Notes under the pieces: generated by a model
Database searches by the model: none
What the model was told of the DNA's origin: nothing
Seen by the model: the letters and a program-made list of their open reading frames with translations, nothing else
Position numbers and translations under genes: made by a program
In this document: positions 1-64,000 of the stretch, in pieces
How the letters are laid out: each line of letters starts with the position of its first letter
How positions within the stretch are numbered: position 1 is the first letter of the stretch
DNA from: a virus
Strand: one strand, 5' to 3'
IMG/VR virus record: IMGVR_UViG_3300037470_000672
Coordinates: 1 to 64,000 of that record
DNA length: 64,000 nucleotides

Positions 1-2
1 AT

Positions 3-419
3 GTCTCGGAATTCCAAAGATCCGAGCATCTTTTCAACCGGCTTGAAGTTGGGGAACGCCTTCCGAAGGTTCTCTGCCAAGTCTCGGAATTCCAAAGATC
101 CGAGCATCTTTTCAACGTGGTTGGCTTGCAAGAAGCCTGTGCGCAACAAGCGCACGAGGTCTCGGAATTCCAAAGATCCGAGCATCTTTTCAACATCCCG
201 ACGATCGCCGGCCTCTCGTCGCTCGCCTCCGAGTCTCGGAATTCCAAAGATCCGAGCATCTTTTCAACGCCGCGCTTGCTCTTCGGCGTGGGCCTTCCAC
301 TGTGTCAGCAGTCTCGGAATTCCAAAGATCCGAGCATCTTTTCAACGTGAGGTCATGCTGCCGGCCGATGCCGTGCCACTTCTGTCTCGGAATTCCAAAG
401 ATCCGAGCATCTTTTCAAC
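3..419 (-). CRISPR. CRISPR array, 6 identical 36-bp repeats and 5 complete spacers (42, 42, 38, 42, 37 nt); probably continues left of the window
   Basis: GTCTCGGAATTCCAAAGATCCGAGCATCTTTTCAAC at 3, 81, 159, 233, 311 and 384. Hairpin CTCGGA/TCCGAG. AT-rich leader-like sequence follows at 420-460. Minus orientation is inferred from the Cas12m-type layout (hairpin followed by AC at the 3' end) and from the cas12-adjacent array. Confidence 0.97.
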
Positions 420-599
420 AGTGTCACCGTAAGTATCTGTTTTTATTTACTCCTTTGCCCTGGTTGCGAGAACCTCGCTTTTGTCTAGTCCAGAACCCAG
501 CGTAGTCACCAGCCTACCCGGGGAAACACAGATCTTTCCACGCCTTTCTCGATGCGAGCGCCTTCCTCGTAGCGACACAGCGCCGAGGCGCTCGCGATT

Positions 600-674
600 T
601 GGTACTGGTGGCAGGATTTGAACCTACGTACGCCCCTTTATGAGAGAGGTGCTAAGCCGCTCAGCTACACCAGC
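600..674 (-). tRNA. tRNA with CAT anticodon (elongator Met or Ile2)
   Basis: Cloverleaf; anticodon arm CCTCT-CTCATAA-AGGGG; T loop TTCAAAT; encoded CCA. Confidence 0.9.
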
Positions 675-677
675 ATG

Positions 678-753
678 TGGTGCCCCGGGCAGGTCTCGAC
701 CCTGCAACCTCCGGCTCTTCAAACCAGCGCTCTTCCACCTGAGCTACCGGGGC
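678..753 (-). tRNA. tRNA-Phe(GAA)
   Basis: Acceptor GCCCCGG/CCGGGGC; loop TTGAAGA; encoded CCA. Confidence 0.92.
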
Positions 754-754
754 A

Positions 755-831
755 TGGAGGACCCGCCGGGACTCTCACCCGGTTGATCCCGATTTGCAGT
801 CGGGAGCCTCGACACCTTCGACCTCGGGTCC
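755..831 (-). tRNA. tRNA-Cys(GCA)
   Basis: Acceptor GGACCCG/CGGGTCC; arm CCCGA-CTGCAAA-TCGGG; U73 then CCA. Confidence 0.88.
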
Positions 832-873
832 TGGCAGCCCCACCAGGCCATGATCCTGGAACCTCCGCCTTCA

Positions 874-909
874 GTCTCGGAATTTCAAGGATCCGAGCAT
901 CCTTTCTTC
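874..909 (-). CRISPR. Solitary CRISPR repeat inside the tRNA operon
   Basis: GTCTCGGAATTTCAAGGATCCGAGCATCCTTTCTTC; first 33 nt match the cas12-adjacent repeat. Confidence 0.9.
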
Positions 910-913
910 TAGT

Positions 914-929
914 CCGCCCGTACGGGCGG
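914..929. repeat. Dispersed palindrome CCGCCCGTACGGGCGG, copy 1
   Basis: Perfect 16-bp palindrome, 4 nt from the solitary repeat. Confidence 0.95.
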
Positions 930-994
930 GTTCAACGAGCACCTGAAGTCGTTGTTGTCGACGCTAGCTATCACCTCCGTTTGCGAAAGATTGC

Positions 995-1082
995 TGGTGT
1001 AGCGGGAGGGACTCGAACCCCCAACCACGAAGGGCCTGCCGGGTTACAGCCGGTGACGTCTGCCAATCGACGCTTCCGCTAC
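995..1082 (-). tRNA. tRNA-Tyr(GTA)
   Basis: Acceptor GTAGCGG/CCGCTAC; loop CTGTAAC; long variable arm; CCA. Confidence 0.92.
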
Positions 1083-1086
1083 ATGC

Positions 1087-1160
1087 TGGCGGCGGGAGAG
1101 GGAGTCGAACCCTCACGCCCGGAACCAAAACCCGGGGTCCTACCGTTAGACGATCCCGCT
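1087..1160 (-). tRNA. tRNA-Gln(TTG)
   Basis: Loop TTTTGGT in a CCGG/CCGG stem; T loop TTCGACT; CCA. Confidence 0.9.
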
Positions 1161-1178
1161 ACATCACGCCGGGGTCAT

Positions 1179-1256
1179 TGGCAGGGGAAGCTGGGAGTCG
1201 AACCCGGAACCTACGGGTTTGGAGGCCGTCGCTCTAGCCAGTTGAGCTACTCCCCT
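1179..1256 (-). tRNA. tRNA-Trp(CCA)
   Basis: Acceptor begins AGGGGAG; loop CTCCAAA; G73 then CCA. Confidence 0.92.
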
Positions 1257-1367
1257 TCAGCCCTGCGGATGTCGCGTTTGGCTGAAGGGGCGTCAGTAGT
1301 GCTGAAACTCCTGACACATGCTCGCCGAGGAACGGATCGGGCGCACGCGAGGCGGATGCATTCCTGA

Positions 1368-1940
1368 TCATGCGGCGAGGCGCACCTCCGGTCGCTTGGT
1401 CGCCGCGTAGTGTTTCCACGCGGCCGGCCATCGCTCGGAAAGCACGAGACCGCGAGTTGCGAGGACGCCACGGAGCCCAGGAGGCTCCCAGGATTGGCCG
1501 GGGAGCTTGACGCGTGTCTGCATCTGCCAGCAGGTGCTCTCGGTGGCGCCGCTGCCGATTGGCAGGTTCGCGGCATACGAGGATGCGTAGCGCATCTTGT
1601 TGCGTCGTCGACGGATGTAGCTGATGGCAGCGGCGACGGCACTGCGCGCCCTGTCGTCGCTGCGTGCGATCTTCTTCGCCATCCGCCTCAGCTTCCGCAG
1701 GATGTTGTCGATGCCGTTGTCCTCCTTCAGCAGCGTCACGCGGTACCAGCCTTTCCAGTCCTGGGGGTCGCCCGGTGGCTCGCAGGCATCGACCACGTCT
1801 TCGAGGTAGCCGACGAGATGCTCGAAGTCGACGAACTCGCACACCTTCATCTCGCTTGGCAGCACGCGGCGAAGGGCTGCCGGCAGCGCCGACAGCTCCG
1901 GCGCCGCGTCTTGAATGCAGTGCAGCGGGATGCTGGTCAT
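1368..1940 (-). pseudogene. C-terminal fragment of an ISKra4/UPF0236-like DDE transposase
   Basis: Motifs VDFEHLVGYL, YIRRRRNKMRY and LPIGSGATES; the N-terminal half is missing. Confidence 0.75.
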
Positions 1941-2014
1941 GGTGCTCTCGTTGGGATAGGGGTCTGTGGTTCTTCGGATGAGGGTACACACAGGTTGTGT
2001 GGGGGTCAACAGAT

Positions 2015-2696
2015 CTACCGAAGCCAGTCAAGATCTCCCCGCAGGTACTCCTTGAGCCGATGCTTCTTCCCCGTACGCTCGCAGGTCACTACCCCGTCCT
2101 GTGTGCGCACAGTTCTGCACTTGTCACCTCGTTGGCCCGTTCCAACCTGAGTCTTGCGCGTGATTCCACGAGCCTGCGCTGCTTCCTGCTGAGCCCGCTG
2201 CTGGAGCTTCGCCGCGAGTGCGGCCAAGGCGTAAGCGCGGTTCTGGTGTTGGCTACGTTCGCTCTCTGAGCGCGTGACGATGCCGGTGGGGAGGTGAGTA
2301 GCCCGCACCGCGGAGTCGGTCTTGTTACGGTGCTGTCCGCCCGCACCGGTCGATCGGTACGTGTCGATCTGGATGTCCCGCATGTTGAGCTGGACTTCCG
2401 GCTTCTCCGGCTCTGGCAGGACGGCGACGGTCACGGTTGAGGTGTGAACCCGGCCGCGTTTTTCGGTGGGAGGGATCCTTTGCCACCTATGGCCGCCTGG
2501 TTCGGTTTCGGCGAGCTGGCGAGCGCCTTTGCCCACAATGCGGAGGGCCACGAAACCCGGGTGCTGTTCTAGGAGAGCGACCTCAAAGCCCCCTCCGCCC
2601 CGCGTAGCGAAGGTAGATGTCCATCTGGTCCTCGACGAGGAGTTTGGCATCATCGCCGCCTTCTGCGGCACGGATTTCTAGGATCACGGCTTCCAT
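2015..2696 (-). CDS. Class I peptide chain release factor homologue (RF1-type PxT motif, GGQ), about 226 aa, needing a +1 frameshift at 2583-2588
   Basis: Frame 1: SD AGGAGG then MEAVILEIRAAEGGDDAKL...YAGRRGL-stop. The +1 frame continues EVALLEQ...HRWQRIPPTEKRGRVHTS...GAGGQHRNKTDSAVR. Confidence 0.9.
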
Positions 2697-2727
2697 GATC
2701 GGCCTCCTGTTGATCAGCATAGCAAGC

Positions 2728-2803
2728 TGGTGCGCCGAGCAGGACTCAAACCTGCGGCCTCTCGTTCCGGAGACGAGCGCTCTGTTCGCTGAGTTACCGG
2801 CGC
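2728..2803 (-). tRNA. tRNA-Arg(CCG)
   Basis: Arm CTCGT-CTCCGGA-ACGAG; acceptor GCGCCGG/TCGGCGC; CCA. Confidence 0.9.
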
Positions 2804-2856
2804 ACGGTGCGCGTTCGCGCGTGCTCAGCGGCGATGGTGTCGTCTTCCATTCCTTA

Positions 2857-3297
2857 CTACTTGTGATCTTTACGACACACACGCTTGGTTTTATTTCTCG
2901 CTCTCCATGCCCTGCGGTACACCCTACTATGTTCGTTCCACGCATTCTTGCAAGGCTCGCATCTACACTTGTGATGCGAGTACCTAGTAAGGGTACCATG
3001 GACAGAGGTCGGACCTGGGTGCGACTTTCTAAGGTTATCCGCTGGTGACAGTATTTGCAGATTTTCTATGTCGTCATTGGTGAAATCGCCGTCGATGTGG
3101 TCTACGTGCTCTTCCTGTCCAAGAAGTCGTCCAAGGTGGACTGACATAAGGTACCTTGCCAAGCTCATAGACCCTCGGTGAGAGTAATCTTTCTTTACGA
3201 GGTGAACGTACCTCCTTTCATTCTTATGGACTGTAGGGCCGTAGACTGTATAACCTTCAAAAGGTGGAGGGGCTGATCTCCCTTTTCTCTCTACCAT
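2857..3297 (-). CDS. HNH endonuclease with C-terminal HGT-x-Y-x-CRC-xx-C motif
   Basis: HVDHIDGDFTNDDIENLQIL HNH motif; HGTLTRYSHHKCRCEPC. Confidence 0.85.
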   Translation of the reverse strand: MVERKGRSAPPPFEGYTVYGPTVHKNERRYVHLVKKDYSHRGSMSLARYLMSVHLGRLLGQEEHVDHIDGDFTNDDIENLQILSPADNLRKSHPGPTSVHGTLTRYSHHKCRCEPCKNAWNEHSRVYRRAWRARNKTKRVCRKDHK

Positions 3298-3342
3298 CTA
3301 AAATCCCATTTAAGATGTCCAAGAGTTTACTCTCACGTTCGG

Positions 3343-3419
3343 TGGGGCCGGTGAAGGTGCTCGAAACCCCATCATGTCCGCTTACAAGGCGGATCGTCTG
3401 CCTCTTGACGTACACCGGC
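3343..3419 (-). tRNA. tRNA-Thr(TGT)
   Basis: Arm TCCGC-CTTGTAA-GCGGA; acceptor GCCGGTG/CACCGGC; CCA. Confidence 0.85.
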
Positions 3420-3439
3420 GCGTTGTCCTCTCTTCCTTC

Positions 3440-3515
3440 TGGATCCTACGACCAGGATCGAACCGGCGACCTCCGCGATACCAGCACGGTGCTCTGCCAT
3501 CTGAGCTACGCAGGC
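3440..3515 (-). tRNA. tRNA-Thr(GGT)
   Basis: Loop CTGGTAT; D arm GCTC/GAGC; T loop TTCGATC; U73 then CCA. Confidence 0.88.
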
Positions 3516-4093
3516 CCACTTGTAGAGACTCTAGACCTAGCCCTTTCCCGAAAGGCCCGCCCCCTTTCGGTATTACCAGCTCGACAAACATCACAGCGGC
3601 ACTTGTGATAGCCGTACATGCTTGCCGTTCCATGATCCGCCTTGCTACGAGGTTTAACCCCTTTCCGTATACGTAGGCTACGATTGTACTCTCGCATGGC
3701 CGATTTACAGGCATCGCAGCGACACTTTTTGTTTACGTACATTACGTACGTACCGTGATCAGAGAATCTTCTACCTAGGTCTTCGACCACGGTTTTCTCA
3801 TTGTGACAAGGACCGCAGAGCAACTGGCAGTTCTTCAGCTCTTCCATCCTTCGAGCATTGTTGACGTAAGCCATCCTGGGGACTTTCATCGTCTTCTTAG
3901 CCCGATCGATGTGGTCAATCTGAAGGTCTTTCTCACTACCACATCGGGCGCACTTTCCCCCCAAGTGGGTTATCATCTCCTTTCGTTTTTCGTGGTATCG
4001 TCTACGCATGTACTCGCGGTAGTAGGCGTTGTACTCCTCTTTGGTCCAGTCTTTGCGCGCCATGCCCCATGGTACGCTGTTAAGACAGGACAT
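3506..4093 (-). CDS. HNH endonuclease with two HGT...CRC-xx-C repeats
   Basis: CARCGSEKDLQIDHID...CQLLCGPCHNEKT (zinc-binding HNH); HGTYVMYVNKKCRCDAC and HGTASMYGYHKCRCDVC. Confidence 0.88.
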   Translation of the reverse strand: MSCLNSVPWGMARKDWTKEEYNAYYREYMRRRYHEKRKEMITHLGGKCARCGSEKDLQIDHIDRAKKTMKVPRMAYVNNARRMEELKNCQLLCGPCHNEKTVVEDLGRRFSDHGTYVMYVNKKCRCDACKSAMREYNRSLRIRKGVKPRSKADHGTASMYGYHKCRCDVCRAGNTERGRAFRERARSRVSTSGPA

Positions 4094-4158
4094 TCAACCG
4101 TTTGTGGTATGGATGCTGTTCCTGTCTAGCTTCGAGCCTTCTTTCCTTTTCAAGTATA

Positions 4159-4234
4159 TGGTGGACTCGATCGGGGTCGAACCGATGACCTTCACCTTGC
4201 AAGGGTGTTGCTCTCCCGACTGAGCTACGAGCCC
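4159..4234 (-). tRNA. tRNA-Ala(TGC)
   Basis: Loop CTTGCAA; acceptor GGGCTCG/CGAGTCC with G3:U70; CCA. Confidence 0.93.
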
Positions 4235-4235
4235 A

Positions 4236-4312
4236 TGGCGGACCAGATGGGAGTCGAACCCACTTCAACCTGTTCGACAAACAGGCGCCTCCTCCGCTTC
4301 GGCTTCTGGTCC
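4236..4312 (-). tRNA. tRNA-Asp(GTC)
   Basis: Arm CCTGT-TTGTCGA-ACAGG; G73 then CCA. Confidence 0.9.
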
Positions 4313-4509
4313 TCGACGTTGTCCCTTCATGCGCCGAACCCCCTCCCCGTCTTCTCGACGGCCAGAGGGGGTTCGATGAACCTGGACGTCGAGATCTGAG
4401 CTAGGTGCGGCTGTCTTCCACGCGCGTATTCCCGCGGGTGAAGATCATGGAGATGGCGGTGCGCTTCGCTTCTGTGAGCACTCGCTCGCTCTCTGTCGAG
4501 GCTTTTCTG

Positions 4510-4586
4510 TGGTCGGGGCGGCGGGATTCGAACCCGCGACTTCCGGTACCCAAAACCGGCGCGCTACCAGCCTGCGCCACACCCCG
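4510..4586 (-). tRNA. tRNA-Pro(TGG)
   Basis: Acceptor begins CGGGGTG; arm CCGGT-TTTGGGT-ACCGG; CCA. Confidence 0.93.
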
Positions 4587-4763
4587 CCGATGCTCGACAG
4601 AGAGCCCGGTAGGTCGTGGGGGTGGTTGGTTGAGCAGGTGCAACATCGCCGTGGGTCCTTGGCCTGTACGTACGTACAGGAGAGCTTTCAGTGTTATCGA
4701 CACACGGATGAGCCTGTCAAGTGATCTTACGGTAAACCCGACCAGACTTCTCCGATCAGGCTA

Positions 4764-5069
4764 TCAGGCCGCACCCTCAGCCGATCGGGGAAACGGAACG
4801 ACCTTCCCGGTGTCCTCTTGCTCTTCCTGCTCCGCTTCTTCGACTGCTGCACGCACATCAGCTTGCTTGAGCGCGGTCGTTGTCACCTTGCGAAGCTTCT
4901 CGTTCTGCTCCTCTCCCTCACAAATTGCTTTGTCGAGGTCGTCGAGAGCTGACATGGCCATGCGGTAACTCTTCGACGCGCCATCCTCAAACCCGCTGTC
5001 CCCTTTGCCGTTCGGTTCTGTGACTTCCTGGTGGAGAGAGGGGGACTTCGGCCGAAAGAGTTTGAACAT
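4764..5069 (-). CDS. Hypothetical protein, 101 aa
   Basis: ORF with upstream GGAG SD; charged, coiled-coil-like composition. Confidence 0.65.
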   Translation of the reverse strand: MFKLFRPKSPSLHQEVTEPNGKGDSGFEDGASKSYRMAMSALDDLDKAICEGEEQNEKLRKVTTTALKQADVRAAVEEAEQEEQEDTGKVVPFPRSAEGAA

Positions 5070-5086
5070 GGACGTAACTCCTGGGT

Positions 5087-5371
5087 TCAGCGACGACGGA
5101 TCTCATCGTCCCACTTTTCGATAAGTTGGATCAAGCGAGCCTTGGACGAGTTGTTCTCGGTCGTGACCTCCGTGAGCCGGGTCACCATGTCTATGATCTT
5201 GTCGCTCAGCGCCTTGTTCTCCTCGCGGAGCTTTCCAAACTCTCCCGCGTTCTCTTTCCGAAGCTGCTCCCGCGCTCGATACAAGAACCCCGCCACAAAC
5301 AGCGCAATGGCTGTCACCGCGTACGGACCGCCGCTTTTGAGCAAATCTGTGATGGCGGTGATCGTGTCCAT
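5087..5371 (-). CDS. Small membrane protein (one TM plus coiled coil), possibly holin-like
   Basis: Hydrophobic stretch PYAVTAIALFVAGFLY followed by a charged heptad region. Confidence 0.55.
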   Translation of the reverse strand: MDTITAITDLLKSGGPYAVTAIALFVAGFLYRAREQLRKENAGEFGKLREENKALSDKIIDMVTRLTEVTTENNSSKARLIQLIEKWDDEIRRR

Positions 5372-5786
5372 ACGCCCAGCTCCCGGTGCGCTGTCCTACA
5401 GACGCCAGTATAGAGGCTAAGGTGTCTGGTTGGTACTGCAACATCACTTTGCCACAAACACCAAAAGTTTCGGCATACGGGCACGATAAGATGTATTACT
5501 TACCTTCTACCTTTGAACTTATGAGCGTGTTTCTGGGCGCACGGTCTCGCTCTGGACGCCCTTATTTCGTGTACCCTGCGCGCCGAGCGCCTGCGGTGTT
5601 TTTCTTGCGAGCGAAGATAAGAGCGCGCCTTTTCGGCGAGGGCTTGTTGGCGCTGGATTTTCGCCGCCCGCTCCCGAAAGAACTGCTCCCAGTCTTGGGG
5701 TAGATAGACGGGCGTGGCTGCTGTTTCCTGCAAGTATACGCAGGCACACGTGCAGCTTGTTGCGCCGCTGGCGTCGACGTACATCT

Positions 5787-6527
5787 TCATGAGACCAAGA
5801 TGCTGGTAGGTGGTCGGGTCTGCCAAGTCCAGATCGTGTTGGGGTAGGCACGGCGCGACCAGTAAATCTCGCGCGGCTGATCGGCCGTGCCACTCTTGAC
5901 GCCTTCCAACTCCGACCAGCTTGGTACCTCCCCGGGTCGAAGAACGTAGGCACCGCTGTGGAAGGGGAAGCCGATGATGAAGGTGTGACCAGCAATCTGG
6001 CAGCCCAGGTCATCGGCCCATGTGCGCGCAAAGCTCTGGCCGGGTTTGCCGGTGAACAGAGAGCAGATGCGAAACCAGAGCAAAGACTCTTCCGTCACCA
6101 GGGAAGCGAGAGCTGCAAGAAGAAGCGTGTGATCGCTGGTCTGCGCCGAGCGGGGGAACAGGTACTCCTGGTTGCAGTAGGCTCTGCCGGGCGCGCCGTG
6201 GCCCCAGTATTGAACCTCCGCGATGCCCTCGTGTTCCCCTACCTTGGTTAGCCACCTAAGCGCATCTTCCCAGGTCTGCGCAGGGTAGACAGCATCGAAG
6301 CGCCCCAGCGCTCTGAAGCCGTAGCTACCGAGCATCCAGGAACGGTGCAGAAGCCAGTTCCGGTTGCGTTGCTTGTAGGCTTTCCACCCTTTTTTAAGAG
6401 ATTGTGGTTCCCACGGCGTGTCCAGCTCGCCGAAGCGAGGCCAAAGATTCCCCGGCTGTGATGCGTCAAAGACAGCAAGGCGTAGGCTGGTGGGCTTAGC
6501 AGAACTTACGAGCGCTTCGGTTCCCAT
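5787..6527 (-). CDS. Hypothetical protein, DUF4347-like
   Basis: WGHGAPG and LWFRICS motifs resemble the His/Cys pair of DUF4347-type domains. Confidence 0.5.
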   Translation of the reverse strand: MGTEALVSSAKPTSLRLAVFDASQPGNLWPRFGELDTPWEPQSLKKGWKAYKQRNRNWLLHRSWMLGSYGFRALGRFDAVYPAQTWEDALRWLTKVGEHEGIAEVQYWGHGAPGRAYCNQEYLFPRSAQTSDHTLLLAALASLVTEESLLWFRICSLFTGKPGQSFARTWADDLGCQIAGHTFIIGFPFHSGAYVLRPGEVPSWSELEGVKSGTADQPREIYWSRRAYPNTIWTWQTRPPTSILVS

Positions 6528-8383
6528 GCAGGGACCTTATCACTGCCAGGTCTCACCAACAGGGCGTAGGAGCGAGAGCCCTACCTTCCGTTCGTTCGGC
6601 CGCGAGCTGAGGTCGACGAGGTGGGTAAGGTGCTCGGGTCTGAGCGCCCCTTGCTCGTGCTTCTTCCAGAGCACGCGGGCGTAGTCGCGGTCGAGGACGA
6701 GCTGGCGCTTGTAGATCCGCTCCTCGACGATCTTCACATCGAAGGCCAGGTAGCGATCCGTCTTCTTGACCTCGTGCTGCTCCCAGCCGCCCTTCTTCCC
6801 CGCGTTGCGGGCAGAAATTTCGTCCTTGGCGTCGTCCTCGTCCTTGAAGACCTTGATCGGGACGGGGTTCCCCTTCTCAAACAAGGCCCAGGCCCAGGCT
6901 TCCTGGTTGTTGGTCAATGGGCTTCCTCCTCAACTAGGTCGGCGTGCTTGACCATGTTGGCCGCGAAATCGCGAGCCATCTGAGGCGCCATACCGAACCA
7001 GGATACCTGCTTTCCGAAGAAGTCCACGATGACGTTACCCTCAGCGTGGCCGAAGGCGACGTGGAAGTCACCCTGATCTTGACCCTTCGGCCCGATCTTG
7101 GACTCGTCAGCCGCACGCAGAGAGTCGAGCAAAACAACCAACTCCGAGCCCCCTCCGTTGAAGTTGGAAACAACCTCAGCGAAGGCGTCCTCTGCCTTGA
7201 TATCCCAGAAATCCTCGGAGGAATCGAAGCCGGCTGAGGTCAGCAAAGGAATGATGCTAGGAGGGAGCTTGGAAACGCAGATCATCGCCTTGCGCGCTCC
7301 TTCTTGAGATGCTCCTCGTCCGAGATGTTCATGGTTTGACCCTTTCGTCTACATCTTTGAAACCACGGATCTGAGGATTGTCCACATCGTCTTCTGGCTG
7401 AGCCACCTGACGCAACTTTTCTGACGTGACCTTAAAACCGCATCGTGGACAGTAGACCGTCCCAAGCGAGAAAGCGTCAAACATGTCTTTGCAATCGCAA
7501 GTGGAGTAGATTGGTCGCTCAAGTTCCGCGCCCATTTGCTGAGCCAACAGCTCCCTGAAGTCGAGGTGATCGCCAGACCGGTAGCCACAGTTGACCAGCC
7601 AGCGGTATACCACCACCGGGAGAGCGACTCGCGAAGGCGTCACAGCAGGACTCACAACGTTCCCCATCACGGTCGTCTCCACGCGCGCAGCCGAGCGCGC
7701 ATATACACCAGACCGGGGAACGCGCCAAGGAGCGCGCAGAAGGCAGCGATCTCATCCGGGCACAGGTGAAACGGCATCACCGCACCTCGCCGACGAAGTA
7801 GACGGGGTTGGGCGGCTCGTGCGGCTCACGCATCTTGAGCCCGCTGATGTCGTGGCGCGACTCCTGACCCCCTGGGATGGGGAAGTCGATGATCTCTCCC
7901 GTCGAGAGCAATTCGCAGGTCGCGTCGATGTAGTCGTCTTCGGTGTAGCCCGCGCTCTGGCACATGCTGAAAAGGAACGCCTCCGTCTGCGGACCGCTAC
8001 GCAGACCAGAGAGGACAGTCGCGGCGCAATAACGGCGCTTCACGACGGCACCTTGATGCCCATCCCCTGGGCCTGCTCGCGGGACACTTCGAAGACCACG
8101 AGCCCGCCCTTGTGGCGGACGAGGACCGTGTCGCTAGGCTCGCCGAAGCCTGCCTCGCGGAGCGCGTTGGCCATGCGCGAGACCGCCTCCGGGCTGGAGT
8201 CACGGACGTGGCTCCAGTCGTAGCACTGCTCGCGCGCGAACTCGCGAGAGAGCCCGCCACCGAAGCCGTCGCCGAGCAGGTAGACCTGCTCGAAGACGTT
8301 GAGCGGGAGCGCCGAGCGCCCCTCGTGCCCCATCTTCGCGACCACCAGCTCCCAGTCGTTGTTTGCCATCTTTGCCTCCTCTT

Positions 8384-8437
8384 CAGCCATTCGTGGCTGA
8401 CTGAGATCATTTTAGGCGATCACTTTTCGCTTGTCAA
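8384..8437 (-). promoter_or_regulatory. Sigma70-type promoter with hairpin leader
   Basis: TTGACA-17-TAAAAT; AAAAGTGATC in the spacer; hairpin CAGCCA-CGAA-TGGCTG, then AAGAGGAG. Confidence 0.85.
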
Positions 8438-8755
8438 CAGATCCTCTTGTTCCAGATCTGCGACGTGTTGAAGGATCTGCTCCTCTGTCAGCGTCCAGTC
8501 CTGCTCTTGAGGCAGCGGGCCGATCACTTTGAACTTGAAGCGCTGGTACAGCTCAAGAGCACGGTCGTCTCCGATGGCGTCGGCGAGCAGAGCGAGGGCG
8601 AGTTGGGCAGGACCACTGCCGTTGTACCCCCATTCGAAGCCGTCTGGACTGTGGTTGCGCAGGTCCAGCCGCAGATCGAGCGGACGTGCCCCATCCCCGT
8701 CGTTGACGGTCACCAGAGTTTCGGCATGGTTGCGGTACCCTTTGTAAACCTTCAC
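8420..8755 (-). CDS. DUF6166-like phage protein
   Basis: NHSPDGFEWGYNGSGPAQLALALLAD motif. Confidence 0.7.
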   Translation of the reverse strand: MKVYKGYRNHAETLVTVNDGDGARPLDLRLDLRNHSPDGFEWGYNGSGPAQLALALLADAIGDDRALELYQRFKFKVIGPLPQEQDWTLTEEQILQHVADLEQEDLLTSEK

Positions 8756-9883
8756 ATCCCCTCCGTTACTTGTAGGGTTTCCTGGTGACGTCCCAGATCT
8801 CTGCGCCCGAGAACCCCCGCTTGGTCAGCTCCGCGCGAAGAAGCGCCTCTGTTTCCTCTTTAGAAGAGCCCTCAACGGTCACGTCCCCGCTCGTATCGGG
8901 ACGGAACCGATCTCCGTCCAGGACGGTCGCGCCGATCCAGCAGGAGAAGCCCGGCAGACAGACGCGGCCGGCGTCGTGAACCTCACCTCTGGGCTCCCTC
9001 GTCATCCGGTACTTGTTGGCCATCACCCCTCCTGGTCGGGCAGAACCCACCCGGTAGTGGAATCGGAGAACCGAACACCGTGGTCGAACGAGACCTCGGT
9101 GAAGGTGATCTTCACCCTCCGCCCCTTGGGCGTGTCGAACGCCTGCCGCCCGAAGATGGGCGTGTCCTTGCGTCCCGTCTTTTCCACCTTGACGTAGAGG
9201 AACGCCCCGAACCGGGAACCAATGGCAGCGTTGACGCCCTTGCAGACGGGGCTCTTGCTCATGGCGCTCCTAGAAACACGGATCCCGATAGGCGCTCCGG
9301 CGGCCGAGCCACAGGCGATAGCCGTGGCGCATCGGACAGCCCTTCTCATGGTAACGCCCGTTCTTGCGGAGGGTGAAGGTCATCTTCCGGCCGTTGGGGT
9401 AGACCATGAAGATGTAGCGCTGGGACTCGCTGATCCCATTCTTGTCGGTGCGAATGGCGCGGTCCTCCTGAACCACGACCTCGCGACCGTTCCGCCGAAC
9501 CTCCACCACCGTCACGGGGAGGTGATCGGTCCAACAACAAACCGAGCCGGCGTCACCGACTGACGGTGCCAGCGGATCGGCAACGATCTCACTCGCAGTC
9601 ATGACACGGCCCGTTCTTCGGGGAGCAGATGAAACCACCGACCGGGCAGCGGTAGTAGCAGTAGGCGTCGTCCCGGGCGTAACTGCTGTGCCCGCCGCTG
9701 GCCACTGTGGCCAGGGCAGCGTCTGCGCCACGCCAGAGGACACGCCCCACGGTCTTCTGCTGCGTCTCGCCCGACTTCTTGCGCACCGTAACGGTGCGAC
9801 CCTCGACCGCCTCGTCGAGGGAAAGGCGTAGACCCCAATCACCGGTTTTGAGCTTCGTCCAGGTAGCCATGTCTCCTCCTTTT

Positions 9884-9938
9884 CAGGCATCCTTGCCTGA
9901 TGTGGTTCTATAATAGGAGATCACTTTAGGCTTGTCAA
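9884..9938 (-). promoter_or_regulatory. Sigma70-type promoter with hairpin leader
   Basis: TTGACA-17-TATTAT; AAAGTGATC in the spacer; hairpin CAGGCA-AGGA-TGCCTG, then AAAAGGAGGAG. Confidence 0.88.
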
Positions 9939-10964
9939 GCTCATGGTTGGAGAGATCTGATCTCTCCTGTGTTCCCTGTCACGCTGCTGCGGGCTGCTCG
10001 CCGATCAGCTCCTGCAAGACGGCGCAGATCTGATATCGGCGGAAATCGTTCTCTGGGATCTGAGGCGGCTCAGCGCGGAGAGCGGTGAGCAACTCCTCTC
10101 GGCGGCGCTCCCACAACCAGACGTAGAACGCGCTACCGGCGCAGTCTCCGTATTCCACCAAGAAGGTGAAAGCCTTCCTGGCGACCTCTGCGACGGACTT
10201 GCCCTTGATCGCAGTCTTGGCATACGTCTCGTAGCACTTCTCGGCGAAGGCCGGATCGGTCCAGAGGCGCGAGCCATTGCCGATCAGCTCGACCACCACC
10301 GAACGGTTGCTGGCCTTCTGGCAGTAGACGCGGAAGCTGTGGTGGTGACCGGAGAGCCTCTTGCGGATGGCGAATCCCTCGCACTCCTCCACCGCGTAGG
10401 AGGTGATCTCCGTGCGGACCGCCTCGTACGAGGCCAGAGTCAGCGTCTCCCCGGTGTCGTCCACCAGATCTCGGGGGAGGGTCGCGCTGTCCTGCCCCAG
10501 GCAGACGAGTCCAGAGATCAGCTCGGCGAAGCGGCTCTTGAACGCGGCTTCGCTCTGCTCAGTCAGCTCTATGGCTCGTAACCACGCCACTTTGCGACGG
10601 CGCTGTGCGTCCTGCACCTCTGCCCGAGCCTGGTCCTGACGCGCCTGGCACGCCACCTCGTCGAGACAGGTGACCTTCCAGACCTTGCGGTCGTAGTCCT
10701 CGACGCCGGGCGCCTCCTCATAGAACTCCCAAAAGAGGTGGCCCTCTCCCGGCTGGAGCGTGTGGAAGCACTTGTCGCAGTGCCCGACGCGGTTGTTCGT
10801 GCGCCCATTACCGGGAGTTGCGGTAGGGGGCTGTGGGGCTTGCGTGGAGCACGAGACGGGAACCCACTTACCCGCGCGCTTTTCGATCTCGGTGCCGGCG
10901 GGGTGCTTGGTCTGACAGGAGGGACAGAAGACGGGGTAGCGGCTCTGCATGTGGTCTCCTCCTT

Positions 10965-11018
10965 CAGGCGGGACCGCCTGATCTGTCATACCATAGGAGA
11001 TCACTTTTAACTTGTCAA
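10965..11018 (-). promoter_or_regulatory. Sigma70-type promoter with hairpin leader
   Basis: TTGACA-17-TATGGT; AAAAGTGATC in the spacer; hairpin CAGGCG-GTCC-CGCCTG, then AAGGAGGAG. Confidence 0.88.
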
Positions 11019-13183
11019 GCAGTACGCAGATCAACCACCCCGAAGATACTTCTTGATGTTCTCCACGAGCGGAGGAGGGAGGTTGTGCTGGTGGTCGAGA
11101 GCAGAGGCGAGAAGACGATGGCTAGCGGCGATCATTTTCCCCGCCTCCTTGGCCTTGTTTCTGGCCTTCTCTCGTTCTCCGCGCGCCTGTTCAATCTCTG
11201 CTTCTAGCCAGCAGATGCGCTCTTCCAGTTCTCGGGTATCAGCGCTCACGCAAACTCCCACTCGTAGGCCACCTCGTCACGGCCGGTCTTCTTCGGATCG
11301 AGCACTTCCCGCCCGAACCGACCGTTGAGCCCGAAGAACTGTTGCTCCCGGGTAGGACGGTAGGACCTGCGTTCGATGATACCGAGGCGTTCAGCCGCCC
11401 GGAGGGTTTGGCGGGCGTGGTCAACGTTGTCGGCCACCTCTTCGTAGGCCATGACAAGGTCTTGACCGTGGAACACCCATCCTGGCCAGCGACTGGTCCG
11501 GAGATTTCGCCAGGCTGTGCCGCCGTACACTTCCAGGATAAAATCGCCATCGCCGATCATTGGTGTGTTTTACTTTTCCGACGTTTATGGGCCTCTTGCC
11601 TGGCGACCCATATCCGGGTGTCGAAGACCTCACCCGCGGCCAAGCGCCGCGACTCGTCGACGAACTGTTGGAAGTCGTCGTCGGGCGCCTGGTCGTCGAA
11701 AAGCCACACCGCGTTGTCCACGGTGATGTCGAGCTGAACCTGGAGGCGCTCTACCTGATCGCGCAGCTCGCTTATCTGCATCAGCATCTCTGCTTCGTTC
11801 ATGCTGTCAGCGTCGTACAGCGGCATTACTTGTTGCCTTCCAGCTCGCGGATGGCTGCGTCGAGCGCTTGATCGAGGTGCACCTTTCCGAATTCGCAGCC
11901 CGGCCACGGCTGGTTGACATCGCGGATGAGCTGAGCCTGGAGGGCGCGAAGCTCCGACAGGTCGCGCTCACGCGCCGCTTTCTGGACGACGCGCCGAGAC
12001 GGCAACGGGCGGTCGCCGTCGATGGGGCGCAGGTCGGGGCTGGCGTACCAGACCCGCTTGCCGTTCTTCATCTCAATGAGCACGTCACACATGCCCGAGC
12101 CGAGGGGTTCCCAACGGACGACCGTTCCCTCCTGTCGGTGGTAGGGCGCCCGAACCATGCGCCCGACCATGGTGTTGTCGAGGGGGCCGGAGTACACGAT
12201 AAGCGCGGCGGTCACTTCGTTGGGGGTCACGCACTCTCCCTTTCCACCCTGGTCATATCCGCCCGGACCAACTCCCCGCGGAGGCTCTGGATCAACATGA
12301 ACAGGGCTTCCTTGGTCGCGTGCTCGAAACAGACTGTGAAGTCCTCCAGCGCTTCGTTCTGGCACCGGCCCAGGGACACCCCTCCGGCCTTGTGGCCGGG
12401 AACCAGCGGCCCCGAGCGGTTGACGTGCGTACACTGGGCCATCACGGATCGTCCTGGCACCAGCCACCGCAGTAGTGCGTGTGGTCGTCGTGCTCGACCA
12501 GGGCCAAGAACTGCGCCTCGGTGGTGCTGTTCTGGAGCATGCGACGCCAGGCCGCAGCAGCAGCCCCGAGGTCGTGACCGAAGCGCTTGTAGATCAGGCG
12601 CGCCAGATCGACGTGCTCGATGAACGTGAAGAGACTTCCATCGGTGGTGGTGATCATTTCGTCCTTGTCGTGCTGTGCGATCTGTCGCACGGCGTCATGG
12701 GAGAGAAATCCGGCAGCGTCACGCACAAGGCGCTCGCAAGCTTCCAACAGAGACAAAGAGCCGTTCATCCGATCCAACCCCTTTCCCGCCACACATCGGC
12801 AGGAGAGTCAGCGAAGCTGAGGTCGTAGAGCATGCTGACCACCTCACCCTCATCCACGTTTTCCAGCTCGATGTAGAAGTCGCCCTCATAGTCATCGGTG
12901 AGGTAGGTAACGATCACATCTGCCCCCAAGCCCCGAGACCGTAGAAGGCGACCTCGCCCTTCTCGGTCAGCTCCAGGGAGCTGGTACCCTCGCGGACGTA
13001 GCCGTCGAACATGAGCCCTTCCAACAACTCCTCCGTCGTTGAGGTCTCCTCGCAGAGGAGGCTCGCCAGCTCATCTACGTCCTCCACATCGTAGCCGGAG
13101 AGGACCGAGAGCACCTCGCGCTCAGCGTCGGAGAGGCTGGGGGTGCAGGCGTTGTAGACGGTGTTGTTCATCGGGGCTCCTCT

Positions 13184-13238
13184 TCGCCCATCCGTGGGCG
13201 ACTGAGAACAGTCTAAGGGACCACTTTTGGCTTGTCAA
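13184..13238 (-). promoter_or_regulatory. Sigma70-type promoter with hairpin leader
   Basis: TTGACA-17-TAGACT; AAAAGTGGTC in the spacer; hairpin TCGCCCA-CGGA-TGGGCGA, then AGAGGAG. Confidence 0.85.
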
Positions 13239-14208
13239 GGATCTGATCTGGGAGATCAGAACAGATCTACCGCCTGCATGGGTTCCGGGTCCAACGTTGG
13301 CTCGATGACGACTTCCACGTTGCTGGCGGCCGTCCAGTGGACGGTGTATTCGTCCACCTTGATGCCGATGCGGCGCTTGTAGGAGCGGGAGTAGCGATCC
13401 TCCCCGATCCAGCAAACCGTCCCCTCCATGCCCTTGGGTACCTTGCGCCCGCGCACCACACGGACGGTCTTGTCCTTCGCCACTGCGTGCTCCTCTACAG
13501 CAGCGGCATGAAGCACCTTTGCGAGGTCGAGGTTCTCTTGCAGGTCGCGCTCCTGCGCCAACTCGTCCGCCGACTGCACCAGCGGCGGAACGTGAACTTT
13601 ATCGCAGGGGTGCTGCGACCGGCGGCCCTCGTTCGACCCAGGCCAGCGCGGGCTCTCTCCTTGACAAGACGGGCAGGTACCGAACTCGTCGTAGCCACCG
13701 GTCAGTGAGTCCAGCGTAGACCAGGTGCAGACGGTGCCCGCGCCGTTGCAGCGCTCGCAGCCGCCCGTGTCCAGCCACTCCTGGTGGCGCTTCTGCCGCA
13801 GCTCCTCGTAGAAGACGGTCAGCAGCGACTGCGCCTGCTGGAGGTTGTCGAGCGCCGCCGCCACGGCGGGGACGGCGCTCATGCGCTTCTTTTCGTCGGC
13901 GGGGAGGATCATGACTGCACCTCCGCCGCCAGGACTGCGTCCTGGGCGTCATACCAGGACAGGCCCTGCGCCAGAACCTGACCGGACGCAGACACCGCCA
14001 CACGGCGGCCGTCCCCCCGGACGTAGGCCGTGAGGCCCACGACCTTGTCCCACGTGGGGTCGGGGAGCGTCCGGACGTTGTCCGGGTTTCCCCGGGCCAC
14101 GAATCGGCGCGTCTCGTCGCACGACGCGACCTCGATGAGGAGCGTAACGATTGCTCCTGCCGAGGCCAGCGCTGCTGTGAGGTTCTTGAGACCCATCTTC
14201 GCCTCCTT

Positions 14209-14261
14209 CAAGCACCCGTGCCTGATTTAGAGAGCATAAGATCACTTTTTGTATGCGTCAA
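14209..14261 (-). promoter_or_regulatory. Sigma70-type promoter with hairpin leader
   Basis: TTGACG-17-TATGCT; AAAAAGTGATC in the spacer; hairpin CAGGCA-CGGG-TGCTTG, then AAGGAG. Confidence 0.82.
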
Positions 14262-14296
14262 GTATGGATCGACAAAACCTGTACCTCCTGTGAAGA

Positions 14297-14325
14297 AAAC
14301 ACAAAAACCCCAATTTATTGGGGCT
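14297..14325 (-). terminator. Probable intrinsic terminator
   Basis: CCCCAAT/ATTGGGG stem followed by TTTTTGTGTTTT on the minus strand, downstream of 14383-15207. Confidence 0.7.
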
Positions 14326-14382
14326 TTGTTCGGATCTCTTAGAGATCAGATGAAGTGGACGGGTAGTTGATCTGGATGGGGT

Positions 14383-15207
14383 CTAGCCCTCGTCGATCTC
14401 TTTGTCCCGCTCCCACGCGAGCTTCGGCATCTTGGTCTTGGCAGCTTCTGACACCGGTTGGTTGGCCCCGATGACGGGTGCTGCGATGTCGTCGCTCATC
14501 TCGCTCTCGAACTGAGCCGCCTCTTCAGCACGAGCCTTGACCGCGTAGACACGGCGCATGATGCCCTGGATGCCGGCGAAGATGGACTTGGAGACCTGGT
14601 CGCGGAAGTCCAAACCGGCTGACACCAGCCCTTCGGCGTTCAACTCCTCGGGAGAAGGTCCCTGAGCGAGAGATTTCGCAGCCTCCCGCATCTTCCGGGA
14701 CGCCGTCGCGCCCAGCTCCAGCATGTGGGGCAGCGTCCGGGACATCATGTGGAGCTGGGTGAGGAGGGAGCTGCCAAGCTGCTGGTCGGTCATCCGACCG
14801 AGATTGGTCGGAGGTTTCTTGGCACCTCCTCTTCTCCTGGTTGGAATGTTGACAGACTTGGCGAATTCGTACAGTGCTTGACGGCCAGCGGCGAAGTCCT
14901 TGTAGGCGCTGTTCGACACTGTTTCCACTTTCTTTGCGACTCGCGGGATGGATACAGCGTGCGCCTTTTTGCGCTCGGCGATGGGCTCGTTCTGGATGCG
15001 CTGGGCCAGGTCGACCAGCTCTTGGGCTGCCGAGAGCATGTTGTCCCCCTGGCGGATGAAACTGCGCCAAGAGTTGGCGGCCTTCAGGAGGGCGTCCACT
15101 TTGGGTTCGGCGGCACGCTCTGCGAGAACATCCGGGTTGATCAGGTCGAAGCCATCCTCAACGAGGTCTGAAAATCCCGGCGCGGGGCGGTCTGAAGATC
15201 CTGGCAT
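14383..15207 (-). CDS. Hypothetical protein, 274 aa
   Basis: Long ORF with AGGAG SD and GC-rich codon usage. Confidence 0.75.
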   Translation of the reverse strand: MPGSSDRPAPGFSDLVEDGFDLINPDVLAERAAEPKVDALLKAANSWRSFIRQGDNMLSAAQELVDLAQRIQNEPIAERKKAHAVSIPRVAKKVETVSNSAYKDFAAGRQALYEFAKSVNIPTRRRGGAKKPPTNLGRMTDQQLGSSLLTQLHMMSRTLPHMLELGATASRKMREAAKSLAQGPSPEELNAEGLVSAGLDFRDQVSKSIFAGIQGIMRRVYAVKARAEEAAQFESEMSDDIAAPVIGANQPVSEAAKTKMPKLAWERDKEIDEG

Positions 15208-15240
15208 GATGTACTCCTACTTTTGGGGGACTGGGCTCTC

Positions 15241-15744
15241 CTAGAGAACAGAACGTGTGAGGTCTTTTTCCGTCCTACCCATGACCTGACCGGCGCGCTC
15301 TGCAAACACCCGAAGGATGTCTTGTGGGTGTAGACCGGTGGCGCTGCTGAGATGTTCTACCACGCGAGAGAAGCGCAGAGCAGGGAACTCTTCCTGAGAA
15401 AACATCACCACCTGAACAAGGTGGTAGGAAGAAGTGTTGCTGCTGGGTACAACCACACCCTCCTGCCAAGAGATTGGCCGATCTGGTTGGAGAACGGCGC
15501 ACAGGCGGGTGAAGTACACAAGCACGTCGCCCAGCTCTTGGTTCCTTGCCTGGATGAAGGCGTTGTTGTCGTCCATGCCGCGGGTCTTTTGGCGCCGCTT
15601 GCAGAGGACCCGAGCCAGCTCGCCCACCTCTTCAAGGACCCCTAGGCGGAGGACTTCTACTACGTCCTCGGGGGTTGGGGTGAGCGGGTCGTAGAACCGT
15701 TCTCCCCACAGCGCTAGCTCACGTTGGATGGAGGTGATGTTCAC
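15241..15744 (-). CDS. MazG-like nucleotide pyrophosphohydrolase
   Basis: LEEVGELA...ELGDVL acidic motifs of the all-alpha NTP-PPase family. Confidence 0.8.
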   Translation of the reverse strand: MNITSIQRELALWGERFYDPLTPTPEDVVEVLRLGVLEEVGELARVLCKRRQKTRGMDDNNAFIQARNQELGDVLVYFTRLCAVLQPDRPISWQEGVVVPSSNTSSYHLVQVVMFSQEEFPALRFSRVVEHLSSATGLHPQDILRVFAERAGQVMGRTEKDLTRSVL

Positions 15745-16393
15745 CTACTTCACCCGTTTGGCCTTCTGCATGAGCTTTTCAGCCTGCTTGAGGAAGGTCT
15801 TGGTGTAGTAGCTGTAGTCGTCGAGGGTGTAGACCCCTCCTGGTGCAGGCGGCGCAGAGTTGGGGCCTCCGGTGGACGGGAAGCGCGCCGTGACGGAACC
15901 GATCGCTTGGTGCCCACCGACCGTCTTGGTTGCGCGGATGGCAGAGATGTACTCCCCGGTCCCGAACAGATCGGCGTCCAGCTCCACCGAACCGAGGGAT
16001 GCGGATGCGCCGAGGTGCCTGAGGCTGGGAACGGTCTTCAGCCCGTGCGTCTTGAGGAAGACATCCGTGGCGCGCTTCATTTCGGCGCGCATAACGACCT
16101 TCACTGGCTCGCCGGTCCGCTGGTCTGCTACCTCGCGGACGCGCGGGGATTCGATCAGCTCTTGGGCTTCTTCGATGAGATCCTCAAACATCACACCCCT
16201 CGGGACCGGTCGTAGTCGGCGCCGACCTGGCGCTCGTACTCGCGCGCCTCTTGCTGCTCCGCCTCGGACGGGTACTCATCCTCCGGCGGGAGCGGAAGCG
16301 GCTCGTGGAGGAGCACCTCTTCCTCGTCTGTCAGCGGGGGCAGGTTGGCGAAGAACTCGTCGTTGGTCATGGGTGGGCACTCCGTTGGATCTT

Positions 16394-16422
16394 ATCCTAT
16401 CAGGTAGGAAAACGATTGTCAA
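16394..16422 (-). promoter_or_regulatory. Sigma70-type promoter
   Basis: TTGACA-17-TAGGAT. Confidence 0.7.
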
Positions 16423-16445
16423 GATCCTAGGAGGTTGGATCAGAT

Positions 16446-16469
16446 CAATCCGCCCGTACGGGCGGATTG
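16446..16469. repeat. Dispersed palindrome CAATCCGCCCGTACGGGCGGATTG, copy 2
   Basis: Perfect 24-bp palindrome, 18 nt past the stop of 16488-16928. Confidence 0.95.
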
Positions 16470-18360
16470 GGCACTCGGCTGTAGCCCTCAGCCGTTGATC
16501 TCGCGAGCTACGTTCATGGCCTGTACATGGAGGGACTGAGCATCTTTGTAGAGGGAGTCGAGGGTCTGCTTGGCGCCGGTGCCAGCGGGCAGGTGATTCC
16601 GAGCTGTGTCGAGGAACTCGTACGCCTGCCGCAGGTACATGACGGCGTTCGACAGGTTGGCGTGCGCCATGGAGGCCCGCCCCTGGTAGGGGTTGTTGAC
16701 GAGGTCGTCGCCTTCCCGGGCTCGGTAGGGCGGGGAGCCAGGTCCCCCCAGATTTTGGGTGCCTGTGTAGTAGGAGATCTCGTCTGTGGGGAGGGGCTCG
16801 TTGGCCAGCTCGACGTGCGGGTAGGGGGAGTAGAACGCGCTGGAGTCCTGCTCCTCCAACGAGGAAAACTCGTCCTCCTCTCCCAGGAGGTCCCGGCCGG
16901 CTTCAGTCAGTTCTTTCAGGTCGGTCATGAGGGTCTCCGTTCGGAGGAAGTGTATCCAAGAGCGCGTCAGCGGTTGAGGTCTTTCGCTGCCTGAAGAAGG
17001 TCGCCCAGCTCGGCCTTGATCAGATCGGCAGCCCGCTCCAAAGCGGCCAGGTCCATCGGCTGGTGCTGTAGGGCCTTGTTCCCTGCCGCAGCGTACAGCG
17101 CCAGGAAGTCCCTTGTACTCTTCAGAAGGGTACTCTGGTTGGGCTTTGAGCCGACACGGAACATAGCCTTGGGGTTGGTCGGTCCCCTTTCTGCCAGGTT
17201 CATCAGAGCATGTGCCTCTGTGATCAGATCGTCCAGCATGATGGGGCCTCAGTCGTCGTCTTCTTCGTCTTCTTCGTCATCATCCTCTTCTTCTTCGTCG
17301 TTCTTGCCGTTCTTCCCGTTCTCGTCCCCGTTCTTCTTCTCCTCGTCCCCCTCAACCAACTCGATCCCGAGGGCCGCGAGCATCACGCCGGTGTGCTCCA
17401 GCATCTGCGCGTCCCCGTGGCACAGGGCTTCGCAGTGCAGCTCCACCAGGCGCTGTGCTGTTTCGTCGAGGTCCCCGGTACCTTCCTGGAAAGAACTTGC
17501 CCCCTCTCCGTACTCCTCGGGCTTGTCGCCTGGTCCGGAGACGACAGGGGAGTCCTCGCGGTTCTTTCCCGCTTTCCCTTGAGGGAGCGGTGATGTGATG
17601 TCCTGCACGGACGAGGGTGGTGGGGGTACCGGTGTTTTGACGAGACCGGTGAGCATCTGAGCACGTTCGTCATCGAGAGGCATGGGAAGATCTCCGTTCT
17701 TTCGAGGATGGGGTATCAGTTCTTTTGAGGACGTTTGGTGTATCATTTCTTTCGGGGATGGGGGCGGGTGTGTCAGTTCTTGGGCGCCTTGGGCGCCTCT
17801 TTGACCTTACCGATCATGAGCTTGAGCCGCGCCGCGATGTCGATAAGGTTGTCTTGGGTGTTTCGCCCCTCACGCCAGAATTCGATCCGGGGCACGTCTT
17901 TGAGATCCAATCCCGCGCTGTAGAGGGCGTCCTCCATATTACGCACGCTTGATTGAAAGTCGTTGTAGTCCGACGCCAGCTTCTCCGCCTTCTTCTGGAG
18001 CTTTTCGCAGACGCGCACCACGTCGGTCTTCGTCACGGTCACCAGGTCGGGAGAGGCTCTTGCCAGCTCGGCGCCGTGCCTAAGACCCTCCTCTACAGAA
18101 GATACAGCCGCCACGCCTTCGGCGAGCGCCTCCAGGTGCGCTCTTGTGTTGTCCTTGAGTCCCATTGTTGTCTCCCTTTCCGGTAGGTCTTTACCAGGGA
18201 TAAGTCTTTACCCGGTATCTAATAGGTGGGTTGTGGATTGTCTAGGAATCTCGCGCTCTGGGGAAGGCACCCCCTGCCGTTGGAACGGAACAGATTTGCT
18301 CATCGGGAGAGAAGGGCCGGGTAGGGGTCGGCCTGCTGGGGTCGGCGCTGATCTTGTCGG

Positions 18361-18684
18361 TCACGGCGTCACCTCTCCGTTGCGAATGAACCCGTGCCAG
18401 CACTCGCTGCCGTCCGGCCTTGATCGGACAGCGATCGATGGTGACAGCGTAAGGTCGTCGACGGTCTCGCCGCTCTCGCGTCGCCAGGTACCGCCTTTTC
18501 GCGAGAGGCCCGAGCGAGCAGGCGTCGCGCCACCGATCGTGGGCTCGAAGGCGATAAGATTGACGTGACCGTCACCGCATGGGCACTCGAAAAACACCGC
18601 GTTGGCTGTTGCGCTTTCACGGGCGATGTTGCCGTTTTCGATGATCTGCACCAAATCACCATCGAGGTCTCGGAGTCGGGTCAT
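18361..18684 (-). CDS. DUF6527-like protein
   Basis: FFECPCGDGH...TLSPSIAV...CWHGFIRNGEV pattern. Confidence 0.65.
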   Translation of the reverse strand: MTRLRDLDGDLVQIIENGNIARESATANAVFFECPCGDGHVNLIAFEPTIGGATPARSGLSRKGGTWRRESGETVDDLTLSPSIAVRSRPDGSECWHGFIRNGEVTP

Positions 18685-19122
18685 GGTCCAGTCTCCCCGG
18701 CGGCAAGGAGGGCACGCGCCCTGGCGCGCTCGCGGTCCATATACTCCCCTCGGCGCGTGCCCTCGTCGCCGAGGCTCCCCTCCGCCAGCCACACCGAGCA
18801 ATAGCCGACGCCGCGCAGCTCGGCGGTCTCGTCGGGGAGCCGCGCATGGCGCGACGCTATGGGGGCTGTGGCGATATACCCGACTGGCCAACCCCGTACG
18901 TAGCGCACGATCGGCGCGTACAGGCTCGGAGGGGCGGCAGAGGTACAGGGCGTCATTACTCTTCCTCCTCCCCCTAGGTTGAAAGGGTGTCGTTGAGGGT
19001 GGGGTCGGAAAAAATCTTGCCACATGCGGGCGGATTTTTGTACTGGTACGTATAGCCTATGTATATGAAATATATGAGGTTTATGGTTTGAGTTGCTCTC
19101 GCTCGATCTCTGTATGCGTGCG

Positions 19123-19851
19123 TCAGTACATTCCTGGTAAAACCATCCGAAGCTGAGAGAAGGCTTCCCGATCGAGCTTCTTCTGGGCGAGAAACCTGAC
19201 CCGGTCTGCCAGGTCACGGCGCAGGTTGTGTACGGAGTCGGGGGAGTAACCAAGCGCGTCTTCGATGGTGCTGAGGGCTCTGGCGGCCTGGGCGAGCTTC
19301 GCGCCGCCCAACTTCTCCGCCACCACTGCCAGAGATTCGTTGTGCTGGTTGCTGTCCTTGAGCGCCTGGAGCTGCTTGGTCAGGCCGTTCATGGACAGAG
19401 CTTCGTCCAGTACCCTCGGATTGAGGGCCGTCACCTGTGGGGCAGGATCTTCCTGGGAGGACGGCGCGACTTCACCACCCCTCCCCAAGTTGAGGGCCTC
19501 TGTGAGGGGGTCCTGTTCTTTGGGCGCTGGCGCGCTGTGTACACGCGGCACGCTTGGTGTGTGAGAGGGGGCTCTCTCGTGCAGCCCTTGGAAAATGGGG
19601 TCCATGTTGGGCGGCACGGGTGCTTTTGGAATCTGCCCCTCCCACGGCTCCGGCTGCTGCGCCTCGTAGAGGGGTCGGGCGCCCGTGTGTACCGCGCCCG
19701 TACGTACGGACGGTTGGGTGACCCCGTGGGAGGAGGGGTTGGAGGTTGGATCGTGAATGGAGGGCGCCAAATGGCTGGAGCTGAGGGTGCGGCCGAGCAG
19801 CCGGCGCTGTTCGGCCATCCAGTTGGGGTCGCGGGGGTCGTATGCGGACAT
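19123..19851 (-). CDS. Hypothetical protein, Pro-rich N-terminal half
   Basis: 242-aa ORF with GAGGAG SD. Confidence 0.7.
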   Translation of the reverse strand: MSAYDPRDPNWMAEQRRLLGRTLSSSHLAPSIHDPTSNPSSHGVTQPSVRTGAVHTGARPLYEAQQPEPWEGQIPKAPVPPNMDPIFQGLHERAPSHTPSVPRVHSAPAPKEQDPLTEALNLGRGGEVAPSSQEDPAPQVTALNPRVLDEALSMNGLTKQLQALKDSNQHNESLAVVAEKLGGAKLAQAARALSTIEDALGYSPDSVHNLRRDLADRVRFLAQKKLDREAFSQLRMVLPGMY

Positions 19852-19891
19852 GAGGGGGTGACTCCTCTACTTTTCCCGATTTGGGTTTGGT

Positions 19892-21175
19892 CTAGAGCTT
19901 TCGCAGCTCTCCGATTTCGATTTGGTCTATGACCTTTCGCAGCTTTTTCTGCGTCGACAGCAGCAAAGGGGCGAGCGATGGGTCGTCTTTGACCAGATCT
20001 TGCAGCTTTCTGACGATGCCTCTGATTTTTTTGATCTTGTTCTTCAGATCTTGTCCTCCCCCTCGGTGCTGCTTACGAGCTTCCTCGAAGGGGGTCTTTT
20101 GAAGCTGGTCGATCTGTTGGGCGAGCTGCTTGGCTTCTTCGTGCGCGCCCTTGCCTATCTCGGCGAAGGGGGCCAGCAGTTCATCCAGCTTGTGTAGCCA
20201 ATGTTCGACCTTCATTTGCTTTTTGAGGGTCAGGTAGCGCTTTTGGATCTTTTTGCCGGTGGCGCTCATGCGAGGGGAGACACTTGTGGCTGTGTCTTTG
20301 AGATCGCCGAGAGGTACATCGGGAAACTCCTTGTGGAGTTTCTTCCAAAGGGCGTCCGTATTGGCTTCGTCCAGGTCTCCGCCTGTGATGACGGGACTGT
20401 TTTGAGGGATCTGCGGCGGCTTCCAAGGGTCTCCCTGGGGCTGGCACACAACAACACCCAGTTCCTCCATGAGATCAAGAAACTCGGGCAGCCCCGCGTC
20501 TTCCTTGAATTCCTTGGCGAGGGCGGTGGCGACCTTGGTGGCAACCAGCGACCACTCCCGGTAGGGGAGGAACCACGACTTCTTGGTGCCGTTAAACGAG
20601 AAGCCGTGCTTCTTGAGCACCTCCTTGGCGGCGAAGGTGCCCTTGCCCTTGAGATGGACGATGGGCTCAGCGGCCGGCCCCCACTTCTTGGGCCACTCGA
20701 CCTCGACGTCCAGGCCGAGGGAAGAAAGCCAATTGTTACGACGCAGTTCATGGTCGATCTTGCGCATCCGCTCGCGCATGTCCTTGGGGGTCTGCTTGAG
20801 CCCCTCGTTGTGCTTGCGCACCTCTTCGTTGTGGTCGTCGGCCATCTTCTTGAGGACGGCATGCGCCTTGTCCACCAGGGCCTTGTGCGCCGCTGTCTTC
20901 TGGGTATGCCCAAAGGCGGGCACAGAAACACTGTACTCCCAGGTCTTGGCGCCGCTGTTCCAGCGCAGGCCCATGCGCTTGAGCTTGGGGTTCCATTCCA
21001 TGGGCGCGCCGTGGACAGACAGCACGTAGTTGTTGGACGTGCGCTGGGTGCCCCCGAAATCCCCGAGGTCTTGGTACTTCACCGTTACTGGTTGTTTGGT
21101 AACCAACTCTTTTCGCTCGGTCAGAGCGATGACAGTCTCGTTGAGGCTGAAGAGGAGGGAAGCAGCGCTGGTCAT
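19892..21175 (-). CDS. Hypothetical protein, 427 aa, with two related short domains
   Basis: VHGAPMEWNPKLKRMGLRWNSGAKTW and LKGKGTFAAKEVLKKHGFSFNGTKKSW resemble HARP/DUF5710-like modules. Confidence 0.65.
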   Translation of the reverse strand: MTSAASLLFSLNETVIALTERKELVTKQPVTVKYQDLGDFGGTQRTSNNYVLSVHGAPMEWNPKLKRMGLRWNSGAKTWEYSVSVPAFGHTQKTAAHKALVDKAHAVLKKMADDHNEEVRKHNEGLKQTPKDMRERMRKIDHELRRNNWLSSLGLDVEVEWPKKWGPAAEPIVHLKGKGTFAAKEVLKKHGFSFNGTKKSWFLPYREWSLVATKVATALAKEFKEDAGLPEFLDLMEELGVVVCQPQGDPWKPPQIPQNSPVITGGDLDEANTDALWKKLHKEFPDVPLGDLKDTATSVSPRMSATGKKIQKRYLTLKKQMKVEHWLHKLDELLAPFAEIGKGAHEEAKQLAQQIDQLQKTPFEEARKQHRGGGQDLKNKIKKIRGIVRKLQDLVKDDPSLAPLLLSTQKKLRKVIDQIEIGELRKL

Positions 21176-22432
21176 CGGTACGGGTCCTTCCCCTGATGAG
21201 GGAGCACAGTCTTGGATGTGGTCTGTTTTGGGCGTGGTACAGGGCGCGCCTGCTGTTTGGATGTGGCGGTGGGGCTGTTCCCTTGCTTACCCCGTCTGGT
21301 CTGGCGCCAATACTCCGCTGCCCGGAAGTCCCCGCGCACGACGGCGGCGGCCTCCCTCTTCTTGCAGAGGACCGCGTCTACTTCTGCGATGGGGGCGCCC
21401 CAGTCCTGAGATGAGAGATTAGGGGTGGTCAGGTCCAGGTAGTTCTGGAGCTTGAGCGCCCATATCTCGTAGACCGGTCCCTGTGGGTTTGCGTAGGGCC
21501 AGTCCGTCATGATGCGGTCCAACTCGGTGTAGAGGGGCGCGTGTTCGCCCAGTACCCCTACCCCGGAGACGGCGGAGACAGCTTCTTCCCCCATCACCCG
21601 CGCTCTTTCTTTGGGAGGAGGCTTCCTGCTCAGCCGGCTGAGCTTGGTGGCGGCGGTCTCTATGCTTCCGATGGACGCATCAGGCGCTCCTGACGATCTG
21701 AACAGGTCAGCAAGGGCGTAGAGGAGCTTCACCCCTACATCGAAGGCTTTTGGCTGGTCGGCCTTACGTAGCTGCCCAAGGTCTTTGGCGAGAGACATCA
21801 CGCGCCCCATGTCCCGCTGAAGGCTCCGCGCTACCGGCCCGGGCGCGTCCTCGCGGCGCATAGACCCGCGCTTGGTGTTCTGTAGGCCGTGGGGGTTGCC
21901 GGTTTCTCCACCAGTGTTCCCCGTGGAACCCCCGTTACCTGTTCCCCCATTCGTTGCGCCGTTGGTGGGGGCGCTGTTGCCATTGGGGGGCGGCGGCTCT
22001 TCTGCCGGTGCTTCTTTCTTGACCCGCACGACTCGGGACCCGACGAAACTCGGCCCCCAGCCATAGCGCTGCTGGCGGAGCTTCTCACGGCACCGGTCGA
22101 GCTTCCTACGCAGGGAAGTAGTTTCAGACACGGGACAAAAAATCCTTAAGGGCTTGCTTCTGACGCGCGGTCAGGTGGGCGAGAGGCGCTGGCGGTGCAT
22201 TCTCCATGTAGAAGCGCTGGACGGAGCGTGCGAGGCGTGTGAACTCCTCAGCAGTGCTCTTGGGGTCGTCTGCTCCCAGGTCCGCGAATCCTTGCTTGAG
22301 CAAGTGCTCTGCGCCTTCTACATCCCCATCGCGAAAGAACTCCCGGATGAGCGCCTGGACCGCAGGGGTCGTGGCTCGCGGCTCGGGCGCGAGCTGCTCC
22401 AAGAGATTTCGGCGGGTATCGGGGAGGGGCAT
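21172..22432 (-). other. Two hypothetical ORFs (21172-22131, 22124-22432)
   Basis: Overlapping start and stop codons with their neighbours. Confidence 0.65.
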
Positions 22433-22459
22433 AGGTAGTTGGCCAGACGAGAAAAAAGC

Positions 22460-23152
22460 TCAAACAGACGGATGCAGAGTCCCGTTGCGGCTTTTGGAGG
22501 CAGAGTGCTTGAGGGCTTTGAGCCGTCCGGAGGTCGAGTAGGACGGGGTCTTGGTGGTGGTTTTGGTCGTGGGTTTCCGGCTGATCTTGGTCTTGGCGCT
22601 TGGGCTCGGAAGTACCTTCGTCTTTTCAGGCGCCCCGACCTTGGTCTTGGCGGGCGCTGGTTTCTTCGTAGCAGGCTTCTTGGGCTTCGCCTTGGCGGGC
22701 CGTGCTCCTGGAGGCGCTGTACGGGCGGCGAGTTTGCCGGCTTTCGAGGCACGGGCTTGGAATTTCCGAGCCTTGGCGGAGGCGGCTTGGGCTTTTTTGA
22801 GCGCAGCCTTCTGCTTGGAGGTCGCGCGTCGGTGGACAAATCCGGTGATGCGCTTGCCGATGCCAGTCTTCTGGAAGCGCTTGATGCCTTTCTTGGCAAA
22901 CTTCTGGATGCCTTTGGTGATCTTTTTCTTGAGCTTCCTACCGGCCGGGCTGAGCTGAATCAGCTCAAACAACGCATCTTCGGTCAGGCCGGACTCGTCC
23001 AGCTCTTCCCAGAAGGCGACCGCCAGTTCTTCTTCGTCTTCGTCCAGCAGAGACAGCGCATGCTCTTCTGCCTCTTGGAGGGCCATGGTAACTACGAGGT
23101 TGGTGATCTCATCGAAGCGGTCTTCTACCAGCGGGTCTGAGATGACAGTCAT
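22460..23152 (-). CDS. Protein with an acidic N-terminus and a Lys/Ala/Pro-rich histone-H1-like C-terminus
   Basis: PAKAKPKKPATKKPAPAKTK... low-complexity basic tail. Confidence 0.75.
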   Translation of the reverse strand: MTVISDPLVEDRFDEITNLVVTMALQEAEEHALSLLDEDEEELAVAFWEELDESGLTEDALFELIQLSPAGRKLKKKITKGIQKFAKKGIKRFQKTGIGKRITGFVHRRATSKQKAALKKAQAASAKARKFQARASKAGKLAARTAPPGARPAKAKPKKPATKKPAPAKTKVGAPEKTKVLPSPSAKTKISRKPTTKTTTKTPSYSTSGRLKALKHSASKSRNGTLHPSV

Positions 23153-23842
23153 GCGAGGGGTCTCCCTGCGCGATCCACCAGGCTTGGGATCTTGTCGCCC
23201 TTGGCCCAGTTGGGCTTGATCTTGGAGTCGTCGACCCCCATGAGGTCGATGACGGCTGTGTCGTCCGAGGGGTCGTAGGTGGCGACAATGGTGGGCACGC
23301 CCAACCGGTTGTGAGGGGCGACTGCTTGCACCAAGACACCGTGCTCTTGGAAGAGCAACGTGCGCAGGTGCCGAGCGTAGTGAGTGATCAACTCGGGCGG
23401 CACCAAGAGGGAAACCATCGGCTCGTCCTCGACCCCCACAACGGAGATGGTGTACCCGCGCTCGGCCAGCCAGCGGCAGGTGTTGTGCATGCTGGGGTCG
23501 ATCCGAGCAAGAGCTTCTTCAAAGCTCGGAGGCACCTTCTCTTGGGAGTCCGTCACCGTGTTGTCCTCTTCTCCGGCGAAGCCGTGCGCTTGCGAATGGC
23601 GGGTGCCAGGTCGTCGAGCAGGGAGGCGGGTCTCCAGATCCATTTGTCTACTTGCCCTTCCTCCGCAGTCGTCAAGACGACCTTTCCATCCTCGTAAAGC
23701 TGCCAATAATCGCCGACTTTCACAGCCGTTCGCACCCCTGCGAGATTCACCGGAGCACCATGCTCCGGGCGCGAGGGCTCAAACGAAACTGTCCACCGAT
23801 GTACCGGCGCAAATCGTCTTTCGCGTCGTCTTTCTCGGGAGT

Positions 23843-23866
23843 CAATCCGCCCGTACGGGCGGATTG
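23843..23866. repeat. Dispersed palindrome, copy 3, inside ORF 23747-23986
   Basis: Perfect CAATCCGCCCGTACGGGCGGATTG. Confidence 0.95.
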
Positions 23867-23982
23867 GTCGGATACCTCATGACAAGGGGATAGTGGGTCG
23901 AGATTTCGGACGAGCTGCTCTGCCAGACGAGCTTGGTCCACCTCTTCTTCCGGTTGTTCCCAGACGTCCACGTCTTTCCAGC

Positions 23983-24219
23983 TCATGGGACCTTCTTCCG
24001 CGCCTCGGATTGCGCAGCCTCAACCAAATCCTGCATGCGCGAGCGGCGCTCTTCGCTGAGCCCGCCTGCCCGCTGGAGTTTGAACTCAAACAGGGAGTCC
24101 AGGTCGTCGGGGTCGAAATCTCCGCGGTAGACGGCCTGGCGCACAGCCCCTTCGGACATGCTGAGGAAACCCGCCAGGTCGGTGTAGCCGTAGTCCCATC
24201 GCTTCGAGGGGCGCGCCAT
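23983..24219 (-). CDS. Small putative helix-turn-helix DNA-binding protein
   Basis: YTDLAGFLSMSEGAVRQAVYRG fits an excisionase/MerR-like HTH. Confidence 0.55.
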   Translation of the reverse strand: MARPSKRWDYGYTDLAGFLSMSEGAVRQAVYRGDFDPDDLDSLFEFKLQRAGGLSEERRSRMQDLVEAAQSEARKKVP

Positions 24220-24274
24220 GTGACAAAACTAGGCGCTCTTGCCAGGACAAGTCAACCCGGTTTTGTTACGCTGA

Positions 24275-25530
24275 TCAGACGCGCCCCTCCTCGTCTTCCA
24301 GCCCGTGAACAGGGCATGGTGAGTCGCCTGCTTCGTAGGTGCATCGACATTTGAGCGCTATCGCGCTCATGACGCGGTCTCGGGCTGCGCCGATCATTTC
24401 GTCCAAATACACATCCGCGCGCGCCACGCGCTTTGTTTGCGATCCGCCCTCCTCAACCGCGCGGGGCTTTGGGAGCATAGATGTGTCACCCTTGGCGTGG
24501 CGCCACGCTTCCCACATATAGAGGTAGAGACCGTCGGACAGGTTTCCTGTATAGCGCATAGCGTCCAGAAACTCAGTGAAATCTTTGTCGTCTTGCCATC
24601 GCTTAGCCATAGTTTTCACCTAGTCGTTCAGGGTTGGCTGCCAAGGCGGCAGGTTACTCAGGATGGGGTTGGCGTGGTCGTCCACCAATCCGCGCTCTTG
24701 GAGCGTTTTCAAGACGTCGTGCATGTGGTCACCTTCACTCGCGTCGTCTGTCCACTCAAGGGGGTTTCCCCGCATGTCCTGCCAGACCCAGTCGTGATCG
24801 ATGAAGGTAATGACCCAACCGTCACCGAGGTGGCGCTCGATCAATATCCCGAGCAAAGAAGCGAGGGTCTCCTCTCTATCCGCCAACTCAGGATTTACAT
24901 ACGCCTTGGTCAAGGCGACGCCTTCGGGTTCGCCTCCTAGCCCAAACCCCGGAAGACTACGACGGCGCGGCGCGGCCACGACGAAGTGCGCGAACTCGTG
25001 AATCAGCCCAGACCCATTGGCAGCGCGTAGGGTGGTTCCATCCCACTGAAGCTCTGGAAGGTCCCACTGAAACAAACTGTCCGGGCCAGGGATGCGCTGA
25101 ACGTCGAACCCACGGGCTCGGAGCCACTGCTCGGCCGTGTCCACAGCCGTATCGGGCAGGCGGATCGTTTCCCCGACCACAGACAGGGCTTGCTGCGCTT
25201 CGTCAAAAAGGTGGTCTACGAGACGCTTACCCACCGTCCTCTCCCTTCTTCACGAACACCTCGGAAGGTAGGGTCGCACCTGTCGTAGCTGGTTTTGCAC
25301 TCGGAGCACTTTCAGGTCTCCTCCTCGTCGAGAGCCTTCCCGAAAGCAGCTCGACCATCGCGCATACCGCGCAGGTACTCCTGGAGCTTCTCCACATCCT
25401 CGGGCGGTAGGCCCAACTTGGTCAGGTCTACGAACTCCGTGAGCGTCGGGCGCTCATCCAGCGCGTTAGCGCCGTCACGCCAGCCCTTGATGTAGTCGCT
25501 GCTCCGGGTCATGGTACCTTGACAATACAC
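24275..25530 (-). other. Three hypothetical ORFs (24275-24619, 24620-25234, 25312-25530)
   Basis: Colinear ORFs; 24620-25234 contains an IHEFAH (HExxH) motif. Confidence 0.6.
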
Positions 25531-25699
25531 GCTCTACAGGAAAAGACAAGAGCCCAGGATCATAGGCTTGACAAGACACATAAGAGGAGATACAAATAGG
25601 TCATCAGTGATGAGTCGCTGAAGGAGGTCAAGAGTGCTCACCCCCGAAAAACTGCTCGCTATCGCCATCGTAGAGGAAGAAGCCCTGGCCGCCGGGACG

Positions 25700-26038
25700 A
25701 CGACGAGCTGGTGCGCGGAGAGGCGCATGATCCTCCTGCCGTCGTCGGTGCGGGTCTACGTCGCCGTGGAGCCCGTCCGCATGAACAAGTCGTTCGAGGG
25801 GCTGTCGAACATCGTTCGCCCCGTCGTCGGCCAGGACCCGCTGCTCAACGACATCAACGCCCTCGAGTACCTCGCCGACGTGCTCCCTGCGCCTCGCACC
25901 GCCGTTTTCCCGCGCGCGCGACCTGCCGGAGCTGATGCCGCTCGCGTGGCAGCCCGCGCGAATCGTCGGCGAGCGCTCCCCACCCGTGTCTACAACACGC
26001 CACCCCGCGGACGCACCTGAGGGCCTGCGGGCGGATAC
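25700..26038 (+). mobile_element. Internally deleted IS66-family remnant
   Basis: MILLPSSVRVYVAVEPVRMNKSFEGLSNIVRPVVGQDP (TnpB/orf2 N-terminus) is fused to NDINALEYLADVLP (TnpC C-terminus). A candidate right end CGGGCGGATAC lies at 26028-26038. Confidence 0.75.
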
Positions 26039-26428
26039 CGGCGCTGGAGATCCGCTCGCCACGTCGCGTCGGCAAGATCCTAAACAGGAACGGCATTTTG
26101 GTTGAGGGGGCAAAGCCGCTAGGTGGTGCGCTTGACAGCCCCGCCCTTTGGTGAGCATACTGAACTCGGCTCAGGGTCATGCGGAGTCACGCTTGCGTCG
26201 GCAGCCTTGGGTTAGTGAAGGATGTACTCCCGTCCTTGCTGCTGTGTGGATGAAGAAACCGAACGTTTCTTGTTCTTGAGCAGGTCTCTCTAGAGCGAAA
26301 GCGCGCGACCTCTCACGCTCTAAGTTCGACGTCATCCCACTGAACCGGTCGGTACCCGCGTTCGCGAGACGGATGTTCCCCACCAATGATTGGTGGGGCC
26401 GTCTCCTACTTGAACGGAGGTACGGATC

Positions 26429-27286
26429 TTGACCCAATCAACTGACGAACGAGTCACCCAGGTTGCCGCCTTGCTGGCGGAGAATGCCGCGGACGCTGGC
26501 CCAACCGGCCTAAGCGGTCCCGCTGCCGGCTTGCTTGTCCGCCGCATTGCGCCGCGTGGCGTTGCGGAGCTCGGTGCCCGGACCCTACGCGCTTTCGTGG
26601 AGGAACACGTCCGCGGTGCACGGGCTGTTGGCACTGGAGCATCGTGGCGGATCGTTGCGAACGCGTACTCCGACACCGACGTGTCTGCCGCCCGCCGGCC
26701 ACTTGGGATGTGGCAGGCGTTCGTTCGGCCGAACAGCCGCTCGCGGCTCGTCGTTGTCGACTCACGAGTGCGGGTTGTTCCTGACGGGGAGGAGGAGAGT
26801 GACGCAACGCCTGTTCAACTCTTCACTCCCGATGATCACCGGGAGATGGCGCGTGCCTTCGTTGAGTCATTGGAAGAGGAGTTTCAGCCTTTCCGCGCGT
26901 CCCTCCTCGCGGCAGTGCAAGACTTGGGCGAGCCCCGATGGTGGCAACGGTTCACCCGAGACTTGGGTGCGATCAGCTCCGACTTGGCTGCTCGCTACCT
27001 CAAGTACCGCGTTGAATACTTGGCGAATGCACTGGCCGAGCGGCTCGAAGCTGCAGGCGCAGCGGGAAGTGAGCTTGCGGTCGTTCTCTCCGATCGCGAC
27101 GTGGTGCGCCGCGCCTCGAAGCCCAAGCGCGACACGCCGACGAGCCCAGGAGTTCAGTCCCAGTCGCTGGTTGAGTTCGTGTCTCGCGTACTCCCGCACA
27201 TGGCGGAGACCGACCTTCGTCGCCTGCTTCTTCCCGCCGGAGCGATCTACGATGCGTTGATGTCCGACGGACCCGCGAAGCAGTGA
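26429..27286 (+). CDS. Hypothetical protein, 285 aa, first gene of a plus-strand pair
   Basis: Long ORF with GGAGG upstream; opposite strand to the phage backbone. Confidence 0.8.
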   Translation: MTQSTDERVTQVAALLAENAADAGPTGLSGPAAGLLVRRIAPRGVAELGARTLRAFVEEHVRGARAVGTGASWRIVANAYSDTDVSAARRPLGMWQAFVRPNSRSRLVVVDSRVRVVPDGEEESDATPVQLFTPDDHREMARAFVESLEEEFQPFRASLLAAVQDLGEPRWWQRFTRDLGAISSDLAARYLKYRVEYLANALAERLEAAGAAGSELAVVLSDRDVVRRASKPKRDTPTSPGVQSQSLVEFVSRVLPHMAETDLRRLLLPAGAIYDALMSDGPAKQ

Positions 27287-27289
27287 TGC

Positions 27290-28099
27290 TTGCGAGCACG
27301 CCACGTGATCTTCCTCGTCGTACCCCACTACTTGGTCGCTACGGCGACCGGTCTCGTGAACGACTGCGCTTTCGACAACGTTCGTGTGGAACCGCAGTCG
27401 CCGCCGAAAACCGTGCTGGCTGAAGACCGAGTGCTCGCCGTGAACATCGACAGCGACGTTGCGCGCGAGTGGAGGGAGCGGTTCGGACTCGAGCGTCAGC
27501 CGTATGTGGTTCCGAAGTGGGATTACGCGCGGGTCAAGGAAGGGCTGCGGCAACTCGGGGGCACGGTCCGAGCCGACCAGACCGCTGCTGATCTGTACGT
27601 CGGTGCCACACCAAACGATTGGTTCAGGGAGGCCGCGGAACGACAGCCGCGTCTCTGGGTGAGCGCGAACGGTCTGAACGCCGATGCGGTTCATACCGAG
27701 CACTGGGGTTTCTTTGGTGGGTCGCTGACGGTCCTTGAGCGGTGGGCGAGTCGTTTGGCCCGGTCTGACAACCTGAAGCTCGAGTTCAAGGCAGAAGAGG
27801 TCGTATTCGTGACAAAGAGGCGCGACCTGACCGCGGAGCAGGACCAGATCAAGACTACCGGCACGATCAAGACGAGTCCGGGTGCTCAACCGGCCAAGTT
27901 GACTCGTTCGTACAAGCACTTGAAGCCGCGGAACGCCGAGGGCTGGAACGACGACACCCGGCACGTCCCTCGGATCTACCTCGCGTCACACGGCGACCCG
28001 ACGTACATCATCGTGTCGTTCGCGGGCCCTCACCCGCCGCAGGGGACGGAGCATGTCGTCGATGCGGAGTTTAGCGATCCCGCGAAGGACGACGAGTGA
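27290..28099 (+). CDS. Hypothetical protein, 269 aa, possible RelE-like C-terminal domain
   Basis: Ends ...YKHLKP...VPRIYLASHGDPTYIIVSFAGPHP, like RelE/ParE-fold nuclease tails. Confidence 0.6.
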   Translation: MRARHVIFLVVPHYLVATATGLVNDCAFDNVRVEPQSPPKTVLAEDRVLAVNIDSDVAREWRERFGLERQPYVVPKWDYARVKEGLRQLGGTVRADQTAADLYVGATPNDWFREAAERQPRLWVSANGLNADAVHTEHWGFFGGSLTVLERWASRLARSDNLKLEFKAEEVVFVTKRRDLTAEQDQIKTTGTIKTSPGAQPAKLTRSYKHLKPRNAEGWNDDTRHVPRIYLASHGDPTYIIVSFAGPHPPQGTEHVVDAEFSDPAKDDE

Positions 28100-29262
28100 T
28101 GGCTCTCGCTCTACAAATGCTCTCGGCTCTGCGCCGCATCCAGTCACCAGCCGAGCCAGCCGAGAACAGGACGGAGTTGGATGAAGAAGCGCCCCACTTG
28201 CGGCGCTCCCTCCGGTTCTTGGCGCAGGGTGTGGGTGTTCACGGAGGCGACAAGCGCGCGATGAAATGCGCGGAGCGTGTGTCGCGGATGACAGGCGTCG
28301 AGCTGGCAAGAACATCCAGTCACGCGCTCGCACCCCTCGCGATCTTTGGAACCCTCATGGCCTGCACCCCCCCGCAGCAAGACGCAGCGGCGCGCCCCTG
28401 TGGGGAGACATGCAGCGACGCCGACCTAAGGAACTTGGTCGACGTGGCTGGTCAACAGCTATTGGCGGAGGGAGTCGATCTAGTACCAGATTCTTGGAAC
28501 GATCCTGCGGTCATGCTGTCGTTTCTCGCGCGAGTTGACACCCTCGCGGGTCTGCCGCCTGCAACGAACGTGCAGCGGTCCTTGAGCCAGGCACTAACCT
28601 ACAACGTGGACACAGCCTACTGCGGAACTGGCTGGTTGACGGCGGGGGATGGCCCTCTTTTCGCCTGGGGGTTTCCGGGGGACTGCCTAAACCGTGTCTG
28701 CTTCGAACACGACCAGTGCTACTCGACGATCGAGCCCTGTTGCACGGGGTGCGTATGGTCGAACAAGACCGACACATGCGACGCGGACTTCTTCGCTGGG
28801 GCAGGCCAATGCGCTGAACTAGGGGAGTGCCCGTGGCGGTGCCGCACCGTCCGCGCAATCGCGGCGTATCTGAAGACACTATGTGTAGCTGTGTCGACCT
28901 ATCCTCAGCTAGACGTATGTGACGTTCGGGCATCGTTGTGCGACGAGTGCAGCCCCACGTCAGCCGACGAGGTTTGCTCCGTCTACGAACTCAGCTGCGG
29001 CGTCGTGAGAGACGGCTGCGGAGGGGAGCGGTCTTGTGGAAGCTGTGCCAACGAGGACCCGGCCGACGCGGGGATAACCCTGCTGGACGCCGGACCGACC
29101 ACGCCCGATGCGGGTGTTTCCCTTGCCAACAATGACGCAGGCGTCGTCGACCCGCCGATATCGGTCGACGGCGGAGCCGCCCTTGACTCCGGTTCGGTGG
29201 TCACGCCTCCAGACGGGCGCGGACTTCGTCGGTCAAAGAAGGGAGCTTGTCACCGACCATAG
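28096..29262 (+). CDS. Secreted or lipoprotein-like protein with a phospholipase A2-like domain and a myxobacterial Cys-rich repeat (true start uncertain)
   Basis: YCGTG...CLNRVCFEHDQCY (PLA2 HD dyad pattern); CGVVRDGCGGERSCGSC; DAG repeats; LMAC lipobox-like segment. Confidence 0.65.
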   Translation: MMALALQMLSALRRIQSPAEPAENRTELDEEAPHLRRSLRFLAQGVGVHGGDKRAMKCAERVSRMTGVELARTSSHALAPLAIFGTLMACTPPQQDAAARPCGETCSDADLRNLVDVAGQQLLAEGVDLVPDSWNDPAVMLSFLARVDTLAGLPPATNVQRSLSQALTYNVDTAYCGTGWLTAGDGPLFAWGFPGDCLNRVCFEHDQCYSTIEPCCTGCVWSNKTDTCDADFFAGAGQCAELGECPWRCRTVRAIAAYLKTLCVAVSTYPQLDVCDVRASLCDECSPTSADEVCSVYELSCGVVRDGCGGERSCGSCANEDPADAGITLLDAGPTTPDAGVSLANNDAGVVDPPISVDGGAALDSGSVVTPPDGRGLRRSKKGACHRP

Positions 29263-29268
29263 ACCTTG

Positions 29269-29297
29269 ACTATACCCACGTTATGTGGTTACGTCAA
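29269..29297 (-). promoter_or_regulatory. Sigma70-type promoter
   Basis: TTGACG-17-TATAGT followed by CAAG. Confidence 0.75.
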
Positions 29298-29544
29298 CCA
29301 AGATCTTTGAACCGCTTCTCAATGCACACCCACTCGTACACGCGCTCCTTTTCGTTGAAGCGCTTGTAGAGCTTGGCGCAGTAGGGCTCGTTGGTACGGG
29401 GCGCGAGCGCGGTCTCTTCCGGTACGCTTGCGCAGGTGGCGAGCATCAAGGCGAGCCATATGAAGATTGTAGATCGTGCCAATTTTCCTCGAAGAATACC
29501 TTCGAACAAACATTTGCCAAGGTCTTCAGACCATGCCCCTTGTC

Positions 29545-29778
29545 CTAGGGTCGTGGATCGTTGTGTACGGTCACACTCTTCTTGGGCACCTTTTTCGACA
29601 GGTGCCAGCCACCGCACATCGGGCACTGGTAGGGGTGGAGCCTCGGACCGCCCCAGGTACGGCGGTTCTTCTCGGCCGCTACCCTCGCTGCCGCCTCTGT
29701 GGTGTAGCGGTTCTTGCTGTCACAGACGGCGACCTGTCGTAGCACATTGCCAGGCTTAGCACCTCTGGGCATGTCCAC
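29545..29778 (-). CDS. Small zinc-finger-like phage protein
   Basis: CDSKNRYTTEAAA...YQCPMCGGWHL. Confidence 0.7.
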   Translation of the reverse strand: MDMPRGAKPGNVLRQVAVCDSKNRYTTEAAARVAAEKNRRTWGGPRLHPYQCPMCGGWHLSKKVPKKSVTVHNDPRP

Positions 29779-29803
29779 ACCTTACACATACGGTAATGGT
29801 TAG

Positions 29804-32800
29804 TCAAGCCCCTCTTGCGGAACTCTCTGCTGCGCAGACGTACAAGCCCCCACCGGCTGCGAAGACTGCCGAAAACACCCCAACAGGGGGCGCCCCTGCG
29901 GCCGGAAATACTTCCTCGACAATGGCAACGATCAAGCTCCTCGGCACCACTCCTCGTGCTACCGGCTTTTGGCCCTGGGCGCGAATAGCGTCCCAGTCGT
30001 GCCCGGGTATGAGGAGGTCAACGAGGGTCGTCCACGCCGGGTCGTCGACGTCTATGCAGACGACACAGAAAGCGCCGCCCTCTTCCTGCGCCTTCTGGGC
30101 AGATCTTTGTTCCAGCTCTACCAAGCGTGCTCGGTTGGCTTGAAAGAACTCCCACCTCTGTATGTCGGTGATACCGAAGCCGTCCTTGGGAAGGTAAGCC
30201 ACAGGCTCGCCGTCATCGTTGACGTAGACCTCACGGGCGTCTTTGGGGATGTCGGTCACACCGCCTCCCGCACAGCCTCGGGCTTCCAGTCCCGGCCGCC
30301 GTACTTGCGCCGCCGCTTCAATGTGCTCGTCACCAGGTTCCCCACAGCGTCCTCGATGGACGCCGCCGGCCCGTAGTAGCCGTGGGTGGCGTCCTCGCCG
30401 CAGTCCCAGGAGTTTTCCCCCTTACCGGGGAAGGGGACGGGGTCCGTCATGTCGATGTCGACGGCGGTCCATTGTTGCTTGGCAGGCCACCACGGCCAGC
30501 GCTTGCGCTTGCGCTTGCGACCGCGGACCTTGAGCGTTGCTGTCCCGGCGTAGTTGGCTTCCGGCATCGGAACGGTGATGGGCTCGGTGTGGAGCACCAT
30601 GTCTTCGAGCTTCGTGCGCCCGAAAACCGTGTCCAGTGGATACCAATTGAAGCGGCGGCGGTACTTGGACCAAAAGGAGACACGGTTCCGGGATTCGGCA
30701 TCGTAGGCCCACAACGAGACCCAAATCGCCCAGTGGTGGATGGAGAACCTCAGATCGTACCAGTCGTACGTGTTGTGGAGCTTGCGCAGCGCACGCAGAT
30801 CGATGCAGAACCACAGCGAGATCGGCGGAAAGGCGAAGTGGAAGCAGAACCCGTCCTCGCAGTTGACACTCACACCGGCGCCACATGAGCGAGACCATAG
30901 GTTCCACTCCCAGCGGAGATTGAGCCAGCCGCCCCCGACCCTTTTACCGAAGGTCGCCCAAGCACGGCCGTGACGGAGGATGGACCCAGACGCCTTGAAG
31001 CCCCTGTCTCCGGGCTTCTGGTTGAGGTTCTGGTGGTGGCCGTGGATGCTGATGAGAGCGAGCAAGCGCCAGATCATGAGAGAACCCCCTTGGCGACAAC
31101 GCGGTCGCCCTCGATCAGCTCGAAGGTGCGACGCGGAACCATCAAATCGTGGTCCCCCTTGTCCGAGAGGAACGCCACGCGCGCGGTGACCTCCTCACCG
31201 CGCACCTCTTCGATGTCGACGACGAGGCCCCACTTGGCAGGTTTGCCGCCGATGCGCGCGAGCGCGACGTAGCGCCCATCAGGCACGGACCGTAGGAAGC
31301 GGATGGTGGCGAGATAGGTACGTTGAGGCTTGGTCGTGCCGTAGGTGTAGTCCAGGAGGAAGAGGACGCCGGTCGGCCCAGGCATCGGTTGGACAGATAT
31401 CAACTCGTGCGCGAAGGTACGTTGGGTCTTGTTCCAGTCCTTGACGTCCGCCGGATCGAGGTCGAACCCGCGAAGTTTGGCCCAAGCCTGTAAATGCTCC
31501 AGGATGTCCGAGCTGATGTGCTTGGCACCAACAGTGAGCGGCGGGTCGAGCGACGTCAGGTAGGCGGCGAAGTCGAAGAGGGCTCCGGCGACGGCGGGCT
31601 GGTTCATGAGGGGTCCTCCAAAGCATCGAGCACAGACGCCCGGTACAAGGTAGCGGTGCGATGCGCACGCCCTCCGTCACCTTTGTCGGTGACGGTCACC
31701 GTGCCGGCGCAGCCCTTCTGCGTCAACAAGTCGATGAGGGGCTTGAGGTGGTCTCGGATGCGGCGGATGCGCGCCGTCAGCGCGTCGCACTCCTGAGCGA
31801 ACGGGAGCAATGAGCGGAGCATCTTCTTGCCACTGGGCTCAGTGATGGGGTGGCTTGTGATCTTGGCCAAGTGCTCACGAACCTGCTCCAGCGCACCCAT
31901 CGAGGCCATCGACTCCAGTTGAATAAAGATTCCCATCGCCATCTTGGCAACTTGGCCGTTCTCGGTGTCCTTGAGCATGTCGCGCATCTTGTCGCGCTCG
32001 TCTTCGAGCTTCTCCTCACGGCGCTGTGACTGCTTGAGCGCCATCTCCAGTTTCTCCAGGTTTTCCTGCCACTGCTCAACAGCGCGTGCGTGAGCTTGGA
32101 CTTCCTCTCGGAGGTTCTGCGCGTCGTCCGGCGGTAACCACCCGGCGTTCAGCAGGTGCCTGTAGGAACCGGTGTACCACTGGCTCGGGTCGCCGGTGTA
32201 GACCGGGATGTCGGTCATAGGTGAGAGCCCTGCAAGCCGAAAGGAAGGCTTGTGCCTAGAGGCAACACCCACAGGTGGTACCAGTTCTGCTGGTCAACGA
32301 CTTCATCGTCGGGTGGGTAGATTTCGACTCCCACCCGTTCGGCGCCGTCGGGGAGCAGCTCGCGCTTGATCTGTTGAAGGGTTGCCCACGATCGGATCGG
32401 TTTTCGGTCCGCGCGCCGGATGGCCAAACGTTCGACGAGTCCCCAGTCGGTGTCGTGTTCGCACAACAGGACTTCGTAGTGGTTGTTGTACCAGGCGCGT
32501 GTGACGGAGGAGAGTCCGGCGGCGGGGATGCGGACCTCATTGTTGGCAGCGGAGTCGAGCGCCAAGACCTCACCAATCCGGGCATGGACATCAGGGAGTT
32601 CTGTCCAGCCTCCCACAGGGCCTCGCAGCAACCGCACGCCGACGGCGTCCGCCTTCCTGGCGGCTTTCTTCATCTGGCGGCGCTGTGCTCGGCTGCTCAT
32701 TGATGGGGTCTGCCCGTACGGCTCAGCGGTTCTTCTTACGCGCAGCCTTCTGCGCCTTGCGGCGTTTCTTGCGCTTCGCCTGGTGGTCGGCCGGAAGTCG

Positions 32801-33650
32801 GCGAATCGTGACCTTCTTGTTCTCGGGATTGTGTACGGCTTTGAGGATCTGCTCGTCGGTCGGGTCAAACGTTTCGATCTCTTCCCCGCTGTAACGCTGC
32901 TCTTGCATCAGACTTCCACCATCTCAGCATCCTCCGCCACAAACCAGTCCGGCAGCAGGTTGTGCTTCTCCAGCCACTGGTTGACGACTTGGTTGACAAC
33001 CTCTTCCAGCTCCCCCTGTTTCTCGTGGGAGACGGCATCGAGCCAGGAGTGGTCTGGAAGAGCCCCCTCCGAGTCGTACATGTTGTCGGCGAGGACATCG
33101 AGTATCCATTCACCGTGGAGCTTGGGGACGCGGGGCTTGCGACACCTACCCACAGGCTCGACTCCTCTCCGTTCTCACGGAGGTACGGCACATAGCTCCG
33201 CGGAAGACCAGCGTCCAGGCGCGCTTCTCATGCAGGGGAACCTTAGTTTTTGCGCGGACGCGGGTCTTACGAGCCTCCTGCGCCTGCTTCTGTTTGGCTC
33301 GCCACGCCTTGCGGTGCTCGCGCCGCTGTTCCTTGGTCATGGCGTTGAGCTTGTTGCGGCGGGCGGTCTTGCCGTTGGGTCGGCCTACCTCGCCGCGCTC
33401 CCCTCTGGTGAACACGACGGGCTCGTTGTCTTCGCTCACAGGTTCTTCTCCTTCAGTCTTCGACGGCTTGGAAGCCCTCTTCGCGTTCCAGCGCTTCGTT
33501 GATGTAGGTGCGGATCTTCTTCAGATCGCTGACCTTGGTAGCCCCGCCCTTTTTGCCGGCGCGCCACAGGTACTTGAGCGCGTTGCCCAGGTAGAAGTCG
33601 AACCGCTGAAGCAGCGTACGAGCCTGCTGGAGCCAGAGGAAGTTGCTCAT
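29804..33650 (-). other. Run of hypothetical phage ORFs (29804-30259, 30256-31077, 31074-31607, 31604-32218, 32215-32700, 32723-32908, 32908-33153, 33146-33439)
   Basis: Chained 4-bp start/stop overlaps; no confident family assignment. Confidence 0.65.
33453..33650 (-). CDS. DUF3310-like short protein
   Basis: FYLGNALKYLWRAGKKG...DLKK motif. Confidence 0.75.
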   Translation of the reverse strand: MSNFLWLQQARTLLQRFDFYLGNALKYLWRAGKKGGATKVSDLKKIRTYINEALEREEGFQAVED

Positions 33651-33795
33651 GTCCCCTTTCGGTACTTCCGGCCGCAGAATTCACAACGGCCGGTGTGGGG
33701 GTTCCACTGGCGGTTGCGCAGATCGCAGTCGCACGGCTCGTCCTTGATGCGGGTAGGTTTTACCGGCGGAGGGTTGGTCTCGCTCATCGCTTCGC

Positions 33796-33824
33796 ACTAT
33801 AGACTCGGAACGCTTTCTTGACAA
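33796..33824 (-). promoter_or_regulatory. Sigma70-type promoter
   Basis: TTGTCA-17-TATAGT. Confidence 0.7.
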
Positions 33825-33870
33825 GGCGAAAAGCACCTACTCACCTCAGCCGCCGATCTTGCCCGTACCA

Positions 33871-33906
33871 GTCTCGGAATTTCAAAGATCCGAGCATCCG
33901 TTCACC
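33871..33906 (-). CRISPR. Solitary CRISPR repeat
   Basis: GTCTCGGAATTTCAAAGATCCGAGCATCCGTTCACC, 40 nt past the stop of 33947-34174. Confidence 0.9.
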
Positions 33907-33946
33907 GTGAAAACGGCGCCACAGAGGCGGGTGGCAGGACAACCAA

Positions 33947-34174
33947 CTAGGCGGCTGAGGGCGGAGTGAAGCCAGGGTCTGTCGGCTCCCCCGCAAGCCC
34001 CTCCAAGAGGACGAGCTTGCCGTCCTTCTCGGAGAAGACTTGCTCAGCCTCGGCCGCTACCTCGTGAGCAGTAACCGCCAGCATCTTCAGCCGGGACAGT
34101 CCAGGCTGAATGGCGCCCTCACGGCGGAGCAACTCGGCGAATGTGAGCGCCTGAAGCATCTCTTGGCGGGTCAC
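33947..34174 (-). CDS. Hypothetical protein, 75 aa
   Basis: GTG start overlapping the stop of the upstream ORF. Confidence 0.6.
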   Translation of the reverse strand: MTRQEMLQALTFAELLRREGAIQPGLSRLKMLAVTAHEVAAEAEQVFSEKDGKLVLLEGLAGEPTDPGFTPPSAA

Positions 34175-34323
34175 TGATCGTCATCCTCGTCGTCTGCCGG
34201 CGAAGGCTTCTGCCGCTTCTGCTTCTTGGGGTCAGCCTCCTTGGCGTCTTCGGTCAAGGGCTTCCCGCTTGGGTAGGGCATGTCCTCGGTGATCATTTCG
34301 CCACTGGGTCTGGGCTGGACCAT
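34171..34323 (-). CDS. Hypothetical protein, 50 aa (not in the ORF track)
   Basis: GGAGG-6nt-ATG; MVQPRPSGEM...SPADDEDDDQ; its stop overlaps the next start. Confidence 0.6.
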   Translation of the reverse strand: MVQPRPSGEMITEDMPYPSGKPLTEDAKEADPKKQKRQKPSPADDEDDDQ

Positions 34324-34345
34324 CGAATCCTCCGTAGTTGTCCTG

Positions 34346-34381
34346 GTCTCGGAATTTCAAGGACCTGAGCATCCACTCAAG
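34346..34381 (-). CRISPR. Solitary degenerate CRISPR repeat in a gene junction
   Basis: GTCTCGGAATTTCAAGGACCTGAGCATCCACTCAAG; overlaps the stop of 34377-34739 and lies 22 nt upstream of the ATG at 34323. Confidence 0.85.
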
Positions 34382-34739
34382 CGACCGCAGGCATCCAGCG
34401 AAACCCCATGAACTGAAAGATCCTGCGCAGCTCCTTGGTGAGCTTCAAACGGTCTTTCTCCGTCTTCACCTTCACCGTGTGCAGGTATTCACAATCGGTC
34501 CGCGACGGGGCGTCCAGAACCAGGCGCACCGACACCAAGCCGGAGTCCAAGCAGCGCAACTCACCTCGGAAATCTCGGTTCGCAACCAACGTGAAATCGA
34601 CCCCCACACCCGGCAAACCTCGCTTCCGAGTGCACAAAAGGTCCAAGCCGAACATCTCCAGCACAGACAGGAGCCGAGCCATGTTCTGGCCGCTCAGGGC
34701 GTCGCTCTTCAATCTTCGTAAGACCTCAGATAACGGCAC
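34377..34739 (-). CDS. Hypothetical protein, 120 aa
   Basis: ORF between two repeats. Confidence 0.6.
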   Translation of the reverse strand: MPLSEVLRRLKSDALSGQNMARLLSVLEMFGLDLLCTRKRGLPGVGVDFTLVANRDFRGELRCLDSGLVSVRLVLDAPSRTDCEYLHTVKVKTEKDRLKLTKELRRIFQFMGFRWMPAVA

Positions 34740-34899
34740 TTGAGCGTCCTTTGGATAGAAGAGTCAGGCGAGCGGTCCGTAGCGGCCCTGGGGGGTATGG
34801 ATCGCAGACCGCTCGCCTGACCCAAGCGAGACCAATGGGAAGGTAGGCCCCTACAAAGGGTAGTAGCCACCGTTTTGGTTGTCAAATTCGGGGCTTCTC

Positions 34900-35328
34900 T
34901 CATCGAGCCTCGGTCCAAAACTCCCGAGGACTGATCTGCAAAGCCCTAGCTACCGCCTCCAGCGTTGACACCCGGGTATCGTTTTCTGATGCGTTCAGCA
35001 TCCGATAGAGGCTGCTCCGAGACACCCCCGACCGCTGAGCAAGCGTATCGTAGGTCAAACCGAGCCGGCTCATTCGCTTTTTGACGACCTCGGTGAGACA
35101 AAATTGAAAGGCCACAGCCGATATTTTTTGAACCGGTTGTGCTCGCTTACGGGTGTACAGGCGCTTGCGCCGTTGAATAAGGGCCAAGCTCAGGCGCTTC
35201 ATCCCCCCTTCCGTGAACTCCACATCAACTTGACCCGAGGACGGATGAACAGCCCGGACGATGCCGGGCTGTTTGTCGGAGAGGGTCTCCACCTGGGAGC
35301 CTTCTTTGATGGGCCGGTAGCGGGGCAT
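34900..35328 (-). CDS. XRE-family HTH transcriptional regulator with an N-terminal extra domain
   Basis: RMSRLGLTYDTLAQRSGVSRSSLYRMLN...RVSTLEAVARALQI. Confidence 0.85.
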   Translation of the reverse strand: MPRYRPIKEGSQVETLSDKQPGIVRAVHPSSGQVDVEFTEGGMKRLSLALIQRRKRLYTRKRAQPVQKISAVAFQFCLTEVVKKRMSRLGLTYDTLAQRSGVSRSSLYRMLNASENDTRVSTLEAVARALQISPREFWTEAR

Positions 35329-35342
35329 GCTCTCTTGTCTCG

Positions 35343-35378
35343 GTCTCGGAATTTCAAAGATCCGAGCATCTTTTCAAG
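35343..35378 (-). CRISPR. Solitary CRISPR repeat in the 5' UTR of the XRE gene
   Basis: GTCTCGGAATTTCAAAGATCCGAGCATCTTTTCAAG; 14 nt from the ATG at 35328. Confidence 0.92.
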
Positions 35379-35571
35379 ACAACAAACAACTCATCACACG
35401 CCAGCTCGGCCGCGTGCGACCATGTCCGTCCGTCGTCCGGGTCTTCACTTCGCGTGACATACTCCAGCTTCTGGACTGCTTTGAGCAGTTTCCCTAGCTT
35501 GGCGCAGGGACTGCAAAGCGCCAGCGGCGCGTTGCAGTCGCCGCAGAAAGCGCACTCGGACTCGGAGCTGC

Positions 35572-35919
35572 TCATGCGCCGTCTCCGGCGTCTTTGCGGA
35601 TCCAATCCTCCGCAGCCTCCAGCCCGTCGATTGCATCCTTGATGTCCCGATCTTGAATGAAGCGCATCACCTGCTCTTCACCATCTCGCTGCCGCACCCT
35701 GCCGACCGAGACAGAGTACATGCGGCCGTTCTGCCCCTCCGCCGTCTGTACCTGGGTACGAACGTGACCGAAGTCGAAGTTGGTGGCGTTTTGCCACTCC
35801 AAACGGGGGCGCGGTGTACGCGCGGCGTACCCACCCTGCGACCGATCGCTGTACCCCTCCTGTGAGGGGTTCCCGTTGTACGACAGATTACTGTTTTGAC
35901 GGTGGTTCCTCTTGCCCAT
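35572..35919 (-). CDS. Hypothetical protein, 115 aa
   Basis: ORF behind a TTGACA-16-TATAGT promoter at 35957-35984. Confidence 0.65.
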   Translation of the reverse strand: MGKRNHRQNSNLSYNGNPSQEGYSDRSQGGYAARTPRPRLEWQNATNFDFGHVRTQVQTAEGQNGRMYSVSVGRVRQRDGEEQVMRFIQDRDIKDAIDGLEAAEDWIRKDAGDGA

Positions 35920-36413
35920 GGTCTTGTGTTTCCCTCAGTCGTTGGGTGCCGGCTTGACTATACGCAGGACGCTTGGTGTGTCAAGCACGGTACAGGAAAA
36001 ACGCCGTACACGGCGCCAGTTCAGTTTTCTGGATCGGGTTCGGGTGATGCGGAGGGTGGGACCAACTCCTGGAAGCGGGGAGCGATTATTCCTTCCAGCT
36101 CTTCCAATCGCCCATGGACACGTAGTCCTTGGGACACCTGCTCAGCGATGCGCGCCAGACACTTGGTTCGCCCGCAGAAACATAGATTGTTGGGCTCGTC
36201 CGTCATGTGTCTCCCGGAAGGTTCCCATGGTCCACGAAGTGTTGGAGCAATGGAAGCAACACGGCTACTTGCCAGCGCGTCAGAAGCGACCGACGTCGCC
36301 GTCGCGCGCGGCCTCACGCAGCTCCGCGCATGCTTCGAGCTGATCTTCCAACTCCGCGACGCGCTGTTCGAGGTCTTTCACATCGAAAGCGCTCATGCGC
36401 TTCTTTGAGGAGA

Positions 36414-36443
36414 AAGGGGAGCGCTCCGCAGAGCGCTCCCCTT
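36414..36443 (-). terminator. Probable terminator downstream of ardC
   Basis: 13-bp stem AAGGGGAGCGCTC/GAGCGCTCCCCTT with a 4-nt loop. Confidence 0.75.
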
Positions 36444-36452
36444 GGTTAAGGG

Positions 36453-37424
36453 TCATGCCGCCATCAGGCAGGCGTTCTCGGCCTTGAGTCGCTCGATTTC
36501 GGCCTTCATCTCGGCCAGGGTCATCTCGCTGGCTTTCTTGTCCTTGGCCGGCTTGGGCGCCTGCTCCTCGACGAAGGTGAGGATCTCTGCCGTCGCCTTC
36601 TGCACCCGGTCCGCCACCTTCTCGACCTTCTCCGGGTCGGAGCCGCTCCAGTGCGCGACGTAGCCAAAGGAGTAGCTGGCAGAGTCGACCCCCAGCGCGC
36701 TCATGACGCAGTAGGCCACGCTCTCGGCCTCCACCTCGCGGTAGTCCGTGGGGGTGTGGCACAAGCCCGACTCCTTGCTGTGCAGGATGACGTGGGCCAG
36801 CTCGTGGGCCAGGGTCTTGGCCTGCTGTGCCGGGCTGTTGGCCTCGTTGAGCGCGATGCGCTTCTCCGAGAAGACCACGTAGCCGCCCATGCCGTCGATC
36901 ATGCGCTCGGTCTCGATCGTGTAGCCCTTCTTTTGGGCCAGGTTGCTGAGCGCCGTGAACGCGAGGTCAGCGGCCGGAGACGAGCCGTCGAGGGTCTGGA
37001 TGACGTCCAGCTCGGGCAGGTCCGGACCCTCGGTCTGCGCGATGTCGTAGACGAAGACGGTCTTGAAGAATCGAACGAAGCGGTAGGGCTTCTCCTGCCC
37101 GTCTTCCGTCCGCTTACCCCAGCCGAAGATGGGGGCGCGGATGGCGATCTTTTTCTCGCTGGCCTTCACCCGACGACCGGTGCGGGTCTCCCACTGCCGA
37201 CGCCCCATGACGCGCGAGGCGCCCGGACGCTGGAGGTGGATGAGGAGCTGGTTGGTCCAGGAATACTTCCAGAACATCGCCTGGAAGGCGAGGAACTGGA
37301 CCCAGGCGTTCGAACCGATGAGCGCTTCGACGCCGCGCTTCATCTGCTCGACGAGGTCTTTCGCCTCGCTCTCCTTCTGGGCTTTGAACTGCGCCTTCTG
37401 GTCGGGAGTGAACTGCTTGCCCAT
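36453..37424 (-). CDS. ardC: ArdC-family ssDNA-binding antirestriction protein with a metallopeptidase-like C-terminal domain
   Basis: YSWTNQLLIHLQRP...QW...GRRVK.SEK; TLAHELAH; EVEAESVAY. Confidence 0.85.
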   Translation of the reverse strand: MGKQFTPDQKAQFKAQKESEAKDLVEQMKRGVEALIGSNAWVQFLAFQAMFWKYSWTNQLLIHLQRPGASRVMGRRQWETRTGRRVKASEKKIAIRAPIFGWGKRTEDGQEKPYRFVRFFKTVFVYDIAQTEGPDLPELDVIQTLDGSSPAADLAFTALSNLAQKKGYTIETERMIDGMGGYVVFSEKRIALNEANSPAQQAKTLAHELAHVILHSKESGLCHTPTDYREVEAESVAYCVMSALGVDSASYSFGYVAHWSGSDPEKVEKVADRVQKATAEILTFVEEQAPKPAKDKKASEMTLAEMKAEIERLKAENACLMAA

Positions 37425-37438
37425 CGTCTATCCTCCTT

Positions 37439-37496
37439 CAGCGATCCTTCGCTGATCTGATTTGACAATCGTAGTCCTACAGTGTTTGTGTGTCAA
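37439..37496 (-). promoter_or_regulatory. Sigma70-type promoter with hairpin leader (ardC)
   Basis: TTGACA-17-TACGAT; CAGATCAGCGA-AGGA-TCGCTG-AAGGAGG. Confidence 0.88.
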
Positions 37497-38173
37497 GCAC
37501 GGATCCGAAAAAGATCAGATCTGCGTGTGCGCGCGGTCACCGTCCACAAAGAAGAACCCCCGGCGACGCTCACTGCGGCCGGGGGCTTTCCTCTGTGTGT
37601 ACTCACACCAGTTCGGGGCGGTCGTAGCCCCAACGCTTAACCGTAGTCCGTTTGCTCAGATCGGTTCGCCCGATGCGCTGTCTTGGGCACGCTAGCCGCC
37701 CAGCTTGCGATCTGACTGTTGGACCGTGGTTGTCCACCGACAAGGTAGAAGAGCATTGCCCGTAGGACGGCTTCAACTCCTTGTTGGCGGGGTGAAAAGC
37801 TACCTTAAACGCGGTCTTTTTCTGGGTCAAGTGTGGGACACAGATCATTTCACCAGTAGGGTCTCGACCAGTGTGGCAAAGCAGATCGCCTTACTCAGCT
37901 CACGGTGAATGATGATGACCTCGGCGAGGCTCCCCGAAGCTGACTTGACGTGGATGACGGTTCTTCCGTCCGAGTACAGGCGGACCATCGCCTCTACACC
38001 GTCCGTCTGGCTGTGGAAGTTGAGGGAGATGCCGCCACTGGCCGAGTCCGGCAGCGTGCCTGCCTCGTAGGCGTCGGCCAAGGCTTCCAGCTCCTCAACC
38101 TCTTCGCGCTGCGGGTAGAAGCCGGAGCAGAGACTGATCTCGCCAAGGCTCTGTCGGAGGAGGCTGTAGTTGA

Positions 38174-38920
38174 TCATGTGCGCCTCGACACGATCGCTTC
38201 GTAGTCCGGCGCGCCCTGGAACTCGATGCTCACGACCGGGCGCTCCTCTTCCGGCAGACTGCGGATGTAGTCGCGGAGCGCGATGGCGGGTTCGTTGGCG
38301 AGGGTCATACCCTCCTCGGGGATCTTCGCCTCGATGTTCTCCAGGTCGAAGCCGGCCTCCTGGAGGGTCGTGAGGGTCTTCTCGTGCTGCTCCTCTTCGT
38401 GCTTCGCGCGCCACTCTTCCTGCTCGCGACGGAACTCCTCGTCACGCTGCTTCGCGCGCTCTTCCATCGCCTCCAAGGCACCAGCAAAGGTCGTGTCGGC
38501 GCTGAGCCCCACCTTCTCCAGGACGCCGAGCACAGCAGCCTCGCGCAGCACCAGGAGCATCTCGTGCTCGTAGACGTGTTGCGGATCGGCGCCCGTCTCA
38601 GCAGGATCGTAGTCCGGCGGGAAGACCGTGAAAGGCTCCGCGACGAAGATCCCTTGGTCACCCGCGTGGTCCGAGGGTCCGTTAAAAACGGTCGGCTCAC
38701 CAGCGTGCTCCCAGCACGCCTCGTGGTAGAGCGCGGCGCTATCAAGCGTCTCGTCCTCTTCGTGACCGATGTTGCCGTAGCCGTCGTAGGTCCCCTTGCA
38801 AACCGAGCCGTCTGGCAGGATGGCCACGGCCTGCTGCATCCAGTCCCGGTAACCGGCCGCCGAATACCCAGAGCGAATCGACCGGCCACAGCTCTTGCAG
38901 TTCCACGAGAAGAAACCCAT
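38174..38920 (-). CDS. Hypothetical protein, 248 aa
   Basis: MGFFSWNCKSC...GTYDGYG phage-type N-terminus. Confidence 0.75.
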   Translation of the reverse strand: MGFFSWNCKSCGRSIRSGYSAAGYRDWMQQAVAILPDGSVCKGTYDGYGNIGHEEDETLDSAALYHEACWEHAGEPTVFNGPSDHAGDQGIFVAEPFTVFPPDYDPAETGADPQHVYEHEMLLVLREAAVLGVLEKVGLSADTTFAGALEAMEERAKQRDEEFRREQEEWRAKHEEEQHEKTLTTLQEAGFDLENIEAKIPEEGMTLANEPAIALRDYIRSLPEEERPVVSIEFQGAPDYEAIVSRRT

Positions 38921-38932
38921 CTTGACCTCCTT

Positions 38933-38990
38933 CAGCGATTCATCGCCGATCTGTTTTTACAAGCCTAAACGTATTGGATACGTAGGGCAA
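38933..38990 (-). promoter_or_regulatory. Sigma70-type promoter with hairpin leader
   Basis: TTGCCC-17-TAGGCT; CAGATCGGCGA-TGAA-TCGCTG-AAGGAGG. Confidence 0.75.
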
Positions 38991-39041
38991 GCACAAAGCG
39001 GGTGTTTGGAGCCGATCTGTTGTGACGGGCGCCCCACCTAA

Positions 39042-39065
39042 CAATCCGCCCGTACGGGCGGTTTG
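39042..39065. repeat. Dispersed palindrome, copy 4
   Basis: CAATCCGCCCGTACGGGCGGTTTG immediately after the stop of 39070-39279. Confidence 0.95.
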
Positions 39066-39069
39066 GGTC

Positions 39070-39279
39070 CTACTTACCTAGCGTCGCAGCTGGCTTCGCG
39101 GTTGGCTTCTCAGCCAGCTTCTGACCAGCGTCCTTCTGCGGCGTCGGTCCGGCGTCAGTCCTGGGCTCGACCGGCGCCTCTTCTTTGGCGGGAGCCTCAG
39201 CGGATTTGTCCGCCTTGGGGGTGCAGGCGATGAGCGCCAGCGCCGAGAGATTGAGACCGATGAGCAGAATGCGCAGCAT
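39070..39279 (-). CDS. Small predicted lipoprotein
   Basis: Signal peptide ending LALIAC. Confidence 0.7.
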   Translation of the reverse strand: MLRILLIGLNLSALALIACTPKADKSAEAPAKEEAPVEPRTDAGPTPQKDAGQKLAEKPTAKPAATLGK

Positions 39280-39321
39280 GTGGAACCTCCATGCGCCGTC
39301 TGCTCCCTCGGGCCTGGACGT

Positions 39322-39993
39322 TCAAGGGGGTTCACGGAGTCCGATGCGGACCTTGAGCCGGTAGGACAACACCAACGAATTCGTACCGAAATCCTTGAAA
39401 ATCGCCTCGGTGACGAAGCGCAGACCCCCGGGTGTAGTGATGGCGGGAGCGATCTCGTACTCGGTCATCGCCAGGGACAGGGTGGTCACGCCGTCGCCGA
39501 GCAACGCCTCATCCTCGACGTAGGCGATCTCAACAGGGGCCGCGCCCTCGGCGCTCACGTACAAGGTGATGTCCTCAAAGAGGGTGGTGATGCTGCGCTC
39601 GTACTGTTCCACCATCTCGAAGGCGACGAACCTGGCTGATTCGATGTCGTCCATGCTGCGCCCAGCTTCTTGTATCCGGGCACGGATGGCGGCGTTCAGG
39701 GCGAACCCGACCTCGGGCGGGACGGTGTTCTCGGGGTAGAGGGGGTAGTACACATTGGACGCGGCAGGGTGGATGTCGTCGTTGTAGCCGTTGATCTGGA
39801 TCAGCTCATCCATCTCGACCTCGACGTACAGCAGGTCGGGGTCGTCTTCGGCTACGACGCCTTGGCCGGGGCCGGCGTCACTCTGTTGGGTCGGATCTGT
39901 ACCGCAGGCGCAAAAAGCCAGGGCGACGAACGGATAGAAGATAAGGGCTCTGTGCATCGTGGCCTCCTGACAGTACAAGAAGCACGTTAACAC
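39322..39993 (-). CDS. Predicted lipoprotein, myxobacterial style
   Basis: MHRALIFYPFVALAFCACG lipobox-like segment followed by SDAGP. Confidence 0.7.
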   Translation of the reverse strand: MLTCFLYCQEATMHRALIFYPFVALAFCACGTDPTQQSDAGPGQGVVAEDDPDLLYVEVEMDELIQINGYNDDIHPAASNVYYPLYPENTVPPEVGFALNAAIRARIQEAGRSMDDIESARFVAFEMVEQYERSITTLFEDITLYVSAEGAAPVEIAYVEDEALLGDGVTTLSLAMTEYEIAPAITTPGGLRFVTEAIFKDFGTNSLVLSYRLKVRIGLREPP

Positions 39994-40097
39994 ATGCCGT
40001 CAAGGGCGCGAAAGCAAAGGGGAAATCTCTAGAAGTCTCCGGAACGTAAAACCCCTTACCTCAGAGAAAGATGGCGGAGAGCGGTGGTCCTGATCCA

Positions 40098-40133
40098 GTC
40101 TCGGAATTTCAAGGATCCGAGCATCCTTTCAAC
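40098..40133 (-). CRISPR. Solitary CRISPR repeat downstream of the second tRNA cluster
   Basis: Identical to the cas12-adjacent repeat, GTCTCGGAATTTCAAGGATCCGAGCATCCTTTCAAC. Confidence 0.95.
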
Positions 40134-40204
40134 ATCCATAACGCATGCGCGTCCTGACGGGTAGCAGCCGTAGCCCGGGCCTCCCGGGTTCACTCTCCAC
40201 AGGT

Positions 40205-40289
40205 TGGCAGCGGGCAGCGGAATCGAACCACGACGCCTAAGCGCCCTCCAGTTTTCAAGACTGGTCGCTCCCCATGAGCAGTACCCGCT
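40205..40289 (-). tRNA. tRNA-Ser(TGA)
   Basis: Arm CCAGT-CTTGAAA-ACTGG; long variable arm; G73 then CCA. Confidence 0.88.
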
Positions 40290-40297
40290 TCATGTAG

Positions 40298-40389
40298 TGG
40301 TGGCCCGAGCGAGAGTCGAACTCGCATGCCCCTCACAAGGCACCAGGGTCTGAGCCTGGCGTGTCTACCGGAAATTCCACCATCGGGCC
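40298..40389 (-). tRNA. tRNA-Leu(CAG)
   Basis: Arm CCAGG-CTCAGAC-CCTGG; long variable arm; CCA. Confidence 0.9.
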
Positions 40390-40393
40390 ATTG

Positions 40394-40466
40394 TGCGGAC
40401 GGCAGGAGTCGAACCTGCACTGACCGGGATTTGACGCCGGACCCTCTGCCGTTGGGGTACGTCCGC
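40394..40466 (-). tRNA. Atypical tRNA, most likely anticodon CAA (Leu), with a short variable loop
   Basis: Acceptor GCGGACG/CGTCCGC; T arm GCAGG-TTCGACT-CCTGC; anticodon arm CCGGC-GTCAAAT-CCCGG with a C:C pair; no encoded CCA. Confidence 0.7.
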
Positions 40467-42015
40467 TAAGATTTCTCCTTCCAGCAGGCGCACTGAGGCG
40501 GGCGGTGATACGTACACCACGGCTCCGTTAGCCGGGCTTGCGTGACCGTGCTCTCCTGCGCCTCTCCCTGCGCGCAGCTCAATGGGAGGCATGCCGTACT
40601 TGGCGTGCAACAGCAGCTCCTTGCCCTCCGCTTTGGCTACCCGCCGAACCGTCTTCCAGATGCGCGCCGTCTCAGCGCGTAGATCGACCCCAGGGCGTGC
40701 CTCCCAAAGCGCCCGCTTACGCTCCCTGGCCGCCTCCTGGGCGGCGCAGCGTTTGGTCCGCTGCTTGGCTCGGACCCTGGCAGCTCGCTCGGCTTGCGCT
40801 GTCTGACGCGCCTCTTTCTTGGCTTCGATGGTTGGACAAGCGCGCTTCACGAGCCTGCCGGTCTTGTCGGAGCACGGTAGGCAGTAGCGGCGGGTATCGT
40901 CCAGGCGAGGTTTGCTCGGGGCGAGCTTACCCGTCTCGCAGCGGGGGCAGACCCAGCGTCTCACGCGGCGGGCTTCTTCCGGGTCTTGTAGGTGGCCTTG
41001 AGCGTGTCGAACAGGTCGGTGTTGTCGAGCATCGCAACGAAAGCGTCGAGGGATGTGCGGTCGATGGTGACGCGATCGACGGTACCGCTGACGGTGCCCA
41101 TGAGACCGCCGGATACGGGAAGCCCGATTTCTTCGAGGCGCTTGCGCTGCGCGTACCACTCGGTGTTGTAGGTCTCGACACGTGCCATCTTGCGCAAGTG
41201 CTCCTCGCGCGTACGCGCCTGCTTTTCACCCTGCTGCTGAACGTACTCGTCCCAGGGCATCAGGACTTCTTGCGGTCGCGCGACCCCGGAGAGCCACTCT
41301 TTGGGTGCGCCGCGGCACAGAGCGACGTTGATGCCCTTCCCTCCGGACCGTTCCTTGGCCCAGCACCCGCGGATATTTCCCACGTAGCCGTCGAAGCCGA
41401 GAATGATCCCCTTCCTCACGTGGCGGAAACCAGCTTTGGTCGAGATGCCGATGGCGTACGTCTCGCCGATCTGGATGTCTTTGCGTTTCATGCCCAGCTC
41501 ACTCCCAGGTCCAACTCCTGGGCCTTTTGCAGTACCTCATCCAACCGCTCCAGGCGGTCTGTGAGGCGGTTGTCGTCGTAACCGCACAGGATGTGCCGCC
41601 CCGATCGTCGGAGGGCCACGGTGCCGTCCTCCTGGGGAACGGTTCGCATCTCGCCACCGTAGGTCTCGGTCTCGGTGCGGAAGGGGGCGCGGACCTTGTC
41701 CTGGTTGAGCGCGCGCATGATAGCGCGGCGCATGTTGGCCACCTCTTCGGCGGGGACCGACCCGCGCAGATCTGGGTCCGCGTACCCCAGCATCCGGAGA
41801 AGGACCACAGCCGTGCGATTGGCCACATTGAGCGAGCACTCGGACTCGCTGTAGGTCACCCACCCACCCTGACAGGACGCACAACCCCACTCGGGAACGG
41901 GCACGCCGTCCGCCTCAGCGAACTCGCGCGTCTGCTCGCAAAGGAAACAATGCTCCCGTACCTCTTGCTTGGGGCCGTCGGTGGGGCAGAAAGTAACGCT
42001 CATGAGGAACCTCTT

Positions 42016-42071
42016 CAGGGAGTCTTCTCTGATCTGAGCTTGAGTATAGACAACGTAAGTGATCAGAGCAA
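42016..42071 (-). promoter_or_regulatory. Sigma70-type promoter with hairpin leader
   Basis: TTGCTC-17-TATACT; CAGATCAGAGA-AGAC-TCCCTG-AAGAGG. Confidence 0.72.
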
Positions 42072-42137
42072 GCCTGATCTGCGTGTAGGTGGTGTTTTTT
42101 TTTCTACTGCCTCGACGTTCGAGATATTCTACGGCTA

Positions 42138-42173
42138 GTCTCGGAATTTCAAAGATCCGAGCATCTTTTCAAC
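42138..42173 (-). CRISPR. Solitary CRISPR repeat
   Basis: GTCTCGGAATTTCAAAGATCCGAGCATCTTTTCAAC; about 34 nt of unique sequence and then an A9 run follow on the minus strand. Confidence 0.95.
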
Positions 42174-42178
42174 ACACT

Positions 42179-42201
42179 CAATCCGCCCGTACGGGCGGAT
42201 C
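42179..42201. repeat. Dispersed palindrome, copy 5
   Basis: CAATCCGCCCGTACGGGCGGATC, 5 nt from the repeat. Confidence 0.95.
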
Positions 42202-43356
42202 ACATCTCGTCATCGCAGTAGCTCCTCCCCGTCCTTGTAGACGGCGTTCGCCAGCATGTCCGACTCGTTGCGAGGGTAGGAAGAGGTGGAGCTGTTCCAC
42301 GCCTTCTCGCGCAGCGCCTTTTTGCTGGGCGGACGCCAGCGGGGCGGCATCTCGTAAGCGCTGCGCAAGCGGTGGTGGAAGTTCTGCTGCGGCCCCGGAA
42401 TGTCGTGCCGAGCTGCACCAGACCAGGCAAGCTCACCTTTCTTGGCAAGCCAGTCGAGGGCAGCCTTGCGGGAGGATAGCCGCACAACCTTCGTCTCGGG
42501 GTGGCGCAGGTCGGTCGTCTGCTCGATGCCGTAGAAGACGGTCATCAGTTCGTTCTTCCTTTTTTCATCTCGGCCATGAGGAGGTCAGCTTGGACGGCGG
42601 TCTCTTCAGGAGAGAGGTCTGAAGTACCGCCTCGCTGGCAGCGCTCCCCCATGACGATCAACAGCTCCCGGACCTCGTTATCGGTCCATTGCTGAGGCTT
42701 TCCCGCGCGGTAAGTGTCGAGGAGTTTCTCCAGCGCGCTACTCTCCTCATCGGCCGCGAAACCAAGCGCTGCGGCCTCTTCCTGGAGGGAAAGAAGAAGC
42801 TGCACCTCCTGTCGGCGCTTGTCCAGCTCGCACTCCCACGCAACGATCTTGTTGGCAAGCGTCTTCGCCCTTTCTGGGTCCAAACGATCGACGAACCGTC
42901 TGAACCAGAAATCGCTCCGTTTCGTTGCGAGCTTGTCCGGGTATGTCACTCCTGACCCGCCTCAGTAACGATGATCTTGGGCACCGGTTCATCACCACAT
43001 TGGAACGGCTCGCTTGAAGCGATCGGTCGGGTATCCAGCCCCTCCGTGTAGAACTGGTGCCGAATGACTTGGACGACATCGAATGCGGCCCGGTGCGCAT
43101 TGGGGACCAGAGGGTTGTGGATGCTCGGTCCCCCGCTGGCGAAGTATGCCCCGCCCCCCATCCAGTTGACGATCTGGTGAAGCACGTCACGCGCTTCTGC
43201 CAACCCGTCGACGTAGCCCGGAAGATGCTGCGTGTTGTCGAGGACCGCGCTGGCAAGCTGTCCCATGCCCAAACGCGCCAGCGTGTCACACGCTTGCATG
43301 ATGGCACGCGCCTGACCCTCGGTCAGCTCCAGCCGGTACAGCTTCGTCATGCTCTG

Positions 43357-43385
43357 ACTATAGGCGCGCTATGTTATAGCGTCAA
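43357..43385 (-). promoter_or_regulatory. Sigma70-type promoter
   Basis: TTGACG-17-TATAGT. Confidence 0.75.
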
Positions 43386-43467
43386 GCCGGGGCTACCTGA
43401 TCTTGCGTTGTCGGAGGTTGTTCCAGGTTCTATCGGACCACTCCAGCAGGGGCAGGGAAGAAGCTCT

Positions 43468-43503
43468 GTCTCGGAATTTCAAGGATCCGAGCATCCATTT
43501 AAC
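43468..43503 (-). CRISPR. CRISPR repeat downstream of the type IV-B operon; possible decayed partner at 43559-43586
   Basis: GTCTCGGAATTTCAAGGATCCGAGCATCCATTTAAC; 55 nt away is GTCTCGGcgAATTTttGGATCCGAcacc. Confidence 0.9.
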
Positions 43504-43686
43504 CTTTCGCGGTTTCGGTGTCGTACGCGCCCTCAAAGCAGGTAAGTCATCGATCGGCGTCTCGGCGAATTTTTGGATCCGACACCTGCCCCGAGTAGAG
43601 CGCGTACACAGCCCACATCTCAAAAGGAGCCCGCAGAAACTCATCCAAGGAAGCGGCCGTCAGGGTATCAAGTAAAGCATGTGCGT

Positions 43687-44415
43687 TCATACGTGCTTCC
43701 GAAGAAAAGACGAATAGTATTCATTCTCCCATAGCAACCTACCCATACCTCGACCAGGAACACCTCCTACCCGGCATACCCGTAGGCTCTCGCGTGGCCA
43801 ACGGCCGCCACCCAGCATTCCGTAGTTCGGATGGATCGGCAGGTCGTGCTTGGCTAGGTAGGCGTACACGTCCTGTATCTTCCAGTACCCGATCGGTGCC
43901 AGGGTATTGAGGCTGCGTAGGCCGTGCTTCATCATGCGGATCGCTCTGCCGCCCGACTCGTCTCGGCGTATTCCTGACAGGTAGCGAGTGTATGGAAGTT
44001 TCTTGAAACAGCGCAGAAATACCTTGTCGGTCTGCCTATCGATCTCGTTTTCGCTCCCGTCAATACCTGTGTAGTCTGCCAAGACCTCCTGGTAGGGCAT
44101 AGGAAATCTCGTCAGGAACGCGTCCCGGACGATAGCGTTGTATGGGTTCTCTCCTGGCTGCTGGATAATGTGCACGAGAAGGACCTTATCTTGGCAGACT
44201 TCCCAAAGCAGATGTGCGCAGGTGACCGAGTCCTTGCCCCAAGACACGCTGAGGTAGCAAGGGCCGTCCGCCACGAACTCGGAGATTGCGCTCCTGGCCT
44301 GCTCAGCGCGCCGCTGGAAGACAGGAAGGCTGGCGTAGGCGAGGTCGGCTTCGGCCAGGGTAGCCCACATCTCGCGGTCGGCTTGGGTGTGGGAGGGGAC
44401 TGGAATCAGGCCCAC
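43687..44415 (-). CDS. cysH: CysH-like PAPS-reductase-family protein of type IV-B CRISPR-Cas
   Basis: PP-loop YLSVSWGKDS; GIRRDES.GR; LAPIGYWKIQDVYAYL; last gene of the csf operon. Confidence 0.85.
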   Translation of the reverse strand: MGLIPVPSHTQADREMWATLAEADLAYASLPVFQRRAEQARSAISEFVADGPCYLSVSWGKDSVTCAHLLWEVCQDKVLLVHIIQQPGENPYNAIVRDAFLTRFPMPYQEVLADYTGIDGSENEIDRQTDKVFLRCFKKLPYTRYLSGIRRDESGGRAIRMMKHGLRSLNTLAPIGYWKIQDVYAYLAKHDLPIHPNYGMLGGGRWPRESLRVCRVGGVPGRGMGRLLWENEYYSSFLRKHV

Positions 44416-44422
44416 GGAAGCG

Positions 44423-45040
44423 TTACTCCCAGGCGCGGGAGAACTCCCGGTCGCGGAAGGCGTCGGCGAGCCCTGTGATCTGCTTGAGCCGCAAGACTTC
44501 GTCCGGATCCATGCCCAGTTCTTGGCTAATCCGCTCGTTGCTCCAGTGATGTTTGGTCAACGCCGTCACGAGCTTGGCGCTCAGCTCCACCTGATGCGTC
44601 CCACGAGCCAGGTTGTGCCGCACGGTGGACGTCATCCGGTCCTGAACACCCTTGTTCAGCTCCACCAGGGGGATGTAGCCACCCAAAGACTCCCGAATAT
44701 CCTCCCGGTTCTGGATAACGGTAGTGCGATGGAAACCGTCCACCACCACGTAGTCACCGGCATAAGGGTCTTTGGCTGCGACAATGGGCATCGTCACCCC
44801 ATCCTTCCGGATGGAAAATTCCAAAAGCTTCATCTCCGGCGGGGCAACGACGTTGGGGTTGTAATCATTGCCCTTGACCTGCTCAGACGGGACCAGCTTC
44901 ACGCCTGTTACAGGGTGGGGGAGCCCGAGGAATGCTTGGAGTGCTTCGCTGATCTCGTTGAAGACCTTCACACGCTCGTCGAGCGACAAGTCTGCGCTTT
45001 CGGCCAGGGTACGCTTGAACGCTTCCAAGTCATCCCACAT
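44423..45040 (-). CDS. ibrB: IbrB/YbdM-like ParB/Srx-domain protein
   Basis: NDYNPNVVAPPEMKLLEFSIRKDGVTMPIV...VVDGFHR...STVRHNLARGTH. Confidence 0.9.
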   Translation of the reverse strand: MWDDLEAFKRTLAESADLSLDERVKVFNEISEALQAFLGLPHPVTGVKLVPSEQVKGNDYNPNVVAPPEMKLLEFSIRKDGVTMPIVAAKDPYAGDYVVVDGFHRTTVIQNREDIRESLGGYIPLVELNKGVQDRMTSTVRHNLARGTHQVELSAKLVTALTKHHWSNERISQELGMDPDEVLRLKQITGLADAFRDREFSRAWE

Positions 45041-46313
45041 CACGCGCCTCCGAAAACCGTGCAATCAGAGAAAGCTGGCGCTCCATCTCCCGCTTGGTAG
45101 GGGAGAAACTCAACCCCTTTACCCAGTAATCGTTCTTGAGCAGTACCTTCACAATCCTGCGCCAAGAGGGAAGGCGGCATCTGACTCCGTTCACGAGCAG
45201 CCCGGATTCTAGGCGCTTGTCGGGGCATGCGTCGGGGATACCCTTCGTCCAGTCCGGGAGAAGATTGGCTTCACGAAGCGCCCTTACCATTGGCTCATCG
45301 TTGCGGTGTTTGCGCCACCAACGGAGGAAGGTGCGGATCTTGGTCCGATAGTGCGCAGCGATGTTGGGGGGCATGGTGTTGAGCAACAGCTTCGCGTAGC
45401 TCTTGTGCGTGTGTCCCGGAGGAAGAACCACCTTGAGGTTGCCCATGATGTGGGACTGTGTCTTGGAGTAGCGGCTCCCGTAGTTGGCCCCTTCTACACG
45501 AGCGACCACTTTGGTCCATGTTTCGGGTTCCAGGAGCTTGAAGAGGTAGAGCCCTTTGCGCTGGTCATCACCATAGGGCTGGCAAAGGCGCATCTGATGC
45601 AGCGTCAACCCAGCTAAGTGCATGAGGTCGTAGATTCTGTTGTAATCCCAGCCGAGCTTGCCGTTGGCGGTCCAAACGTCCTCGGTAGTCCAATCGTAAA
45701 TGGGGTAGGCGTTGCACACCGTATCGGACAACCAGGTGGTCCACATGCGACCATCCAGGGTATCCTTGTGGGTGTTCTTGATAGTCCGATAGCGGTTGAG
45801 GCTCTCGTCGCTACGAATGGCGACCAAGCAAGCGGTCTTGGAGCCATCAGCGAACCACCCCCCAAACTCAGGGACGAATTCCTCAAACTCCATCCCCTTG
45901 CGGAAGAAGGGGAAGAAACCGGGGTCTGAGATCACGCCCCTGTGCTCAGGAAGCGGACGGATCCAAGCGTCGCGCTTGTCCGGATCCCAACACATCCAAT
46001 GCGGCTGAATCTGAGATACAGCATTCCGAAGATGGATGGGAAGACATACCCACCAAGGCCGGATATCTTGTGTAGCGAACACCCGTTGGACGTAGCTGAT
46101 CGTATGTGCGTACTGACCTTCCAAATCGACCAGAAGAACATCCAGAGGAAGACGTCCCAACTCCCTGGCGGCCCCCAAGGCCAGGTTGAGTAATACTCCG
46201 CTGTCCTTACCCCCGCTGAAGGACAGGTAGACCTTGTCAAAATGGGCGTAGATTTCGCGAATCCGCCGTCGGGCAGCACAGAGCACATCCTCGGTCAGGT
46301 ACGTCTTCGGCAT
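45030..46313 (-). CDS. ibrA: IbrA/YbdN-like PAPS-reductase/DUF3440 protein
   Basis: LSFSGGKDS; WVCLPIHLRNAVS; IRSDESLNRY; YPIYDW; MRLCQPYGDDQR; WRRIVKVLLKNDYW. Confidence 0.92.
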   Translation of the reverse strand: MPKTYLTEDVLCAARRRIREIYAHFDKVYLSFSGGKDSGVLLNLALGAARELGRLPLDVLLVDLEGQYAHTISYVQRVFATQDIRPWWVCLPIHLRNAVSQIQPHWMCWDPDKRDAWIRPLPEHRGVISDPGFFPFFRKGMEFEEFVPEFGGWFADGSKTACLVAIRSDESLNRYRTIKNTHKDTLDGRMWTTWLSDTVCNAYPIYDWTTEDVWTANGKLGWDYNRIYDLMHLAGLTLHQMRLCQPYGDDQRKGLYLFKLLEPETWTKVVARVEGANYGSRYSKTQSHIMGNLKVVLPPGHTHKSYAKLLLNTMPPNIAAHYRTKIRTFLRWWRKHRNDEPMVRALREANLLPDWTKGIPDACPDKRLESGLLVNGVRCRLPSWRRIVKVLLKNDYWVKGLSFSPTKREMERQLSLIARFSEARDVG

Positions 46314-46319
46314 CGATCC

Positions 46320-47021
46320 TCAACACGGCACCACAATGTCCCGGTAAAGCGACCTTTGCCAGTAGGGAGGGCAAGGGCTTCCGTAGTCCTGGCGAAAACC
46401 CGCCAGATTTCCTACTCGCAGAAGGTCGGAGAAGGGTAAGGGCCTCATGAGCACCCGTTTCCCCTCGGATTCCGCAAACCAAGACAGATCGCAGGAGTGA
46501 GGTTCAACAACCCACCCGAGGACACGGCCGTGCCCGTACGCCGTCTTCTTCCCCAGGTAGACCACTTTCTTGAGGCGCCGGCGGATGTAGGCAGCGTTTC
46601 CCACAGCGAACCAGACGATCTTCTCAAAAAAGCGAAGGCGGAAGGGTAGTCGGTAACCCTTGAGGGCGCCACTGGTGGTACTGATCACACCTCGCCGAGA
46701 CGGATCAAGCGCATCGCGATCGTCACCCCAACGCTTATGTACGTGCGCGGTACCCTCCCAAAGAGGCTCAGAAAAAATCGGAGAAGAGCAGCAGGGGACC
46801 GGTAACCCGTCGACAGTGGCTCTTGCCACGCCGATAGGCAAGGTACCGATCTCTGTGACTGGTTGACCACGCGGGTGGATGGTGATGTTGCGCCCTCGTG
46901 CCTTAGCAATCGAAGGCGCATGAAACGCCATCACGAACTCCAGCAGCGCATCGAGCATGGGCGGATCGCCGCAGATGCTACCCGCCATGTGAGCAGTGAT
47001 CTTGATCGGCTCGTACTTCAC
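46320..47021 (-). CDS. csf3: Type IV CRISPR Csf3 (Cas5 family)
   Basis: GTG start overlapping the csf2 stop; PPMLDALL, CCSSP, KGYRLP, LGKKTAYGHGRV glycine-rich loop, PPYW. Confidence 0.85.
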   Translation of the reverse strand: MKYEPIKITAHMAGSICGDPPMLDALLEFVMAFHAPSIAKARGRNITIHPRGQPVTEIGTLPIGVARATVDGLPVPCCSSPIFSEPLWEGTAHVHKRWGDDRDALDPSRRGVISTTSGALKGYRLPFRLRFFEKIVWFAVGNAAYIRRRLKKVVYLGKKTAYGHGRVLGWVVEPHSCDLSWFAESEGKRVLMRPLPFSDLLRVGNLAGFRQDYGSPCPPYWQRSLYRDIVVPC

Positions 47022-47914
47022 GCCGACTTGCTCGCACGCTTCTTCCCCTTCCGCGGGAAGAGCCTCTCCAGAAGCGCTCGTCCCTCCTCCCTGGAGGCTA
47101 AAAGGTGCTCTTTGTACTGCTCCACCGCGTACTCCCAACCCTCGGGAAACCCTACAAGGAGCCTGATGCGCCCATGACCACGGGAGGCTTGCCCGCCGAT
47201 AGCCCCGCCTTCGTTCTGCCAACGGTCCAAGGCATACAGGAGAGCGCCGATGGTGATCTTATCGACCCGGTTGGCGCGGAACTCGGAAACGAAGCGGGCG
47301 CCGGCTGCGACGGATTCGCCGCCGTAGATCATTTGCGAGCTGTCACTCAAACCCTGTTCCGAAGAGAGCAGGTCAGGTGTACTGATCGTGCTGTTGCTAC
47401 GGGTGTACTGCCACCCCTGTACGAACTCCCGAGCCGGCCGGAGATTGAGCCCGCTGAGCCACTTCTCCGGGACGAATGATCGCAGCCGGTCTTGGTTCTC
47501 GGCGCATACCAAGACACCCATGGAGACCTGGAGCTGCCCGGGGATGGGAGTGCTCGGCAGAGACAAGCCCAAGAGCTTCGCCAACGAGAGCAGGCGGTAC
47601 ACGTCCTGCTGCTGGCTGAGGCTCTCGCGCCCGCCCTTCTCGGTCAGCGAGCCGCCGTGAAAGAGAAAGTTGAGCTGCATCTCGTCGAGGGCGCCGTACA
47701 AGTCCCAGGACTCGACCAAGTGCCGAGCCAAAGGCGCGCGGACAACGCGGTGACGGAGAGCGTTGCCGGTTATGGTGGGCACCATCCGAACGCCAGACGG
47801 GGTAACTACCGGCTCGCGCATGAGCACGGCCTCGTTCCCTTCGGTTCCAGCCATGTGCGTGAGCCGCGACTCAACGGCGAGAAGGGCCGGCAGGATGTAG
47901 GTTTCTGACTTCAT
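47018..47914 (-). CDS. csf2: Type IV CRISPR Csf2 (Cas7 backbone)
   Basis: LTH...GNEAVLMRE, VPTITGNALRHR, LFHGG.L, QMIYGGE.VAAG, IGGQASRGHG. Confidence 0.92.
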   Translation of the reverse strand: MKSETYILPALLAVESRLTHMAGTEGNEAVLMREPVVTPSGVRMVPTITGNALRHRVVRAPLARHLVESWDLYGALDEMQLNFLFHGGSLTEKGGRESLSQQQDVYRLLSLAKLLGLSLPSTPIPGQLQVSMGVLVCAENQDRLRSFVPEKWLSGLNLRPAREFVQGWQYTRSNSTISTPDLLSSEQGLSDSSQMIYGGESVAAGARFVSEFRANRVDKITIGALLYALDRWQNEGGAIGGQASRGHGRIRLLVGFPEGWEYAVEQYKEHLLASREEGRALLERLFPRKGKKRASKSA

Positions 47915-48357
47915 AAAGCGCCCCCACCCTTGTTACTGGTCTTGTACTCCTGCCACCGTACCCGACCGTGGATGAGCACCGCGTACTGGTACTTGCGGAT
48001 GTACTCGACCAGCGCGGCTCGTGTTCCGTCCGAGAGGGCCGTAAGGCAGGAAAGCAGAGTCACTACATGAGGGCTCGCCGCGACCGTGTGTTCCGCCTTC
48101 ACGTGCTCTAGGCACCGCGACAGGAACAAGTCCATGTCGCCATCCCCTGCTTCCTGGGAGGCGGTCGCCAACGCGGATCCGATCCTGTCCCAGAGCTTGA
48201 TCGGATCAAGCACGTCGCGGTTGTAACAGAGCGCCAACACGAAGCAGATGTTGGTGGCCAAGTCCTTCAGCTCTGCTGTGTCAGGTACGTCGATGACGGG
48301 TTGCGTCAGGCCGGCCAGCTCACGGCGAAACGACGCGGCGTCGAGGTTCTCAATCAT
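47911..48357 (-). CDS. cas11: Type IV-B small subunit (Cas11-like)
   Basis: All-helical 148-aa ORF between csf1 and csf2 with ATGA overlaps on both sides; IKLWDRIGSAL motif. Confidence 0.75.
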   Translation of the reverse strand: MIENLDAASFRRELAGLTQPVIDVPDTAELKDLATNICFVLALCYNRDVLDPIKLWDRIGSALATASQEAGDGDMDLFLSRCLEHVKAEHTVAASPHVVTLLSCLTALSDGTRAALVEYIRKYQYAVLIHGRVRWQEYKTSNKGGGAL

Positions 48358-49031
48358 GGACTGCCCCTGGGAGGAGTGTGAAGAAACGCCGCTAGACGAG
48401 TAAGCGGCTCTCCAGCTACGGGAGCCCACGTCTCCAGGAGTTGGAAAGCCTCTTCGCCGTAGGCGTTGTGCAAAGCAATCGCGCTTGAAGAGGAAGGCCC
48501 CACCAATACCCCCGCGCGGCCGGTTACCGGTACAAGTCGATCTATCAGGTCCAACCGAGATCGCAAAGAAAAAGGCGCGTAGGTTAGCTGTTCTTCCTCA
48601 AGAAGGAGGGAAACGATGTCAGATTGCCAGTTTACGGGAGCCCGAAAGAGGAGCTGTTTCTGCCCACTCGTTGCAATCACAACAGCAAAAGGAGGCGTAG
48701 GTGGTTGAAGGCATACCTGGGATAGTTTTTGCCGATCTTCAATAGCCTTGCTGAAGAAATCTGCCGTGGTGGCAGTGACTACCCAGGAGTAGTTGCGGAT
48801 CTTTTGGGGCTTGTCTTTGCCCAGGTCCGCCTTCTCGTCCAGTGCTACAGGGCAGCCGTCGCAGACCCAATCGCTCTCAGGACAGACAACGCTACGCCAG
48901 GCGGTGAAGGTCTTTTTCAAAGCAGTCTCGACGGGTGTGTCGCGAGCTGCGCCGCCGCAAAAGAAACACTGATTTGAGCCTGGGATAACCGGTATGCCGC
49001 GTGCCTGAGCAAACAACATCGGCGCGGACAT
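48354..49031 (-). CDS. csf1: Type IV CRISPR Csf1 (Cas8-like large subunit)
   Basis: CFFCG...KKTFT...VCDGC zinc site; LQPPTPPF; SGQKQLLFRAPVN. Confidence 0.85.
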   Translation of the reverse strand: MSAPMLFAQARGIPVIPGSNQCFFCGGAARDTPVETALKKTFTAWRSVVCPESDWVCDGCPVALDEKADLGKDKPQKIRNYSWVVTATTADFFSKAIEDRQKLSQVCLQPPTPPFAVVIATSGQKQLLFRAPVNWQSDIVSLLLEEEQLTYAPFSLRSRLDLIDRLVPVTGRAGVLVGPSSSSAIALHNAYGEEAFQLLETWAPVAGEPLTRLAAFLHTPPRGSP

Positions 49032-49056
49032 CTTCACAGAGGAGGGGTAAGCGGTT

Positions 49057-51313
49057 TCACTCAACGCTGGCTGCCGGGTCGGGGCCAAAGATCAGCTCGG
49101 GCCAACCCGTCAGCTCCTTGGCTACCTGGGAACCTGTGTACGACAGACAATCAGCAAAGCCGAGGAGCTTCATGGCGAGGAGGAGGATGCGGCGCTCATG
49201 ATCTGTTGTAGGTATTCGCTCTTCCGCCCACTTCGCTTGCGCCAAGATCGACGCGCATTGCCGCGCCAGCTTGCGCTGGGGGAACCGCGCGAGAAACGTC
49301 CCGCTTTGCCGGTGGGTGAGGTTCCACCGCGGTCCGCGGTGGCTTTCTTCGCGGATGACTGCCCATCCGCCGATCAGTTCTGCCTGACGTTCTTCGCGTT
49401 CCCCCTGCCCGAGAAGGATCTCCACCATCCCCTTCACCATCTTGGGCGTCTGGTGCTCCTGGCAGATTTCGTTGACCCGCAGACGCCTGGCGTCCTCCTG
49501 CCGACGCGCCTTGGCTGCACCGGAACGCTCGTCCTTGTCCGCTTGTCGGGCTTGTTCGATGTCCAGCTTCCCCCGATCGTTGTAGACGACGAAGTCTACA
49601 TGGCTGGTACGGAGGAACTTTCGCAGCCCTTGCAGGTAGGCGTCCCCAGAGATGGAAGTGCTCTCCTGTTGTCGCCACACGCCCCCATCCCAGTTGAGAA
49701 CTACATGCTCGAACCCGCCCACCGTCTGGCGGTAGACGTCTGCCCAGCCATGCGCGACCTCTGCCACGCCGCGGTGCCCCAAGAGAAAGGACCACCGAGC
49801 CAGGAAGTTTAGGACGTCTTTGCCGGGCTTGGAGCCGAGACAGCCGGTCACTTGTGAAACCTAAGATCCCGGTCCGACCATCGGCTCGTGTAGTCAAGGA
49901 GGCCATCGAAGCCGACCGACGCATCATCGCCGTTGGCGAGCCACTTCGCAATGTCAGCCACCGCCTCCTGAAAACGATCTGGGATGTCATCCTCTCCGCT
50001 AAGATCCGAGAGGATCGCAACACCAAGCCGCACCCTCGCGTCGCTGATCGGTTGCTGTAGAAAATGCGTCCGGAGCGCATCATAGGCGATGGTGATCTCG
50101 TCACACTTCTCGTGGAGACTGCGCATACGGTCCATCAGGAAGAAGCGGAACGTGACCGTCCAATACCAGACCTCCGGGCTCTCGGGGTCGACCACCTCAG
50201 CCTTGAGCACGTCGATCACGCCGTCCAGGTCGACCTCCCAACACCTTCCGTCGGGGTCGGTCATTTCGACGCCCACGTACTCGAACGTCATGGACGCGGG
50301 ACCCTCCGACGATTTGAACCGAAACACGACGGTGGCGTCGTGTTTCAGGTCTTGGGTCGGAAACGGCATCGCTTCAACGCCGCGCTCGATTGCTTCGCCG
50401 AAATAATCAAAAACGGAGCCGAACCGCTCGTGCCTGTGCGGGAGAACTTCCAGAATGTTGACGTCGTCGGCCACGGTCCCTCCTAGGGGATGTAGAACAC
50501 CGGGTCACCGTACTCGTCGTCGTACGGCTGGACGATCTCTGCGTCCGTCTTGGGGCGCGGGGCGCAGGCACGAAGGAACTTCCCGTCCTTGTCCTGCTCG
50601 TGGCGCGCCGCGAGCCACTTCGGGTCGGCGACGCGGCGCAGCATCTCACACAGCTCCCGCACTTCTTTGCGGGTGACGCCCTCCTTGAGCTTCATGAGGA
50701 CTGCGTGGCGCCTCATGTCTTCCTCCTTCATGGACAAGTCCCTGATCTGTTGACAATCCTAAGTGCATAGGGGGTTTAGGTCAAGAAAAACGGCAGATCT
50801 GTTGTGACCGGTATCACCAGCAGATCAGCGCGTGGGCGGGCCGAACAACAGGTCCACCACCTTGCGCCACCAGGGCCGCCGCCCCGGCTCTACCTTCACC
50901 AACGACCGGGAAAGCTCAGGAGCGCGAACCTCGCTGTCGTCGTACTTCCAAGGGCCTATGCGGCACAACTTCACGCGGGACTGTAAGTCCGCCCACGCCA
51001 ACAACTCGTCGTTGAGCCACCGCAGGCCGGCCTTTTCTGCTTCACCGTAGGATCGCTCGGTGCCCGCGCTCTGCTTGCGATAACCAGTGTGGAAGAGCAA
51101 CTCCGTCTTCCACACGGTGGTGCTTTTCTCCCGCATGACTCGGACTTGGCCTATCCAGCGGCCTTGGGGGTCTTCGATCACGCCCAGCCGGCCGCCCCCG
51201 GCGCCACCGGGTACGCGCGCCCATTCCATCTTCAAGCGCCCCTGCGGAAGAAACTCCGGGGCGATGCGCTTGACGAGTAAACTGTGCTGGTGTGCGCGGA
51301 GATTGAGACCCAT
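49057..51313 (-). other. Hypothetical ORFs 49057-49851, 49848-50474, 50483-50737, 50825-51313
   Basis: Colinear ORFs; the first three lie behind the promoter at 50756-50784 and may be co-transcribed with the csf operon. Confidence 0.65.
50756..50784 (-). promoter_or_regulatory. Sigma70-type promoter, candidate driver of the type IV-B operon
   Basis: TTGACC-17-TAGGAT. Confidence 0.7.
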
Positions 51314-51598
51314 CGCGAGAACCTTATGTGAAAATGGAAGCTGGGTCTGAAATATGAAGCCTTATTGGTCGTGGTAGAGGTCGTAACCTAGTGTCCCCAG
51401 GGCTGGTAGTAGCCAGGCTGTTTACGAGGTTGTTGGGGTTGTTGGAGCCGGCGCTCTACCGCTTGTCGAACGTGCTTCAGCTCGTCCACCCCCTGCTGGC
51501 AGCCTGTATCCGAGCATCGGGAATCCCGAGCAGCTCACGGACCTTCTGTGCGTCCTGCGATGAGATGTTCACCCTGTTACCGTAGTATCGGAGTGGGC

Positions 51599-53974
51599 CT
51601 ACAGAATCTCGCACTGCCCGCCCGCGCAGGCCACCGTCCCCTGGATGTGGTCGTTCGTGTCGTCCTCCACCGCCATCTGCGCGTAGTCGACGTCGACGAA
51701 CTCCCGCTTGAGATCTTCCCAGAGCTTGATGTTGTTCACGTGCTTGAGGCAGCGCGTCATCTTGCGCACGTCCCCCTCGAAGTGGCGCTCGGCGAACTGG
51801 TTTGCCCGTCGGATCCAGTCCTTCTTCAACCGCATCCGTTCGACCCTGGCGCCGATCTCGTCGGCCTGCTGCGCAAGCTCCACTGCGGCTGAGATTTCCT
51901 TCGTCAACGTAGACGCACCACGGCTTTGGAGAAGGCGCTCCACCTTCTCCTCAGCCCGCTCTGCACTGGTCCTGGCGATGTCGTAGGCCACCTCCAGCTT
52001 GGTGTCTTCCAGGGTTTTTAGCCCCAGCGCGTGCTCGCAGGCGTCCCAGAGATTTCCGTCGTAGGCGTGCTGGCCATCTACGATGAGCCCAGATGCCATG
52101 ATGGCGCCGTTCCCGTATTCAGCCACAACCTCTTCTACCATCGGGACGGCGACGAAGGGGGCCTGGGGGTAGTCCAAGTCCCCTGACGCAGGAAGAAGGG
52201 ATACTCCGGCCAAGTGGAGACGGTTTTCGTAGATGAACCGGCCGACCTTCTCCCATTCCCCCTCACCCACTTCGACCGTGTTGGAAACGTTGTGGGAGAG
52301 CCATGGTTGGGTGCAGCGTGAGGGCACTTTACCGGCGTCCACCCAATGCTTCTTGGTGCTCAGCACCCGTTCGAGCAGCCCGATAGCGCCCACCTGGGCC
52401 TTGGTCAGCGCGTCTTTGCCGGGCTCGATGAGGAAGGTGATGACCTCGGTCTTGCCGTTGGGGTCCCAAACGGACTTCTCACAAGCACGCAGGTTGTGCA
52501 TCTTGAAAAGCTGGTAGGCCGGCTCGTTGATGTTGGCCTGCACCCGACGAAGGACGCGGCGGGCGTGGTGTCCGTGGATCCCGGAAGCGGACTTGAGGAC
52601 ACAACTCCCCGTACCTTCCGGCTTGAGACAGGTAGCACGCGCAGTCAGATTTACGCCCAGTTTGGGAGCAAGCTCCTTGTTCACCGCCAGGACGAGCTTA
52701 GCCATCTCCTCTTGGAGCGCGGGGTCGAAAGCGACGTCCGGGCTGTCCATCATCCCCGTCATGGAGACACCCAGAAGCGCCTCACGACGGGTGATACGCT
52801 CGGACACCGGTCCCAGGTAGGCGAAGTCCGTGTAGCCGGCCTGTAGGGTTCCGATGATAGCGGCGGCTCGCGTAGCCCGACGGAACGTTTCATCATCGTA
52901 AATGCGCGCCATGTTCAGAGTCGACAAATTGCACATTTGCCACCCGGATTCTCCGGTTTCGGAGCATACGGGCCACATACCGATCTCCAAACATGGGTTG
53001 TAGACGATCTCTGTATCATCGCCGAAAACAAACCCCGGCTCACCCCACTCTCTTGCCAGGTTCAAGACACGCTGGAAATCCCCCCATTGGGTTTTTTCAC
53101 GAAGTAGTAACACGCTGTTGTTGCTGCGGCCTCGCTGCGGGTTCTTGTGCATCCAATCGCCGATCTTTGCTGTCATCATCTCCTGGTCTTCGGGGGAGAA
53201 TAGTGAAATCGAGGCCGACCTCCTAACTCCACCTGATAGAACCGCATCAGACTCGTGCATCACGATGTCGTAGGCGTGGATGGGCCGAAGCTGGTCCCCC
53301 TCTGCGCAGGCGCGCTCAAGGATGTCACGCGCCTTCTCCAGCGCGCGTTTGAGCGGTTCGGGGCCGGGTGCTTTACACCCGGAGGATCGAATAAGCGCCC
53401 CCTCAGGGCGGATGAGAGAAAAATCGAACTCGATATACCTGCCGCGGTACTGCGGAAAGTCGACCCTCCCACCAATGAAGTAACTCGACAGTAGAGCGCC
53501 GAAAGCGTCGGCCCACCCCTCGATGGAGTCGTCGATGGTGTGGATGACGGAACTGCCGTTCCCTTTGGGAGGGGCGATCTGAGGGAGCTTGGCGACGTGG
53601 TGCTGCTGGACAGAAAAACCCACCCCGCACCCACACAGAAGCAAAAAGACCGCCTCCTGGAAGAACCGGGGGCGGTCGCAGTAGGACGTGCAGCAGTTGT
53701 ACAGCTTGAGGTTGTGGCGCTCGATACAGTCCCCTCCGTACTGGAGCGCGCGTTGACTACCTAACACAAGCCCGTCAAGGAAAGCAGCCTCAGCAAAGTC
53801 AATCTCGTCGTCCACCCCCATACCCGCGTACTTCTTGCGGTGCATGTCGAACATGCGCTTGCCGGCTTCGGGTAGCGTTTCTCGGCGGTGCTGTTCGGGG
53901 ATGGTTCGGGCGTACTTGGAAGTGAAGACGTAGCTGCTCAAAGCTTGCTGAGTCATGCTCTGTTCACCAGACAA
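51599..53974 (-). CDS. nrdJ: Class II (B12-dependent) ribonucleotide reductase, RTPR-like
   Basis: GCGVGFS, GGVRRSA, NPCLEI, CNLST, KPEGT and C-terminal ACAGGQCEI; no beta-subunit gene nearby. Confidence 0.9.
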   Translation of the reverse strand: MSGEQSMTQQALSSYVFTSKYARTIPEQHRRETLPEAGKRMFDMHRKKYAGMGVDDEIDFAEAAFLDGLVLGSQRALQYGGDCIERHNLKLYNCCTSYCDRPRFFQEAVFLLLCGCGVGFSVQQHHVAKLPQIAPPKGNGSSVIHTIDDSIEGWADAFGALLSSYFIGGRVDFPQYRGRYIEFDFSLIRPEGALIRSSGCKAPGPEPLKRALEKARDILERACAEGDQLRPIHAYDIVMHESDAVLSGGVRRSASISLFSPEDQEMMTAKIGDWMHKNPQRGRSNNSVLLLREKTQWGDFQRVLNLAREWGEPGFVFGDDTEIVYNPCLEIGMWPVCSETGESGWQMCNLSTLNMARIYDDETFRRATRAAAIIGTLQAGYTDFAYLGPVSERITRREALLGVSMTGMMDSPDVAFDPALQEEMAKLVLAVNKELAPKLGVNLTARATCLKPEGTGSCVLKSASGIHGHHARRVLRRVQANINEPAYQLFKMHNLRACEKSVWDPNGKTEVITFLIEPGKDALTKAQVGAIGLLERVLSTKKHWVDAGKVPSRCTQPWLSHNVSNTVEVGEGEWEKVGRFIYENRLHLAGVSLLPASGDLDYPQAPFVAVPMVEEVVAEYGNGAIMASGLIVDGQHAYDGNLWDACEHALGLKTLEDTKLEVAYDIARTSAERAEEKVERLLQSRGASTLTKEISAAVELAQQADEIGARVERMRLKKDWIRRANQFAERHFEGDVRKMTRCLKHVNNIKLWEDLKREFVDVDYAQMAVEDDTNDHIQGTVACAGGQCEIL

Positions 53975-54195
53975 AAAGGTGATTAGATACTCTCATCTAT
54001 AGAGGTATCTGTGGGGCGACATTGTGTAGCTTGCCAGGTCCAGATCGAGTGAGCCGACCTTCCATCCTACTCGTGGGACCAGTCGCTGACTAGGGTGTTC
54101 TGGTCGCGCTAGGCGGTTTTCTCGACGAGAAACGTGCGGCTTGCTAGCTGCACACCCAAAAAACGCAACCGGTTAGCAGCGTTGCTTGGTGGGGC

Positions 54196-54945
54196 TCATG
54201 CGTCGCTCGATGAAAGCGCTTCTATGCTCTCGGAGGAATGGCGGATGGCCTTGGCGGCGATGCCTGCGAGCTGATCTGCACGCTCGTTTTCAGGGTGCCC
54301 AGCATGCCCTTTCACCCAGGACCACTTGATAAAGAGACCGTGGCTGAGACGGTACATCTCTTCCCAAAGAGGGCGATTGGCGACTGGGTTTCCTTGGCTA
54401 TTGAGCCATCCTCGGCGCTTCCAGCCCTCGATCCATTCCGTTATGCCTTTGAGCACGTACTCGGAGTCGGAAACGACCTTGATGGTCTTGTGGGTATCGA
54501 GGTTCTCGCGCACCCAGGTAAGACCTTTGATGACCGCCGTCATCTCAGCGATGTTGTTGGTCGCTGGTTTTGGGATGCCTCCGGAGATTTCCGCGGTCTG
54601 CCGCTGTCCATCTGCAATCCAGACAATCACGGCCGCCCACCCACCGTAGCCCCCGGGGTTCTTCGTGATGGAACCGTCGGTGTAGATGGCGACATCAGCG
54701 CCGTCGAGGCTTGAGGGGGCAATGTCTTCGGGGCGCTCTTCTACAGGCTGAGGGTGCACGGTCAGCAGCGCTGGGTAGACCTTGAGATGCTGGCCGCTGT
54801 CGCTGAGCCGTCGCTTGGCGGCAAAGGCGTCCTCTTTGGAGCGATGTAGGTCTCCGACCATTCGCCCTAGCCGCGGATCGTCGGCAAGGAGGAATACCTT
54901 GTGAACCTTGGGGATGGGAGGTCTTTTCAACTCAACTTCCAGCAT
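54196..54945 (-). CDS. rnhA: Ribonuclease HI with an N-terminal extension
   Basis: IYTDGS..NPGGYGG, TNNIAEMTA, SDSEY, WVKGHAGHPENERADQLA. Confidence 0.95.
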   Translation of the reverse strand: MLEVELKRPPIPKVHKVFLLADDPRLGRMVGDLHRSKEDAFAAKRRLSDSGQHLKVYPALLTVHPQPVEERPEDIAPSSLDGADVAIYTDGSITKNPGGYGGWAAVIVWIADGQRQTAEISGGIPKPATNNIAEMTAVIKGLTWVRENLDTHKTIKVVSDSEYVLKGITEWIEGWKRRGWLNSQGNPVANRPLWEEMYRLSHGLFIKWSWVKGHAGHPENERADQLAGIAAKAIRHSSESIEALSSSDA

Positions 54946-54979
54946 CGAAACAGTTTGAACCGGTTGGTGGGTTACTGTT

Positions 54980-55977
54980 TCACTTGGTCGTCGCTTCGAC
55001 GGGACGAAGAGGTTCCCCTGTGCGCAACCGATGGAAGAAGTACCGAAACATCTCCACCTGGAAAATGAACTGGAAGGTCAGGCCACAGACACTCGGCGGA
55101 TCGTCGGTGTGGAGCCGCATGACTTCGCGCTTCTCGTACCAGGCTTCGTAGAACGCATGCTCGTGGTCGAAGTGACGTGCGCGCACGCCGTCGACGAACT
55201 GCTTTTCCTTCTCCGCCCAAGAATCGAACTGGTCCTCCTCCAGAGCACGCTGTGCCTCCTCTGCAACCTCATCAAGGTAGCGGGTGATCAAAGCCGGCTG
55301 GAAATCTTCGATCCCTACCCGACCTGGAACCTTCTCTGCGATGTAGGTCAAGTCGTAGTCGTAACGCTGGCGAGGAAGAAGCTGCCGTTCGAGCCAAAGC
55401 ATCGCGTTGGCGTCGTTCGGCCTGAAAAAGACCTCCCCTGCGTCTCCGTAGGCCATCAGCATTCCGGGAGCGCGAAGGATCCTCATCCAGTAAGCCCAGT
55501 GGTGAGGACGTCCTTTGGGGCGTATGAAGAGCCACTGGTTCTCGTTCTCTTGCTTGACCTCGTGCTCAGCGAACACCCTCATCGCTAGCTTCCGGGCATC
55601 CTCACGAACGGACGGCAGGTAGGTAGCTCGACTCATTCGGACCCCCACAACGACGGATCGATCGGGGCGTCGTCCCCCTGGGTTTTGTCTGGCTTGATGC
55701 CCAGAACCGTTTGCTGGCGTTTACCGATGGCTTCGACAGCATCATGAGCAGGTGGATGCAATCCCATGCAGACAGCTTTGGCGTCTTCGTAGGCGTTGTT
55801 TACAGCACGTTCGACGTTCTCATTGGCGCGTCGAACCAGGGTGTCGGCGTCCTGTTGGATCTGAGTAAACAGCTCGACCACCTCATCGAAGACACAGTCG
55901 CGCATGCGGGCGCGAAGGGTTTTGGAGGTAGATTCAGCCTTGGTCAGCGCGGCTTCGACTCGTTCCTCGATCGTCAA
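54980..55977 (-). other. Two hypothetical ORFs (54980-55648, 55633-55977)
   Basis: Colinear ORFs downstream of the mini-array. Confidence 0.65.
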
Positions 55978-55988
55978 AATATACCCCT

Positions 55989-56172
55989 GTATCGGAATTC
56001 CATATATCCGAGCATCTTTTCATCCCCACGCACGCCTCGAACGCCCGTAGCTGCCCACTCGTGTCTCGGAATTTCAAGGATCCGAGCATCCTTTCAACCA
56101 GTCGAGCTACCGCACGGCGACGGTCGCGTCGCTCTTGTCTCGGAATTTCAAGGATCCGAGCATCCTTTCAAC
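55989..56172 (-). CRISPR. Mini-array of 3 repeats and 2 spacers of 38 nt directly downstream of the cas12 gene
   Basis: Repeats at 56137 and 56063 (identical) and at 55989 (degenerate, distal). The first repeat is 23 nt from the cas12 stop. Confidence 0.95.
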
Positions 56173-56195
56173 AGGATCCACCTAACCTACCGTAT

Positions 56196-57974
56196 TTACT
56201 CACCTCCATCAGCGCTTTGCAAGCGCCGCGCTTGCTGCTCTTCGAGCATCCCGCGAAATCGTTGCTGCCTTCGGGAAAGCACCTTCTTTCCACTGTCTTG
56301 ACCCTCGCGAGCGCCTTCCTCGACAGGCGTCACCGCCGGGGCTCTCGCGAGCAGGTTGTGCGCGGCGTTCTCGTCCTGATCCCACTCCGCGCCACACTGT
56401 TCACACGTGTAGCGGAGTTTGGCTGCCTGGTCCCAGGTGTTGCGGTGCTGACAGCAGTGACAATCCGTTGTCGTCCACTCGGCTGGTACCTCGGCAATAT
56501 CGGCACCTCGCCGGCCGCATGCGTTGTGGATGCGCTGGCGCAGGTCTGATACGCAGGCGACAAATCGCCCGTAGTTCTGCTTGCGCTGGTCGCGGGTGCC
56601 TTCTTCGGCATCGCCCCGCTTAGTCGCGTCACGCAGGTCAAACTTCTCCAGCACCACTCGCGAATAGGCGGTGCTGAGCGTGTTGGCGAACTGCCGGTAC
56701 ACCTCTCGTCGCTGGCGCAGAACCCGGCGCGACTCCTCAACCTCCCACTGCCCAAGGTGCAAGTCGTTGCGGCGCCACGCCTCCAGTCGCTCCACCAGGT
56801 CGGCAGGCATCTGGTCACGATGCTCGTCGTAGAGCCGCAGGACCCGTCGTGGGTTGCGCCAGAGATGGACGTGCGCGGGGTCTGCGCCCATCGCCTCGTG
56901 GTCGACTGTCTGGAGCCATGCGTGGATGCGGGGCTTGACCTCGTCGAATATCTTATCCCGCACAGCTCGGATGCTGTCTGCATGCTGGTCCTTGCGCAGC
57001 ATCATGGCGGGGAGCCGCAGCTCGCCCTCGCGGCCGAATTCGTCGACCCAGTAGGCGACGCGCAGACTGCCGTCGTCAAGTAGCCGCCAGCCGACGTCGA
57101 TCGCTACGGTGCCGTGGCCGCATGCGACCTTTTCAGGCTCGGCGTCGACGACGAACTGCACCTTCCACACGTATCGGGTCGCGCGCTTTTGGCGTAGCAA
57201 GTGGACCCACTTGATCCGTCCCGCGGGCAACGGCTGATGGTAGTCGATGGGGATGACGGCGAAGATCGGATCGCGGCCTTCGCTGCCGACGCGAAAGCGC
57301 ATCACGGTCTTCTGTAGCCGCCGGCGCCCCTTGCGCGAATCGGATTGGGCGGTCGGTCGTTCGATCCAGCAGCGCGTGTCGGGCTCGTGGATGAGCGCAG
57401 CATCCAGCCCGCCCTGAAGCTGGACCGCGAGATGTCCGTTACCGGTCCAGCGCTTGAAGTGCGGGTCCGCGATTGCTTTGCTGGCCTGTTCGACCGCCTG
57501 CTCCACGATGAGGTACGTGCCCCAGTACAGACCGGACGCAGCGCGGGCGCTTTTCACCTGGTCGGCGGCCGTCTTGTTGACGTCCGCTAGCGCCGTCTGA
57601 ACAACGGCGTCGTCCGCAATGAGTGCTTTAGCAACGCGAAGGTCGGCGCGAGCCGCCTTCAGGCGAGGCTTCAGCTCGCAGGCGCGGTCTCGCAACATCT
57701 GCGTCGCCAGCTTGGCAGCCGAGCGGGTTTGGCGACGTAGGAGGTTGATCTCCGCGCGCACGTTGTGCAGTTCATCGGCCAGTGTTTTGACCTCGCCTGC
57801 GAGCTTTTCGGTGTCGGGGTGACCTTCGAGCACTTCGCGCACCTTCTGGCGCCGCGCTCGCTCGATCTCGACAAGCGCGTTGTGATAACGATGCGCCAAG
57901 TGCATCTGATCACTGACCAGGTCAGCCATGTCAGTCGCTGTTTTAGCGCGGTACTCGTAAATACGGACTGTCAT
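56196..57974 (-). CDS. cas12m: Cas12m-like (type V-M/V-U1) compact effector, 592 aa
   Basis: LAHRYHNALVEIE, GLYWGTY, FKRWTGNGHLAVQLQ, RuvC-I VAIDVGWR, RuvC-II VVLEKFD, zinc finger CHCC..CEQC and RuvC-III WDQDENAA. These parallel MmCas12m motifs as I recall them. A cognate mini-array is adjacent. Confidence 0.85.
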   Translation of the reverse strand: MTVRIYEYRAKTATDMADLVSDQMHLAHRYHNALVEIERARRQKVREVLEGHPDTEKLAGEVKTLADELHNVRAEINLLRRQTRSAAKLATQMLRDRACELKPRLKAARADLRVAKALIADDAVVQTALADVNKTAADQVKSARAASGLYWGTYLIVEQAVEQASKAIADPHFKRWTGNGHLAVQLQGGLDAALIHEPDTRCWIERPTAQSDSRKGRRRLQKTVMRFRVGSEGRDPIFAVIPIDYHQPLPAGRIKWVHLLRQKRATRYVWKVQFVVDAEPEKVACGHGTVAIDVGWRLLDDGSLRVAYWVDEFGREGELRLPAMMLRKDQHADSIRAVRDKIFDEVKPRIHAWLQTVDHEAMGADPAHVHLWRNPRRVLRLYDEHRDQMPADLVERLEAWRRNDLHLGQWEVEESRRVLRQRREVYRQFANTLSTAYSRVVLEKFDLRDATKRGDAEEGTRDQRKQNYGRFVACVSDLRQRIHNACGRRGADIAEVPAEWTTTDCHCCQHRNTWDQAAKLRYTCEQCGAEWDQDENAAHNLLARAPAVTPVEEGAREGQDSGKKVLSRRQQRFRGMLEEQQARRLQSADGGE

Positions 57975-58024
57975 GATCTCTCTGTTTCCCTACCTAATAA
58001 AGTAGGTAGAATAAGCGCACCCTC

Positions 58025-60730
58025 TCACATGTTAAACAGCATGGTGCGCTGGACAACGCGAAAGCCGTATCCGGGTGCGATGACGATCTCTTTCGTCTCG
58101 GCGATAGGGTCGACGCGACGCGGATGGTCACAAGGAGCGACCTCGACGTGGTAGCCGTCGAGGCTTTTTCCAGGATCGTGCAAAAGAAACACCTTCCCCG
58201 CGTCAGGTGCCACACACGTCAGGTGGCCACACTTGGGACACGGGCCGTCGTTCTTGCTGTGATCATCGAGCGCTCGTCTCAACCGTCCAGTGATCTGCCC
58301 GCTACCCTTCTGCGTTCTACAAGGATGAAGGCAGAGCGATCCGTATGCCGCCATCACTGATGCGGCGTACATGCGGTCTTGCTCGCTGAGCTGGTCGGGC
58401 GCATAGCGCAGTCGCCACTGCACACCGTCTGGGTCGTCCGGGCGCGGCCAGGTGGTGGTGTCCGGCCCCCCGTCCAGGATGACGTAGGAGCCTCGGATCC
58501 GCGCGCTACCATAGGTCAAGACCGGGATGGAGTAGAGTTCCACCTCTCCTGGGTTTCCCCGCTCAACGGCGCAGTAGCAGGTGTCACAGATCCCGGGGAT
58601 GGCGTCATCGACGCCGTCGGCGCAGCCGTCTTCGTAGCAGACCTGCTTGCCGCAGCCAGGACAGACCCGGAGGTAACCCCAGCAGTAGTCTGGGACGGGA
58701 TGGTTGTGGGACTCACAGCCGGAGGGAAGGCGTAAGCGCATAGGCTCGGGAGGGCCGAGAGAGCTGGCGAAACCTTCTCGGATCCGCTGCGCCCTGATGC
58801 GTTCGCGGTCTTCTTTGGTGATCATCACTTATCCTCTGGTCGTCGGAACATCTCTCCCCATTTGATGGCGATGGATGGATCGTCGCGACCCCTAGATGCC
58901 TGGTGCATGTCAAGGATCCACTGGAGGAGGCTATCGGGCAGAAACGTTCCAGGCGGTGGTGTGTACTCCCAAGCGCCGTTTACTGGGTTGCGTGTAAGGT
59001 AACGACAGTTGACCAATTCGTTGAGTCGTTCCATCAACATGGCGTTGTGTTTGTGAGGCCCCCCGCTGCTGTGGTCGAACACATCTCCCTTCCATCCGCA
59101 CGCGATGTTGAGGAGGTCGGCGTGAAGCGTGACAGGGGCGCGTTCGTCGAGAGCAATCGAAACAAGCTGGTGCAGCTCGTTGGCTACAACGGCCACGGTC
59201 GGCGTGGTGTCCATGGGACCGGCTGTTGGGAGAACGAGCCGGCCTTCGGGTGTTCCTCTGCATAGCTGTGGCGCGATGAGGGGCATCAGGACGTCTCCGG
59301 CCAGACCGGCTCCGGCCAGATCAGCTTCTGCGCCACGTCGGTGTCAATCACTGCGTCCGCCTCATGCCAACGGCGCACCAACACGTCATCCGGGGTGTAG
59401 TAGCTGTCCTCGACTTCGTGAGCCTTGTCGATCTGTTGGAGCAGGTGCCGAAGCGCATGGACTTCCGTGGTTAGGTCTTTCGGATCGGGGGTGTCGGGCG
59501 CAGAAGTGCTGCGCTCGTTCGCAAGGATGAGCTTCTGAATCTTGGCGAAATCGGTATCGATGTCTTCGCGGTCGTCACCGAGCCGAACTCGCAGCAGCAA
59601 GATCATGTAACGCACATGCCCCAGCGTGGCTTCTGCGCGCTCGGCGCGTGCTCGCACCTCTGCCAGATCGCTCAGCAGCACGACCATTTGGTCGGGGTTA
59701 ACACACTCATTGCAGAGGATAACTTCCCCCTCTTTACCCGCTTCGACAAGAGTATTGTCCCCGCAGACGTCACAGGCACGTGTGATCATTCACTGCTCCC
59801 ACCGCCAGGATGTCTACCTTGGCGCGGCCCAACGGGTCCGGTTCCGTCTCCGAGTAGGTGAACACGGCGCCCGGGTACCCTTGACTGGTGATCCTTCCGG
59901 CCGCGTAGCTCTTGGCCTTCTGGACGTCTTCCTCCGTGCCGCAGTTCAGCCAGATGCAGGCTTTGGGCTGGACCTGCTCCACCAGGCGGGGATGGCGACC
60001 GAGGTCGGCGGCGAAAGCCTCGCCGTCCCAGACGCTAACCGTCTCGGTCCAGGCGACAACGATCACCATGACACGCGCTCCCGGCAAGCCCTACAGCTCG
60101 CCTCCTTCTTGCGGTCGCGATGGCGCCCGGCCTTGGCCGACCGTCGCATCATGGCGACGACCACCGGGTTACGGTCTTTCGGCTGCTTGCGCTTGGCCAT
60201 CTTGCACTCCTTCAGCGATCCTTCGCTGATCTGTTTCGCCTACCGTAAGACCTAGCTTTTGCCTTGTCAAGGGACAAGACCTTTGCCTGGTTCTTTTTTC
60301 GGTATTGGACCACTTCCCGCTCGGGCGGTGGTAGGCCCGTGAAGGGAACGATCGCAGGAAACCCAAACCGAGGTAGGTGCGTACAAAGCCGCTGCACCAG
60401 GATGGGGAGGCGCAAGTTCTCCGACTGCAAACCCTCAAGATCCGACATAAAAACCGTAGCTATCGGCTTGGGTAGCTCGACGGTCCAGTCCCAAAAGGCC
60501 AGCGTATGGAGACCGGAGATTTCACCCACCAGGGCTTGGCGCTCTGGGTACGCCACGTTCCGATACTCTGGCTTGGGTGGCAGCAGCTTCACCAGATGCG
60601 ATGGCGGAAAGCGCCGCTGATCTGATGGACCGCACGGCGTGAGCTGGCGGTTTTCACCTAGCTTCCAAAGCTGGTGGCGGTTGCCCTCGCGTAGAACGCC
60701 GAAGAAGTACGATTCGTGCTGCATTCTCAC
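58025..60730 (-). other. Hypothetical ORFs 58025-58828, 58825-59286, 59286-59789, 59770-60087, 60212-60730
   Basis: Chained overlaps on the minus strand. Confidence 0.65.
60213..60270 (-). promoter_or_regulatory. Sigma70-type promoter with hairpin leader
   Basis: TTGACA-17-TACGGT; CAGATCAGCGA-AGGA-TCGCTG-AAGGAG, identical to the ardC leader. Confidence 0.85.
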
Positions 60731-61284
60731 CGCATCTTGCTGCGAATGCGAGCCTGGCCCTCGGGCGTGGAGAGGTCAATCGAGGGGACTTTGAGCTTGT
60801 CTGCTACCCGCCAGGCGTGATTGGTCCCGCCCCTTTGATGGTCTATCAGGTTGCGCGCAGCCAAGAGCTGGTTCGCCCCCTGCACTACTCCGACATTGCG
60901 GATGAGGAGAAGCCGAGCACCATCTGAGCATTTTTCGGGATGGGGGTGACACGAGCGCGCCAGCTCCGCCCACTGGAGAAACTCCTGGTTGCCAGGCTGT
61001 TCCCAGCTCCCGCCCGGTAGCTGGTCGTCATCGAAGTGACAGATCAGATGGTTGTCAGGATGCAGAGATTTCGTGTTGTAATCAGGCCAGGGCAGGTAGA
61101 CGTGCACCAAGGTCGGGTCGACCCGATTGGCGCCGCGAGCAAACGCCTGGTCAGGTCCAGCCGCGTTCCCGTGGGTCAGGATGAAGCCCTTGGCGACTAT
61201 GTAGGCGCCCACCTCTTCACAGAGCTGGAGAACTTCCCGGGAGGTACCTCTCCAACCAGCGCAGGCGATCTTAGGGTGGGCCAC
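60727..61284 (-). CDS. SLOG-superfamily (DprA/YspA-like) protein
   Basis: KIACAGWRG...LTHGNAAGPDQAFARGA...RGGTNHA. Confidence 0.8.
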   Translation of the reverse strand: MAHPKIACAGWRGTSREVLQLCEEVGAYIVAKGFILTHGNAAGPDQAFARGANRVDPTLVHVYLPWPDYNTKSLHPDNHLICHFDDDQLPGGSWEQPGNQEFLQWAELARSCHPHPEKCSDGARLLLIRNVGVVQGANQLLAARNLIDHQRGGTNHAWRVADKLKVPSIDLSTPEGQARIRSKMR

Positions 61285-61366
61285 ACACCTAACCTACACA
61301 TAACCGAAGAATGATCAAGTGGTGCTCGGGTTCACGTTGTGCCAGCCTGATTTCGCTTCCGCCCTC

Positions 61367-61428
61367 TTGACAATCCGTATAGCTGCGCGTAGAGTGATCT
61401 CATGTCAGGGACGGTTCCCTGAAGGAGG
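61367..61428 (+). promoter_or_regulatory. Sigma70-type promoter with hairpin leader, the only plus-strand member of the family
   Basis: TTGACA-17-TAGAGT; CAGGGA-CGGT-TCCCTG-AAGGAGG. Confidence 0.85.
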
Positions 61429-61435
61429 TTCCACG

Positions 61436-61567
61436 ATGATGATGCTGAAAGCCGAGGGACGCCGCCTGTACTTCGAGGGAGCGCCCTTCGCCGCGAAGGA
61501 TAGGATCAAGGCGCTCGGCGCCGCGTCTATTGTTTACGACGCTCATTCAGAGTACCCTAGCGGCTGA
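61436..61567 (+). pseudogene. Apparently truncated ORF, 43 aa
   Basis: LYFEGAPFAAKDRIKALGA resembles the repeated domain of 19892-21175, but the sequence breaks off before the usual Trp motifs. Confidence 0.5.
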
Positions 61568-61606
61568 GAGCCGCCGCCACCCAACGCCCCCGCGGGGGCA
61601 GAGGAG

Positions 61607-62423
61607 ATGATGATGACGTCACCGACCGAACGGCCCTCCTCACCGAGAAGATCGTCCCCGCGGGGCATCGAGGTGGTCGAGGTGACTGTGTGCGGCTCGT
61701 CGCTGACCTACACCTACTATATCGACGCGGCGGGCGTCCATCACCCCGCGACTCTCGCGGGGACGCCGTGGGCGCTGGACGGGCGCCCCATCCCCGAGCC
61801 CGACGACGTCGGGTGGCGCGCAGAGATCGGGCACCGACTGCCCGACGCCGAGCACGGCGTCGAGTGGGGCGCGGATGTCGTGGTCGACGACGACGACGAC
61901 TGACACCGTCTCCCTCGCCCGGCGCCGAGGGACTCCGACTGCGCAGCGCCGGTGCCCCGCGAGGGGCAGGCCCCCGAGGTCGCCGCCTGCACGCGGTGGG
62001 GGCCGCACGCTCCGATGACGGGCGCAGCGATAGCGGACGCGGCGCGTGCGCAGAGTGTGGGCGGTTTGCATCTTTGGAGGACTGCTCAGACAGTAGCGGA
62101 CTCGTCGCAGGATGCTGCTCGCGCTGCGCCTCGATGTCACCCTACGCGCGGTCCTTCGCGTGATGCCTAGCCGGCCCGTCGCCTTCGAATTCGAGATACG
62201 CACCACCGAGGGCGTAACGTGGTGCCATGTGCAGGGTTCGGGTGGGCGCGTCGGTGACGGCGCGCTCTATATCACGGACACGACCACCCTCGCGTACGTG
62301 GAGCAAAGACTACTGGCTCGTGTGCGCCTCTTGGCCGAGCGGGGACCGTTATACATCGATGGGCAAGACGTGTGTGTACAGGAAGTCTGCGCGGTTCGTA
62401 TTCGGTATTCGCCTATCTCGTAG
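61607..62423 (+). other. Two hypothetical plus-strand ORFs (61607-61903, 62112-62423)
   Basis: GAGGAG SD before 61607; same strand as the 61367 promoter. Confidence 0.5.
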
Positions 62424-62521
62424 GTGCCCGGCTCTTTCATTTCCGAGACGTACCCTCAATCCGCCCGTACGGGCGGATCGGGGTTGAAGAGAGGGTGCTC
62501 AGATCCTTGGAATTCCAAGAC
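62415..62521 (+). CRISPR. Two decayed repeats in the opposite (plus) orientation, with a palindrome-containing spacer between them
   Basis: About 62415-62449 ...GGTGCCCGGCTCTTTCATTTCCGAGAC and 62483/62486-62521 GTTGAAgagAGGGTGCTCAGATCCTTGGAATTCCAAGAC. Confidence 0.65.
62457..62479. repeat. Dispersed palindrome, copy 6
   Basis: CAATCCGCCCGTACGGGCGGATC. Confidence 0.95.
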
Positions 62522-62561
62522 CGACGCGCTGTCAGCAACACCAACCCGAGCCGTCTTAGGT

Positions 62562-62597
62562 GTCTCGGAATTTCAAGGATCCGAGCATCCTTTCCGG
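62562..62597 (-). CRISPR. Solitary CRISPR repeat facing the plus-strand repeat across 40 nt
   Basis: GTCTCGGAATTTCAAGGATCCGAGCATCCTTTCCGG. Confidence 0.92.
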
Positions 62598-62636
62598 AAA
62601 AAGAGAAAACCCCCAGTCGTGTCCAACTGGGGGATG
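62598..62636 (-). terminator. Probable intrinsic terminator
   Basis: CCCCAGT-TGGACACG-ACTGGGG followed by GTTTTCTCTTTT on the minus strand. Confidence 0.8.
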
Positions 62637-62686
62637 ACTCATGCTGTCCAAGATCACCCGCCTCAACACGTCCCCAGGCATGCCCT

Positions 62687-63036
62687 GGTTGGCTCAACGG
62701 TGCCCCCTTGGGGGCGAGCTTAAGGTAAGTCTCCCGAAAGAAACGACCAGGGCTCGCGGCCGTAGCCAGCAGGAGCTTGCCTCCTGCCGCTCGCACAGCC
62801 AATCCGGACCGTTCTGGCCCGCCTGGCCTTGGGCTCCCCTTCAGCCTCCCCCTGCCGTTGCCGGACAAGGTTCGTCAGGGTTACCCACTCTCCCGCCGGC
62901 TCCCATTCCTGGAAGAGGAGGGTTGGCCCCGAGCAGGGGAGCCGCGCTGTCCGAGGACCCGCTAGCTCTCGGAGGCAGGGCGAACCCAATCTCCGAACCG
63001 GGGCGCATCCTACGGATTCCGCTCCAACCGTCAACC
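62687..63036 (-). ncRNA. Candidate structured non-coding RNA, about 350 nt, unidentified
   Basis: Ends are complementary, there are several internal hairpins, no credible ORF, and a terminator follows. Confidence 0.4.
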
Positions 63037-63049
63037 AAAAAGTGAACAC

Positions 63050-63808
63050 CTACCGCAGAAGAGAGGAACGGACACGCTTGTGGGCCTCAGAGAGCGCCTG
63101 GTCGTACCTGGCGCGCTCGTCTTTCAAGAGCTGCACATCCTGCGCATCTACATCCCCGTCCCCGTCCGCATCCTTAACGAGCCGCAGATAGGCCCGGTTG
63201 TTCGGGTCGATGAAGGACTCAGCCGCCGCCAGCTCCTCGCCCTTCTGCGCCCACAGAAGGGCATTGAGCAGCTCATAGGTCCACGCGGTACGGAGGATGT
63301 CAACCTTCCCGCGGTCGTCCCAGAACTCCTCCGGCGCCGCAATCTCCAGATAGACCGGGCTGTGCGTCAGGCCGGTGTACTGGTCTTCCTTGCCGTCCTT
63401 GTTCTCGTCTCCTCCGGTAGCAGCCTTCCGCAACGGAGACGTGAGAAGCCGTGCGCGCATAACGACGACCATTTGGGCGAGAAGCTGTTCGGATTTGGCG
63501 GCGTTGAGCATCCCAGGCTTGGACAGCTCGGAGATAACCGTGCGGGTGATGTTGGTCAGCAACAGAACATCGACGCGGCCTTTCAGCTCCGGATCGAGGA
63601 GCCACCGCGAGCCCATGATCTGCAAGGAGGGTCGGAAGTACCGCAGGCCGAACTTGCTGAGCCGCCAGAGGGTACCCGACTTCGCCAAGTAGATGAGCAC
63701 AGGGAACAGCGCAAAGAGCCCTAGAACTGCTGTAATGAGCAGGTAGAGGACCCATGTCGGCATGGGAGGGCCTTCAAGACCAGGCGGAGGAGGCGTAATC
63801 TCAGGCAC
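63050..63808 (-). CDS. Membrane-anchored protein with a C-terminal EF-hand/dockerin-like motif
   Basis: TM segment WVLYLLITAVLGLFALFPVLIYL; DADGDGDVDAQD. Confidence 0.7.
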   Translation of the reverse strand: MPEITPPPPGLEGPPMPTWVLYLLITAVLGLFALFPVLIYLAKSGTLWRLSKFGLRYFRPSLQIMGSRWLLDPELKGRVDVLLLTNITRTVISELSKPGMLNAAKSEQLLAQMVVVMRARLLTSPLRKAATGGDENKDGKEDQYTGLTHSPVYLEIAAPEEFWDDRGKVDILRTAWTYELLNALLWAQKGEELAAAESFIDPNNRAYLRLVKDADGDGDVDAQDVQLLKDERARYDQALSEAHKRVRSSLLR

Positions 63809-64000
63809 CGGGCTTGGTCTTTCGGCCGGTGAGCAGCTTGATCAGATCGTCAGCACCGAGATGCCCGAGCCCGTGGTGAAACACCATGGTCCCGAAGCCG
63901 AGCACCAAGCCGAGGGTCAGCTTCTCTCCCCAGGTCGGGTACTCGACAGTCCAGGGACCGGGAACGAAGAGGGACGGGAAAACACATCCGGTGATGGGGA

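Follow-up and report, generated by a model that had tools for sequence, protein, structure and literature searches.

CRISPR repeats are expected to lie in arrays, and the only lone repeats known from phage genomes are a handful that imitate those of the host and block its immunity. The closest described effectors are those of type V-M (MmCas12m2, GoCas12m and MsCas12m; PMC10442227, PMC11013384), and the system described here resembles them in its homologous effector of about 600 aa, its 36-nt repeats with a pseudoknot scaffold and dispensable first 7 nt, the array beside the effector gene, and the lack of adaptation genes. Characterised type V-M systems are bacterial or plasmid-borne and have ordinary arrays, whereas this one is carried by a phage and accompanied by about 19 repeats outside arrays, spread over 176 kb.

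Three other groups of elements invite comparison. Racrs (Camara-Wilpert 2023, PMC10651486; reviewed in PMC11656645) are likewise single phage CRISPR repeats that keep the effector-binding structure. Racrs mimic host repeats, inhibit host Cas proteins, are few, and act as small RNAs; the repeats described here are instead about 20 in number, correspond to the effector that the phage itself encodes and lie inside mRNAs, and no host with the repeat was found. Neither mimicry of a host or rival repeat nor a small RNA with its own promoter was found in this phage. The crlRNAs and regulatory mini-arrays (Shmakov 2023, 10.1101/2023.03.03.530964; 10.1101/2024.12.27.630466) also combine lone repeats with an adjacent guide that does not serve immunity. 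These are located in or beside cas loci, with spacers that pair partially with the promoters of cas or toxin genes, whereas the phage units lie as far as 100 kb from cas12m and show no detectable second-site complementarity; neither a guide complementary to a promoter or gene of the same genome nor a position in the cas locus was seen for them. Finally, virus-borne mini-arrays (PMC11656645) turn CRISPR parts against relatives, much as a variant of one Cas12m phage has acquired a spacer matching 98.5%-identical relatives (34/34 nt). Such mini-arrays use acquired spacers and host Cas proteins, whereas here neighbouring phage sequence would serve as the guide of a phage-encoded effector. No paper was found that describes solitary repeats paired with a phage's own Cas12m. 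What is new here is a phage effector matched by tens of lone repeats that appear to be selected for binding it, an arrangement that recurs in unrelated Cas12m phages.

The window, the whole 64,000-nt stretch analysed, makes up the opening 64 kb of a record of 176 kb from a large soil phage (G000). Besides cas12m and two CRISPR arrays it holds eight solitary copies of the repeat, all on the gene strand, and an inverted one that has decayed. The cas12m gene (56196..57974, minus strand) encodes a 592-aa type V-M effector whose RuvC triad reads D-E-D and whose C-terminal part bears a zinc ribbon. The preliminary description had called this protein Cas12m-like, and the match of the 592-aa ORF to PDB 23vw_A ('CRISPR-associated DNA-binding protein Cas12m'; E = 2e-80, residues 18-544) bears it out, with further matches to 8pm4_A (E = 3e-23) and to the Pfam family Cas12f1-like_TNB (PF07282; 1.3e-10). 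Published Cas12m silences by binding, and D-E-D variants of it, with RuvC residues like those aligned in the phage protein, are likewise without cutting activity (PMC11013384).

Both arrays lie on the minus strand, exactly where they had originally been placed. Array B (55989..56172) starts 23 nt past the cas12m stop codon on the same strand and consists of three repeats (variant GTTGAAAGGATGCTCGGATCCTTGAAATTCCGAGAC) and two spacers of 38 nt; its last repeat is degenerate and ends 11 nt upstream of the start codon of the next gene (55633-55977). A promoter-like leader read from the sequence (approximately 56193..56222, minus strand; TTGCAA, 18 nt, TAAATA) overlaps the end of cas12m. Array A (3..419) has six exact copies of the 36-bp repeat, separated by five spacers 37-42 nt in length. 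It runs past the start of the window, has its leader at about 420-480 with a TAAATA box similar to that of array B at about 440-470, and resumes at the opposite end of the 176-kb record, there in a variant form with spacer 1 joined to spacer 5. A search limited to Cas1 (PF01867) gave no match in the 176-kb record and matched seven control genomes. Effector homology and size, the adjacent array of 36-nt repeats with a 3' fold, and a locus without Cas1 place the system in type V-M. The recombination module of the phage includes one RecB/Cas4-like exonuclease.

The whole record holds 31 copies of the repeat, 19 of them solitary; worn copies lie at 120496, 127873 and 141239, outside the window. 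Solitary units sit at gene or operon boundaries, apart from two inside head genes, and their distance from cas12m ranges from 4.6 kb to more than 100 kb. The eight solitary copies reported earlier for the window are all present, each with its crRNA strand on the minus strand. The copy at 874..909 lies within a tRNA cluster, 5 nt past a palindromic hairpin whose core, at 914-929, belongs to a 22-bp element (AATCCGCCCGTACGGGCGGATT) present 15 times in the record. The copy at 33871..33906 follows a stop codon by 40 nt, and a promoter-like site (33824-33796) begins 46 nt downstream. The next copy, at 34346..34381, fills a gene junction so tightly that the upstream stop codon falls inside the 5' end of the repeat; the following ATG is 22 nt downstream and preceded by GGAGG. 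At 35343..35378 the repeat lies 14 nt upstream of the ATG of a gene for an HTH regulator (34900-35328), and at 40098..40133 it lies 71 nt past a three-gene tRNA cluster (40205-40466). The copy at 42138..42173 is found 9 nt past a hairpin (42183-42198), with a promoter-like TTGCTC-N17-TATACT 67 nt downstream, and that at 43468..43503 has a promoter-like site (43385-43357) beginning 82 nt downstream. The last copy, at 62562..62597, immediately follows an intrinsic terminator (62633-62610 plus a T run) and faces an inverted copy over 40 bp.

That inverted copy (62486..62521, plus strand) has 7/36 mismatches and sits at the end of the sole plus-strand gene island, shortly past a hairpin at 62461-62476. 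It was one of two decayed inverted copies proposed initially; the other, at about 62415, is weak, with more than 12/36 mismatches and similarity confined to the 3' end. Copies of the hairpin AATCCGCCCGTACGGGCGGATT adjoin a solitary repeat at 914, 42183 and 62461, an association (3/15 hairpins) that is not clearly over chance.

The scattered copies are real, and there is good reason to regard them as maintained. Searches returned 11-18 matches to the repeat as against none in dinucleotide shuffles, and a reversed-pattern control was also empty. Assembly artefacts had been raised as an alternative, but four of the solitary copies are identical across five independent JGI metagenome assemblies, so the copies are not of that kind. 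Substitutions had been said to cluster in the 5' GTTGAA end, and this is strongly confirmed over the 19 solitary copies: mismatches amount to 0.278 per site at positions 1-7 and 0.053 at positions 8-36 (binomial p = 5e-11), a divergence some 5-fold lower in the latter. In the solved structure of the Cas12m2-crRNA complex the scaffold is an ordered pseudoknot and the 5' end is disordered (PMC10442227); the conserved positions 8-36 correspond to the former and the variable positions 1-7 to the latter. This agreement supports the view, already put forward in the preliminary description, that the solitary copies have been selected for the part of the repeat that Cas12m would bind. Two copies lie in frame within the ORFs of head genes, the two being read in different frames, so selection acts on the nucleotides.

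The predicted fold is well kept. The stem formed by positions 6-10 and 19-23 is 86% paired and that formed by 13-18 and 29-34 is 97.5% paired, with pair 8:21 being A-U, G-C or G-U in the phage copies, apart from one exception. Among this phage's own copies 8:21 is the only pair that varies, and the overall covariation score was matched in 48/500 shuffles (not significant). No Rfam family matches the repeat.

Comparison with other Cas12m phages strengthens the picture. The same layout of solitary units was found in 8/13 whole Cas12m phage genomes checked, among unrelated phages and with other repeats (reversed-pattern controls 0); the carriers include G001, G004, G011 and four more. In the closest system, whose Cas12m shows 48% identity, a double compensatory exchange has preserved the hairpin. 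The solitary units of G004 show compensatory changes as well and are 97.8% paired, as against 89% in shuffles, none of 500 of which scored as high. Five G004 units have a -10 box and spacing identical to those of the array leader, which marks them as dedicated guide genes, and G001 carries a promoter-driven mini-array directly upstream of its cas12m. Distant kin of the soil phage are without units at three syntenic junctions, which indicates that the units are insertions.

The orientation of the units deserves some comment. In the 176-kb record all solitary copies run along the local direction of transcription, the inverted one lying in the sole plus-strand island. That the copies lie on the dominant gene strand, as reported, is true; it carries little weight, since 219/226 crude gene calls are on the minus strand. 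In this phage the units lie between genes of like orientation, and no promoter-like site was found directly upstream of them. Some nine units stop 10-26 nt short of a start codon, the Shine-Dalgarno sequence beginning 1-4 nt past the repeat, an arrangement that also occurs in three units of G004 and one of G008. Six units mark operon ends, past a terminator or hairpin or ahead of a promoter.

The reading that best accommodates these observations is that each solitary unit acts, within a phage transcript, as a working handle for Cas12m, with the adjacent phage sequence in the position of a guide. We put its probability at roughly 0.85. Because nearly all genes lie on one strand and promoters are few, transcription would read through each unit, and the read-through RNA would display the pseudoknot scaffold. 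The phage Cas12m could then bind this scaffold as it would in pre-crRNA and cut at the loosely conserved 5' edge, steps that we infer from which positions are conserved and from what has been published on Cas12m biochemistry. It would remain loaded, its guide being the 17-20 nt of phage sequence that follow. The preliminary description had suggested that each copy is either a one-guide unit or an RNA processing site; since the conserved part is the scaffold bound by Cas12m, each could be either, and in another phage type V system a single repeat with 18 nt does suffice for a working guide.

What the phage would gain from such handles is a more tentative matter. The main pay-off may be that self-derived guides place a non-cutting Cas12m on the same locus in co-infecting relatives that are without the insertion; this is conceivable, though we would give it somewhat less than an even chance. 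The carrier's own copy would be exempt, because there the repeat occupies the PAM position. A comparable logic operates in TnpB, the ancestor of Cas12, whose omega-RNA takes its guide from the DNA flanking the end of the scaffold gene and so matches the 'empty' allele; TnpB cuts DNA and serves transposon retention. The phage units, in contrast, are accompanied by neither a transposase nor transposon ends, and the Cas12m proteins published so far are non-cutting. On the most ambitious version, a single inserted repeat would create a spacer-free guide against every relative that is without it and remove the PAM from the carrier in the same step. We regard this version as doubtful; if it is true, the units would amount to drive elements that do not cut and that recombination spreads during mixed infections, and several unrelated Cas12m phage lineages would possess a second, acquisition-independent mode of CRISPR 'memory'. 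More generally, guides drawn from a phage's own sequence would amount to a new Cas1-Cas2-free route to CRISPR specificity and a new weapon in phage-phage competition.

Two observations count against the pay-off over relatives. In 4/7 of the in-window units away from the arrays the guide falls in non-coding DNA just upstream of a promoter, which would make a poor target, and the position of the ribosome-binding site 1-4 nt past about nine units suits control in cis equally well or better.

The most serious rival is indeed post-transcriptional control in cis, in which Cas12m would cut polycistronic RNAs at gene boundaries and hide the next ribosome-binding site, giving a Cas12m-dependent regulon of about ten genes on the lines of a coat-protein translational operator. 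All 19 units of this phage are sense-oriented and without promoters of their own, the units ahead of start codons in this phage, G004 and G008 are suitably placed (in about nine units of this phage the first 10-14 positions of the guide take in the ribosome-binding site), cutting would leave the hairpin upstream of several units as a protective 3' end, and at the junction between the portal gene and the next one a promoter-like site stands in a distant relative in place of this phage's unit. That said, start-codon anchoring is only a trend when short junctions are taken into account (Fisher p = 0.165), the genes downstream of units share no common theme, and units inside ORFs and tRNA operons are unrelated to translation starts. 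Nor does the model fit those G004 units that are promoter-driven and antisense to the 3' ends of genes. Cas12m is moreover a single-turnover processor and hence a poor RNase. It would, we infer, stay bound to what it cuts, so that some 19 mRNA units would absorb most of it, which suits an RNase role less well than a payload. Control in cis thus seems unlikely as the primary function; under the handle reading, the phage's own mRNAs could be cut and occluded at gene boundaries as a side effect or second function. If the units do mark mRNAs for Cas12m, this would be the first natural class 2 effector acting as a post-transcriptional regulator of viral genes, and both readings would be relevant to employing Cas12m as a compact tool.

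Could recombination, for which the phage has many genes, simply have scattered the repeats, to be tolerated without function at boundaries, where insertions of 36 nt do least harm? Some joints are messy, as such neutral or selfish spread would predict (the last 6 nt of the repeat at 35343, CGAGAC, are present as a tandem duplicate, and the 5' half is split at 120496), and the units are missing in distant kin. Decay is strongly non-uniform, however, and avoids precisely the scaffold bound by Cas12m; G004 shows compensatory changes, orientation follows transcription in every case, and the layout has recurred independently in unrelated Cas12m phages. Spread without function is accordingly improbable.

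Regulation of the phage's own DNA fares slightly worse still. Guides from the units would here bind second sites or their own locus as roadblocks against read-through between operons, a role to which the six units at operon ends and silencing through binding (PMC11013384) would lend themselves. The preliminary description had proposed a genome-wide RNA-guided network of this kind and a BLAST search of the sequence downstream of each repeat. When the 40 nt past each solitary unit of G000, G001 and G004 were searched against their own records (blastn-short), matches stood at chance level only, the full 176-kb record included, and short seed matches were indistinguishable from chance, leaving a self-directed network in trans unsupported. 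At its own locus each guide is flanked by the repeat end (..GAGAC), the flank that spares arrays from self-targeting, and this flank would need to act as a PAM. The true array spacers also gave no match above chance in the phage's own genome, G001 or GenBank phages.

Least probable of all is the decoy idea, in which the units, like the solitary phage repeats known as RNA anti-CRISPRs (PMC10651486), would sequester host or rival-phage Cas12m, or the phage's own so as to damp it, with useless guides: conservation limited to the protein-binding part is what a decoy requires, but the phage's own arrays would be disabled, Racrs as known occur singly or in small numbers as promoter-driven small RNAs, as opposed to about 20 units within mRNAs, and the repeat core has no match in 185,579 GTDB species genomes, IMG/VR or JGI metagenomes (an absence that is not proof), so that no foreign cognate effector is in view and the only one that is remains the phage's own Cas12m.

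No close relative of the phage turned up in the collections. None was found in IMG/VR with the RecA-like gene or in JGI contigs with the gp13-like gene, the 514-aa head protein yielded identical copies only, and the contigs reached via cluster members proved, at 100% identity, to belong to the same phage. In both G000 and G004 a unit lies ahead of a RecA-family gene; the two proteins are not BLAST-similar, and the idea of a shared downstream gene family was dropped, as the genomes have just three ORFs in common and coincidence is possible. Cas12m itself is common in phages: IMG/VR contains 63 Cas12m loci, whereas a 2026 preprint describes a single case as the first.

The 36-bp repeat, which reads GTTGAAAAGATGCTCGGATCTTTGGAATTCCGAGAC on the minus (crRNA) strand, occurs 31 times in the 175,906-bp IMG/VR phage record, the opening 64 kb of which is the window, and 19 of these copies are solitary, lying outside arrays A and B. 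Array A (3-419, minus) holds six exact copies, passes the window start and resumes at the record's other end; array B (55989-56172, minus) starts 23 nt past the cas12m stop codon. All eight solitary copies that the preliminary description had placed in the window (874, 33871, 34346, 35343, 40098, 42138, 43468 and 62562) were recovered at those positions, and of its two decayed inverted copies the one at 62486-62521 stands, whereas the other, near 62415, is too degraded to be counted. The inverted copy is situated in the sole plus-strand gene island; every other copy is on the minus strand, which carries 219 of the 226 genes called by a crude codon-model caller. Shuffled sequence and reversed-pattern controls gave zero repeat matches. 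The same phage is present in five separate metagenome assemblies (L140-L144, from JGI samples 3300037515, 3300031965, 3300030620, 3300030606 and 3300054115), in which stretches of as much as 21.5 kb are 99.995-100% identical to it, and four copies are identical across these independent assemblies, so the repeats are not artefacts.

Both record termini fall within array A (window 1-480; record 175767-175906), and the far terminus fuses spacer 1 directly to spacer 5, indicating that an array-deletion variant is present in the population. The genome is either a circularly permuted molecule of about 176 kb or longer than the record, for which CheckV gives a completeness of 83%; a 222-kb contig occurs in another sample. 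The phage DNA has a G+C content of about 60%, and the window includes 13-14 tRNA genes and a class II ribonucleotide reductase-like gene (51599-53956). A T4-like head module that includes portal, prohead protease, Gp23 and gp13 is encoded beyond the window. The T4-type portal gene (record 128618-132745) runs to 1375 codons owing to an intein with an HNH endonuclease, as judged from PHROG and Pfam matches.

The presence of a Cas12m-like effector, suspected from the sequence, is borne out by the 592-aa ORF at 56196-57974 (minus), which matches solved Cas12m 23vw_A over nearly its full length (E = 2e-80). A further match, to chain 8pm4_A (E = 3e-23), is to a structure deposited as 'Transposase' that we take to be the Mycolicibacterium mucogenicum Cas12m. 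The protein has a Cas12f1-like TNB zinc ribbon, its RuvC residues are D-E-D in the alignment to solved Cas12m, and no Cas1 was found in the whole record.

We put at roughly 85% the probability that, within phage transcripts, the solitary units work as Cas12m handles. When each of the 19 copies was compared with its nearest array variant, the reported gathering of substitutions at the 5' end proved pronounced, with 0.278 differences per site over positions 1-7 vs 0.053 over 8-36 (p = 5e-11), and the flanks are unrelated. The seven variable positions are the same seven (nucleotides -36 to -30) that are disordered in the solved Cas12m2-crRNA complex, whose scaffold is a pseudoknot plus stem (PMC10442227), and the phage repeat is able to adopt this architecture through stems 6-10/19-23 and 13-18/29-34. 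At pair 8:21, 10 copies have G-C, five A-U and four G-U, with one exception; across this phage's copies the covariation score is not significant, the set being too uniform. In the nearest Cas12m system (48% identity) the hairpin is CTCGTC/GACGAG rather than CTCGGA/TCCGAG, a double compensatory swap. Copies 126270 and 127873, beyond the window, each lie in frame within an ORF of the head module, in a reading frame that differs between the two; it is the nucleotide sequence, and not a peptide, that is conserved there. The non-uniform decay of the copies weighs against neutral debris.

Nearly all units of this phage sit at gene or operon boundaries. For about nine, the repeat stops 10-26 nt short of a start codon and a Shine-Dalgarno sequence begins 1-4 nt past it, though start-codon anchoring is a trend only (p = 0.165 after allowing for short junctions). 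Two carry within the repeat's 5' end a TGA that is the stop codon of the upstream gene, and six stand at operon ends, either right after a hairpin/terminator or 46-82 nt ahead of a promoter-like site, those at 874 and 40098 being within tRNA operons. No promoter of its own was found for any solitary unit in this phage. At 62486-62597, where plus and minus transcription units converge, two solitary repeats are opposed across 40 bp; their two guides would be mutual reverse complements, and a read-through transcript would carry a repeat together with an anti-repeat.

The collections searched hold no close relative of this phage, and syntenic comparison was made with phages whose major capsid proteins are 70-73% identical. 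At three syntenic junctions these phages lack the units, which are therefore insertions. One relative (L145) has a gp13 junction of 14 nt, vs 73 nt, with unit 120496, in this phage; the junction between the portal and the next gene has a promoter-like site in another (L147) at the place of unit 128577. The L145 homologue of a 514-aa protein terminates in ..PFGRA, whereas in this phage unit 126270 continues in frame from ..PFG, with 54 further codons after it. In repeat 35343 (35337-35378) the terminal 6 nt, CGAGAC, are tandemly duplicated, as are the terminal 13 nt of a solitary repeat in G007, another Cas12m phage (about 4951-4999); these duplications may be a footprint of unit insertion.

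What is known of Cas12m biology comes from bacteria and plasmids, and some prophages also encode subtype V-M (review PMC11656645). A September 2026 preprint, in its Cas12m passages, describes a myxophage Cas12m as the first from a bacteriophage, and those passages make no mention of lone repeats (10.64898/2026.09.14.751636). Against that single case, Cas12m genes are frequent among the viral contigs of IMG/VR: a profile scan found relatives at 63 loci on contigs of 14-202 kb, most with a 36-nt-repeat array just 3' of the gene. Among 13 non-redundant whole genomes of Cas12m phages, eight have solitary repeats far from the array and five have none, all controls being zero; besides the 19 here, there are 6-7 in G001 (110 kb), 11 in G004 (202 kb), at least 8 in G011 (153 kb) and 1-2 in each of four others. 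Only three ORFs are common to this phage and G004, so the layout follows Cas12m and not phage ancestry.

Solitary units in G004 retain the hairpin through compensatory changes: worn units keep 97.8% pairing vs 89% in shuffles, with double changes at four pairs and a score reached by 0 of 500 shuffles. Five have the array leader's -10 box 7-8 nt upstream and point antisense into the 3' ends of adjacent genes; three more lie 11-15 nt ahead of start codons. In both this phage (145787-145822) and G004 (174582-174617) a solitary repeat immediately precedes a gene for a RecA-family recombinase (Pfam RecA, 6e-28 and 2e-6); BLAST shows no similarity between the two proteins, so the association may be coincidence. 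G001 has a two-repeat mini-array (35790-35888; L001 about 9750-9860) directly upstream of its cas12m, with a textbook promoter (TTGACT, 17 nt, TATAAT), like the autoregulatory mini-arrays of other CRISPR types.

By analogy with crRNA maturation, a handle within a phage transcript would be bound by Cas12m, which would cut inside the repeat, as demonstrated for pre-crRNA (PMC11013384), and be left loaded with neighbouring phage sequence as guide. In another phage type V system one repeat plus 18 nt suffices for a working guide. The pay-off could be guides against kin, a possibility that we hold tentatively and somewhat short of even odds: the layout arose independently in unrelated phages, the G004 cassettes have their own promoters, and, Cas12 being single-turnover, some 19 units would take up most of the protein. 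A natural case also favours this reading: one 36-kb variant of a Cas12m phage carries two extra leader-proximal spacers (L066:11774-11811), the first matching its 98.5%-identical relatives at 34/34 nt (L051:17311-17344; also L053 and L087; 5' flank ..cacggcc); arrays of Cas12m phages thus do acquire spacers, which can target kin or self. Cis control of mRNAs is the more doubtful pay-off; in its favour, the Shine-Dalgarno sits at the seed position, several units have a hairpin just upstream, and one occupies the site of a promoter in a relative. Selfish debris, a decoy and a roadblock acting on the DNA of the phage itself are each improbable; a decoy against a host system has no visible target, the repeat having zero occurrences among all other genomes and metagenomes searched. 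The RNA-guided regulatory network first proposed is left without support in its self-directed trans form, as neither spacers nor pseudo-spacers (the 40 nt directly after each solitary repeat) have a second-site match beyond chance level in their own genomes. Solitary phage repeats have been described as mimics of host repeats (PMC10651486) and stand-alone repeats near cas genes as regulators (Shmakov 2023); our literature search turned up no description of cognate solitary repeats spread across a genome.

The region between solitary repeat 874 and tRNA-Phe includes a 120-nt segment (754-873, minus) that folds at -51 kcal/mol; its 3' two-thirds resemble a tRNA whose anticodon loop reads GCA (Cys) and whose T loop is unusual, and neither ARAGORN nor Rfam calls it. 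The record has 15 copies of a perfect 22-bp palindrome, AATCCGCCCGTACGGGCGGATT, mostly just 3' of genes, with six of them in the window (914, 16450, 23847, 39046, 42183 and 62461) and nine elsewhere; three adjoin a solitary repeat. The palindrome lacks a T run and probably acts as a terminator or as a hairpin that stabilises RNA.

Follow-up and report, generated by a model that had tools for sequence, protein, structure and literature searches.

A single CRISPR repeat on the minus strand of a soil phage genome is followed by exactly 42 nt (873-832) and then by base 1 (831) of a tRNA-Cys gene; 42 nt is also the commonest spacer length in the main CRISPR array of the same phage. The question raised by this locus is whether the tRNA stands in for a second repeat, with RNase P, which cleaves at the 5' end of tRNAs, setting the 3' end of a natural tRNA-delimited crRNA, as a preliminary description of the sequence proposed.

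The phage genome and its Cas12m system

The source phage is represented by a contig of 175,906 bp with 60% G+C (an IMG/VR virus record), and the window, which is the whole stretch of DNA analysed here, is its first 64 kb. The main array runs into one contig end and overlaps the other, so that window positions 1-142 correspond to genome positions 175765-175906; one of the two ends carries a shorter array variant in which the first spacer is joined directly to the fifth. This overlap, together with the shorter variant, makes it probable that the genome, although its record is classed as linear, is circular or circularly permuted and complete or nearly so, and that the population contains variants of the array length. 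Gene calls are crude throughout; according to them, 207 of the 216 genes of the whole genome lie on the minus strand and only 17% of the sequence is intergenic. The recognizable products are a portal, a head-tail adaptor, a UvsX-like recombinase, ribonucleotide reductase, RNase H and a release-factor-like protein. At least 17 metagenome runs from soil and sediment contain DNA of this phage, and among the 23 public runs that contain it no RNA run is listed. Logan DNA contigs from four runs, compared over positions 1-5000, represent the same strain and break at repeats and tRNAs; no listed contig piece from these four runs spans 751-871.

The genome encodes one Cas12-type effector (Table 1). Its alignment to the Cas12m of PDB 23vw extends over residues 18-544, it also matches the Cas12m structures 8pm4 and 23vu, and its C-terminal zinc-ribbon matches the Pfam family Cas12f1-like_TNB (41.8 bits). 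Acidic residues occupy the three RuvC motif positions, as judged by eye from the alignment to Cas12m. Cas12m binds DNA without cutting it (PMC10442227, PMC11013384), and D-E-D variants of Cas12m are likewise without DNA cutting (PMC11013384). A search of the whole 175.9-kb record gave no match to Cas1. On the sequence criteria of effector homology, array and repeat fold, and a missing adaptation module, the phage system is a member of type V-M.

The genome has two arrays. Spacers in the main array measure 37, 42, 38, 42 and 42 nt, in agreement with the range of 37-42 nt given earlier, and those in the three-repeat mini-array 38 and 38 nt; the degenerate last repeat of the mini-array ends 11 nt before the start codon of the next gene. 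One effector is accompanied by two repeat variants, one in the main array (1-419) and the other in the mini-array (55989-56172) and most solitary copies. The variants differ by a compensatory stem pair and one linker base, and some solitary copies are intermediate between them.

In published systems, a Cas12m crRNA begins with a 5' handle that derives from the repeat and folds into a stem plus pseudoknot, with the guide on its 3' side (PMC10442227), and the Cas12m proteins cleave their own pre-crRNA within the repeat (PMC11013384, PMC10442227). Mature crRNAs are 50-60 nt long, and the guide-target duplex is only 17 bp (PMC10442227, PMC11013384). In the Cas12m2 crRNA, which is built of a pseudoknot and a stem, the 5' end is disordered (PMC10442227).

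Anatomy of the lone repeat and tRNA-Cys

The arrangement given in the preliminary description is confirmed by the repeat match and by an Rfam match to the tRNA, and the tRNAs, the lone repeat and the main array all lie on the minus strand, as had been stated. The 28-nt core of the lone repeat (874-901, minus strand) has two mismatches to the array repeat, against a chance expectation of 0 matches. Its 3' 29 nt are identical to the two intact mini-array repeats, with the difference limited to the 5' few bases; the 31-nt pseudoknot scaffold at its 3' end is intact, with degeneracy in the 5' few bases. We found no consensus promoter in the repeat, and the downstream -10 positions do not fit, so we rejected the possibility that it acts as a promoter.

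Table 1. Positions of the features discussed, numbered from the first base of the window
Feature	Position	Strand	Remarks
Main CRISPR array, six identical 36-nt repeats	1-419	-	Repeat starts 384, 311, 233, 159, 81, 3
Leader, from tRNA-Met to first array repeat	420-599	-	A/T-rich beside repeat; no consensus promoter found
tRNA-Phe (678-753) and tRNA-Met (600-674)	600-753	-	Directly downstream of tRNA-Cys
tRNA-Cys	755-831	-	Anticodon GCA, discriminator U, encoded CCA at 757-755, atypical T-loop
Unique 42-nt segment in spacer position	832-873	-	Would be guide part plus 5' leader of pre-tRNA-Cys
Solitary Cas12m repeat (crRNA handle, mini-array variant)	874-909	-	nhmmer E 6.7e-13
GC-rich perfect palindrome	914-929		4 nt upstream of lone repeat; 1 of 14 identical intergenic copies
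tRNA-Tyr, tRNA-Gln, tRNA-Trp	995-1257	-	Upstream of lone repeat, same strand
Five further solitary repeats	33871-43503	-	Starts 33871, 34346, 35343, 42138, 43468
Solitary repeat	40098-40133	-	71 nt downstream of second tRNA cluster
Three-repeat mini-array	55989-56172	-	Directly after cas12m; last repeat degenerate
cas12m, 592 aa	56196-57974	-	Only Cas12-type gene in genome; E 2.2e-80 to PDB 23vw Cas12m
Facing pair of solitary repeats	62486-62597		62486-62521 plus, 62562-62597 minus; 40 nt between

The tRNA-Cys gene was overlooked both by ARAGORN and by a filtered Rfam pass; the Rfam tRNA model places it at minus-strand positions 758-831 (39.4 bits, gathering score 29, E = 9.5e-7). Its T-loop is non-canonical, while the 7-bp acceptor stem and the 5-bp T stem are perfect, and these two stems are what RNase P needs in a substrate. 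Between the handle, the 42-nt segment and the tRNA, which share one strand, no consensus promoter or terminator is predicted. It had also been proposed that guide output is tied to a strong tRNA operon; this putative link is drawn from the shared orientation and the lack of predicted promoters and terminators.

The 42-nt segment itself is non-coding and unconstrained, whereas most of the other handle tails bear ribosome sites. Its fold is not unusual (z = -1.2 against shuffled sequence). We considered whether it might be the 3' remnant of a tRNA, with a hairpin and a CCA end, and rejected this because no matching 5' half is present and in view of the same fold score.

The lone repeat separates two sub-clusters of tRNA genes, Trp-Gln-Tyr and Cys-Phe-Met; the gaps between adjacent tRNAs of the cluster measure only 1-18 nt. 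Detection of tRNAs depended on the method: a tRNA at 40301-40389 (minus strand) scores 49.9 bits with Rfam and was not seen by ARAGORN, and tRNA-Tyr (995-1082) and tRNA-Ser (40205-40289) were reported by ARAGORN and not by the filtered Rfam pass. As each program adds tRNAs to the other's set, the phage total is 15 tRNAs rather than 13, all of them in two clusters. The large tRNA cluster also encloses a gene (2015-2671, minus strand) for a 218-aa release-factor-like protein with PCRF and RF-1 domains.

The palindrome close to the lone repeat has a 16-bp core, usually extended to 22 bp by A/T flanks, and its 14 copies are identical and apparently lie between genes. Six are in the window (914-929, 16450-16465, 23847-23862, 39046-39061, 42183-42198 and 62461-62476), with eight more up to genome position 173916. 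Three of them (914, 42183 and 62461) are found 4-9 nt upstream of a solitary Cas12m repeat. The element might serve as an operator, as a terminator that lacks a U-tail or, in RNA, as a hairpin to which a protein binds.

Search for a target of the 42-nt segment

Because a Cas12m crRNA is read in the order handle-guide, the repeat and the 42 nt that follow it are in the right order for the latter to act as a guide. The preliminary description called for a search for its target, and we found none in the phage itself, in IMG/VR, in GTDB genomes or among known phages and plasmids. Within the phage genome, the first 20 nt of the segment have no match at up to four mismatches, and the full 42 nt give no seed match of at least 11 nt across the 175.9 kb. 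The first 20 nt yielded 0 exact 20-mers in IMG/VR and four in GTDB genomes, although searches of this exact-word kind overlook mismatched targets. All four GTDB matches stop at base 20, and they represent two independent events where about one is expected by chance. Three of the four lie in one conserved Firmicutes gene, which is an implausible target for a soil phage of 60% GC. BLAST of the array and the lone unit against known phages and plasmids returned only tRNA similarity.

The same holds for the other candidate guides. Across all 29 handle tails and spacers there is no self-target beyond chance; the best self match, that of the tail at 33871 (17 of 20 positions at 76523-76542), is within expectation for the number of searches. 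The true array spacers likewise yielded no target.

RNase P is expected to cut at 832/831, provided that the tRNA is made and folded, and Cas12m is expected to bind an intact handle, which makes an RNA consisting of the handle and 42 nt a fair prediction. We therefore regard a handle-plus-42-nt RNA that ends at 832 as a plausible product of the locus. Since a 17-bp duplex and crRNAs of 50-60 nt are the rule for Cas12m, a precise 3' boundary given by a tRNA is not needed. Thus the geometry, the order of the elements and a plausible RNase P product remain from the proposal of a tRNA-delimited crRNA, but not the idea that the tRNA replaces the second repeat by design: the genome has about 20 solitary handles and only one of them is joined to a tRNA, and a guide of about 17 nt suffices. 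Recruitment of the tRNA by selection to set the 3' end of a guide is not supported.

A genome-wide family of solitary handles

Fuzzy matching combined with an HMM built from the copies identified 20 solitary repeats in the 175.9-kb genome, besides the six-repeat array and the three-repeat mini-array. Nineteen of the 20 are on the minus strand, which is the sense strand of nearly all genes, and 17 are outside called genes. The copy at 40098, which had been reported to follow a tRNA cluster, does so (Table 1). A search with nhmmer for decayed second repeats after the lone copies found none. A tRNA follows the handle at 874 and none of the other solitary handles.

To describe what lies downstream, we used a set of 21 handles: the 20 solitary repeats without the plus-strand copy at 62486, together with the terminal repeat of each of the two arrays. 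In 12 of these, a start codon is found 10-26 nt downstream, often with a purine-rich ribosome site in between, although this closeness is partly forced by the short intergenic gaps and rests on the crude gene calls. With a start codon at that distance, the ribosome-binding site occupies the position where a guide would begin. A further five handles are followed by 100-135 nt of non-coding sequence before the next gene. Genes downstream of handles include those for a transcriptional regulator, the head-tail adaptor, the gene after the portal and the recombinase; this variety indicates that handles are not limited to one module. Several handles stand directly 3' of a hairpin or terminator-like element.

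The 3' 31 nt of the handle are conserved and can form a possible 6-bp stem and 5-bp pseudoknot, for which 90.5% of cells are paired across 21 distinct copies. One pair of this scaffold alternates between G:C and A:U across the copies, and the first five bases vary freely. Retention of the scaffold while the 5' bases are free is the pattern expected under selection on an RNA handle rather than on the DNA sequence as such. The layout of the scaffold agrees with that of the Cas12m2 crRNA (PMC10442227).

The facing pair at 62486-62597 stands between a palindrome and a clear intrinsic terminator. In a transcript of either strand, one handle would be followed by a 40-nt tail and then by the antisense of its partner; such transcripts could form a long hairpin or two complementary guides. 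In the head module, the solitary repeats at 126270-126305 and 127873-127908 (L012 2270-2305 and 3873-3908), downstream of the portal, fall inside crude ORFs, which means either that these gene calls are overlong or that the handles lie within coding sequence.

Solitary repeats in other Cas12m phages

A profile search identified Cas12m on 67 IMG/VR contigs (loci L023-L088), several of which are 150-200 kb long. A preprint of September 2026 described Cas12m in one myxophage as the first case in a phage and did not mention lone repeats (10.64898/2026.09.14.751636). Contrary to that claim, the presence of Cas12m on 67 viral contigs indicates that it is not rare in phages.

Three other Cas12m phages were examined in full. 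One of them (G001; 109.7 kb, with terminal repeats) has a Cas12m that is 33% identical to the effector studied here and a repeat of unrelated sequence. It carries an array and eight solitary repeats. Although 36% of the genes of this phage lie on the other strand, every one of the eight is intergenic and points the same way as the transcription unit around it. One of them lies inside the only tRNA cluster of that phage; a small ORF follows after 27 nt, and the next tRNA is 171 nt downstream. In the two other complete Cas12m phages (G004 and G007), no lone repeats were found near tRNAs. Not every Cas12m phage has solitary handles: they are missing from one of 188 kb, and in one of 180 kb repeats are found only beside cas12m. 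Lone repeats are associated with tRNA clusters in three of three clusters in two phages, and a rough estimate that allows for placement in non-coding sequence only (P ~ 0.07) makes this association no more than suggestive.

It had been suggested that repeat-spacer-tRNA units be sought in related phages. There were none: among 26 cas12m neighbourhoods with a definable repeat, no repeat is paired with a tRNA within 300 nt. Patterns of the repeat and of the tRNA-Cys each gave 0 matches in IMG/VR and JGI metagenomes, and no relative was found for the neighbouring ORF 1368-1991. As the collections searched hold no close relatives, conservation of the distance could be checked only in distant ones, where it is not kept.

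In the 109.7-kb phage, two of the solitary repeats (L001 9760-9875; G001 35790-35879) lie about 120-190 nt upstream of cas12m, with the array downstream, which is a possible autoregulatory arrangement. This phage also has a tRNA-like gene (L007 3208-3286; Rfam 39.9 bits) whose anticodon loop contains an insertion of 12 nt; the solitary repeat of the tRNA cluster follows 14 nt downstream of this gene.

A proposed role of handles as marks in phage transcripts

The reading that we favour, at a probability of about 0.5, is that the lone repeat belongs to a set of about 20 Cas12m handles on the sense strand, which serve as punctuation in the transcripts of the phage. In its favour are the size of the handle family and its strand and position bias, the start codons that follow many handles, the conserved scaffold, the presence of a Cas12m effector and the independent recurrence of intergenic, co-oriented solitary repeats in the 109.7-kb phage. 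Judging from the sequence, we infer that the phage's own Cas12m would recognize and bind each handle in the transcript and would probably cut just 5' of it, as in a pre-crRNA, so that handles would serve as effector-dependent punctuation marks and as 5' end-caps for the RNA that follows. Where a handle stands 10-26 nt before a start codon, with the ribosome site in the position of the guide, bound Cas12m could control translation, and the hairpins or terminator-like elements that precede several handles could protect the upstream cut product. At 909-874, a cut by Cas12m and one by RNase P would release the handle with 42 nt, ending at 832; this crRNA-like RNA would be a by-product and at most an opportunistic guide.

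Several observations stand against punctuation. Solitary handles do not occur in every Cas12m phage, their degenerate 5' ends in the present phage might indicate that they are bound but not cut, and the exact gap of 42 nt, the commonest spacer length, is left unexplained. Nor would punctuation by itself require 42 additional bases in a cluster where 1-18 nt separate one tRNA from the next. The spacing is compatible with an origin as a repeat-spacer unit that was split from the array by a tRNA cassette. That punctuation does not account for it keeps the tRNA-delimited idea alive, at about one chance in five.

In its strongest form that idea, which we consider unlikely, is that the locus is a hard-wired gene for a single-guide crRNA, with a tRNA instead of a second repeat and an RNase P end at 832, through which Cas12m would silence a target of the host or of a competitor by binding its DNA. 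The order of handle and guide is right for Cas12m (PMC10442227), the gap has the length most common among main-array spacers, the tRNA-Cys has intact acceptor and T stems, all parts are on the same strand with no predicted terminator between them, and the 42 nt, unlike most other handle tails, are non-coding and unconstrained. However, no target was found in the phage, in IMG/VR or among known phages and plasmids, and the GTDB matches are near chance; a guide of about 17 nt would be enough, which leaves the tRNA boundary without obvious gain; none of the other Cas12m phages checked showed this geometry; and the argument concerns a single case that was chosen after the fact. Less probable again is a scheme that joins this idea to the punctuation reading: Cas12m-read marks in which handles and tRNAs cooperate, and which at this site, with a 5' end made by Cas12m and a 3' end made by RNase P, would give a guide coupled to the tRNA operon that silences a gene of the host or of a rival phage.

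Just as doubtful is an explanation in terms of competition between phages, according to which a repeat is inserted beside native DNA and the phage's own sequence, at this site the natural 5' flank of tRNA-Cys, becomes a guide against close relatives that lack the insertion, while the repeat, by taking up the PAM position, spares the phage's own copy. In keeping with it, most handle tails are plainly native, as they consist of the ribosome sites and first codons of phage genes, and the sequence places the 3' end of the repeat at the PAM position of every such self site. The collections searched nevertheless hold no relative that is close enough to be a target (0 matches in IMG/VR and JGI metagenomes): the best relative of the phage Cas12m is 48% identical, and the best portal relative is 49% identical and without repeats.

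The least probable reading is that the lone repeat has no present function and is a leftover repeat-spacer unit (for example, after a tRNA cassette dropped into an older array), a recombination scar or an RNA decoy of the anti-CRISPR type: removal of 423-831 (three tRNAs and the leader) would indeed bring the lone repeat and its 42 nt up against the first array repeat as a regular array, and solitary viral repeats are known as RNA anti-CRISPRs (PMC10651486), but the handle is intact and of the mini-array rather than the main-array variant, the drift of the 5' ends against a scaffold retained in all 20 solitary copies speaks for selection, and this phage, unlike known carriers of RNA anti-CRISPRs, encodes the cognate effector.

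Relation to known systems

Published Cas12m systems are described as consisting of an array and an effector on plasmids, prophages or chromosomes (PMC10442227, PMC11013384). With type V-M as represented by MmCas12m2, GoCas12m and MsCas12m (PMC10442227, PMC11013384), the phage system shares full-length effector homology, 36-nt repeats with a 3' stem plus pseudoknot, crRNAs of the handle-guide order, the lack of adaptation genes and a mobile-element carrier. It differs from them in having about 20 single handles spread over 176 kb, intergenic and in transcript sense, one of which precedes a tRNA. No published description of Cas12m handles dispersed through a phage genome was found in the literature searched.

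In mitochondria, tRNAs punctuate polycistronic transcripts, and the processing enzyme defines the ends of the neighbouring RNAs. The favoured reading of the phage handles resembles this, in that tRNAs and CRISPR handles would mark RNA ends side by side; by analogy, the proposed reader here would differ in being a phage-encoded CRISPR effector. If the punctuation reading is true, a CRISPR effector would act as a viral RNA-processing or translation-control factor, a role outside defence and outside the known DNA-binding silencing by Cas12m. At the tRNA-adjacent copy, the cleavage predicted for Cas12m at the handle and for RNase P at 832 would produce a small RNA of defined size.

Engineered tRNA-gRNA units also place an RNA of guide length against a tRNA, an arrangement in which RNase P would make the 3' end of that RNA; they include polycistronic arrays, an icrRNA in Haloferax that is released by tRNA-like elements (PMC4326828) and an engineered Cas12a crRNA caged by a tRNA-like structure (PMC6037731). 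Those units are man-made, whereas the phage unit is natural and single, no target was found for it and its 5' end would be made by Cas12m instead of by a second tRNA. No natural tRNA-delimited crRNA was found in the literature searched. Should the RNA work as a guide, it would be the first of this kind, and the tRNA-gRNA trick of genome engineering would have pre-existed in nature; if it is not a guide, the locus still helps to define a recurring and undescribed feature of phages that bear Cas12m.

Two natural classes of solitary or degenerate repeats are also similar in part. Racrs (PMC10651486, PMC11656645) are single repeats in virus genomes whose transcripts can load a Cas protein, but they copy a host repeat and act against the host Cas, whereas the phage has its own effector and arrays and many copies at gene junctions. 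As the phage owns a matching Cas12m and two arrays of the same repeat, the lone repeat does not fall into the class of RNA anti-CRISPRs. The guides known as crlRNA, CreR/CreA and long tracrRNA share degenerate or single repeats and a short guide, and they regulate by binding DNA at cas or toxin promoters, not in defence (10.1101/2024.10.29.618823). Guides of this type pair with a promoter, unlike the phage unit, which has no complementary site in its genome.

Irregular arrays at other Cas12m loci

Some other Cas12m loci, on mobile-element contigs, have irregular arrays in which repeat starts are only 42-52 nt or 100-290 nt apart. They are found at L020 5443-5522, 9791-9955, 12369-12666 and 19049-19127, at L021 4420-6790 and at L027 12023-12900; small groups of repeats are also present on both strands, several kb from the effector.

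Follow-up and report, generated by a model that had tools for sequence, protein, structure and literature searches.

A short RF1-type release factor gene of phages and myxobacteria is interrupted at a conserved, putative prfB-type +1 frameshift site

The +1 frameshift at CUU-UGA in prfB, the gene of RF2, is a textbook case of translational autoregulation, and in bacteria this switch is known only from prfB. A gene of a large uncultured phage, laid out in the same way but coding for an RF1-type protein, therefore raises two questions: whether its interruption is a genuine control element and, if so, which activity of the cell such a gate would sense. The DNA analysed (the window, 64,000 nucleotides) corresponds to positions 1 to 64,000 of the IMG/VR record IMGVR_UViG_3300037470_000672, a metagenomic assembly, and the gene lies at positions 2015-2696 on the minus strand. 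We consider it likely that it encodes a 226-aa RF1-type factor without domain 1, which would be produced whole only through a putative prfB-type +1 frameshift.

The coordinates of the gene and of its surroundings are given in Table 1. Read from its ATG, the gene opens with a short frame that ends in ...CGG AGG GGG CTT TGA G (GGAGG-GGG-CTT-TGA-G, 2596-2582). On rereading of the sequence, every coordinate that an earlier note on this DNA had given was correct, and the site has the prfB-style architecture proposed there, with a Shine-Dalgarno (SD)-like element, a 3-nt spacer, CUU and UGA. In the alignments, the frame-0 segment matches the N-terminus of uninterrupted homologues and E. coli RF1 from residue 112 onwards, and the whole gene, read with a single four-base step at CTTT, gives the protein P0001.

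Table 1. Positions of the short release factor gene and its surrounding features in the window, and of three relatives in their own loci.
Feature	Position	Strand	Remarks
tRNA-Arg (CCG)	2728..2803	-	directly upstream of the release factor gene; ARAGORN; Rfam tRNA 53.6 bits
Initiation Shine-Dalgarno AGGAGG	2703..2708	-	6 nt before the ATG; sequence reading
Frame-0 segment	2583..2696	-	ATG (2696-2694), 37 codons of release factor domain 2 (EIRAAEGG... helix), TGA
Internal SD-like GGAGG	2592..2596	-	spacer GGG (3 nt), 5' of the slippery codon; sequence reading
Putative shift site	2583..2588	-	CTT (2588-2586) and TGA (2585-2583); next base G (2582)
+1-frame segment	2015..2584	-	GAG at 2584 to TAG 2017-2015; 189 codons and stop; rest of domain 2, domain 3 (GGQ), domain 4
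PPT tripeptide	2465..2473	-	residues 75-77; RF1-type PxT motif; aligns with PAT of E. coli RF1
GGQ catalytic motif	2333..2341	-	residues 119-121; invariant columns G119, G120, Q121
Relatives with an in-frame stop	L003:3001-3681, L024:2983-3684, L070:4001-4666		

The position of the gene inside a tRNA array, also pointed out in the earlier note, is clear from the tRNA-Arg (CCG) gene upstream and further tRNA genes downstream (600-1257). The array comprises 11 tRNA genes (600-4586, minus strand, the same strand as the release factor gene) and is interleaved with two HNH endonuclease ORFs (2857-3297 and 3506-4093), and no promoter-like or terminator-like site was found on the minus strand between the tRNAs and the release factor gene. 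A separate start of the +1 ORF at GTG 2671 was discarded, because the first 37 frame-0 codons encode a conserved release factor helix and because no +1-frame start codon lies at ribosome-binding-site distance from the internal GGAGG. Searches for a stimulatory RNA structure downstream of the shift site (z +0.99) and for Rfam families at the site gave no match. At the very start of the contig (3-426, plus strand) there is a CRISPR-like array in which a 36-nt repeat, GTCTCGGAATTCC...TTTTCAAC, occurs six times at start-to-start distances of 73-78 nt, with spacers of about 37-42 nt; a search of 401 Myxococcota genomes for this repeat, aimed at assigning a host, gave no match.

The NCBIfam RF1 model (NF001859 / TIGR00019) matches the joined product P0001 in one stretch, from model position 105 to 333 of 347, with 240.8 bits, compared to 160.3 bits for RF2 and 114.1 bits for PrfH; all three scores fall below the equivalog cut-offs, which for RF1 is 400 bits, with domain 1 lying outside the match. 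The earlier note's reading of a +1 frame that runs on seamlessly into the PPT and GGQ motifs is thus borne out by a single profile match and a gap-free alignment, and the lack of domain 1 by the model position at which this match begins. About 105 residues are missing, and a tRNA gene abuts the gene start. P0001 also matches the Pfam domains PCRF (profile positions 101-194 of 194) and RF-1, and among the PHROGs only an unnamed family matches it. Against proteins of solved structure, it aligns with residues 112-340 of E. coli RF1 at 181 bits, with RF2 at 121 bits and with PrfH at 75 bits, and its identity to the RF1 of E. coli and T. thermophilus is 42-44%.

In RF1-ribosome structures, UAA and UAG are specified by a Gln that precedes the recognition loop, by the Pro and Thr of the PxT motif and by a His-Thr pair after it. 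The alignment of P0001 to RF1 keeps all of these residues, together with the Ser next to the His-Thr pair, and the GGQ motif is retained as well, in agreement with the RF1-type product named in the earlier note. The AlphaFold2 model of P0001 (built with 35 homologues; pLDDT 91, pTM 0.77) is confident across the frameshift junction, which forms a turn between the first helix (15-34) and a strand (38-45), and Foldseek superposes it on ribosome-bound RF1 with a TM-score of 0.93 (rmsd 1.8 Å), compared to 0.67 for PrfH. By sequence and predicted fold, the joined product is therefore an RF1-type class-I release factor without domain 1, and judging from its recognition residues it most likely terminates at UAA and UAG. 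Nevertheless, the loss of domain 1 and the unusual tripeptide of the family (PPT or PPN) make its true stop specificity less certain.

The missing domain 1 also brings to mind ribosome-rescue factors of the PrfH or ArfB kind, which lack this domain too, and a protein of that kind would not be a stop-codon release factor at all. The location among tRNA genes in phages and the weak PrfH match would suit such a role. However, the PrfH score (TIGR03072) stays under the cut-off of 166.65 bits, the elements of stop-codon recognition are the best conserved part of the short family, and the predicted fold is nearer to RF1. In addition, the phage gene is not adjacent to rtcB, and across 67 loci no conserved neighbour gene was found and Pfam scans of the neighbours did not retrieve RtcB. 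A rescue factor thus appears very unlikely, and we treat the protein as an RF1-type release factor in what follows.

To place the interruption in an evolutionary frame, relatives were gathered from a scan of IMG/VR (44 loci) and a scan of GTDB genomes (80 loci), and were parsed by tblastn and reading frame. The phage collection contained a single gated homologue, from the 485-kb uncultured huge phage LR745208.1 in GenBank, which is 48% identical and whose gate, after codon 37, reads ...CGG AGG GGT CTT TGA C. Altogether, 48 non-redundant genes from phages and Myxococcota chromosomes need a +1 shift at one common alignment column, with identities to P0001 of about 45-67% and a locus GC content between 39% and 76%. 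All 48 have CTT as the slip codon; the gate stop is TGA in 33, TAG in 15 and TAA in none. The earlier note had proposed asking whether homologues keep the CTT-TGA site, and the answer is that, among the gated relatives, the CTT is kept without exception and the TGA in part. In 40 of the 48 genes, a GGAGG element (one mismatch allowed) precedes CTT by 1-3 nt, and in 19 it is exact and at a distance of 3 nt. The base after the stop is C in 40 of the 48, whereas it is G in the phage gene studied here, which therefore falls outside this C context. CTT makes up 13% of the Leu codons in the phage genome and AGG 10% of the Arg codons; with CTT in every gated relative, the site goes beyond chance expectation.

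Could the interruption nevertheless come from a one-base mistake in sequencing or assembly, or mark a decaying pseudogene? The contig comes from a metagenomic assembly, where such an error might be suspected, but the same column, the CTT-stop and the SD-like context recur in 48 independent genes, among them the copies of Minicystis rosea (TGA) and Archangium gephyra (TAG), which lie on finished chromosomes, and frame 0 is strongly conserved over the first 37 codons. An artefact or a dying gene is consequently barely credible. The recurrence of one shift in such diverged genes points, as far as comparison can tell, to a true control device.

Homologues are thus not uniformly in frame at the junction, as the reading of a gate in the earlier note implied, although uninterrupted ones exist. 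The latter cross the junction without gaps, reading RRGL or RRSL onwards, and the four for which DNA is available have neither the SD-like codons nor a stop after the codon at the gate position. One of these four, L028 (2995-3678), reads CTT AGT, as a CTT TAG gate would after loss of one T, which suggests interconversion of open and gated forms through single-base indels. In three other relatives an in-frame stop takes the place of the frameshift: TAT TAG in L003, CTC TGA in L024 and CTG TGA in L070. The nearest uninterrupted relative of L003 (P0035) has a Trp at the position of the in-frame stop. Recoding of the stop and readthrough would both be conceivable in these phages.

The same pattern is visible at the protein level. 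Of the 113 closest short protein clusters in a large protein database, 35 show no interruption and 78 are gene calls truncated at the N-terminus; 55 of these 78 reach further upstream in the +1 frame and display there the signature GG.F followed by D/E (48), S (6) or N (1). The gate codons of these clusters were deduced from the +1-frame residues, with D/E standing for TGA, S for TAG and N for TAA. For genome annotation this means that about two thirds of the short release factor genes are called as N-terminally truncated ORFs.

How such a gate would work can be proposed from the layout of the site, and we infer on this basis both that frameshifting occurs and that it responds to RF2. After 37 codons, the P site of the ribosome would contain peptidyl-tRNA-Leu paired to CUU and the A site UGA, and the GGAGG located 3 nt upstream would pair with the anti-SD sequence of 16S rRNA. 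Where RF2 reads UGA slowly, the tRNA would re-pair on UUU and the ribosome would go on in the +1 frame, translating the PPT loop and GGQ; where RF2 arrives first, a peptide of 37 residues would be released. The output of the factor would then be inversely proportional to the efficiency of termination at the gate codon, which is UGA here, hence its expected dependence on RF2. As the base after this UGA is G rather than the weak-termination C of the family and of prfB, shifting may be less efficient in this phage. Moreover, because its determinants are of the RF1 type, the product should not read its own UGA gate, so that no direct feedback would be expected.

The phage itself uses the standard code, its genes ending in TGA (63%), TAG (26%) and TAA (11%). 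An alternative genetic code was considered and rejected, since table 11 gives a coding coverage of 92%, each of the three stops is in use and no suppressor tRNA was found by ARAGORN. An RF1-type product would serve the 37% of the phage's genes that end in UAA or UAG, and could relieve RF2 of UAA.

Whether the gate is tied to one particular release factor can be addressed from the distribution of the gate codons on the family tree. This tree was a quick IQ-TREE reconstruction (LG+G4, SH-aLRT support only) of 78 rows, rooted on six full-length RF1 proteins and leaving out partial genes and the duplicate L006. The short proteins form a single clade (SH-aLRT 96) separate from full-length RF1, and gated genes are found in its deepest branch (L030, L033 and L043) as well as throughout the clade. 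The TGA/TAG state of the gate changes at least eight times on the tree, and at least three of these changes are forced by well-supported branches; for example, the sister genes L053 (TAG) and L057 (TGA) pair with an SH-aLRT of 99. The recognition tripeptide is PPT or PPN across the family, its second residue being almost always Pro and PPN accounting for about 40%, and the PPT:PPN ratio is alike in TGA-gated, TAG-gated and open genes, the two forms being about equally frequent in each, so that within the short family no co-variation of the gate codon with the tripeptide was found. In PPN, the Thr with which RF1 contacts the stop codon is replaced, and this may alter the specificity of the members that carry it.

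Phage and myxobacterial genes are intermixed on the tree. L047, from a Myxococcota metagenome-assembled genome (MAG; 15-kb contig), is the nearest relative of the phage gene, with 67% identity and a near-identical gate. Besides the two finished chromosomes, the bacterial carriers include Pyxidicoccus fallax and A. lansingense, both with TAG, and in each of five myxobacterial genomes a single short copy accompanies the full-length RF1 and RF2. In both Archangium gephyra and Minicystis rosea, prfB contains the canonical site ...GGG GGC ATC TTT GAC... (L127:520-660 and L128:500-660, respectively), and both genomes therefore have two release factor genes with the same type of gate. The neighbours of the short gene in myxobacteria are unrelated to one another, and the phage copies are often located in or beside tRNA arrays. 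On a contig binned as a Kofleriaceae MAG (L050:124-3987), 16 tRNA genes lie directly upstream of a gated short release factor gene; this run resembles the phage arrays, and the contig may thus belong to a phage or prophage.

These distributions bear directly on the proposal of the earlier note that the gate is a cross-factor sensor, by which an RF1-like protein would be made only when RF2 is limiting. The prfB-type site and its UGA gate agree with this proposal and keep it plausible from the sequence, but the swaps between TGA and TAG, the lack of co-variation with the tripeptide, the in-frame stops and the existence of carriers that are not phages weaken it, and it is not the only reading that the family data allow. 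Indeed, free swapping of TGA and TAG among close relatives counts against a design tied strictly to RF2.

The gate could instead work as an unspecific throttle, or sense termination capacity as a whole; any stop read by a single factor would then be slow enough, and UGA would be incidental, mainly setting a low or late level of the product. The frequent swaps favour this looser reading over a purposeful RF2 sensor: TGA and TAG gates are interspersed on the tree, down to the sisters L053 and L057, and the tripeptides are indifferent to them. The in-frame stops of L003, L024 and L070 at the gate position are in line with such a throttle too. However, TGA dominates among the nearest relatives of the phage gene (48:6:1), the full prfB-like context, which makes prfB output responsive to RF2, has been kept, and a weak ribosome binding site would be a simpler way to build a pure attenuator. 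None of the 48 genes has a gate at TAA, the stop shared by both factors, and the database calls yielded a single deduced case; this near-absence fits both an RF2 sensor and a throttle. We regard a throttle of this kind as a possible, though rather doubtful, explanation.

A further alternative is that the product reads its own gate, as in the autoregulation of prfB. This would require a specificity widened to include UGA, of which the unusual tripeptide, with its nearly invariant second Pro and its frequent PPN form, might be a sign, and a like protein is indeed encoded behind both UGA and UAG gates. The UAG-gated relatives with RF1-type determinants would fit such autoregulation, whereas a UGA gate is predicted not to be read by the product. 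Moreover, the residues of RF1 specificity (Gln, the Pro and Thr of PxT, and His-Thr) are aligned unchanged and the RF1 profile score is far above that of RF2, which leaves self-reading improbable for the phage gene.

We tentatively put forward a second, independently evolved recoding circuit of termination, in which an accessory RF1 without domain 1 would be gated by a +1 frameshift to the activity of RF2 (at UGA) or of RF1 (at UAG), as a reading that is quite possible, if short of an even chance. If it is true, phages and myxobacteria could rebalance their termination capacity on demand, and the form gated by UGA would represent the first cross-factor sensor based on frameshifting. The family also offers a natural experiment on what a gate of this type senses and on how such sites arise by convergence, and it bears on the need for an additional release factor, devoid of domain 1, in myxobacteria and in phages that have tRNA arrays.

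Conserved use of a prfB-type +1 frameshift in a short RF1-type factor is apparently undescribed. According to a 2025 survey covering more than 12,000 genomes, prfA has no programmed frameshift and TAG never occurs among 8,164 prfB motifs (PMC12421855); the GeneTack survey names only prfB (PMC3711429). The papers on huge phages (Al-Shayeb 2020, PMC7162821) and on recoded phages (Borges 2021 preprint, 10.1101/2021.08.26.457843) describe phage RF1 and RF2 and mention neither a frameshift nor a form without domain 1. In the literature searched, which covered few subscription journals, we found no published description of a frameshift-gated short RF1. The gene described here resembles the release factors of huge and recoded phages in being a phage-borne class-I factor, often accompanied by tRNAs and other translation genes, and differs from those of recoded phages in that its phage uses the standard code without a suppressor tRNA.

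With full-length RF1 (prfA), the short family shares the PCRF and RF-1 domains, a PxT-type loop, the GGQ motif and the same fold for domains 2-4; it differs by the loss of domain 1, by forming its own clade and by its PPT/PPN tripeptide. PrfH (RF-H) is likewise a short homologue of class-I release factors without domain 1, present in addition to RF1 and RF2. In contrast, PrfH is devoid of stop-codon recognition motifs and is linked to rtcB (RtcB2), while the short RF1 family keeps these motifs and has no conserved partner.

The closest parallel at the level of the gate is prfB itself, with which the phage gene shares an SD-like element separated from CUU by 3 nt, a UGA in frame that would occupy the A site, a +1 frame that encodes the rest of a class-I release factor, and the absence of a downstream RNA structure. 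The differences are equally clear: the phage gene is of the RF1 and not of the RF2 type, the base following its UGA is G instead of the C found in prfB, and about a third of the short RF1 family has a UAG gate. A UGA-gated short RF1 should, in addition, not read its own gate, leaving no obvious self-feedback of the kind known from prfB. Finally, the prfB site is at codons 25-26, in domain 1, whereas that of the phage gene is at codon 37, in domain 2 and near residue 144 of E. coli RF1, a displacement already recognised in the earlier note; this position indicates that the shift site of the short family originated independently of the prfB site.

What the first reader, a model, noticed from the sequence alone, without database searches (positions are those of the whole stretch)
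33871..35378. Three repeats punctuate a four-gene operon; two sit directly before start codons
Seen: repeat 35343 is 14 nt upstream of the XRE regulator ATG. Repeat 34346 overlaps one stop codon and precedes the SD (GGAGG) and ATG of a 50-aa ORF. Repeat 33871 follows the last gene. The intervals between repeats are 961 and 439 bp and contain whole genes. Inference, two options: (a) Cas12m cleaves or sits on these hairpins to process or translationally repress the mRNA, including that of a transcription factor; (b) the repeats are recombination points bounding exchangeable gene cassettes, in effect gene-sized spacers.
Basis: partly seen in the sequence, partly recalled or inferred. Interest (0 to 1): 0.7.

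Follow-up and report, generated by a model that had tools for sequence, protein, structure and literature searches.

The report
Lone Cas12m repeats between phage genes
A large T4-like phage that carries its own CRISPR protein (Cas12m) has placed about 20 single copies of that protein's RNA handle between its own genes, three of them in this regulator operon. This suggests, without proving, that the phage uses a CRISPR effector to cut or control its own messenger RNAs.

Summary
Three 36-nt repeats lie at 33871-33906, 34346-34381 and 35343-35378, all on the minus (coding) strand. One is 14 nt before the XRE start codon. One overlaps a stop codon and precedes GGAGG-ATG.

They are solitary copies of the phage's own type V-M CRISPR repeat. 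The cas12m gene is at 56196-57974, with two arrays. The 175.9-kb genome holds 17 good solitary copies plus 3 degenerate ones. All lie on the gene strand and nearly all are intergenic.

Only the 3' 29 nt are conserved (97%). This is the pseudoknot-plus-hairpin part that Cas12m holds in mature crRNA. One pseudoknot pair covaries.

An unrelated Cas12m phage with a different repeat shows the same pattern. Earlier notes of this scan report it in several other phage genomes. I found no published description.

Best reading (about 0.45): Cas12m binds, and probably cuts, these handles inside phage mRNAs, acting at gene junctions. Nothing here shows RNA cleavage or regulation directly.

The recombination-cassette idea could not be tested, because no close relatives were found.

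The "four-gene operon" needs correcting. The unit holds at least six ORFs and a strong internal hairpin.

The parts
35343..35378 (-). Solitary CRISPR repeat unit (SRU), 14 nt upstream of the XRE ATG. It contains the TGA stop of the upstream 73-aa ORF at repeat positions 23-25.
34346..34381 (-). SRU, a degenerate copy with 2 changes in the 5' stem arm. It contains the TGA stop of the 120-aa ORF. GGAGG follows, and the ATG of the 50-aa ORF lies 22 nt after the repeat.
33871..33906 (-). SRU 40 nt after the last gene of the unit and 46 nt before the next promoter.
34900..35328 (-). XRE-type helix-turn-helix regulator, 142 aa, with the HTH at residues 80-137.
35354..35575 (-). 73-aa Cys-rich ORF. 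Its start overlaps the stop of orf115 (ATGA). It ends inside SRU 35343.
35572..35919 (-). 115-aa ORF, the first gene after the promoter.
35957..35984 (-). Sigma-70-like promoter, TTGACA-16-TATAGT (11 of 12 positions).
34764..34821 (-). Strong hairpin in the 160-nt gap between XRE and the 120-aa ORF. It may be a terminator or regulatory structure.
34377..34739 (-). 120-aa ORF with no family match.
34171..34323 (-). 50-aa ORF with a GGAGG Shine-Dalgarno.
33947..34174 (-). 75-aa ORF. Its GTG start overlaps the stop of the 50-aa ORF (GTGA).
33796..33824 (-). Sigma-70-like promoter of the next unit, TTGTCA-17-TATAGT.
56196..57974 (-). cas12m, 592 aa. It is the only TnpB/Cas12-type gene in the genome.
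55991..56172 (-). Mini-array directly 3' of cas12m: three repeats (the last degenerate) and two spacers.
3..419 (-). CRISPR array 1: six 36-nt repeats with 37-42 nt spacers, downstream of the tRNA cluster. It continues at the other contig end.
874..909 (-). SRU inside the tRNA cluster.
40098..40133 (-). SRU downstream of tRNA-Ser.
42138..42173 (-). SRU just 3' of a GC-rich palindrome.
43468..43503 (-). SRU 83 nt upstream of a promoter.
62562..62597 (-). SRU, convergent with a degenerate plus-strand copy.
62486..62521 (+). The only plus-strand copy, degenerate. It forms a long hairpin with SRU 62562.

Best explanation
The three repeats are solitary copies of the phage's own type V-M CRISPR repeat. 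They belong to a genome-wide set of about 20. Shown: the units are written in the sense strand of phage operons at gene junctions, and they keep the 29-nt crRNA handle (pseudoknot strand, 6-bp stem, 10-nt loop, AC tail). Inferred from published Cas12m biochemistry: the phage Cas12m recognises each handle in the mRNA, as it does in pre-crRNA, and cuts a few nucleotides into the repeat. The operon would thus be cut at that junction. Cas12m would stay on the 5' end of the downstream cistron, with the next 17-20 nt lying where a guide normally lies. For XRE and the 50-aa ORF those nucleotides include the ribosome-binding site and the start codon. The expected outcomes are Cas12m-dependent repression or altered stability of the downstream cistron, and loss of the stop codon for upstream genes that terminate inside the repeat. 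Overall this would be a CRISPR effector reused for post-transcriptional control of the phage's own genes.
For: The repeat is identical to the arrays next to a Cas12m gene in the same genome (E 2.2e-80 to solved Cas12m 23vw_A). There are 17 solitary copies plus 3 degenerate ones. Counting arrays, 30 copies are on the gene strand and 1 on the other. Shuffled genomes give 0-1. By crude gene of 17 are fully intergenic, against 10.5% expected (P about 1e-11). Positions 8-36 are 97% conserved, positions 1-7 are 73% conserved, and the flanks are random. In Cas12m2 structures nucleotides -36 to -30 are disordered and cleavage is upstream of the scaffold. MsCas12m and PmCas12m also cut within the repeat. 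Pair 8-21 is GC in 11 copies, AU in 5 and GU in 3, and is never unpaired. The same pseudoknot-plus-hairpin-plus-AC layout holds for 11 repeat types of this Cas12m clade. About nine units end 10-26 nt before a plausible start codon, and six abut or contain the upstream stop codon. Independent lineage: phage G001 (Cas12m 33% identical, unrelated repeat) has 7 solitary copies. They are nearly all intergenic (one overlaps a small predicted ORF), follow local gene direction, and conserve only the 3' 27 nt. Direct repeats in a phage that encodes a UvsX-type recombinase carry a deletion cost, so their persistence argues for a benefit (inference).
Against: There is no transcript, RNA-end, binding or expression data. 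Proximity to start codons may simply reflect tight gene packing (median intergenic gap 17 nt), and it is not seen in G001. Downstream genes share no functional theme: XRE, a UvsX-like recombinase, a head-tail adaptor and unknowns. Copy 34346 has a weakened stem. Five units lie at unit ends, near palindromes or promoters, where translational control makes no sense. The covariation rests on one pair and may reflect few events (24 of 500 shuffles reach the score). Phage Rctr197k has a Cas12m and an array but no solitary copies.
Confidence: 0.45

Rival explanations
1. Single-repeat guide units. A type V crRNA needs only a 5' repeat, so each solitary repeat would turn the adjacent phage sequence into a guide. 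The phage's own copy would be safe because the repeat end (GAC) sits where the PAM should be. A co-infecting relative that lacks the insert would be bound and silenced. This resembles the TnpB omega-RNA logic, in which the flank serves as the guide.
For: Cas12m needs no tracrRNA and uses 17-20 nt guides. Known Cas12m PAMs are YTN, TTN or TTV, and the repeat ends in GAC, so self-targeting is not expected. Related contigs carry dispersed mini-arrays with true short spacers (L017 and L010). Pseudo-spacers match nowhere else in the genome.
Against: The 3 nt upstream of the units, which would be the PAM of an empty site, fit YTN in only 2 of 17 cases, about the chance level (rows). No relative with an empty site could be found. 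Guides made of Shine-Dalgarno and start-codon sequences are poorly specific.
Confidence: 0.2
2. Neutral relics or selfishly spread repeat copies. These would be decayed mini-arrays or copies spread by recombination, tolerated only in intergenic DNA and having no present function.
For: Degenerate copies exist at 34346, 120496, 141239, 127873 and 148699. Insertions are expected to survive only between genes.
Against: The core is 97% conserved against random flanks, with a sharp 3' boundary. The pseudoknot pair is never broken. The strand bias is 30 to 1. The pattern recurs with an unrelated repeat in G001.
Confidence: 0.12
3. RNA anti-CRISPR (Racr-like) decoys. The units would soak up a Cas12m of the host or of a rival element.
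For: Viral solitary repeat units are known to act this way, including against type V-A.
Against: The cognate Cas12m is the phage's own and would itself be inhibited. The units lack their own promoters and sit inside mRNAs. No genome among 185,579 species representatives carries this repeat. Seventeen copies is far more than is usual for Racr loci.
Confidence: 0.08
4. One reading: the repeats are recombination points that bound exchangeable gene cassettes, acting as gene-sized spacers.
For: The units are 36-nt direct repeats that flank whole genes. The phage encodes a UvsX-like recombinase. Array 1 shows spacer-content variants at the two contig ends.
Against: There is no comparative evidence at all. 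No inter-repeat segment is duplicated elsewhere. RNA-level constraints (handle-only conservation, sense orientation, a pseudoknot pair with G.U intermediates) are not expected for a purely DNA-level site.
Confidence: 0.07

Closest known systems
Type V-M CRISPR-Cas12m (MmCas12m2, GoCas12m, MsCas12m, PmCas12m; PMC10442227, PMC11013384, bioRxiv 10.64898/2026.03.26.714355). Phage-encoded MvCas12m is in bioRxiv 10.64898/2026.09.14.751636.
   Same: The effector is homologous. It has 36-nt repeats with a pseudoknotted 3' hairpin, no tracrRNA, no adaptation genes and small arrays beside the gene.
   Different: Here about 20 extra single repeats lie outside any array, between the phage's own genes and in sense orientation. 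None of these papers mentions solitary repeats. This effector appears to keep D, E and D at the three RuvC motif positions (alignment). Characterised Cas12m enzymes carry HDD or NDD.
Viral solitary repeat units and RNA anti-CRISPRs (Racr; Faure 2019; Camara-Wilpert 2023, PMC10651486)
   Same: These are single CRISPR repeats in a virus genome that mimic the crRNA handle and are expected to bind a Cas protein.
   Different: Racr units mimic the host's repeat, usually have their own promoter, lie near acr genes and occur in viruses without the cognate cas gene. Here the cognate cas12m is in the same phage. The units number 17-20 and are embedded in operons.
crRNA-like regulators (CreA/CreTA, CreR, crlRNAs; e.g. 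bioRxiv 10.1101/2024.12.27.630466)
   Same: Degenerate repeat units direct a Cas effector to a regulatory rather than an immune task.
   Different: Those regulators act through a partially matching pseudo-spacer that guides the effector to a promoter. Here no pseudo-spacer has a partial match elsewhere in the genome, so action is proposed on the RNA that carries the unit.
Phage T4 RegB endoribonuclease (established knowledge, not tested here)
   Same: A T4-type phage encodes a sequence-specific RNA-cutting activity that acts at or next to ribosome-binding sites between early genes to reprogramme expression.
   Different: RegB recognises GGAG with help from ribosomal protein S1 and is unrelated to Cas12m. 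The resemblance is functional only.
TnpB omega-RNA (IS200/IS605 ancestors of Cas12; established knowledge)
   Same: A single scaffold is followed by flanking DNA that serves as the guide, which is the logic of the guide-unit rival.
   Different: No transposon ends or TnpA are present, and the units are only 36 nt long.

Membership tests
Type V-M CRISPR-Cas (Cas12m) | Effector homologous to Cas12m over its full length | tested here: met
   phmmer against PDB: 23vw_A Cas12m E 2.2e-80 over residues 18-544, plus 8pm4_A and 23vu_A. Pfam Cas12f1-like TNB E 1.3e-10.
Type V-M CRISPR-Cas (Cas12m) | CRISPR array next to the effector, with 36-nt repeats carrying a 3' hairpin read in the effector's direction | tested here: met
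   A mini-array lies directly 3' of cas12m and a second array at 3-419. The hairpin CTCGGA/TCCGAG plus AC is at the 3' end on the minus strand.
Type V-M CRISPR-Cas (Cas12m) | No tracrRNA (no anti-repeat) | tested here: inconclusive
   The only antisense copy is the degenerate one at 62486-62521, 4.5 kb from cas12m (on its 5' side). It pairs with SRU 62562. No anti-repeat lies beside the arrays.
Type V-M CRISPR-Cas (Cas12m) | DNA binding without cleavage, and self-processing of pre-crRNA | not testable with these tools
   Known for characterised orthologues. This protein appears to keep D/E/D at the RuvC motifs (alignment). Its activity is unknown.
Racr (RNA anti-CRISPR solitary repeat units) | The unit mimics the repeat of a host CRISPR system and the virus lacks the cognate cas gene | tested here: not met
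   The cognate cas12m and arrays are in the same phage genome. The repeat was not found in 185,579 species-representative genomes.
Racr (RNA anti-CRISPR solitary repeat units) | Own promoter immediately upstream | tested here: not met
   None of the 16 intergenic sigma-70-like promoters lies just upstream of a unit. Two lie downstream of units.
crRNA-like regulators (CreA/CreR/crlRNA) | A pseudo-spacer partially complementary to a promoter elsewhere, next to a PAM | tested here: not met
   No match of the first 16, 20 or 26 nt (1, 3 or 5 mismatches allowed) of any pseudo-spacer elsewhere in the 175.9-kb genome, except one 3-mismatch chance-level hit.
Intrinsic terminators | GC-rich stem followed by a U run | tested here: not met
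   The unit has a 6-bp stem with a 10-nt loop followed by AC and variable sequence. It was not reported by the terminator scan.

The most novel reading that the evidence does not exclude
A whole clade of large phages has turned a CRISPR effector inward. In this reading Cas12m reads about 20 handle copies written between the phage's own genes, and it cuts or masks the mRNAs there. CRISPR repeats would then act as operon punctuation, and Cas12m as a phage-encoded post-transcriptional regulator, in addition to any role against rivals.
Probability: 0.4. Interest if true: 0.85.

Novelty: new variant of a known kind. Interest (0 to 1): 0.68.

Why it matters
If Cas12m acts on these units, this would be a natural case of a CRISPR effector that regulates the messenger RNAs of the genome encoding it. 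The sites are defined by the repeat rather than by a spacer. That would add a function to CRISPR systems in viruses beyond counter-defence and competition between viruses. It would also give a reason why non-cutting Cas12m systems persist in phages that have no adaptation genes and few spacers. It would offer a compact natural design for protein-controlled operon processing. The claim is directly testable with a purified protein and a few transcripts.

Tried and rejected
1. Relatives for a cassette comparison. The repeat pattern gave 0 hits in IMG/VR, JGI metagenomes and GTDB genomes. Searches with the 323-aa neighbour and the prohead protease found no close relative. blastn of 33600-36100 against GenBank phages found nothing.

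2. Spacer targets, to infer a PAM. There is no self-match, no credible hit in GenBank phages, and no exact hit for two spacers in IMG/VR.

3. The unit as a promoter. TTGAAA in the loop could serve as a -35 element, but only one unit (42138) has a -10-like hexamer, and its spacing is poor at 15 nt. Rejected.

4. The unit as a terminator. Rejected.

5. Rfam. Only tRNAs were found in the regions searched (1-5000 and 30000-45000), which include all three units of the finding.

6. Function of the 120-aa ORF. Pfam, PHROGs and the protein atlas gave nothing usable.

7. A common theme among genes downstream of the units. None was found.

8. An empty-site PAM upstream of the units. No enrichment of YTN was seen.

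Full report
WHAT IS THERE

The window is the first 64 kb of a single 175,906-bp viral contig. About 90% of its genes are on the minus strand.

The phage has a tRNA cluster and T4-type morphogenesis and replication genes. These include a prohead protease, a portal, a tail sheath, a DNA polymerase and a UvsX-like recombinase.

With up to 3 mismatches the 29-nt core occurs 16 times in the window, against none in 100 shuffles.

Read on the minus strand, the full unit is 36 nt long. Its layout is:
- a 5' part, GTTGAAA;
- a short purine stretch;
- a 6-bp stem, CTCGGA/TCCGAG;
- a 10-nt loop;
- the tail AC.

This is the type V layout, with the hairpin at the 3' end of the repeat.

WHOSE REPEAT IT IS

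The ORF at 56196-57974(-) encodes a 592-aa protein. It matches a solved Cas12m over nearly its whole length (23vw_A, E 2.2e-80) and two further Cas12m structures. It is the only TnpB/Cas12-type gene in the genome.

A mini-array of three repeats follows this gene directly. A six-repeat array lies at 3-419 and runs into the other contig end. No cas1 or cas2 is present.

So this is a phage-borne type V-M system without an adaptation module. The first published phage Cas12m is described the same way.

THE WIDER SET

Outside the arrays the genome holds 17 good solitary copies. Eight are in the window, at 874, 33871, 34346, 35343, 40098, 42138, 43468 and 62562. Three more degenerate copies exist, and there is a single degenerate copy on the plus strand.

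Shuffled genomes give 0-1 matches at the loosest threshold.

By deliberately crude longest-ORF gene calls, 14 of 17 cores are fully intergenic. A random 29-mer would be intergenic 10.5% of the time (P about 1e-11). The other three overlap only because the longest start was taken.

About nine units end 10-26 nt before a plausible start codon. Six abut or contain the stop codon of the upstream gene. Several therefore fill almost an entire intercistronic gap.

Other units lie at the ends of transcription units, next to a 16-nt palindrome or just before a promoter. Two lie beside tRNA genes.

THE OPERON OF THE FINDING

A strong sigma-70-like promoter lies at 35984-35957. It is followed in order by:
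- orf115;
- a 73-aa Cys-rich ORF that starts in an ATGA overlap and ends at a TGA inside repeat 35343;
- the repeat itself;
- the XRE gene, 14 nt later.

Next comes a 160-nt gap with an 18-21 bp hairpin (z -3.9). After it come:
- orf120, whose stop lies at repeat positions 3-5 of unit 34346;
- GGAGG and orf50;
- orf75, which is coupled to orf50 by a GTGA overlap;
- 40 nt of spacer;
- unit 33871;
- the next promoter, 46 nt later.

However, the unit has at least six ORFs and may be split by the hairpin.

Copy 34346 is weakened. One stem pair is broken and one has become G.U.

EVIDENCE THAT THE UNITS ARE CONSTRAINED AS CAS12M HANDLES

Across the 17 units, positions 8-36 are 97% identical to the array repeats. 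Positions 1-7 are 73% identical, and the flanks are random.

The conserved block is the part of the repeat that is ordered in Cas12m2-crRNA structures. There, nucleotides -36 to -30 are not modelled. Cleavage of pre-crRNA occurs upstream of this scaffold. MsCas12m and PmCas12m also cut within the repeat, and they keep about 33 nt of it.

The purine stretch at positions 6-10 is complementary to the first loop nucleotides, which gives a pseudoknot. Pair 8-21 is G-C in 11 distinct copies, A-U in 5 and G-U in 3. It is never unpaired.

This rests on one pair and possibly few events, so it counts as support rather than proof.

The same layout holds for 11 different repeat types found next to Cas12m homologues. 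It consists of a pseudoknot strand, a 5-6 bp stem, a 9-10 nt loop and an AC tail.

INDEPENDENT LINEAGES

A complete 109.7-kb IMG/VR phage, G001, encodes a Cas12m that is 33% identical. Its repeat is unrelated in sequence. It has one array plus seven solitary copies.

Nearly all of those copies are intergenic; one overlaps a small predicted ORF. They follow the direction of neighbouring genes in a genome that uses both strands. Again only the 3' 27 nt are conserved: 89%, against 42% for the 5' part.

Two further phage-like contigs carry dispersed mini-arrays around their Cas12m genes (L017 and L010).

Virus Rctr197k has the gene and a large array but no solitary copies.

Earlier notes of this scan report the same arrangement in several other phage genomes. 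Those are unchecked AI notes and I do not count them as evidence.

I found no paper that describes it.

HOW IT MOST LIKELY WORKS

Shown: there are sense-strand handle copies at gene junctions in a genome that encodes the cognate protein.

Inferred from the biochemistry of other Cas12m enzymes:
- Cas12m binds each handle in the mRNA and cuts near the 5' end of the repeat.
- It then keeps hold of the downstream fragment, with the next 17-20 nt in the guide channel.
- For XRE (start codon at +15) and orf50 (GGAGG at +13, start codon at +23), this would mask the ribosome-binding region.
- For orf73, orf120 and the 324-aa gene at 142390-143364, cutting at repeat positions 1-8 would remove the stop codon.

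The closest functional analogue is T4 RegB, but only by analogy (my own knowledge).

I put 0.45 on this reading. I put about 0.75 on the narrower claim that the units are maintained for Cas12m binding.

RIVALS

The strongest rival is that each unit makes a one-repeat guide from the adjacent phage sequence. Such a guide would be harmless to the phage itself, because the repeat end GAC is not a YTN-type PAM. It would be active against relatives that lack the insert.

I could not find relatives. The 3 nt upstream of the units fit YTN in only 2 of 17 cases.

Racr-type decoys are unlikely, for two reasons. The cognate protein is the phage's own, and no sampled prokaryote genome has this repeat.

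Neutral relics are unlikely, given the conservation pattern and the strand bias.

The cassette idea remains untested.

LIMITS

Gene calls are my own rough ones. The host is unknown. The PAM and the nuclease status of this Cas12m are unknown, although D, E and D appear to be present at the RuvC motifs. There are no expression data.

Noticed in passing
window 758-831 (-): A tRNA found by Rfam (39.4 bits) but missed by ARAGORN. Solitary repeat 874 lies 42 nt upstream of it, inside the tRNA cluster.
   Followed up: partly
window 914, 16450, 23847, 39046, 42183, 62461 (16 nt each); 15 copies in the genome: A perfectly conserved palindrome, CCGCCCGTACGGGCGG, in intergenic spots. Twice it lies directly 5' of a solitary repeat. 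It may be a terminator or a protein-binding site.
   Followed up: partly
window 34764-34821: An 18-21 bp hairpin (z -3.9) in the gap after the XRE gene, preceded by a TTGACA hexamer. It may be a terminator or an operator that splits the supposed operon.
   Followed up: partly
window 62440-62620: A convergent pair of repeat copies (plus-strand 62486-62521, minus-strand 62562-62597) folds into a long hairpin (z -6.5) next to a palindrome, where convergent transcription units appear to meet.
   Followed up: partly
window 1-130 and genome 175767-175906: Both contig ends lie in array 1 and share one spacer, but the next spacer differs. This suggests a circular or permuted genome and array variants in the population.
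   Followed up: partly
window 37432-37500, 38926-38994, 35957-36000: A repeated early-promoter module, TTGACA-N16/17-TA..(A/G)T with conserved flanks. Sixteen of 18 such sites in the genome are intergenic.
   Followed up: partly
window 33785-33824: Promoter TTGTCA-17-TATAGT ends 8 nt before an ATG at 33787, so this may be a leaderless or near-leaderless mRNA.
   Followed up: no
L017:11700-21300: A 107.9-kb ENA contig with a 577-aa Cas12m has more than 35 repeat copies in many mini-arrays with 17-25 nt spacers. Many of the clusters are preceded by a GTAGAAT-type element that could be a promoter.
   Followed up: partly
L010:5443-5566, 9785-9955, 12355-12666, 19049-19121: A 784-aa Cas12m-like gene on a 107-kb contig is flanked by, and distant from, mini-arrays with very short spacers of 14-18 nt, on both strands.
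   Followed up: no
genome 128618-132745 (L006:4618-8745): The portal gene (1375 aa) carries an HNH-endonuclease segment at residues about 200-370, which suggests an inserted homing-type element.
   Followed up: no
genome 78460-78562 (L003:14460-14562): Two repeats 67 nt apart form a one-spacer mini-array whose second repeat may lie inside the 5' end of an ORF. It may be an array in the making.
   Followed up: no

Follow-up and report, generated by a model that had tools for sequence, protein, structure and literature searches.

A genuine type IV-B CRISPR-Cas effector operon, csf1-cas11-csf2-csf3-ibrA-ibrB-cysH, lies on the minus strand of a 64,000-nt stretch of viral DNA (the window) and is translationally coupled to its three accessory genes. 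We conclude that it is a real type IV-B variant, in which the IbrA-IbrB pair (IbrAB) represents a new recurrent accessory. A link between this operon and the type V-M system of the same genome is plausible. For the locus as a whole we favour, with a probability of about one half, an RNA-scaffolded Csf platform for nucleic-acid modification that is optionally supplied with repeat RNAs cut by Cas12m.

The window is part of a 175.9-kb genome of a phage with a contractile tail, recognized by its tail sheath, tape measure, portal and RNR genes, and 219 of the 231 phage genes are carried on one strand. The phage nature of the element had not been noticed in the original prediction. The same phage is present in many soil and sediment metagenomes; a run search found its sequence in no RNA run.

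Table 1. Position of the operon, the Cas12m gene and the type V-M repeats in the window.
Feature	Position	Strand	Evidence or remark
csf1, Cas8-like large subunit with zinc finger (CxxC...CxxC)	48354..49031	-	PADLOC typeIV_Cas8/Csf1, 3.6e-48
cas11, small subunit	47911..48357	-	PADLOC typeIV_Cas11, 9.1e-33
csf2, Cas7 backbone	47018..47914	-	PADLOC typeIV_Cas7/Csf2, 3.8e-66
csf3, Cas5	46320..47021	-	PADLOC typeIV_Cas5/Csf3, 2.6e-28, alignment begins at residue 70 of the long ORF
ibrA, PP-loop ATP-pyrophosphatase domain and DUF3440	45030..46313	-	Pfam PAPS_reduct PF01507, 4.7e-10; DUF3440 PF11922, 6.9e-32
ibrB, ParB/Srx-like N domain and HTH	44423..45040	-	Profile matches to the ParB family
cysH-like (CasCysH), PP-loop protein	43687..44415	-	Pfam PAPS_reduct PF01507, 8.7e-09
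Degenerate V-M repeat, upstream member of vestigial mini-array	43559..43592	-	Local alignment score 34
Spacer-like 55-nt interval between the two repeat copies	43504..43558	-	
Intact 36-nt type V-M repeat	43468..43503	-	Minus strand reads GTTAAATGGATGCTCGGATCCTTGAAATTCCGAGAC; 2 mismatches to consensus
Promoter-like site TTGACG-17-TATAGT	43357..43385	-	Consensus scan 10/12, consensus match only; next gene's ATG at 43350
Solitary V-M repeat	42138..42173	-	
Further solitary repeats	874-909, 33871-33906, 34346-34381, 35343-35378, 40098-40133, 62562-62597		
V-M mini-array, 3 repeats, distal one degenerate	55989..56172	-	Immediately downstream of cas12m
cas12m, type V-M effector, 592 aa	56196..57974	-	PDB 23vw_A Cas12m, 2.2e-80; PADLOC Cas12u1, 2.1e-103
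Main V-M array, 6 repeats in window	3..419	-	Other contig end also inside main array

The seven genes extend from 49031 to 43687 in tight succession. ATGA overlaps join csf1 to cas11 and cas11 to csf2, a GTGA overlap joins csf2 to csf3, and gaps of 6 and 7 nt separate csf3 from ibrA and ibrB from cysH. The coupling that had been proposed is thus found at these junctions, while ibrA and ibrB overlap by 11 nt and not by the 4 nt that had been implied. The PADLOC alignment of csf1 begins at residue 20 of the long ORF, i.e. at the ATG at 49031. Matches of csf1, csf2 and csf3 to NCBIfam are weaker than those to PADLOC and all stay under the curated cut-offs (for Csf1, 7.9e-12 with TIGR03114). Cysteines C22, C25, C57 and C60 of Csf1 are invariant among 36 homologues, and the closest of 36 Csf2 homologues other than the protein itself shares 54% identity. 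PADLOC, Pfam and profile comparisons agree with the first annotation of the locus as IV-B genes with two PP-loop proteins, a ParB-like protein and a V-M repeat.

The gene content is that of type IV-B: csf1, csf2, csf3 and a cysH-like gene are present, with cas11 placed between csf1 and csf2, and cas1, cas6 and dinG are absent. In known IV-B systems (e.g. on the Mycobacterium sp. JS623 plasmid, and in phages and archaeal viruses, Fuxivirus) the four effector genes likewise follow one another in this order and are accompanied by a cysH-like PP-loop gene that lacks the catalytic cysteine; cas6, dinG and adaptation genes are missing there too, and the carrier is again a mobile element. The anticipated lack of cas6 and dinG was borne out by searches with three families, Cas1 (PF01867), Cas6 (PF01881) and the DinG-type helicase C domain (PF13307), which gave no match in the 175.9-kb record and did match in control genomes. 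Unlike the usual IV-B locus, the operon carries ibrA-ibrB between csf3 and cysH, is followed by a V-M mini-array and shares its genome with Cas12m. A 2020 survey reported that IV-B loci have no arrays or solitary repeat units nearby and correlate negatively with the other types of CRISPR system (PMC7038947), whereas repeats lie 94-219 nt past cysH in the window. As the repeat after cysH belongs to the V-M family, the locus departs from the usual description of IV-B and remains compatible with IV-B membership.

IbrA carries the SGGKDS motif in its translation and weakly resembles DndC (PADLOC 1.7e-06). IbrB taken alone has no strong Pfam match (ParB_N, E = 0.037); a profile of five IbrB homologues matches the ParB-family Noc/Spo0J structures at 1.2e-4, three of the five match ParB_N (best 2.5e-4), and the DGxHR motif (D101-G102-x-H104-R105) is invariant in all five. 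The CysH-like protein shares 33-57% identity with the products of the cysH-like genes located after csf3 in 29 related loci, and across these 30 sequences the PP-loop S58-x-G60-K61-D62-S63 is invariant while no cysteine is. An IbrA/IbrB pair occurs in an E. coli prophage-like element, and DndB/DndC belong to DNA phosphorothioation. Both share with the window the arrangement of a PAPS-reductase-family PP-loop/DUF3440 protein next to a ParB-like protein. Unlike in Dnd systems, DndA, DndD and DndE partners are lacking, and the pair sits within the operon of a CRISPR effector.

In phages, six further distinct type IV loci have IbrAB next to or within them. Counting all loci, it is found at 8 of 77 type IV loci and at none of the 79 phage loci used as controls (Fisher p = 0.003), and counting distinct loci at 6 of 73 as against 0 of 79 (p = 0.011). 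In L020 and L025, csf3 is followed by 1.4-1.8 kb of extra genes and then by ibrA-ibrB-cysH; in L007 the ibrA-ibrB pair is convergent and accompanied by a DNA methylase and a GNAT protein; L064/66 and L074 read csf3-ibrB-...-ibrA-...-cysH. L044 has the order csf1-cas11-csf2-ibrA-ibrB-csf3, with ibrAB between csf2 and csf3 in overlapping reading frames; it has no separate cysH, and its sole match to the CysH profile is IbrA itself. The window IbrA is 49% identical to that of L044 and 26-31% identical to those of L007, L020 and L025, the L020 and L025 proteins are 65% identical to that of L007, and the Csf2 of the window is sister to the Csf2 of L007 (support 100). At least four changes are needed to place IbrAB on the Csf2 tree. 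These sequence comparisons show that type IV loci of phages have taken up IbrAB independently more than once, and that it belongs to at least two lineages of IbrA. The proposal that the Csf complex recruits an IbrAB/CysH modification activity thereby gains comparative support, namely the recurrence, the at least two lineages, the L044 arrangement and the absence from all 79 controls.

The intact repeat lies exactly 183 nt from the cysH stop, as first read, and is of one family with the repeats in the arrays found after cas12m in three phages. The decayed partner suspected at 43559 is real, since its alignment score is attained by only 0.4% of 3000 random 183-nt windows of the genome; it lies 94 nt downstream of cysH. 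Degenerate repeat, 55-nt interval and intact repeat together are the remnant of a mini-array of the phage's own V-M system. Neither the rest of the phage nor the related loci contain a match to the interval. Since nothing resembling a terminator was found between the cysH stop and the intact copy, the operon transcript probably includes the repeat after cysH.

This repeat is one of 29 copies in the phage, all in sense orientation with transcription, which occupy approximately 17 of the 101 intergenic gaps of 36 nt or more. With so many dispersed copies, a repeat after cysH is no more than expected by chance and its position carries no statistical weight. About 20 copies are solitary, outside the two arrays, and about 10 end 11-26 nt ahead of a start codon. 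Solitary copies keep the 3' crRNA scaffold while the 5' 8 nt drift, and what follows each of them downstream is matched nowhere else in the genome. Such a pattern points to a genome-wide, Cas12m-related role apart from IV-B and would suit a reading without any functional link, in which IV-B, IbrAB and V-M are separate cargo gathered in a shared accessory region of large soil phages, RNA binding by the IV-B complex is non-specific, and the repeat after cysH is a decaying relic or a site between cistrons where only Cas12m processes or regulates RNA. A recombinant IV-B complex did bind heterogeneous non-CRISPR RNA (PMC7937560, as summarised in PMC8175902). We consider this reading rather unlikely, as it leaves unaccounted for the overlapping frames of ibrAB with csf2/csf3 in L044, the enrichment of IbrAB over control loci, the at least two unrelated IbrA lineages at type IV loci, and a co-occurrence of IV-B with Cas12m that greatly exceeds expectation and is spread over the tree.

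Type V-M Cas12m binds DNA without cleaving it and acts as a transcriptional roadblock. The predicted co-resident Cas12m was recovered with strong matches (Table 1), and an array of the same 36-mer starts 23 nt downstream of its gene; in the window, L008 and G014 alike, cas12m is immediately followed by an array on its own strand. The 36-nt repeat forms a 6-bp stem, with its 3' strand at -8..-3, and a second helix of the pseudoknot type. Pairing in the stem reaches 98.3% (5 of 6 stem pairs scored), two of its pairs are fully compensatory, and a pair of the second helix has GC, AT and GT variants. This geometry matches the published crRNA of Cas12m2, which processes its own pre-crRNA (PMC10442227). 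The 592-aa effector, the 36-nt repeat with its stem at -8..-3, the arrays directly after the gene and the lack of adaptation genes thus resemble known V-M systems, unlike which the present one is phage-borne and has approximately 20 solitary sense repeats, many right before start codons.

Five phage contigs (the window, L008, G014, G060 and G092) carry IV-B and Cas12m no more than 13 kb apart; these loci are scattered on the Csf2 tree and require at least four changes. Csf2 is found in 3 of 78 Cas12m viral records, where 0.002-0.2 would be expected (P 1e-9 to 1e-3), and is absent from the other 75. Part of the co-occurrence may come from phage lineages, or an accessory-gene region, that the two systems have in common. 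The most compact example is L008, where 32 nt separate cysH from the start of a V-M array whose transcription runs towards the IV-B operon and not along with it; in the adjoining Cas12m homologue the C-terminal Zn-ribbon and RuvC-III are missing, as though the protein were kept mainly for RNA handling. No repeat adjoins the IV-B locus of G014.

These contigs, the L008 arrangement, the absence of cas6 from the phage and the self-maturation of pre-crRNA by Cas12m2 (PMC10442227) could be taken to indicate that Csf, lacking a supply of RNA of its own, depends on Cas12m as a substitute for Cas6, with V-M crRNAs from the arrays and the post-cysH unit as guides. Such an obligate dependence is unlikely, given that most phage IV-B loci have neither Cas12m nor an array. 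Among them are the complete or nearly complete phages G008 and G013, which carry csf...ibrA-ibrB-cysH and in which Cas12m, array and dispersed repeats are all absent; any sharing of crRNAs would therefore be optional. The Cas5 proteins of class 1 systems normally recognise a short 5' handle of 8 nt rather than a structured one of ~28 nt, which further argues against this dependence, as does the failure to find a protospacer for any spacer. The original prediction that crRNAs are borrowed from Cas12m thus has circumstantial support in the five contigs and in the array that once abuts cysH, and does not hold as a general rule in view of G008 and G013, the 75 Cas12m records without Csf2 and the 29 copies of the repeat. 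The pairings of IV-B with IbrAB and of IV-B with Cas12m both recur in other phages, but csf-ibrA-ibrB-cysH also occurs in complete phages without Cas12m or arrays.

In the modification-platform reading that we favour, the Csf ribonucleoprotein, which has no nuclease, would serve as an RNA scaffold that brings the PP-loop adenylating enzymes (CasCysH and/or IbrA) and IbrB, a ParB-like NTPase/DNA-binding protein, to nucleic acid. Judging from the families to which these proteins belong, the targeted nucleic acid would be modified and not cut. Cas12m may bind and cut phage transcripts at the repeats, and the resulting repeat-tagged RNAs would be the most likely specific RNA supply for Csf in the minority of phages with both systems, so that the coupling of Csf and Cas12m is expected to be optional.

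The solitary repeats resemble the solitary repeat units of phages, Racrs and crRNA-like regulatory RNAs in being single repeats outside arrays in a viral genome; unlike for Racrs, the phage encodes the matching effector, and the copies are many, co-oriented with transcription and often intercistronic. Solitary repeat units of phages are known to act as RNA anti-CRISPRs (PMC10651486). Csf might accordingly soak up crRNAs of the host or of rivals, an idea raised for IV-B in PMC7038947, with the solitary repeats as Racr-like decoys against a resident V-M system. We regard this as very improbable: the phage has its own full-length Cas12m and arrays of the same repeat, so that its own system would be the one hit by decoys, searches turned up this repeat in no host or other record, the conservation of cysH and ibrAB is left unexplained, and the authors who proposed a sponge themselves thought it unlikely (PMC7038947).

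These are natural loci in which IV-B stands beside a defined repeat or array and a processing enzyme, L008 being the most compact and the window phage the richest. IbrAB represents a second PP-loop/ParB module that has been recruited repeatedly, and in L044 IbrA is the only PP-loop protein. The repeats of Cas12m seem to be put to use all over the genome of the phage, where they may serve in RNA processing or regulation. The loci make direct experiments possible on which RNA Csf carries and what the PP-loop accessories do. It is quite doubtful that some soil phages have a single hybrid machine made of a class 1 (IV-B) complex and a class 2 (V-M) system, in which Cas12m cuts array RNA and repeat-tagged phage transcripts, a Csf filament assembles on the products and CasCysH, IbrA and IbrB are brought to complementary DNA or RNA, which is modified and not cleaved; if true, this would be RNA-guided nucleic-acid modification and would also account for the solitary repeats across the genome.

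The minus-strand gene run of which 43468-49031 is part contains, with a probability of about 0.95, a type IV-B operon of a phage to which an IbrAB pair has been added and which is followed by a vestigial V-M mini-array. The gene identities, with ibrA-ibrB placed ahead of cysH as in the original prediction, are borne out by PADLOC and by PAPS_reduct and DUF3440 matches; NCBIfam csf models match too, yet under their curated cut-offs. The IbrB single sequence is without a strong profile match, and a profile of five homologues, in which D-G-x-H-R is invariant, matches ParB-family Noc/Spo0J structures (1.2e-4) and ParB_N. The junctions read, in order, ATGA, ATGA, GTGA, a 6-nt gap, an 11-nt overlap and a 7-nt gap; the tight coupling described earlier holds throughout, with the ibrA/ibrB junction corrected from the sequence to the 11-nt overlap. 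Across 30 CysH-like proteins the SxGKDS PP-loop never varies and no position carries an invariant cysteine, which fits the published description of CasCysH, the cysH-like protein typical of type IV-B loci (PMC8175902). Identical ORF lengths had raised the possibility of a further ibrA/cysH copy at 19123-21175; no similarity was found, which ruled it out. A single structure-based prediction of a Csf1, Csf3 and CysH complex scored 0.08, below the mark, and is evidence neither way.

Coordinates of the features in the window and, where marked, in the rest of the record (L001 and L004-L006 are parts of the phage's own record)
Feature	Location	Strand	Basis or description
csf1	49031..48354	-	PADLOC typeIV_Cas8 3.6e-48
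cas11	48357..47911	-	PADLOC 9.1e-33
csf2	47914..47018	-	PADLOC 3.8e-66
csf3	47021..46320	-	PADLOC 2.6e-28
ibrA	46313..45030	-	PAPS_reduct 4.7e-10; DUF3440 6.9e-32
ibrB	45040..44423	-	five-homologue profile to ParB-family structures, ParB_N
cysH-like	44415..43687	-	PAPS_reduct 8.7e-09
V-M repeat after cysH	43468-43503	-	36-mer, two positions off the consensus GTTGAAAGGATGCTCGGATCCTTGAAATTCCGAGAC (minus strand)
cas12m	56196-57974		PDB Cas12m 2.2e-80; PADLOC Cas12u1 2.1e-103
Main CRISPR array, contig ends	1-142; record 175767-175906
Solitary repeats, window	874-909, 33871-33906, 34346-34381, 35343-35378, 40098-40133, 42138-42173, 62562-62597
Solitary repeats, rest of record	L001:14460-14562, L004:2270-18394, L005:1787-19429, L006:2455-2490
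Palindrome, six copies	16441-16468, 23838-23865, 39037-39064, 42174-42201, 62452-62479, 905-932		perfect palindrome AATCCGCCCGTACGGGCGGATT
5' leader ahead of three genes	37432-37500, 38926-38994, 60206-60274	-	conserved; hairpin GATCAGCGAAGGATCGCTGA then AGGAGG
Promoter-like box, five copies	8412-13240		GCTTGACAAG
Portal ORF	L004:4618-8745 (record 128618-132745)		1375 aa; HNH-endonuclease segment at residues ~200-370, portal domain 1030-1291

The repeat reported after cysH lies 183 nt past its stop codon, as had been described, and belongs to the V-M family, since the same repeat forms the array after the phage cas12m. Its working strand is the minus strand, because homologous arrays lie directly 3' of cas12m on the gene's own strand in the window and in two compared phages (L008 and G014), and the degenerate terminal repeat and conserved leader agree with that direction. 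The repeat folds into a 6-bp stem with its 3' strand at -8..-3, the geometry of the Cas12m2 crRNA (PMC10442227). Five pairs of the stem were scored over 36 distinct copies taken from three phages; they are 98.3% paired, and two of them are fully compensatory. Another helix, of pseudoknot type, covaries (GC/AT/GT) inside the window phage. The proposed decayed partner near 43559 gains support, as a random 183-nt window aligns equally well to the repeat in just 0.4% of cases; the layout after cysH is thus a degenerate repeat, 55 nt and an intact repeat. A scan found no terminator-like site between cysH and the mini-array, and the next gene beyond has a promoter-like site of its own. An Rfam search of 43300-43700 matched no family. 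With 29 copies in the record, all in sense orientation, at about 17 of the 101 intergenic gaps big enough for a repeat, the position of the copy after cysH is, taken by itself, not significant.

We then compared type IV loci elsewhere. Csf2 relatives are few (36 in a large protein search), with all inspected contexts phage-like; a single-sequence Csf2 search of viral contigs gave no match, and an alignment-based scan gave 71 viral loci. An IbrA homologue is present at 8 of 77 Csf2-centred loci (6 of 73 distinct) versus 0 of 79 control phage loci centred on Cas12m (1.40 Mb; Fisher p 0.003, or 0.011 on the distinct count). The arrangements vary: in L020 and L025 csf3 is followed by 1.4-1.8 kb of extra genes and then ibrA-ibrB-cysH, L007 carries a convergent ibrA-ibrB with a DNA methylase and a GNAT protein, L064/65/66 and L074 read csf3-ibrB-...-ibrA-...-cysH, and L044 reads csf1-cas11-csf2-ibrA-ibrB-csf3. 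In L044 the CasCysH profile matches IbrA alone, which makes IbrA the only PP-loop protein at that locus. In a Csf2 tree (quick IQ-TREE search) the window Csf2 is sister to that of L007 with support 100, but the window IbrA is 49% identical to that of L044 and only 26-31% to those of L007, L020 and L025, the last two being 65% identical to L007 IbrA; IbrAB was thus recruited more than once. IbrAB would probably work together with the Csf complex, as a PP-loop/ParB accessory that modifies nucleic acids, beside or replacing CasCysH. A literature search found no published report of IbrAB at type IV loci. IbrAB at such loci (L007:13999-15829, L020:11489-13360, L064:6480-9661) is often accompanied by an N6/N4 DNA methylase-like protein, a GNAT acetyltransferase, a conserved protein of 288-290 aa with no assigned family and, at one of the loci, a PD-(D/E)XK nuclease; the whole resembles a larger cassette for DNA modification.

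The co-resident Cas12m of the original prediction is confirmed by its PDB and PADLOC matches, and a three-repeat mini-array comes after the gene. Domain searches of the phage record for Cas1, Cas6 and DinG-type proteins found none, in line with the absence of cas6 and dinG noted before. Both contig ends lie inside the main array; at the far end the spacer order is different, a shared spacer being followed by the spacer of 347-383, which indicates array variants within the phage population. Main-array spacers gave only chance-level matches to phages and plasmids (E >= 0.1), and all 31 spacers of the window, G014 and L008 had no cross-targets in ~4 Mb of related phage DNA, the sole exception being a G014 spacer (L091:255-289) that matches its own genome (record 52338-52364) at 26 of 27 nt and may be a self-regulatory crRNA for a non-cutting Cas12m. 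The G014 cas12m was recovered in three parts, of which the last contains internal stops. IMG/VR viral contigs contain at least 79 Cas12m loci (L096-L174), so phage-borne Cas12m is much commoner than suggested by a 2026 preprint that calls its case the first (10.64898/2026.09.14.751636).

In contrast to a 2020 survey (PMC7038947), which described neither arrays nor solitary repeat units by IV-B loci and found these loci negatively correlated with other CRISPR types, five phage IV-B loci, that of the window included, share a contig with Cas12m. L008 (13105-15556) is the most compact of the IV-B/V-M loci encountered: its nine-repeat array, which belongs to the same family, starts 32 nt past cysH, and after the array comes a convergent Cas12m homologue of 557 aa (BLASTP 1e-52) without the C-terminal zinc ribbon and RuvC-III (~65 aa). 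In G014, IV-B lies at ~89-92 kb and cas12m at 103.8-105.9 kb, with an array of 13 repeats and, elsewhere, solitary copies, and csf2-csf3-cysH lies 10.5 kb from cas12m in the phage record G060 and 4 kb in G092. Csf2 is present in 3 of 78 Cas12m-bearing IMG/VR records, the majority being without it, against an expectation of 0.002, or 0.2 at 100-fold Csf2 under-detection (P from 1e-9 to 1e-3). The five Cas12m-linked loci require at least four changes on the Csf2 tree. The co-occurrence statistics draw on pattern-limited scans and fragmentary viral records, and shared ancestry or a shared accessory region may account for part of the co-occurrence of IV-B, Cas12m and IbrAB. The phages G008 (complete) and G013 (97% complete) carry csf...ibrA-ibrB-cysH and lack Cas12m, array and dispersed repeat, so the link is optional. 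Functional coupling of any kind between IV-B and Cas12m is a tentative proposal, and its strong form, in which the IV-B complex would borrow Cas12m crRNA, is unlikely.

The window covers the opening 64 kb of one 175,906-bp record, which encodes tail sheath, tape measure, portal and ribonucleotide reductase, with 219 of 231 predicted genes on one strand. It is a contractile-tailed phage far from cultured phages; its tail sheath is at most 35% identical to theirs, so a close cultured isolate is absent. The HNH segment preceding the portal domain may be an intein or a fused homing endonuclease. At least 18 metagenome DNA runs from soil and sediment, dated 2019-2025, contain near-identical phage, with no RNA run among those listed; contigs from four runs have an identical operon sequence and break at repeats. 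Megablast of window 40-60 kb against phage and plasmid collections gave no match, and an exact 28-mer of the repeat was absent from the genome and viral contigs searched and so pointed to no host.

About 20 copies of the repeat are solitary, and about 10 of these either stop 11-26 nt ahead of a start codon or occupy short gaps between cistrons. In the solitary copies the 3' 28 nt, the crRNA scaffold, are conserved, and the 5' 8 nt, the part that is disordered or removed in the Cas12m2 crRNA (PMC10442227), vary. The sequences 3' of them match the phage's own genome only by chance (12-17 nt), so these sequences do not serve as self-targeting guides. Two of the six copies of the palindrome AATCCGCCCGTACGGGCGGATT sit immediately 5' of a solitary repeat with respect to transcription; the palindrome is probably a terminator or a protein-binding site. 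Spread over the whole genome, the solitary repeats have the look of a layer of RNA processing or regulation related to Cas12m, possibly one of Cas12m-dependent mRNA processing or translation control, and they merit separate study.
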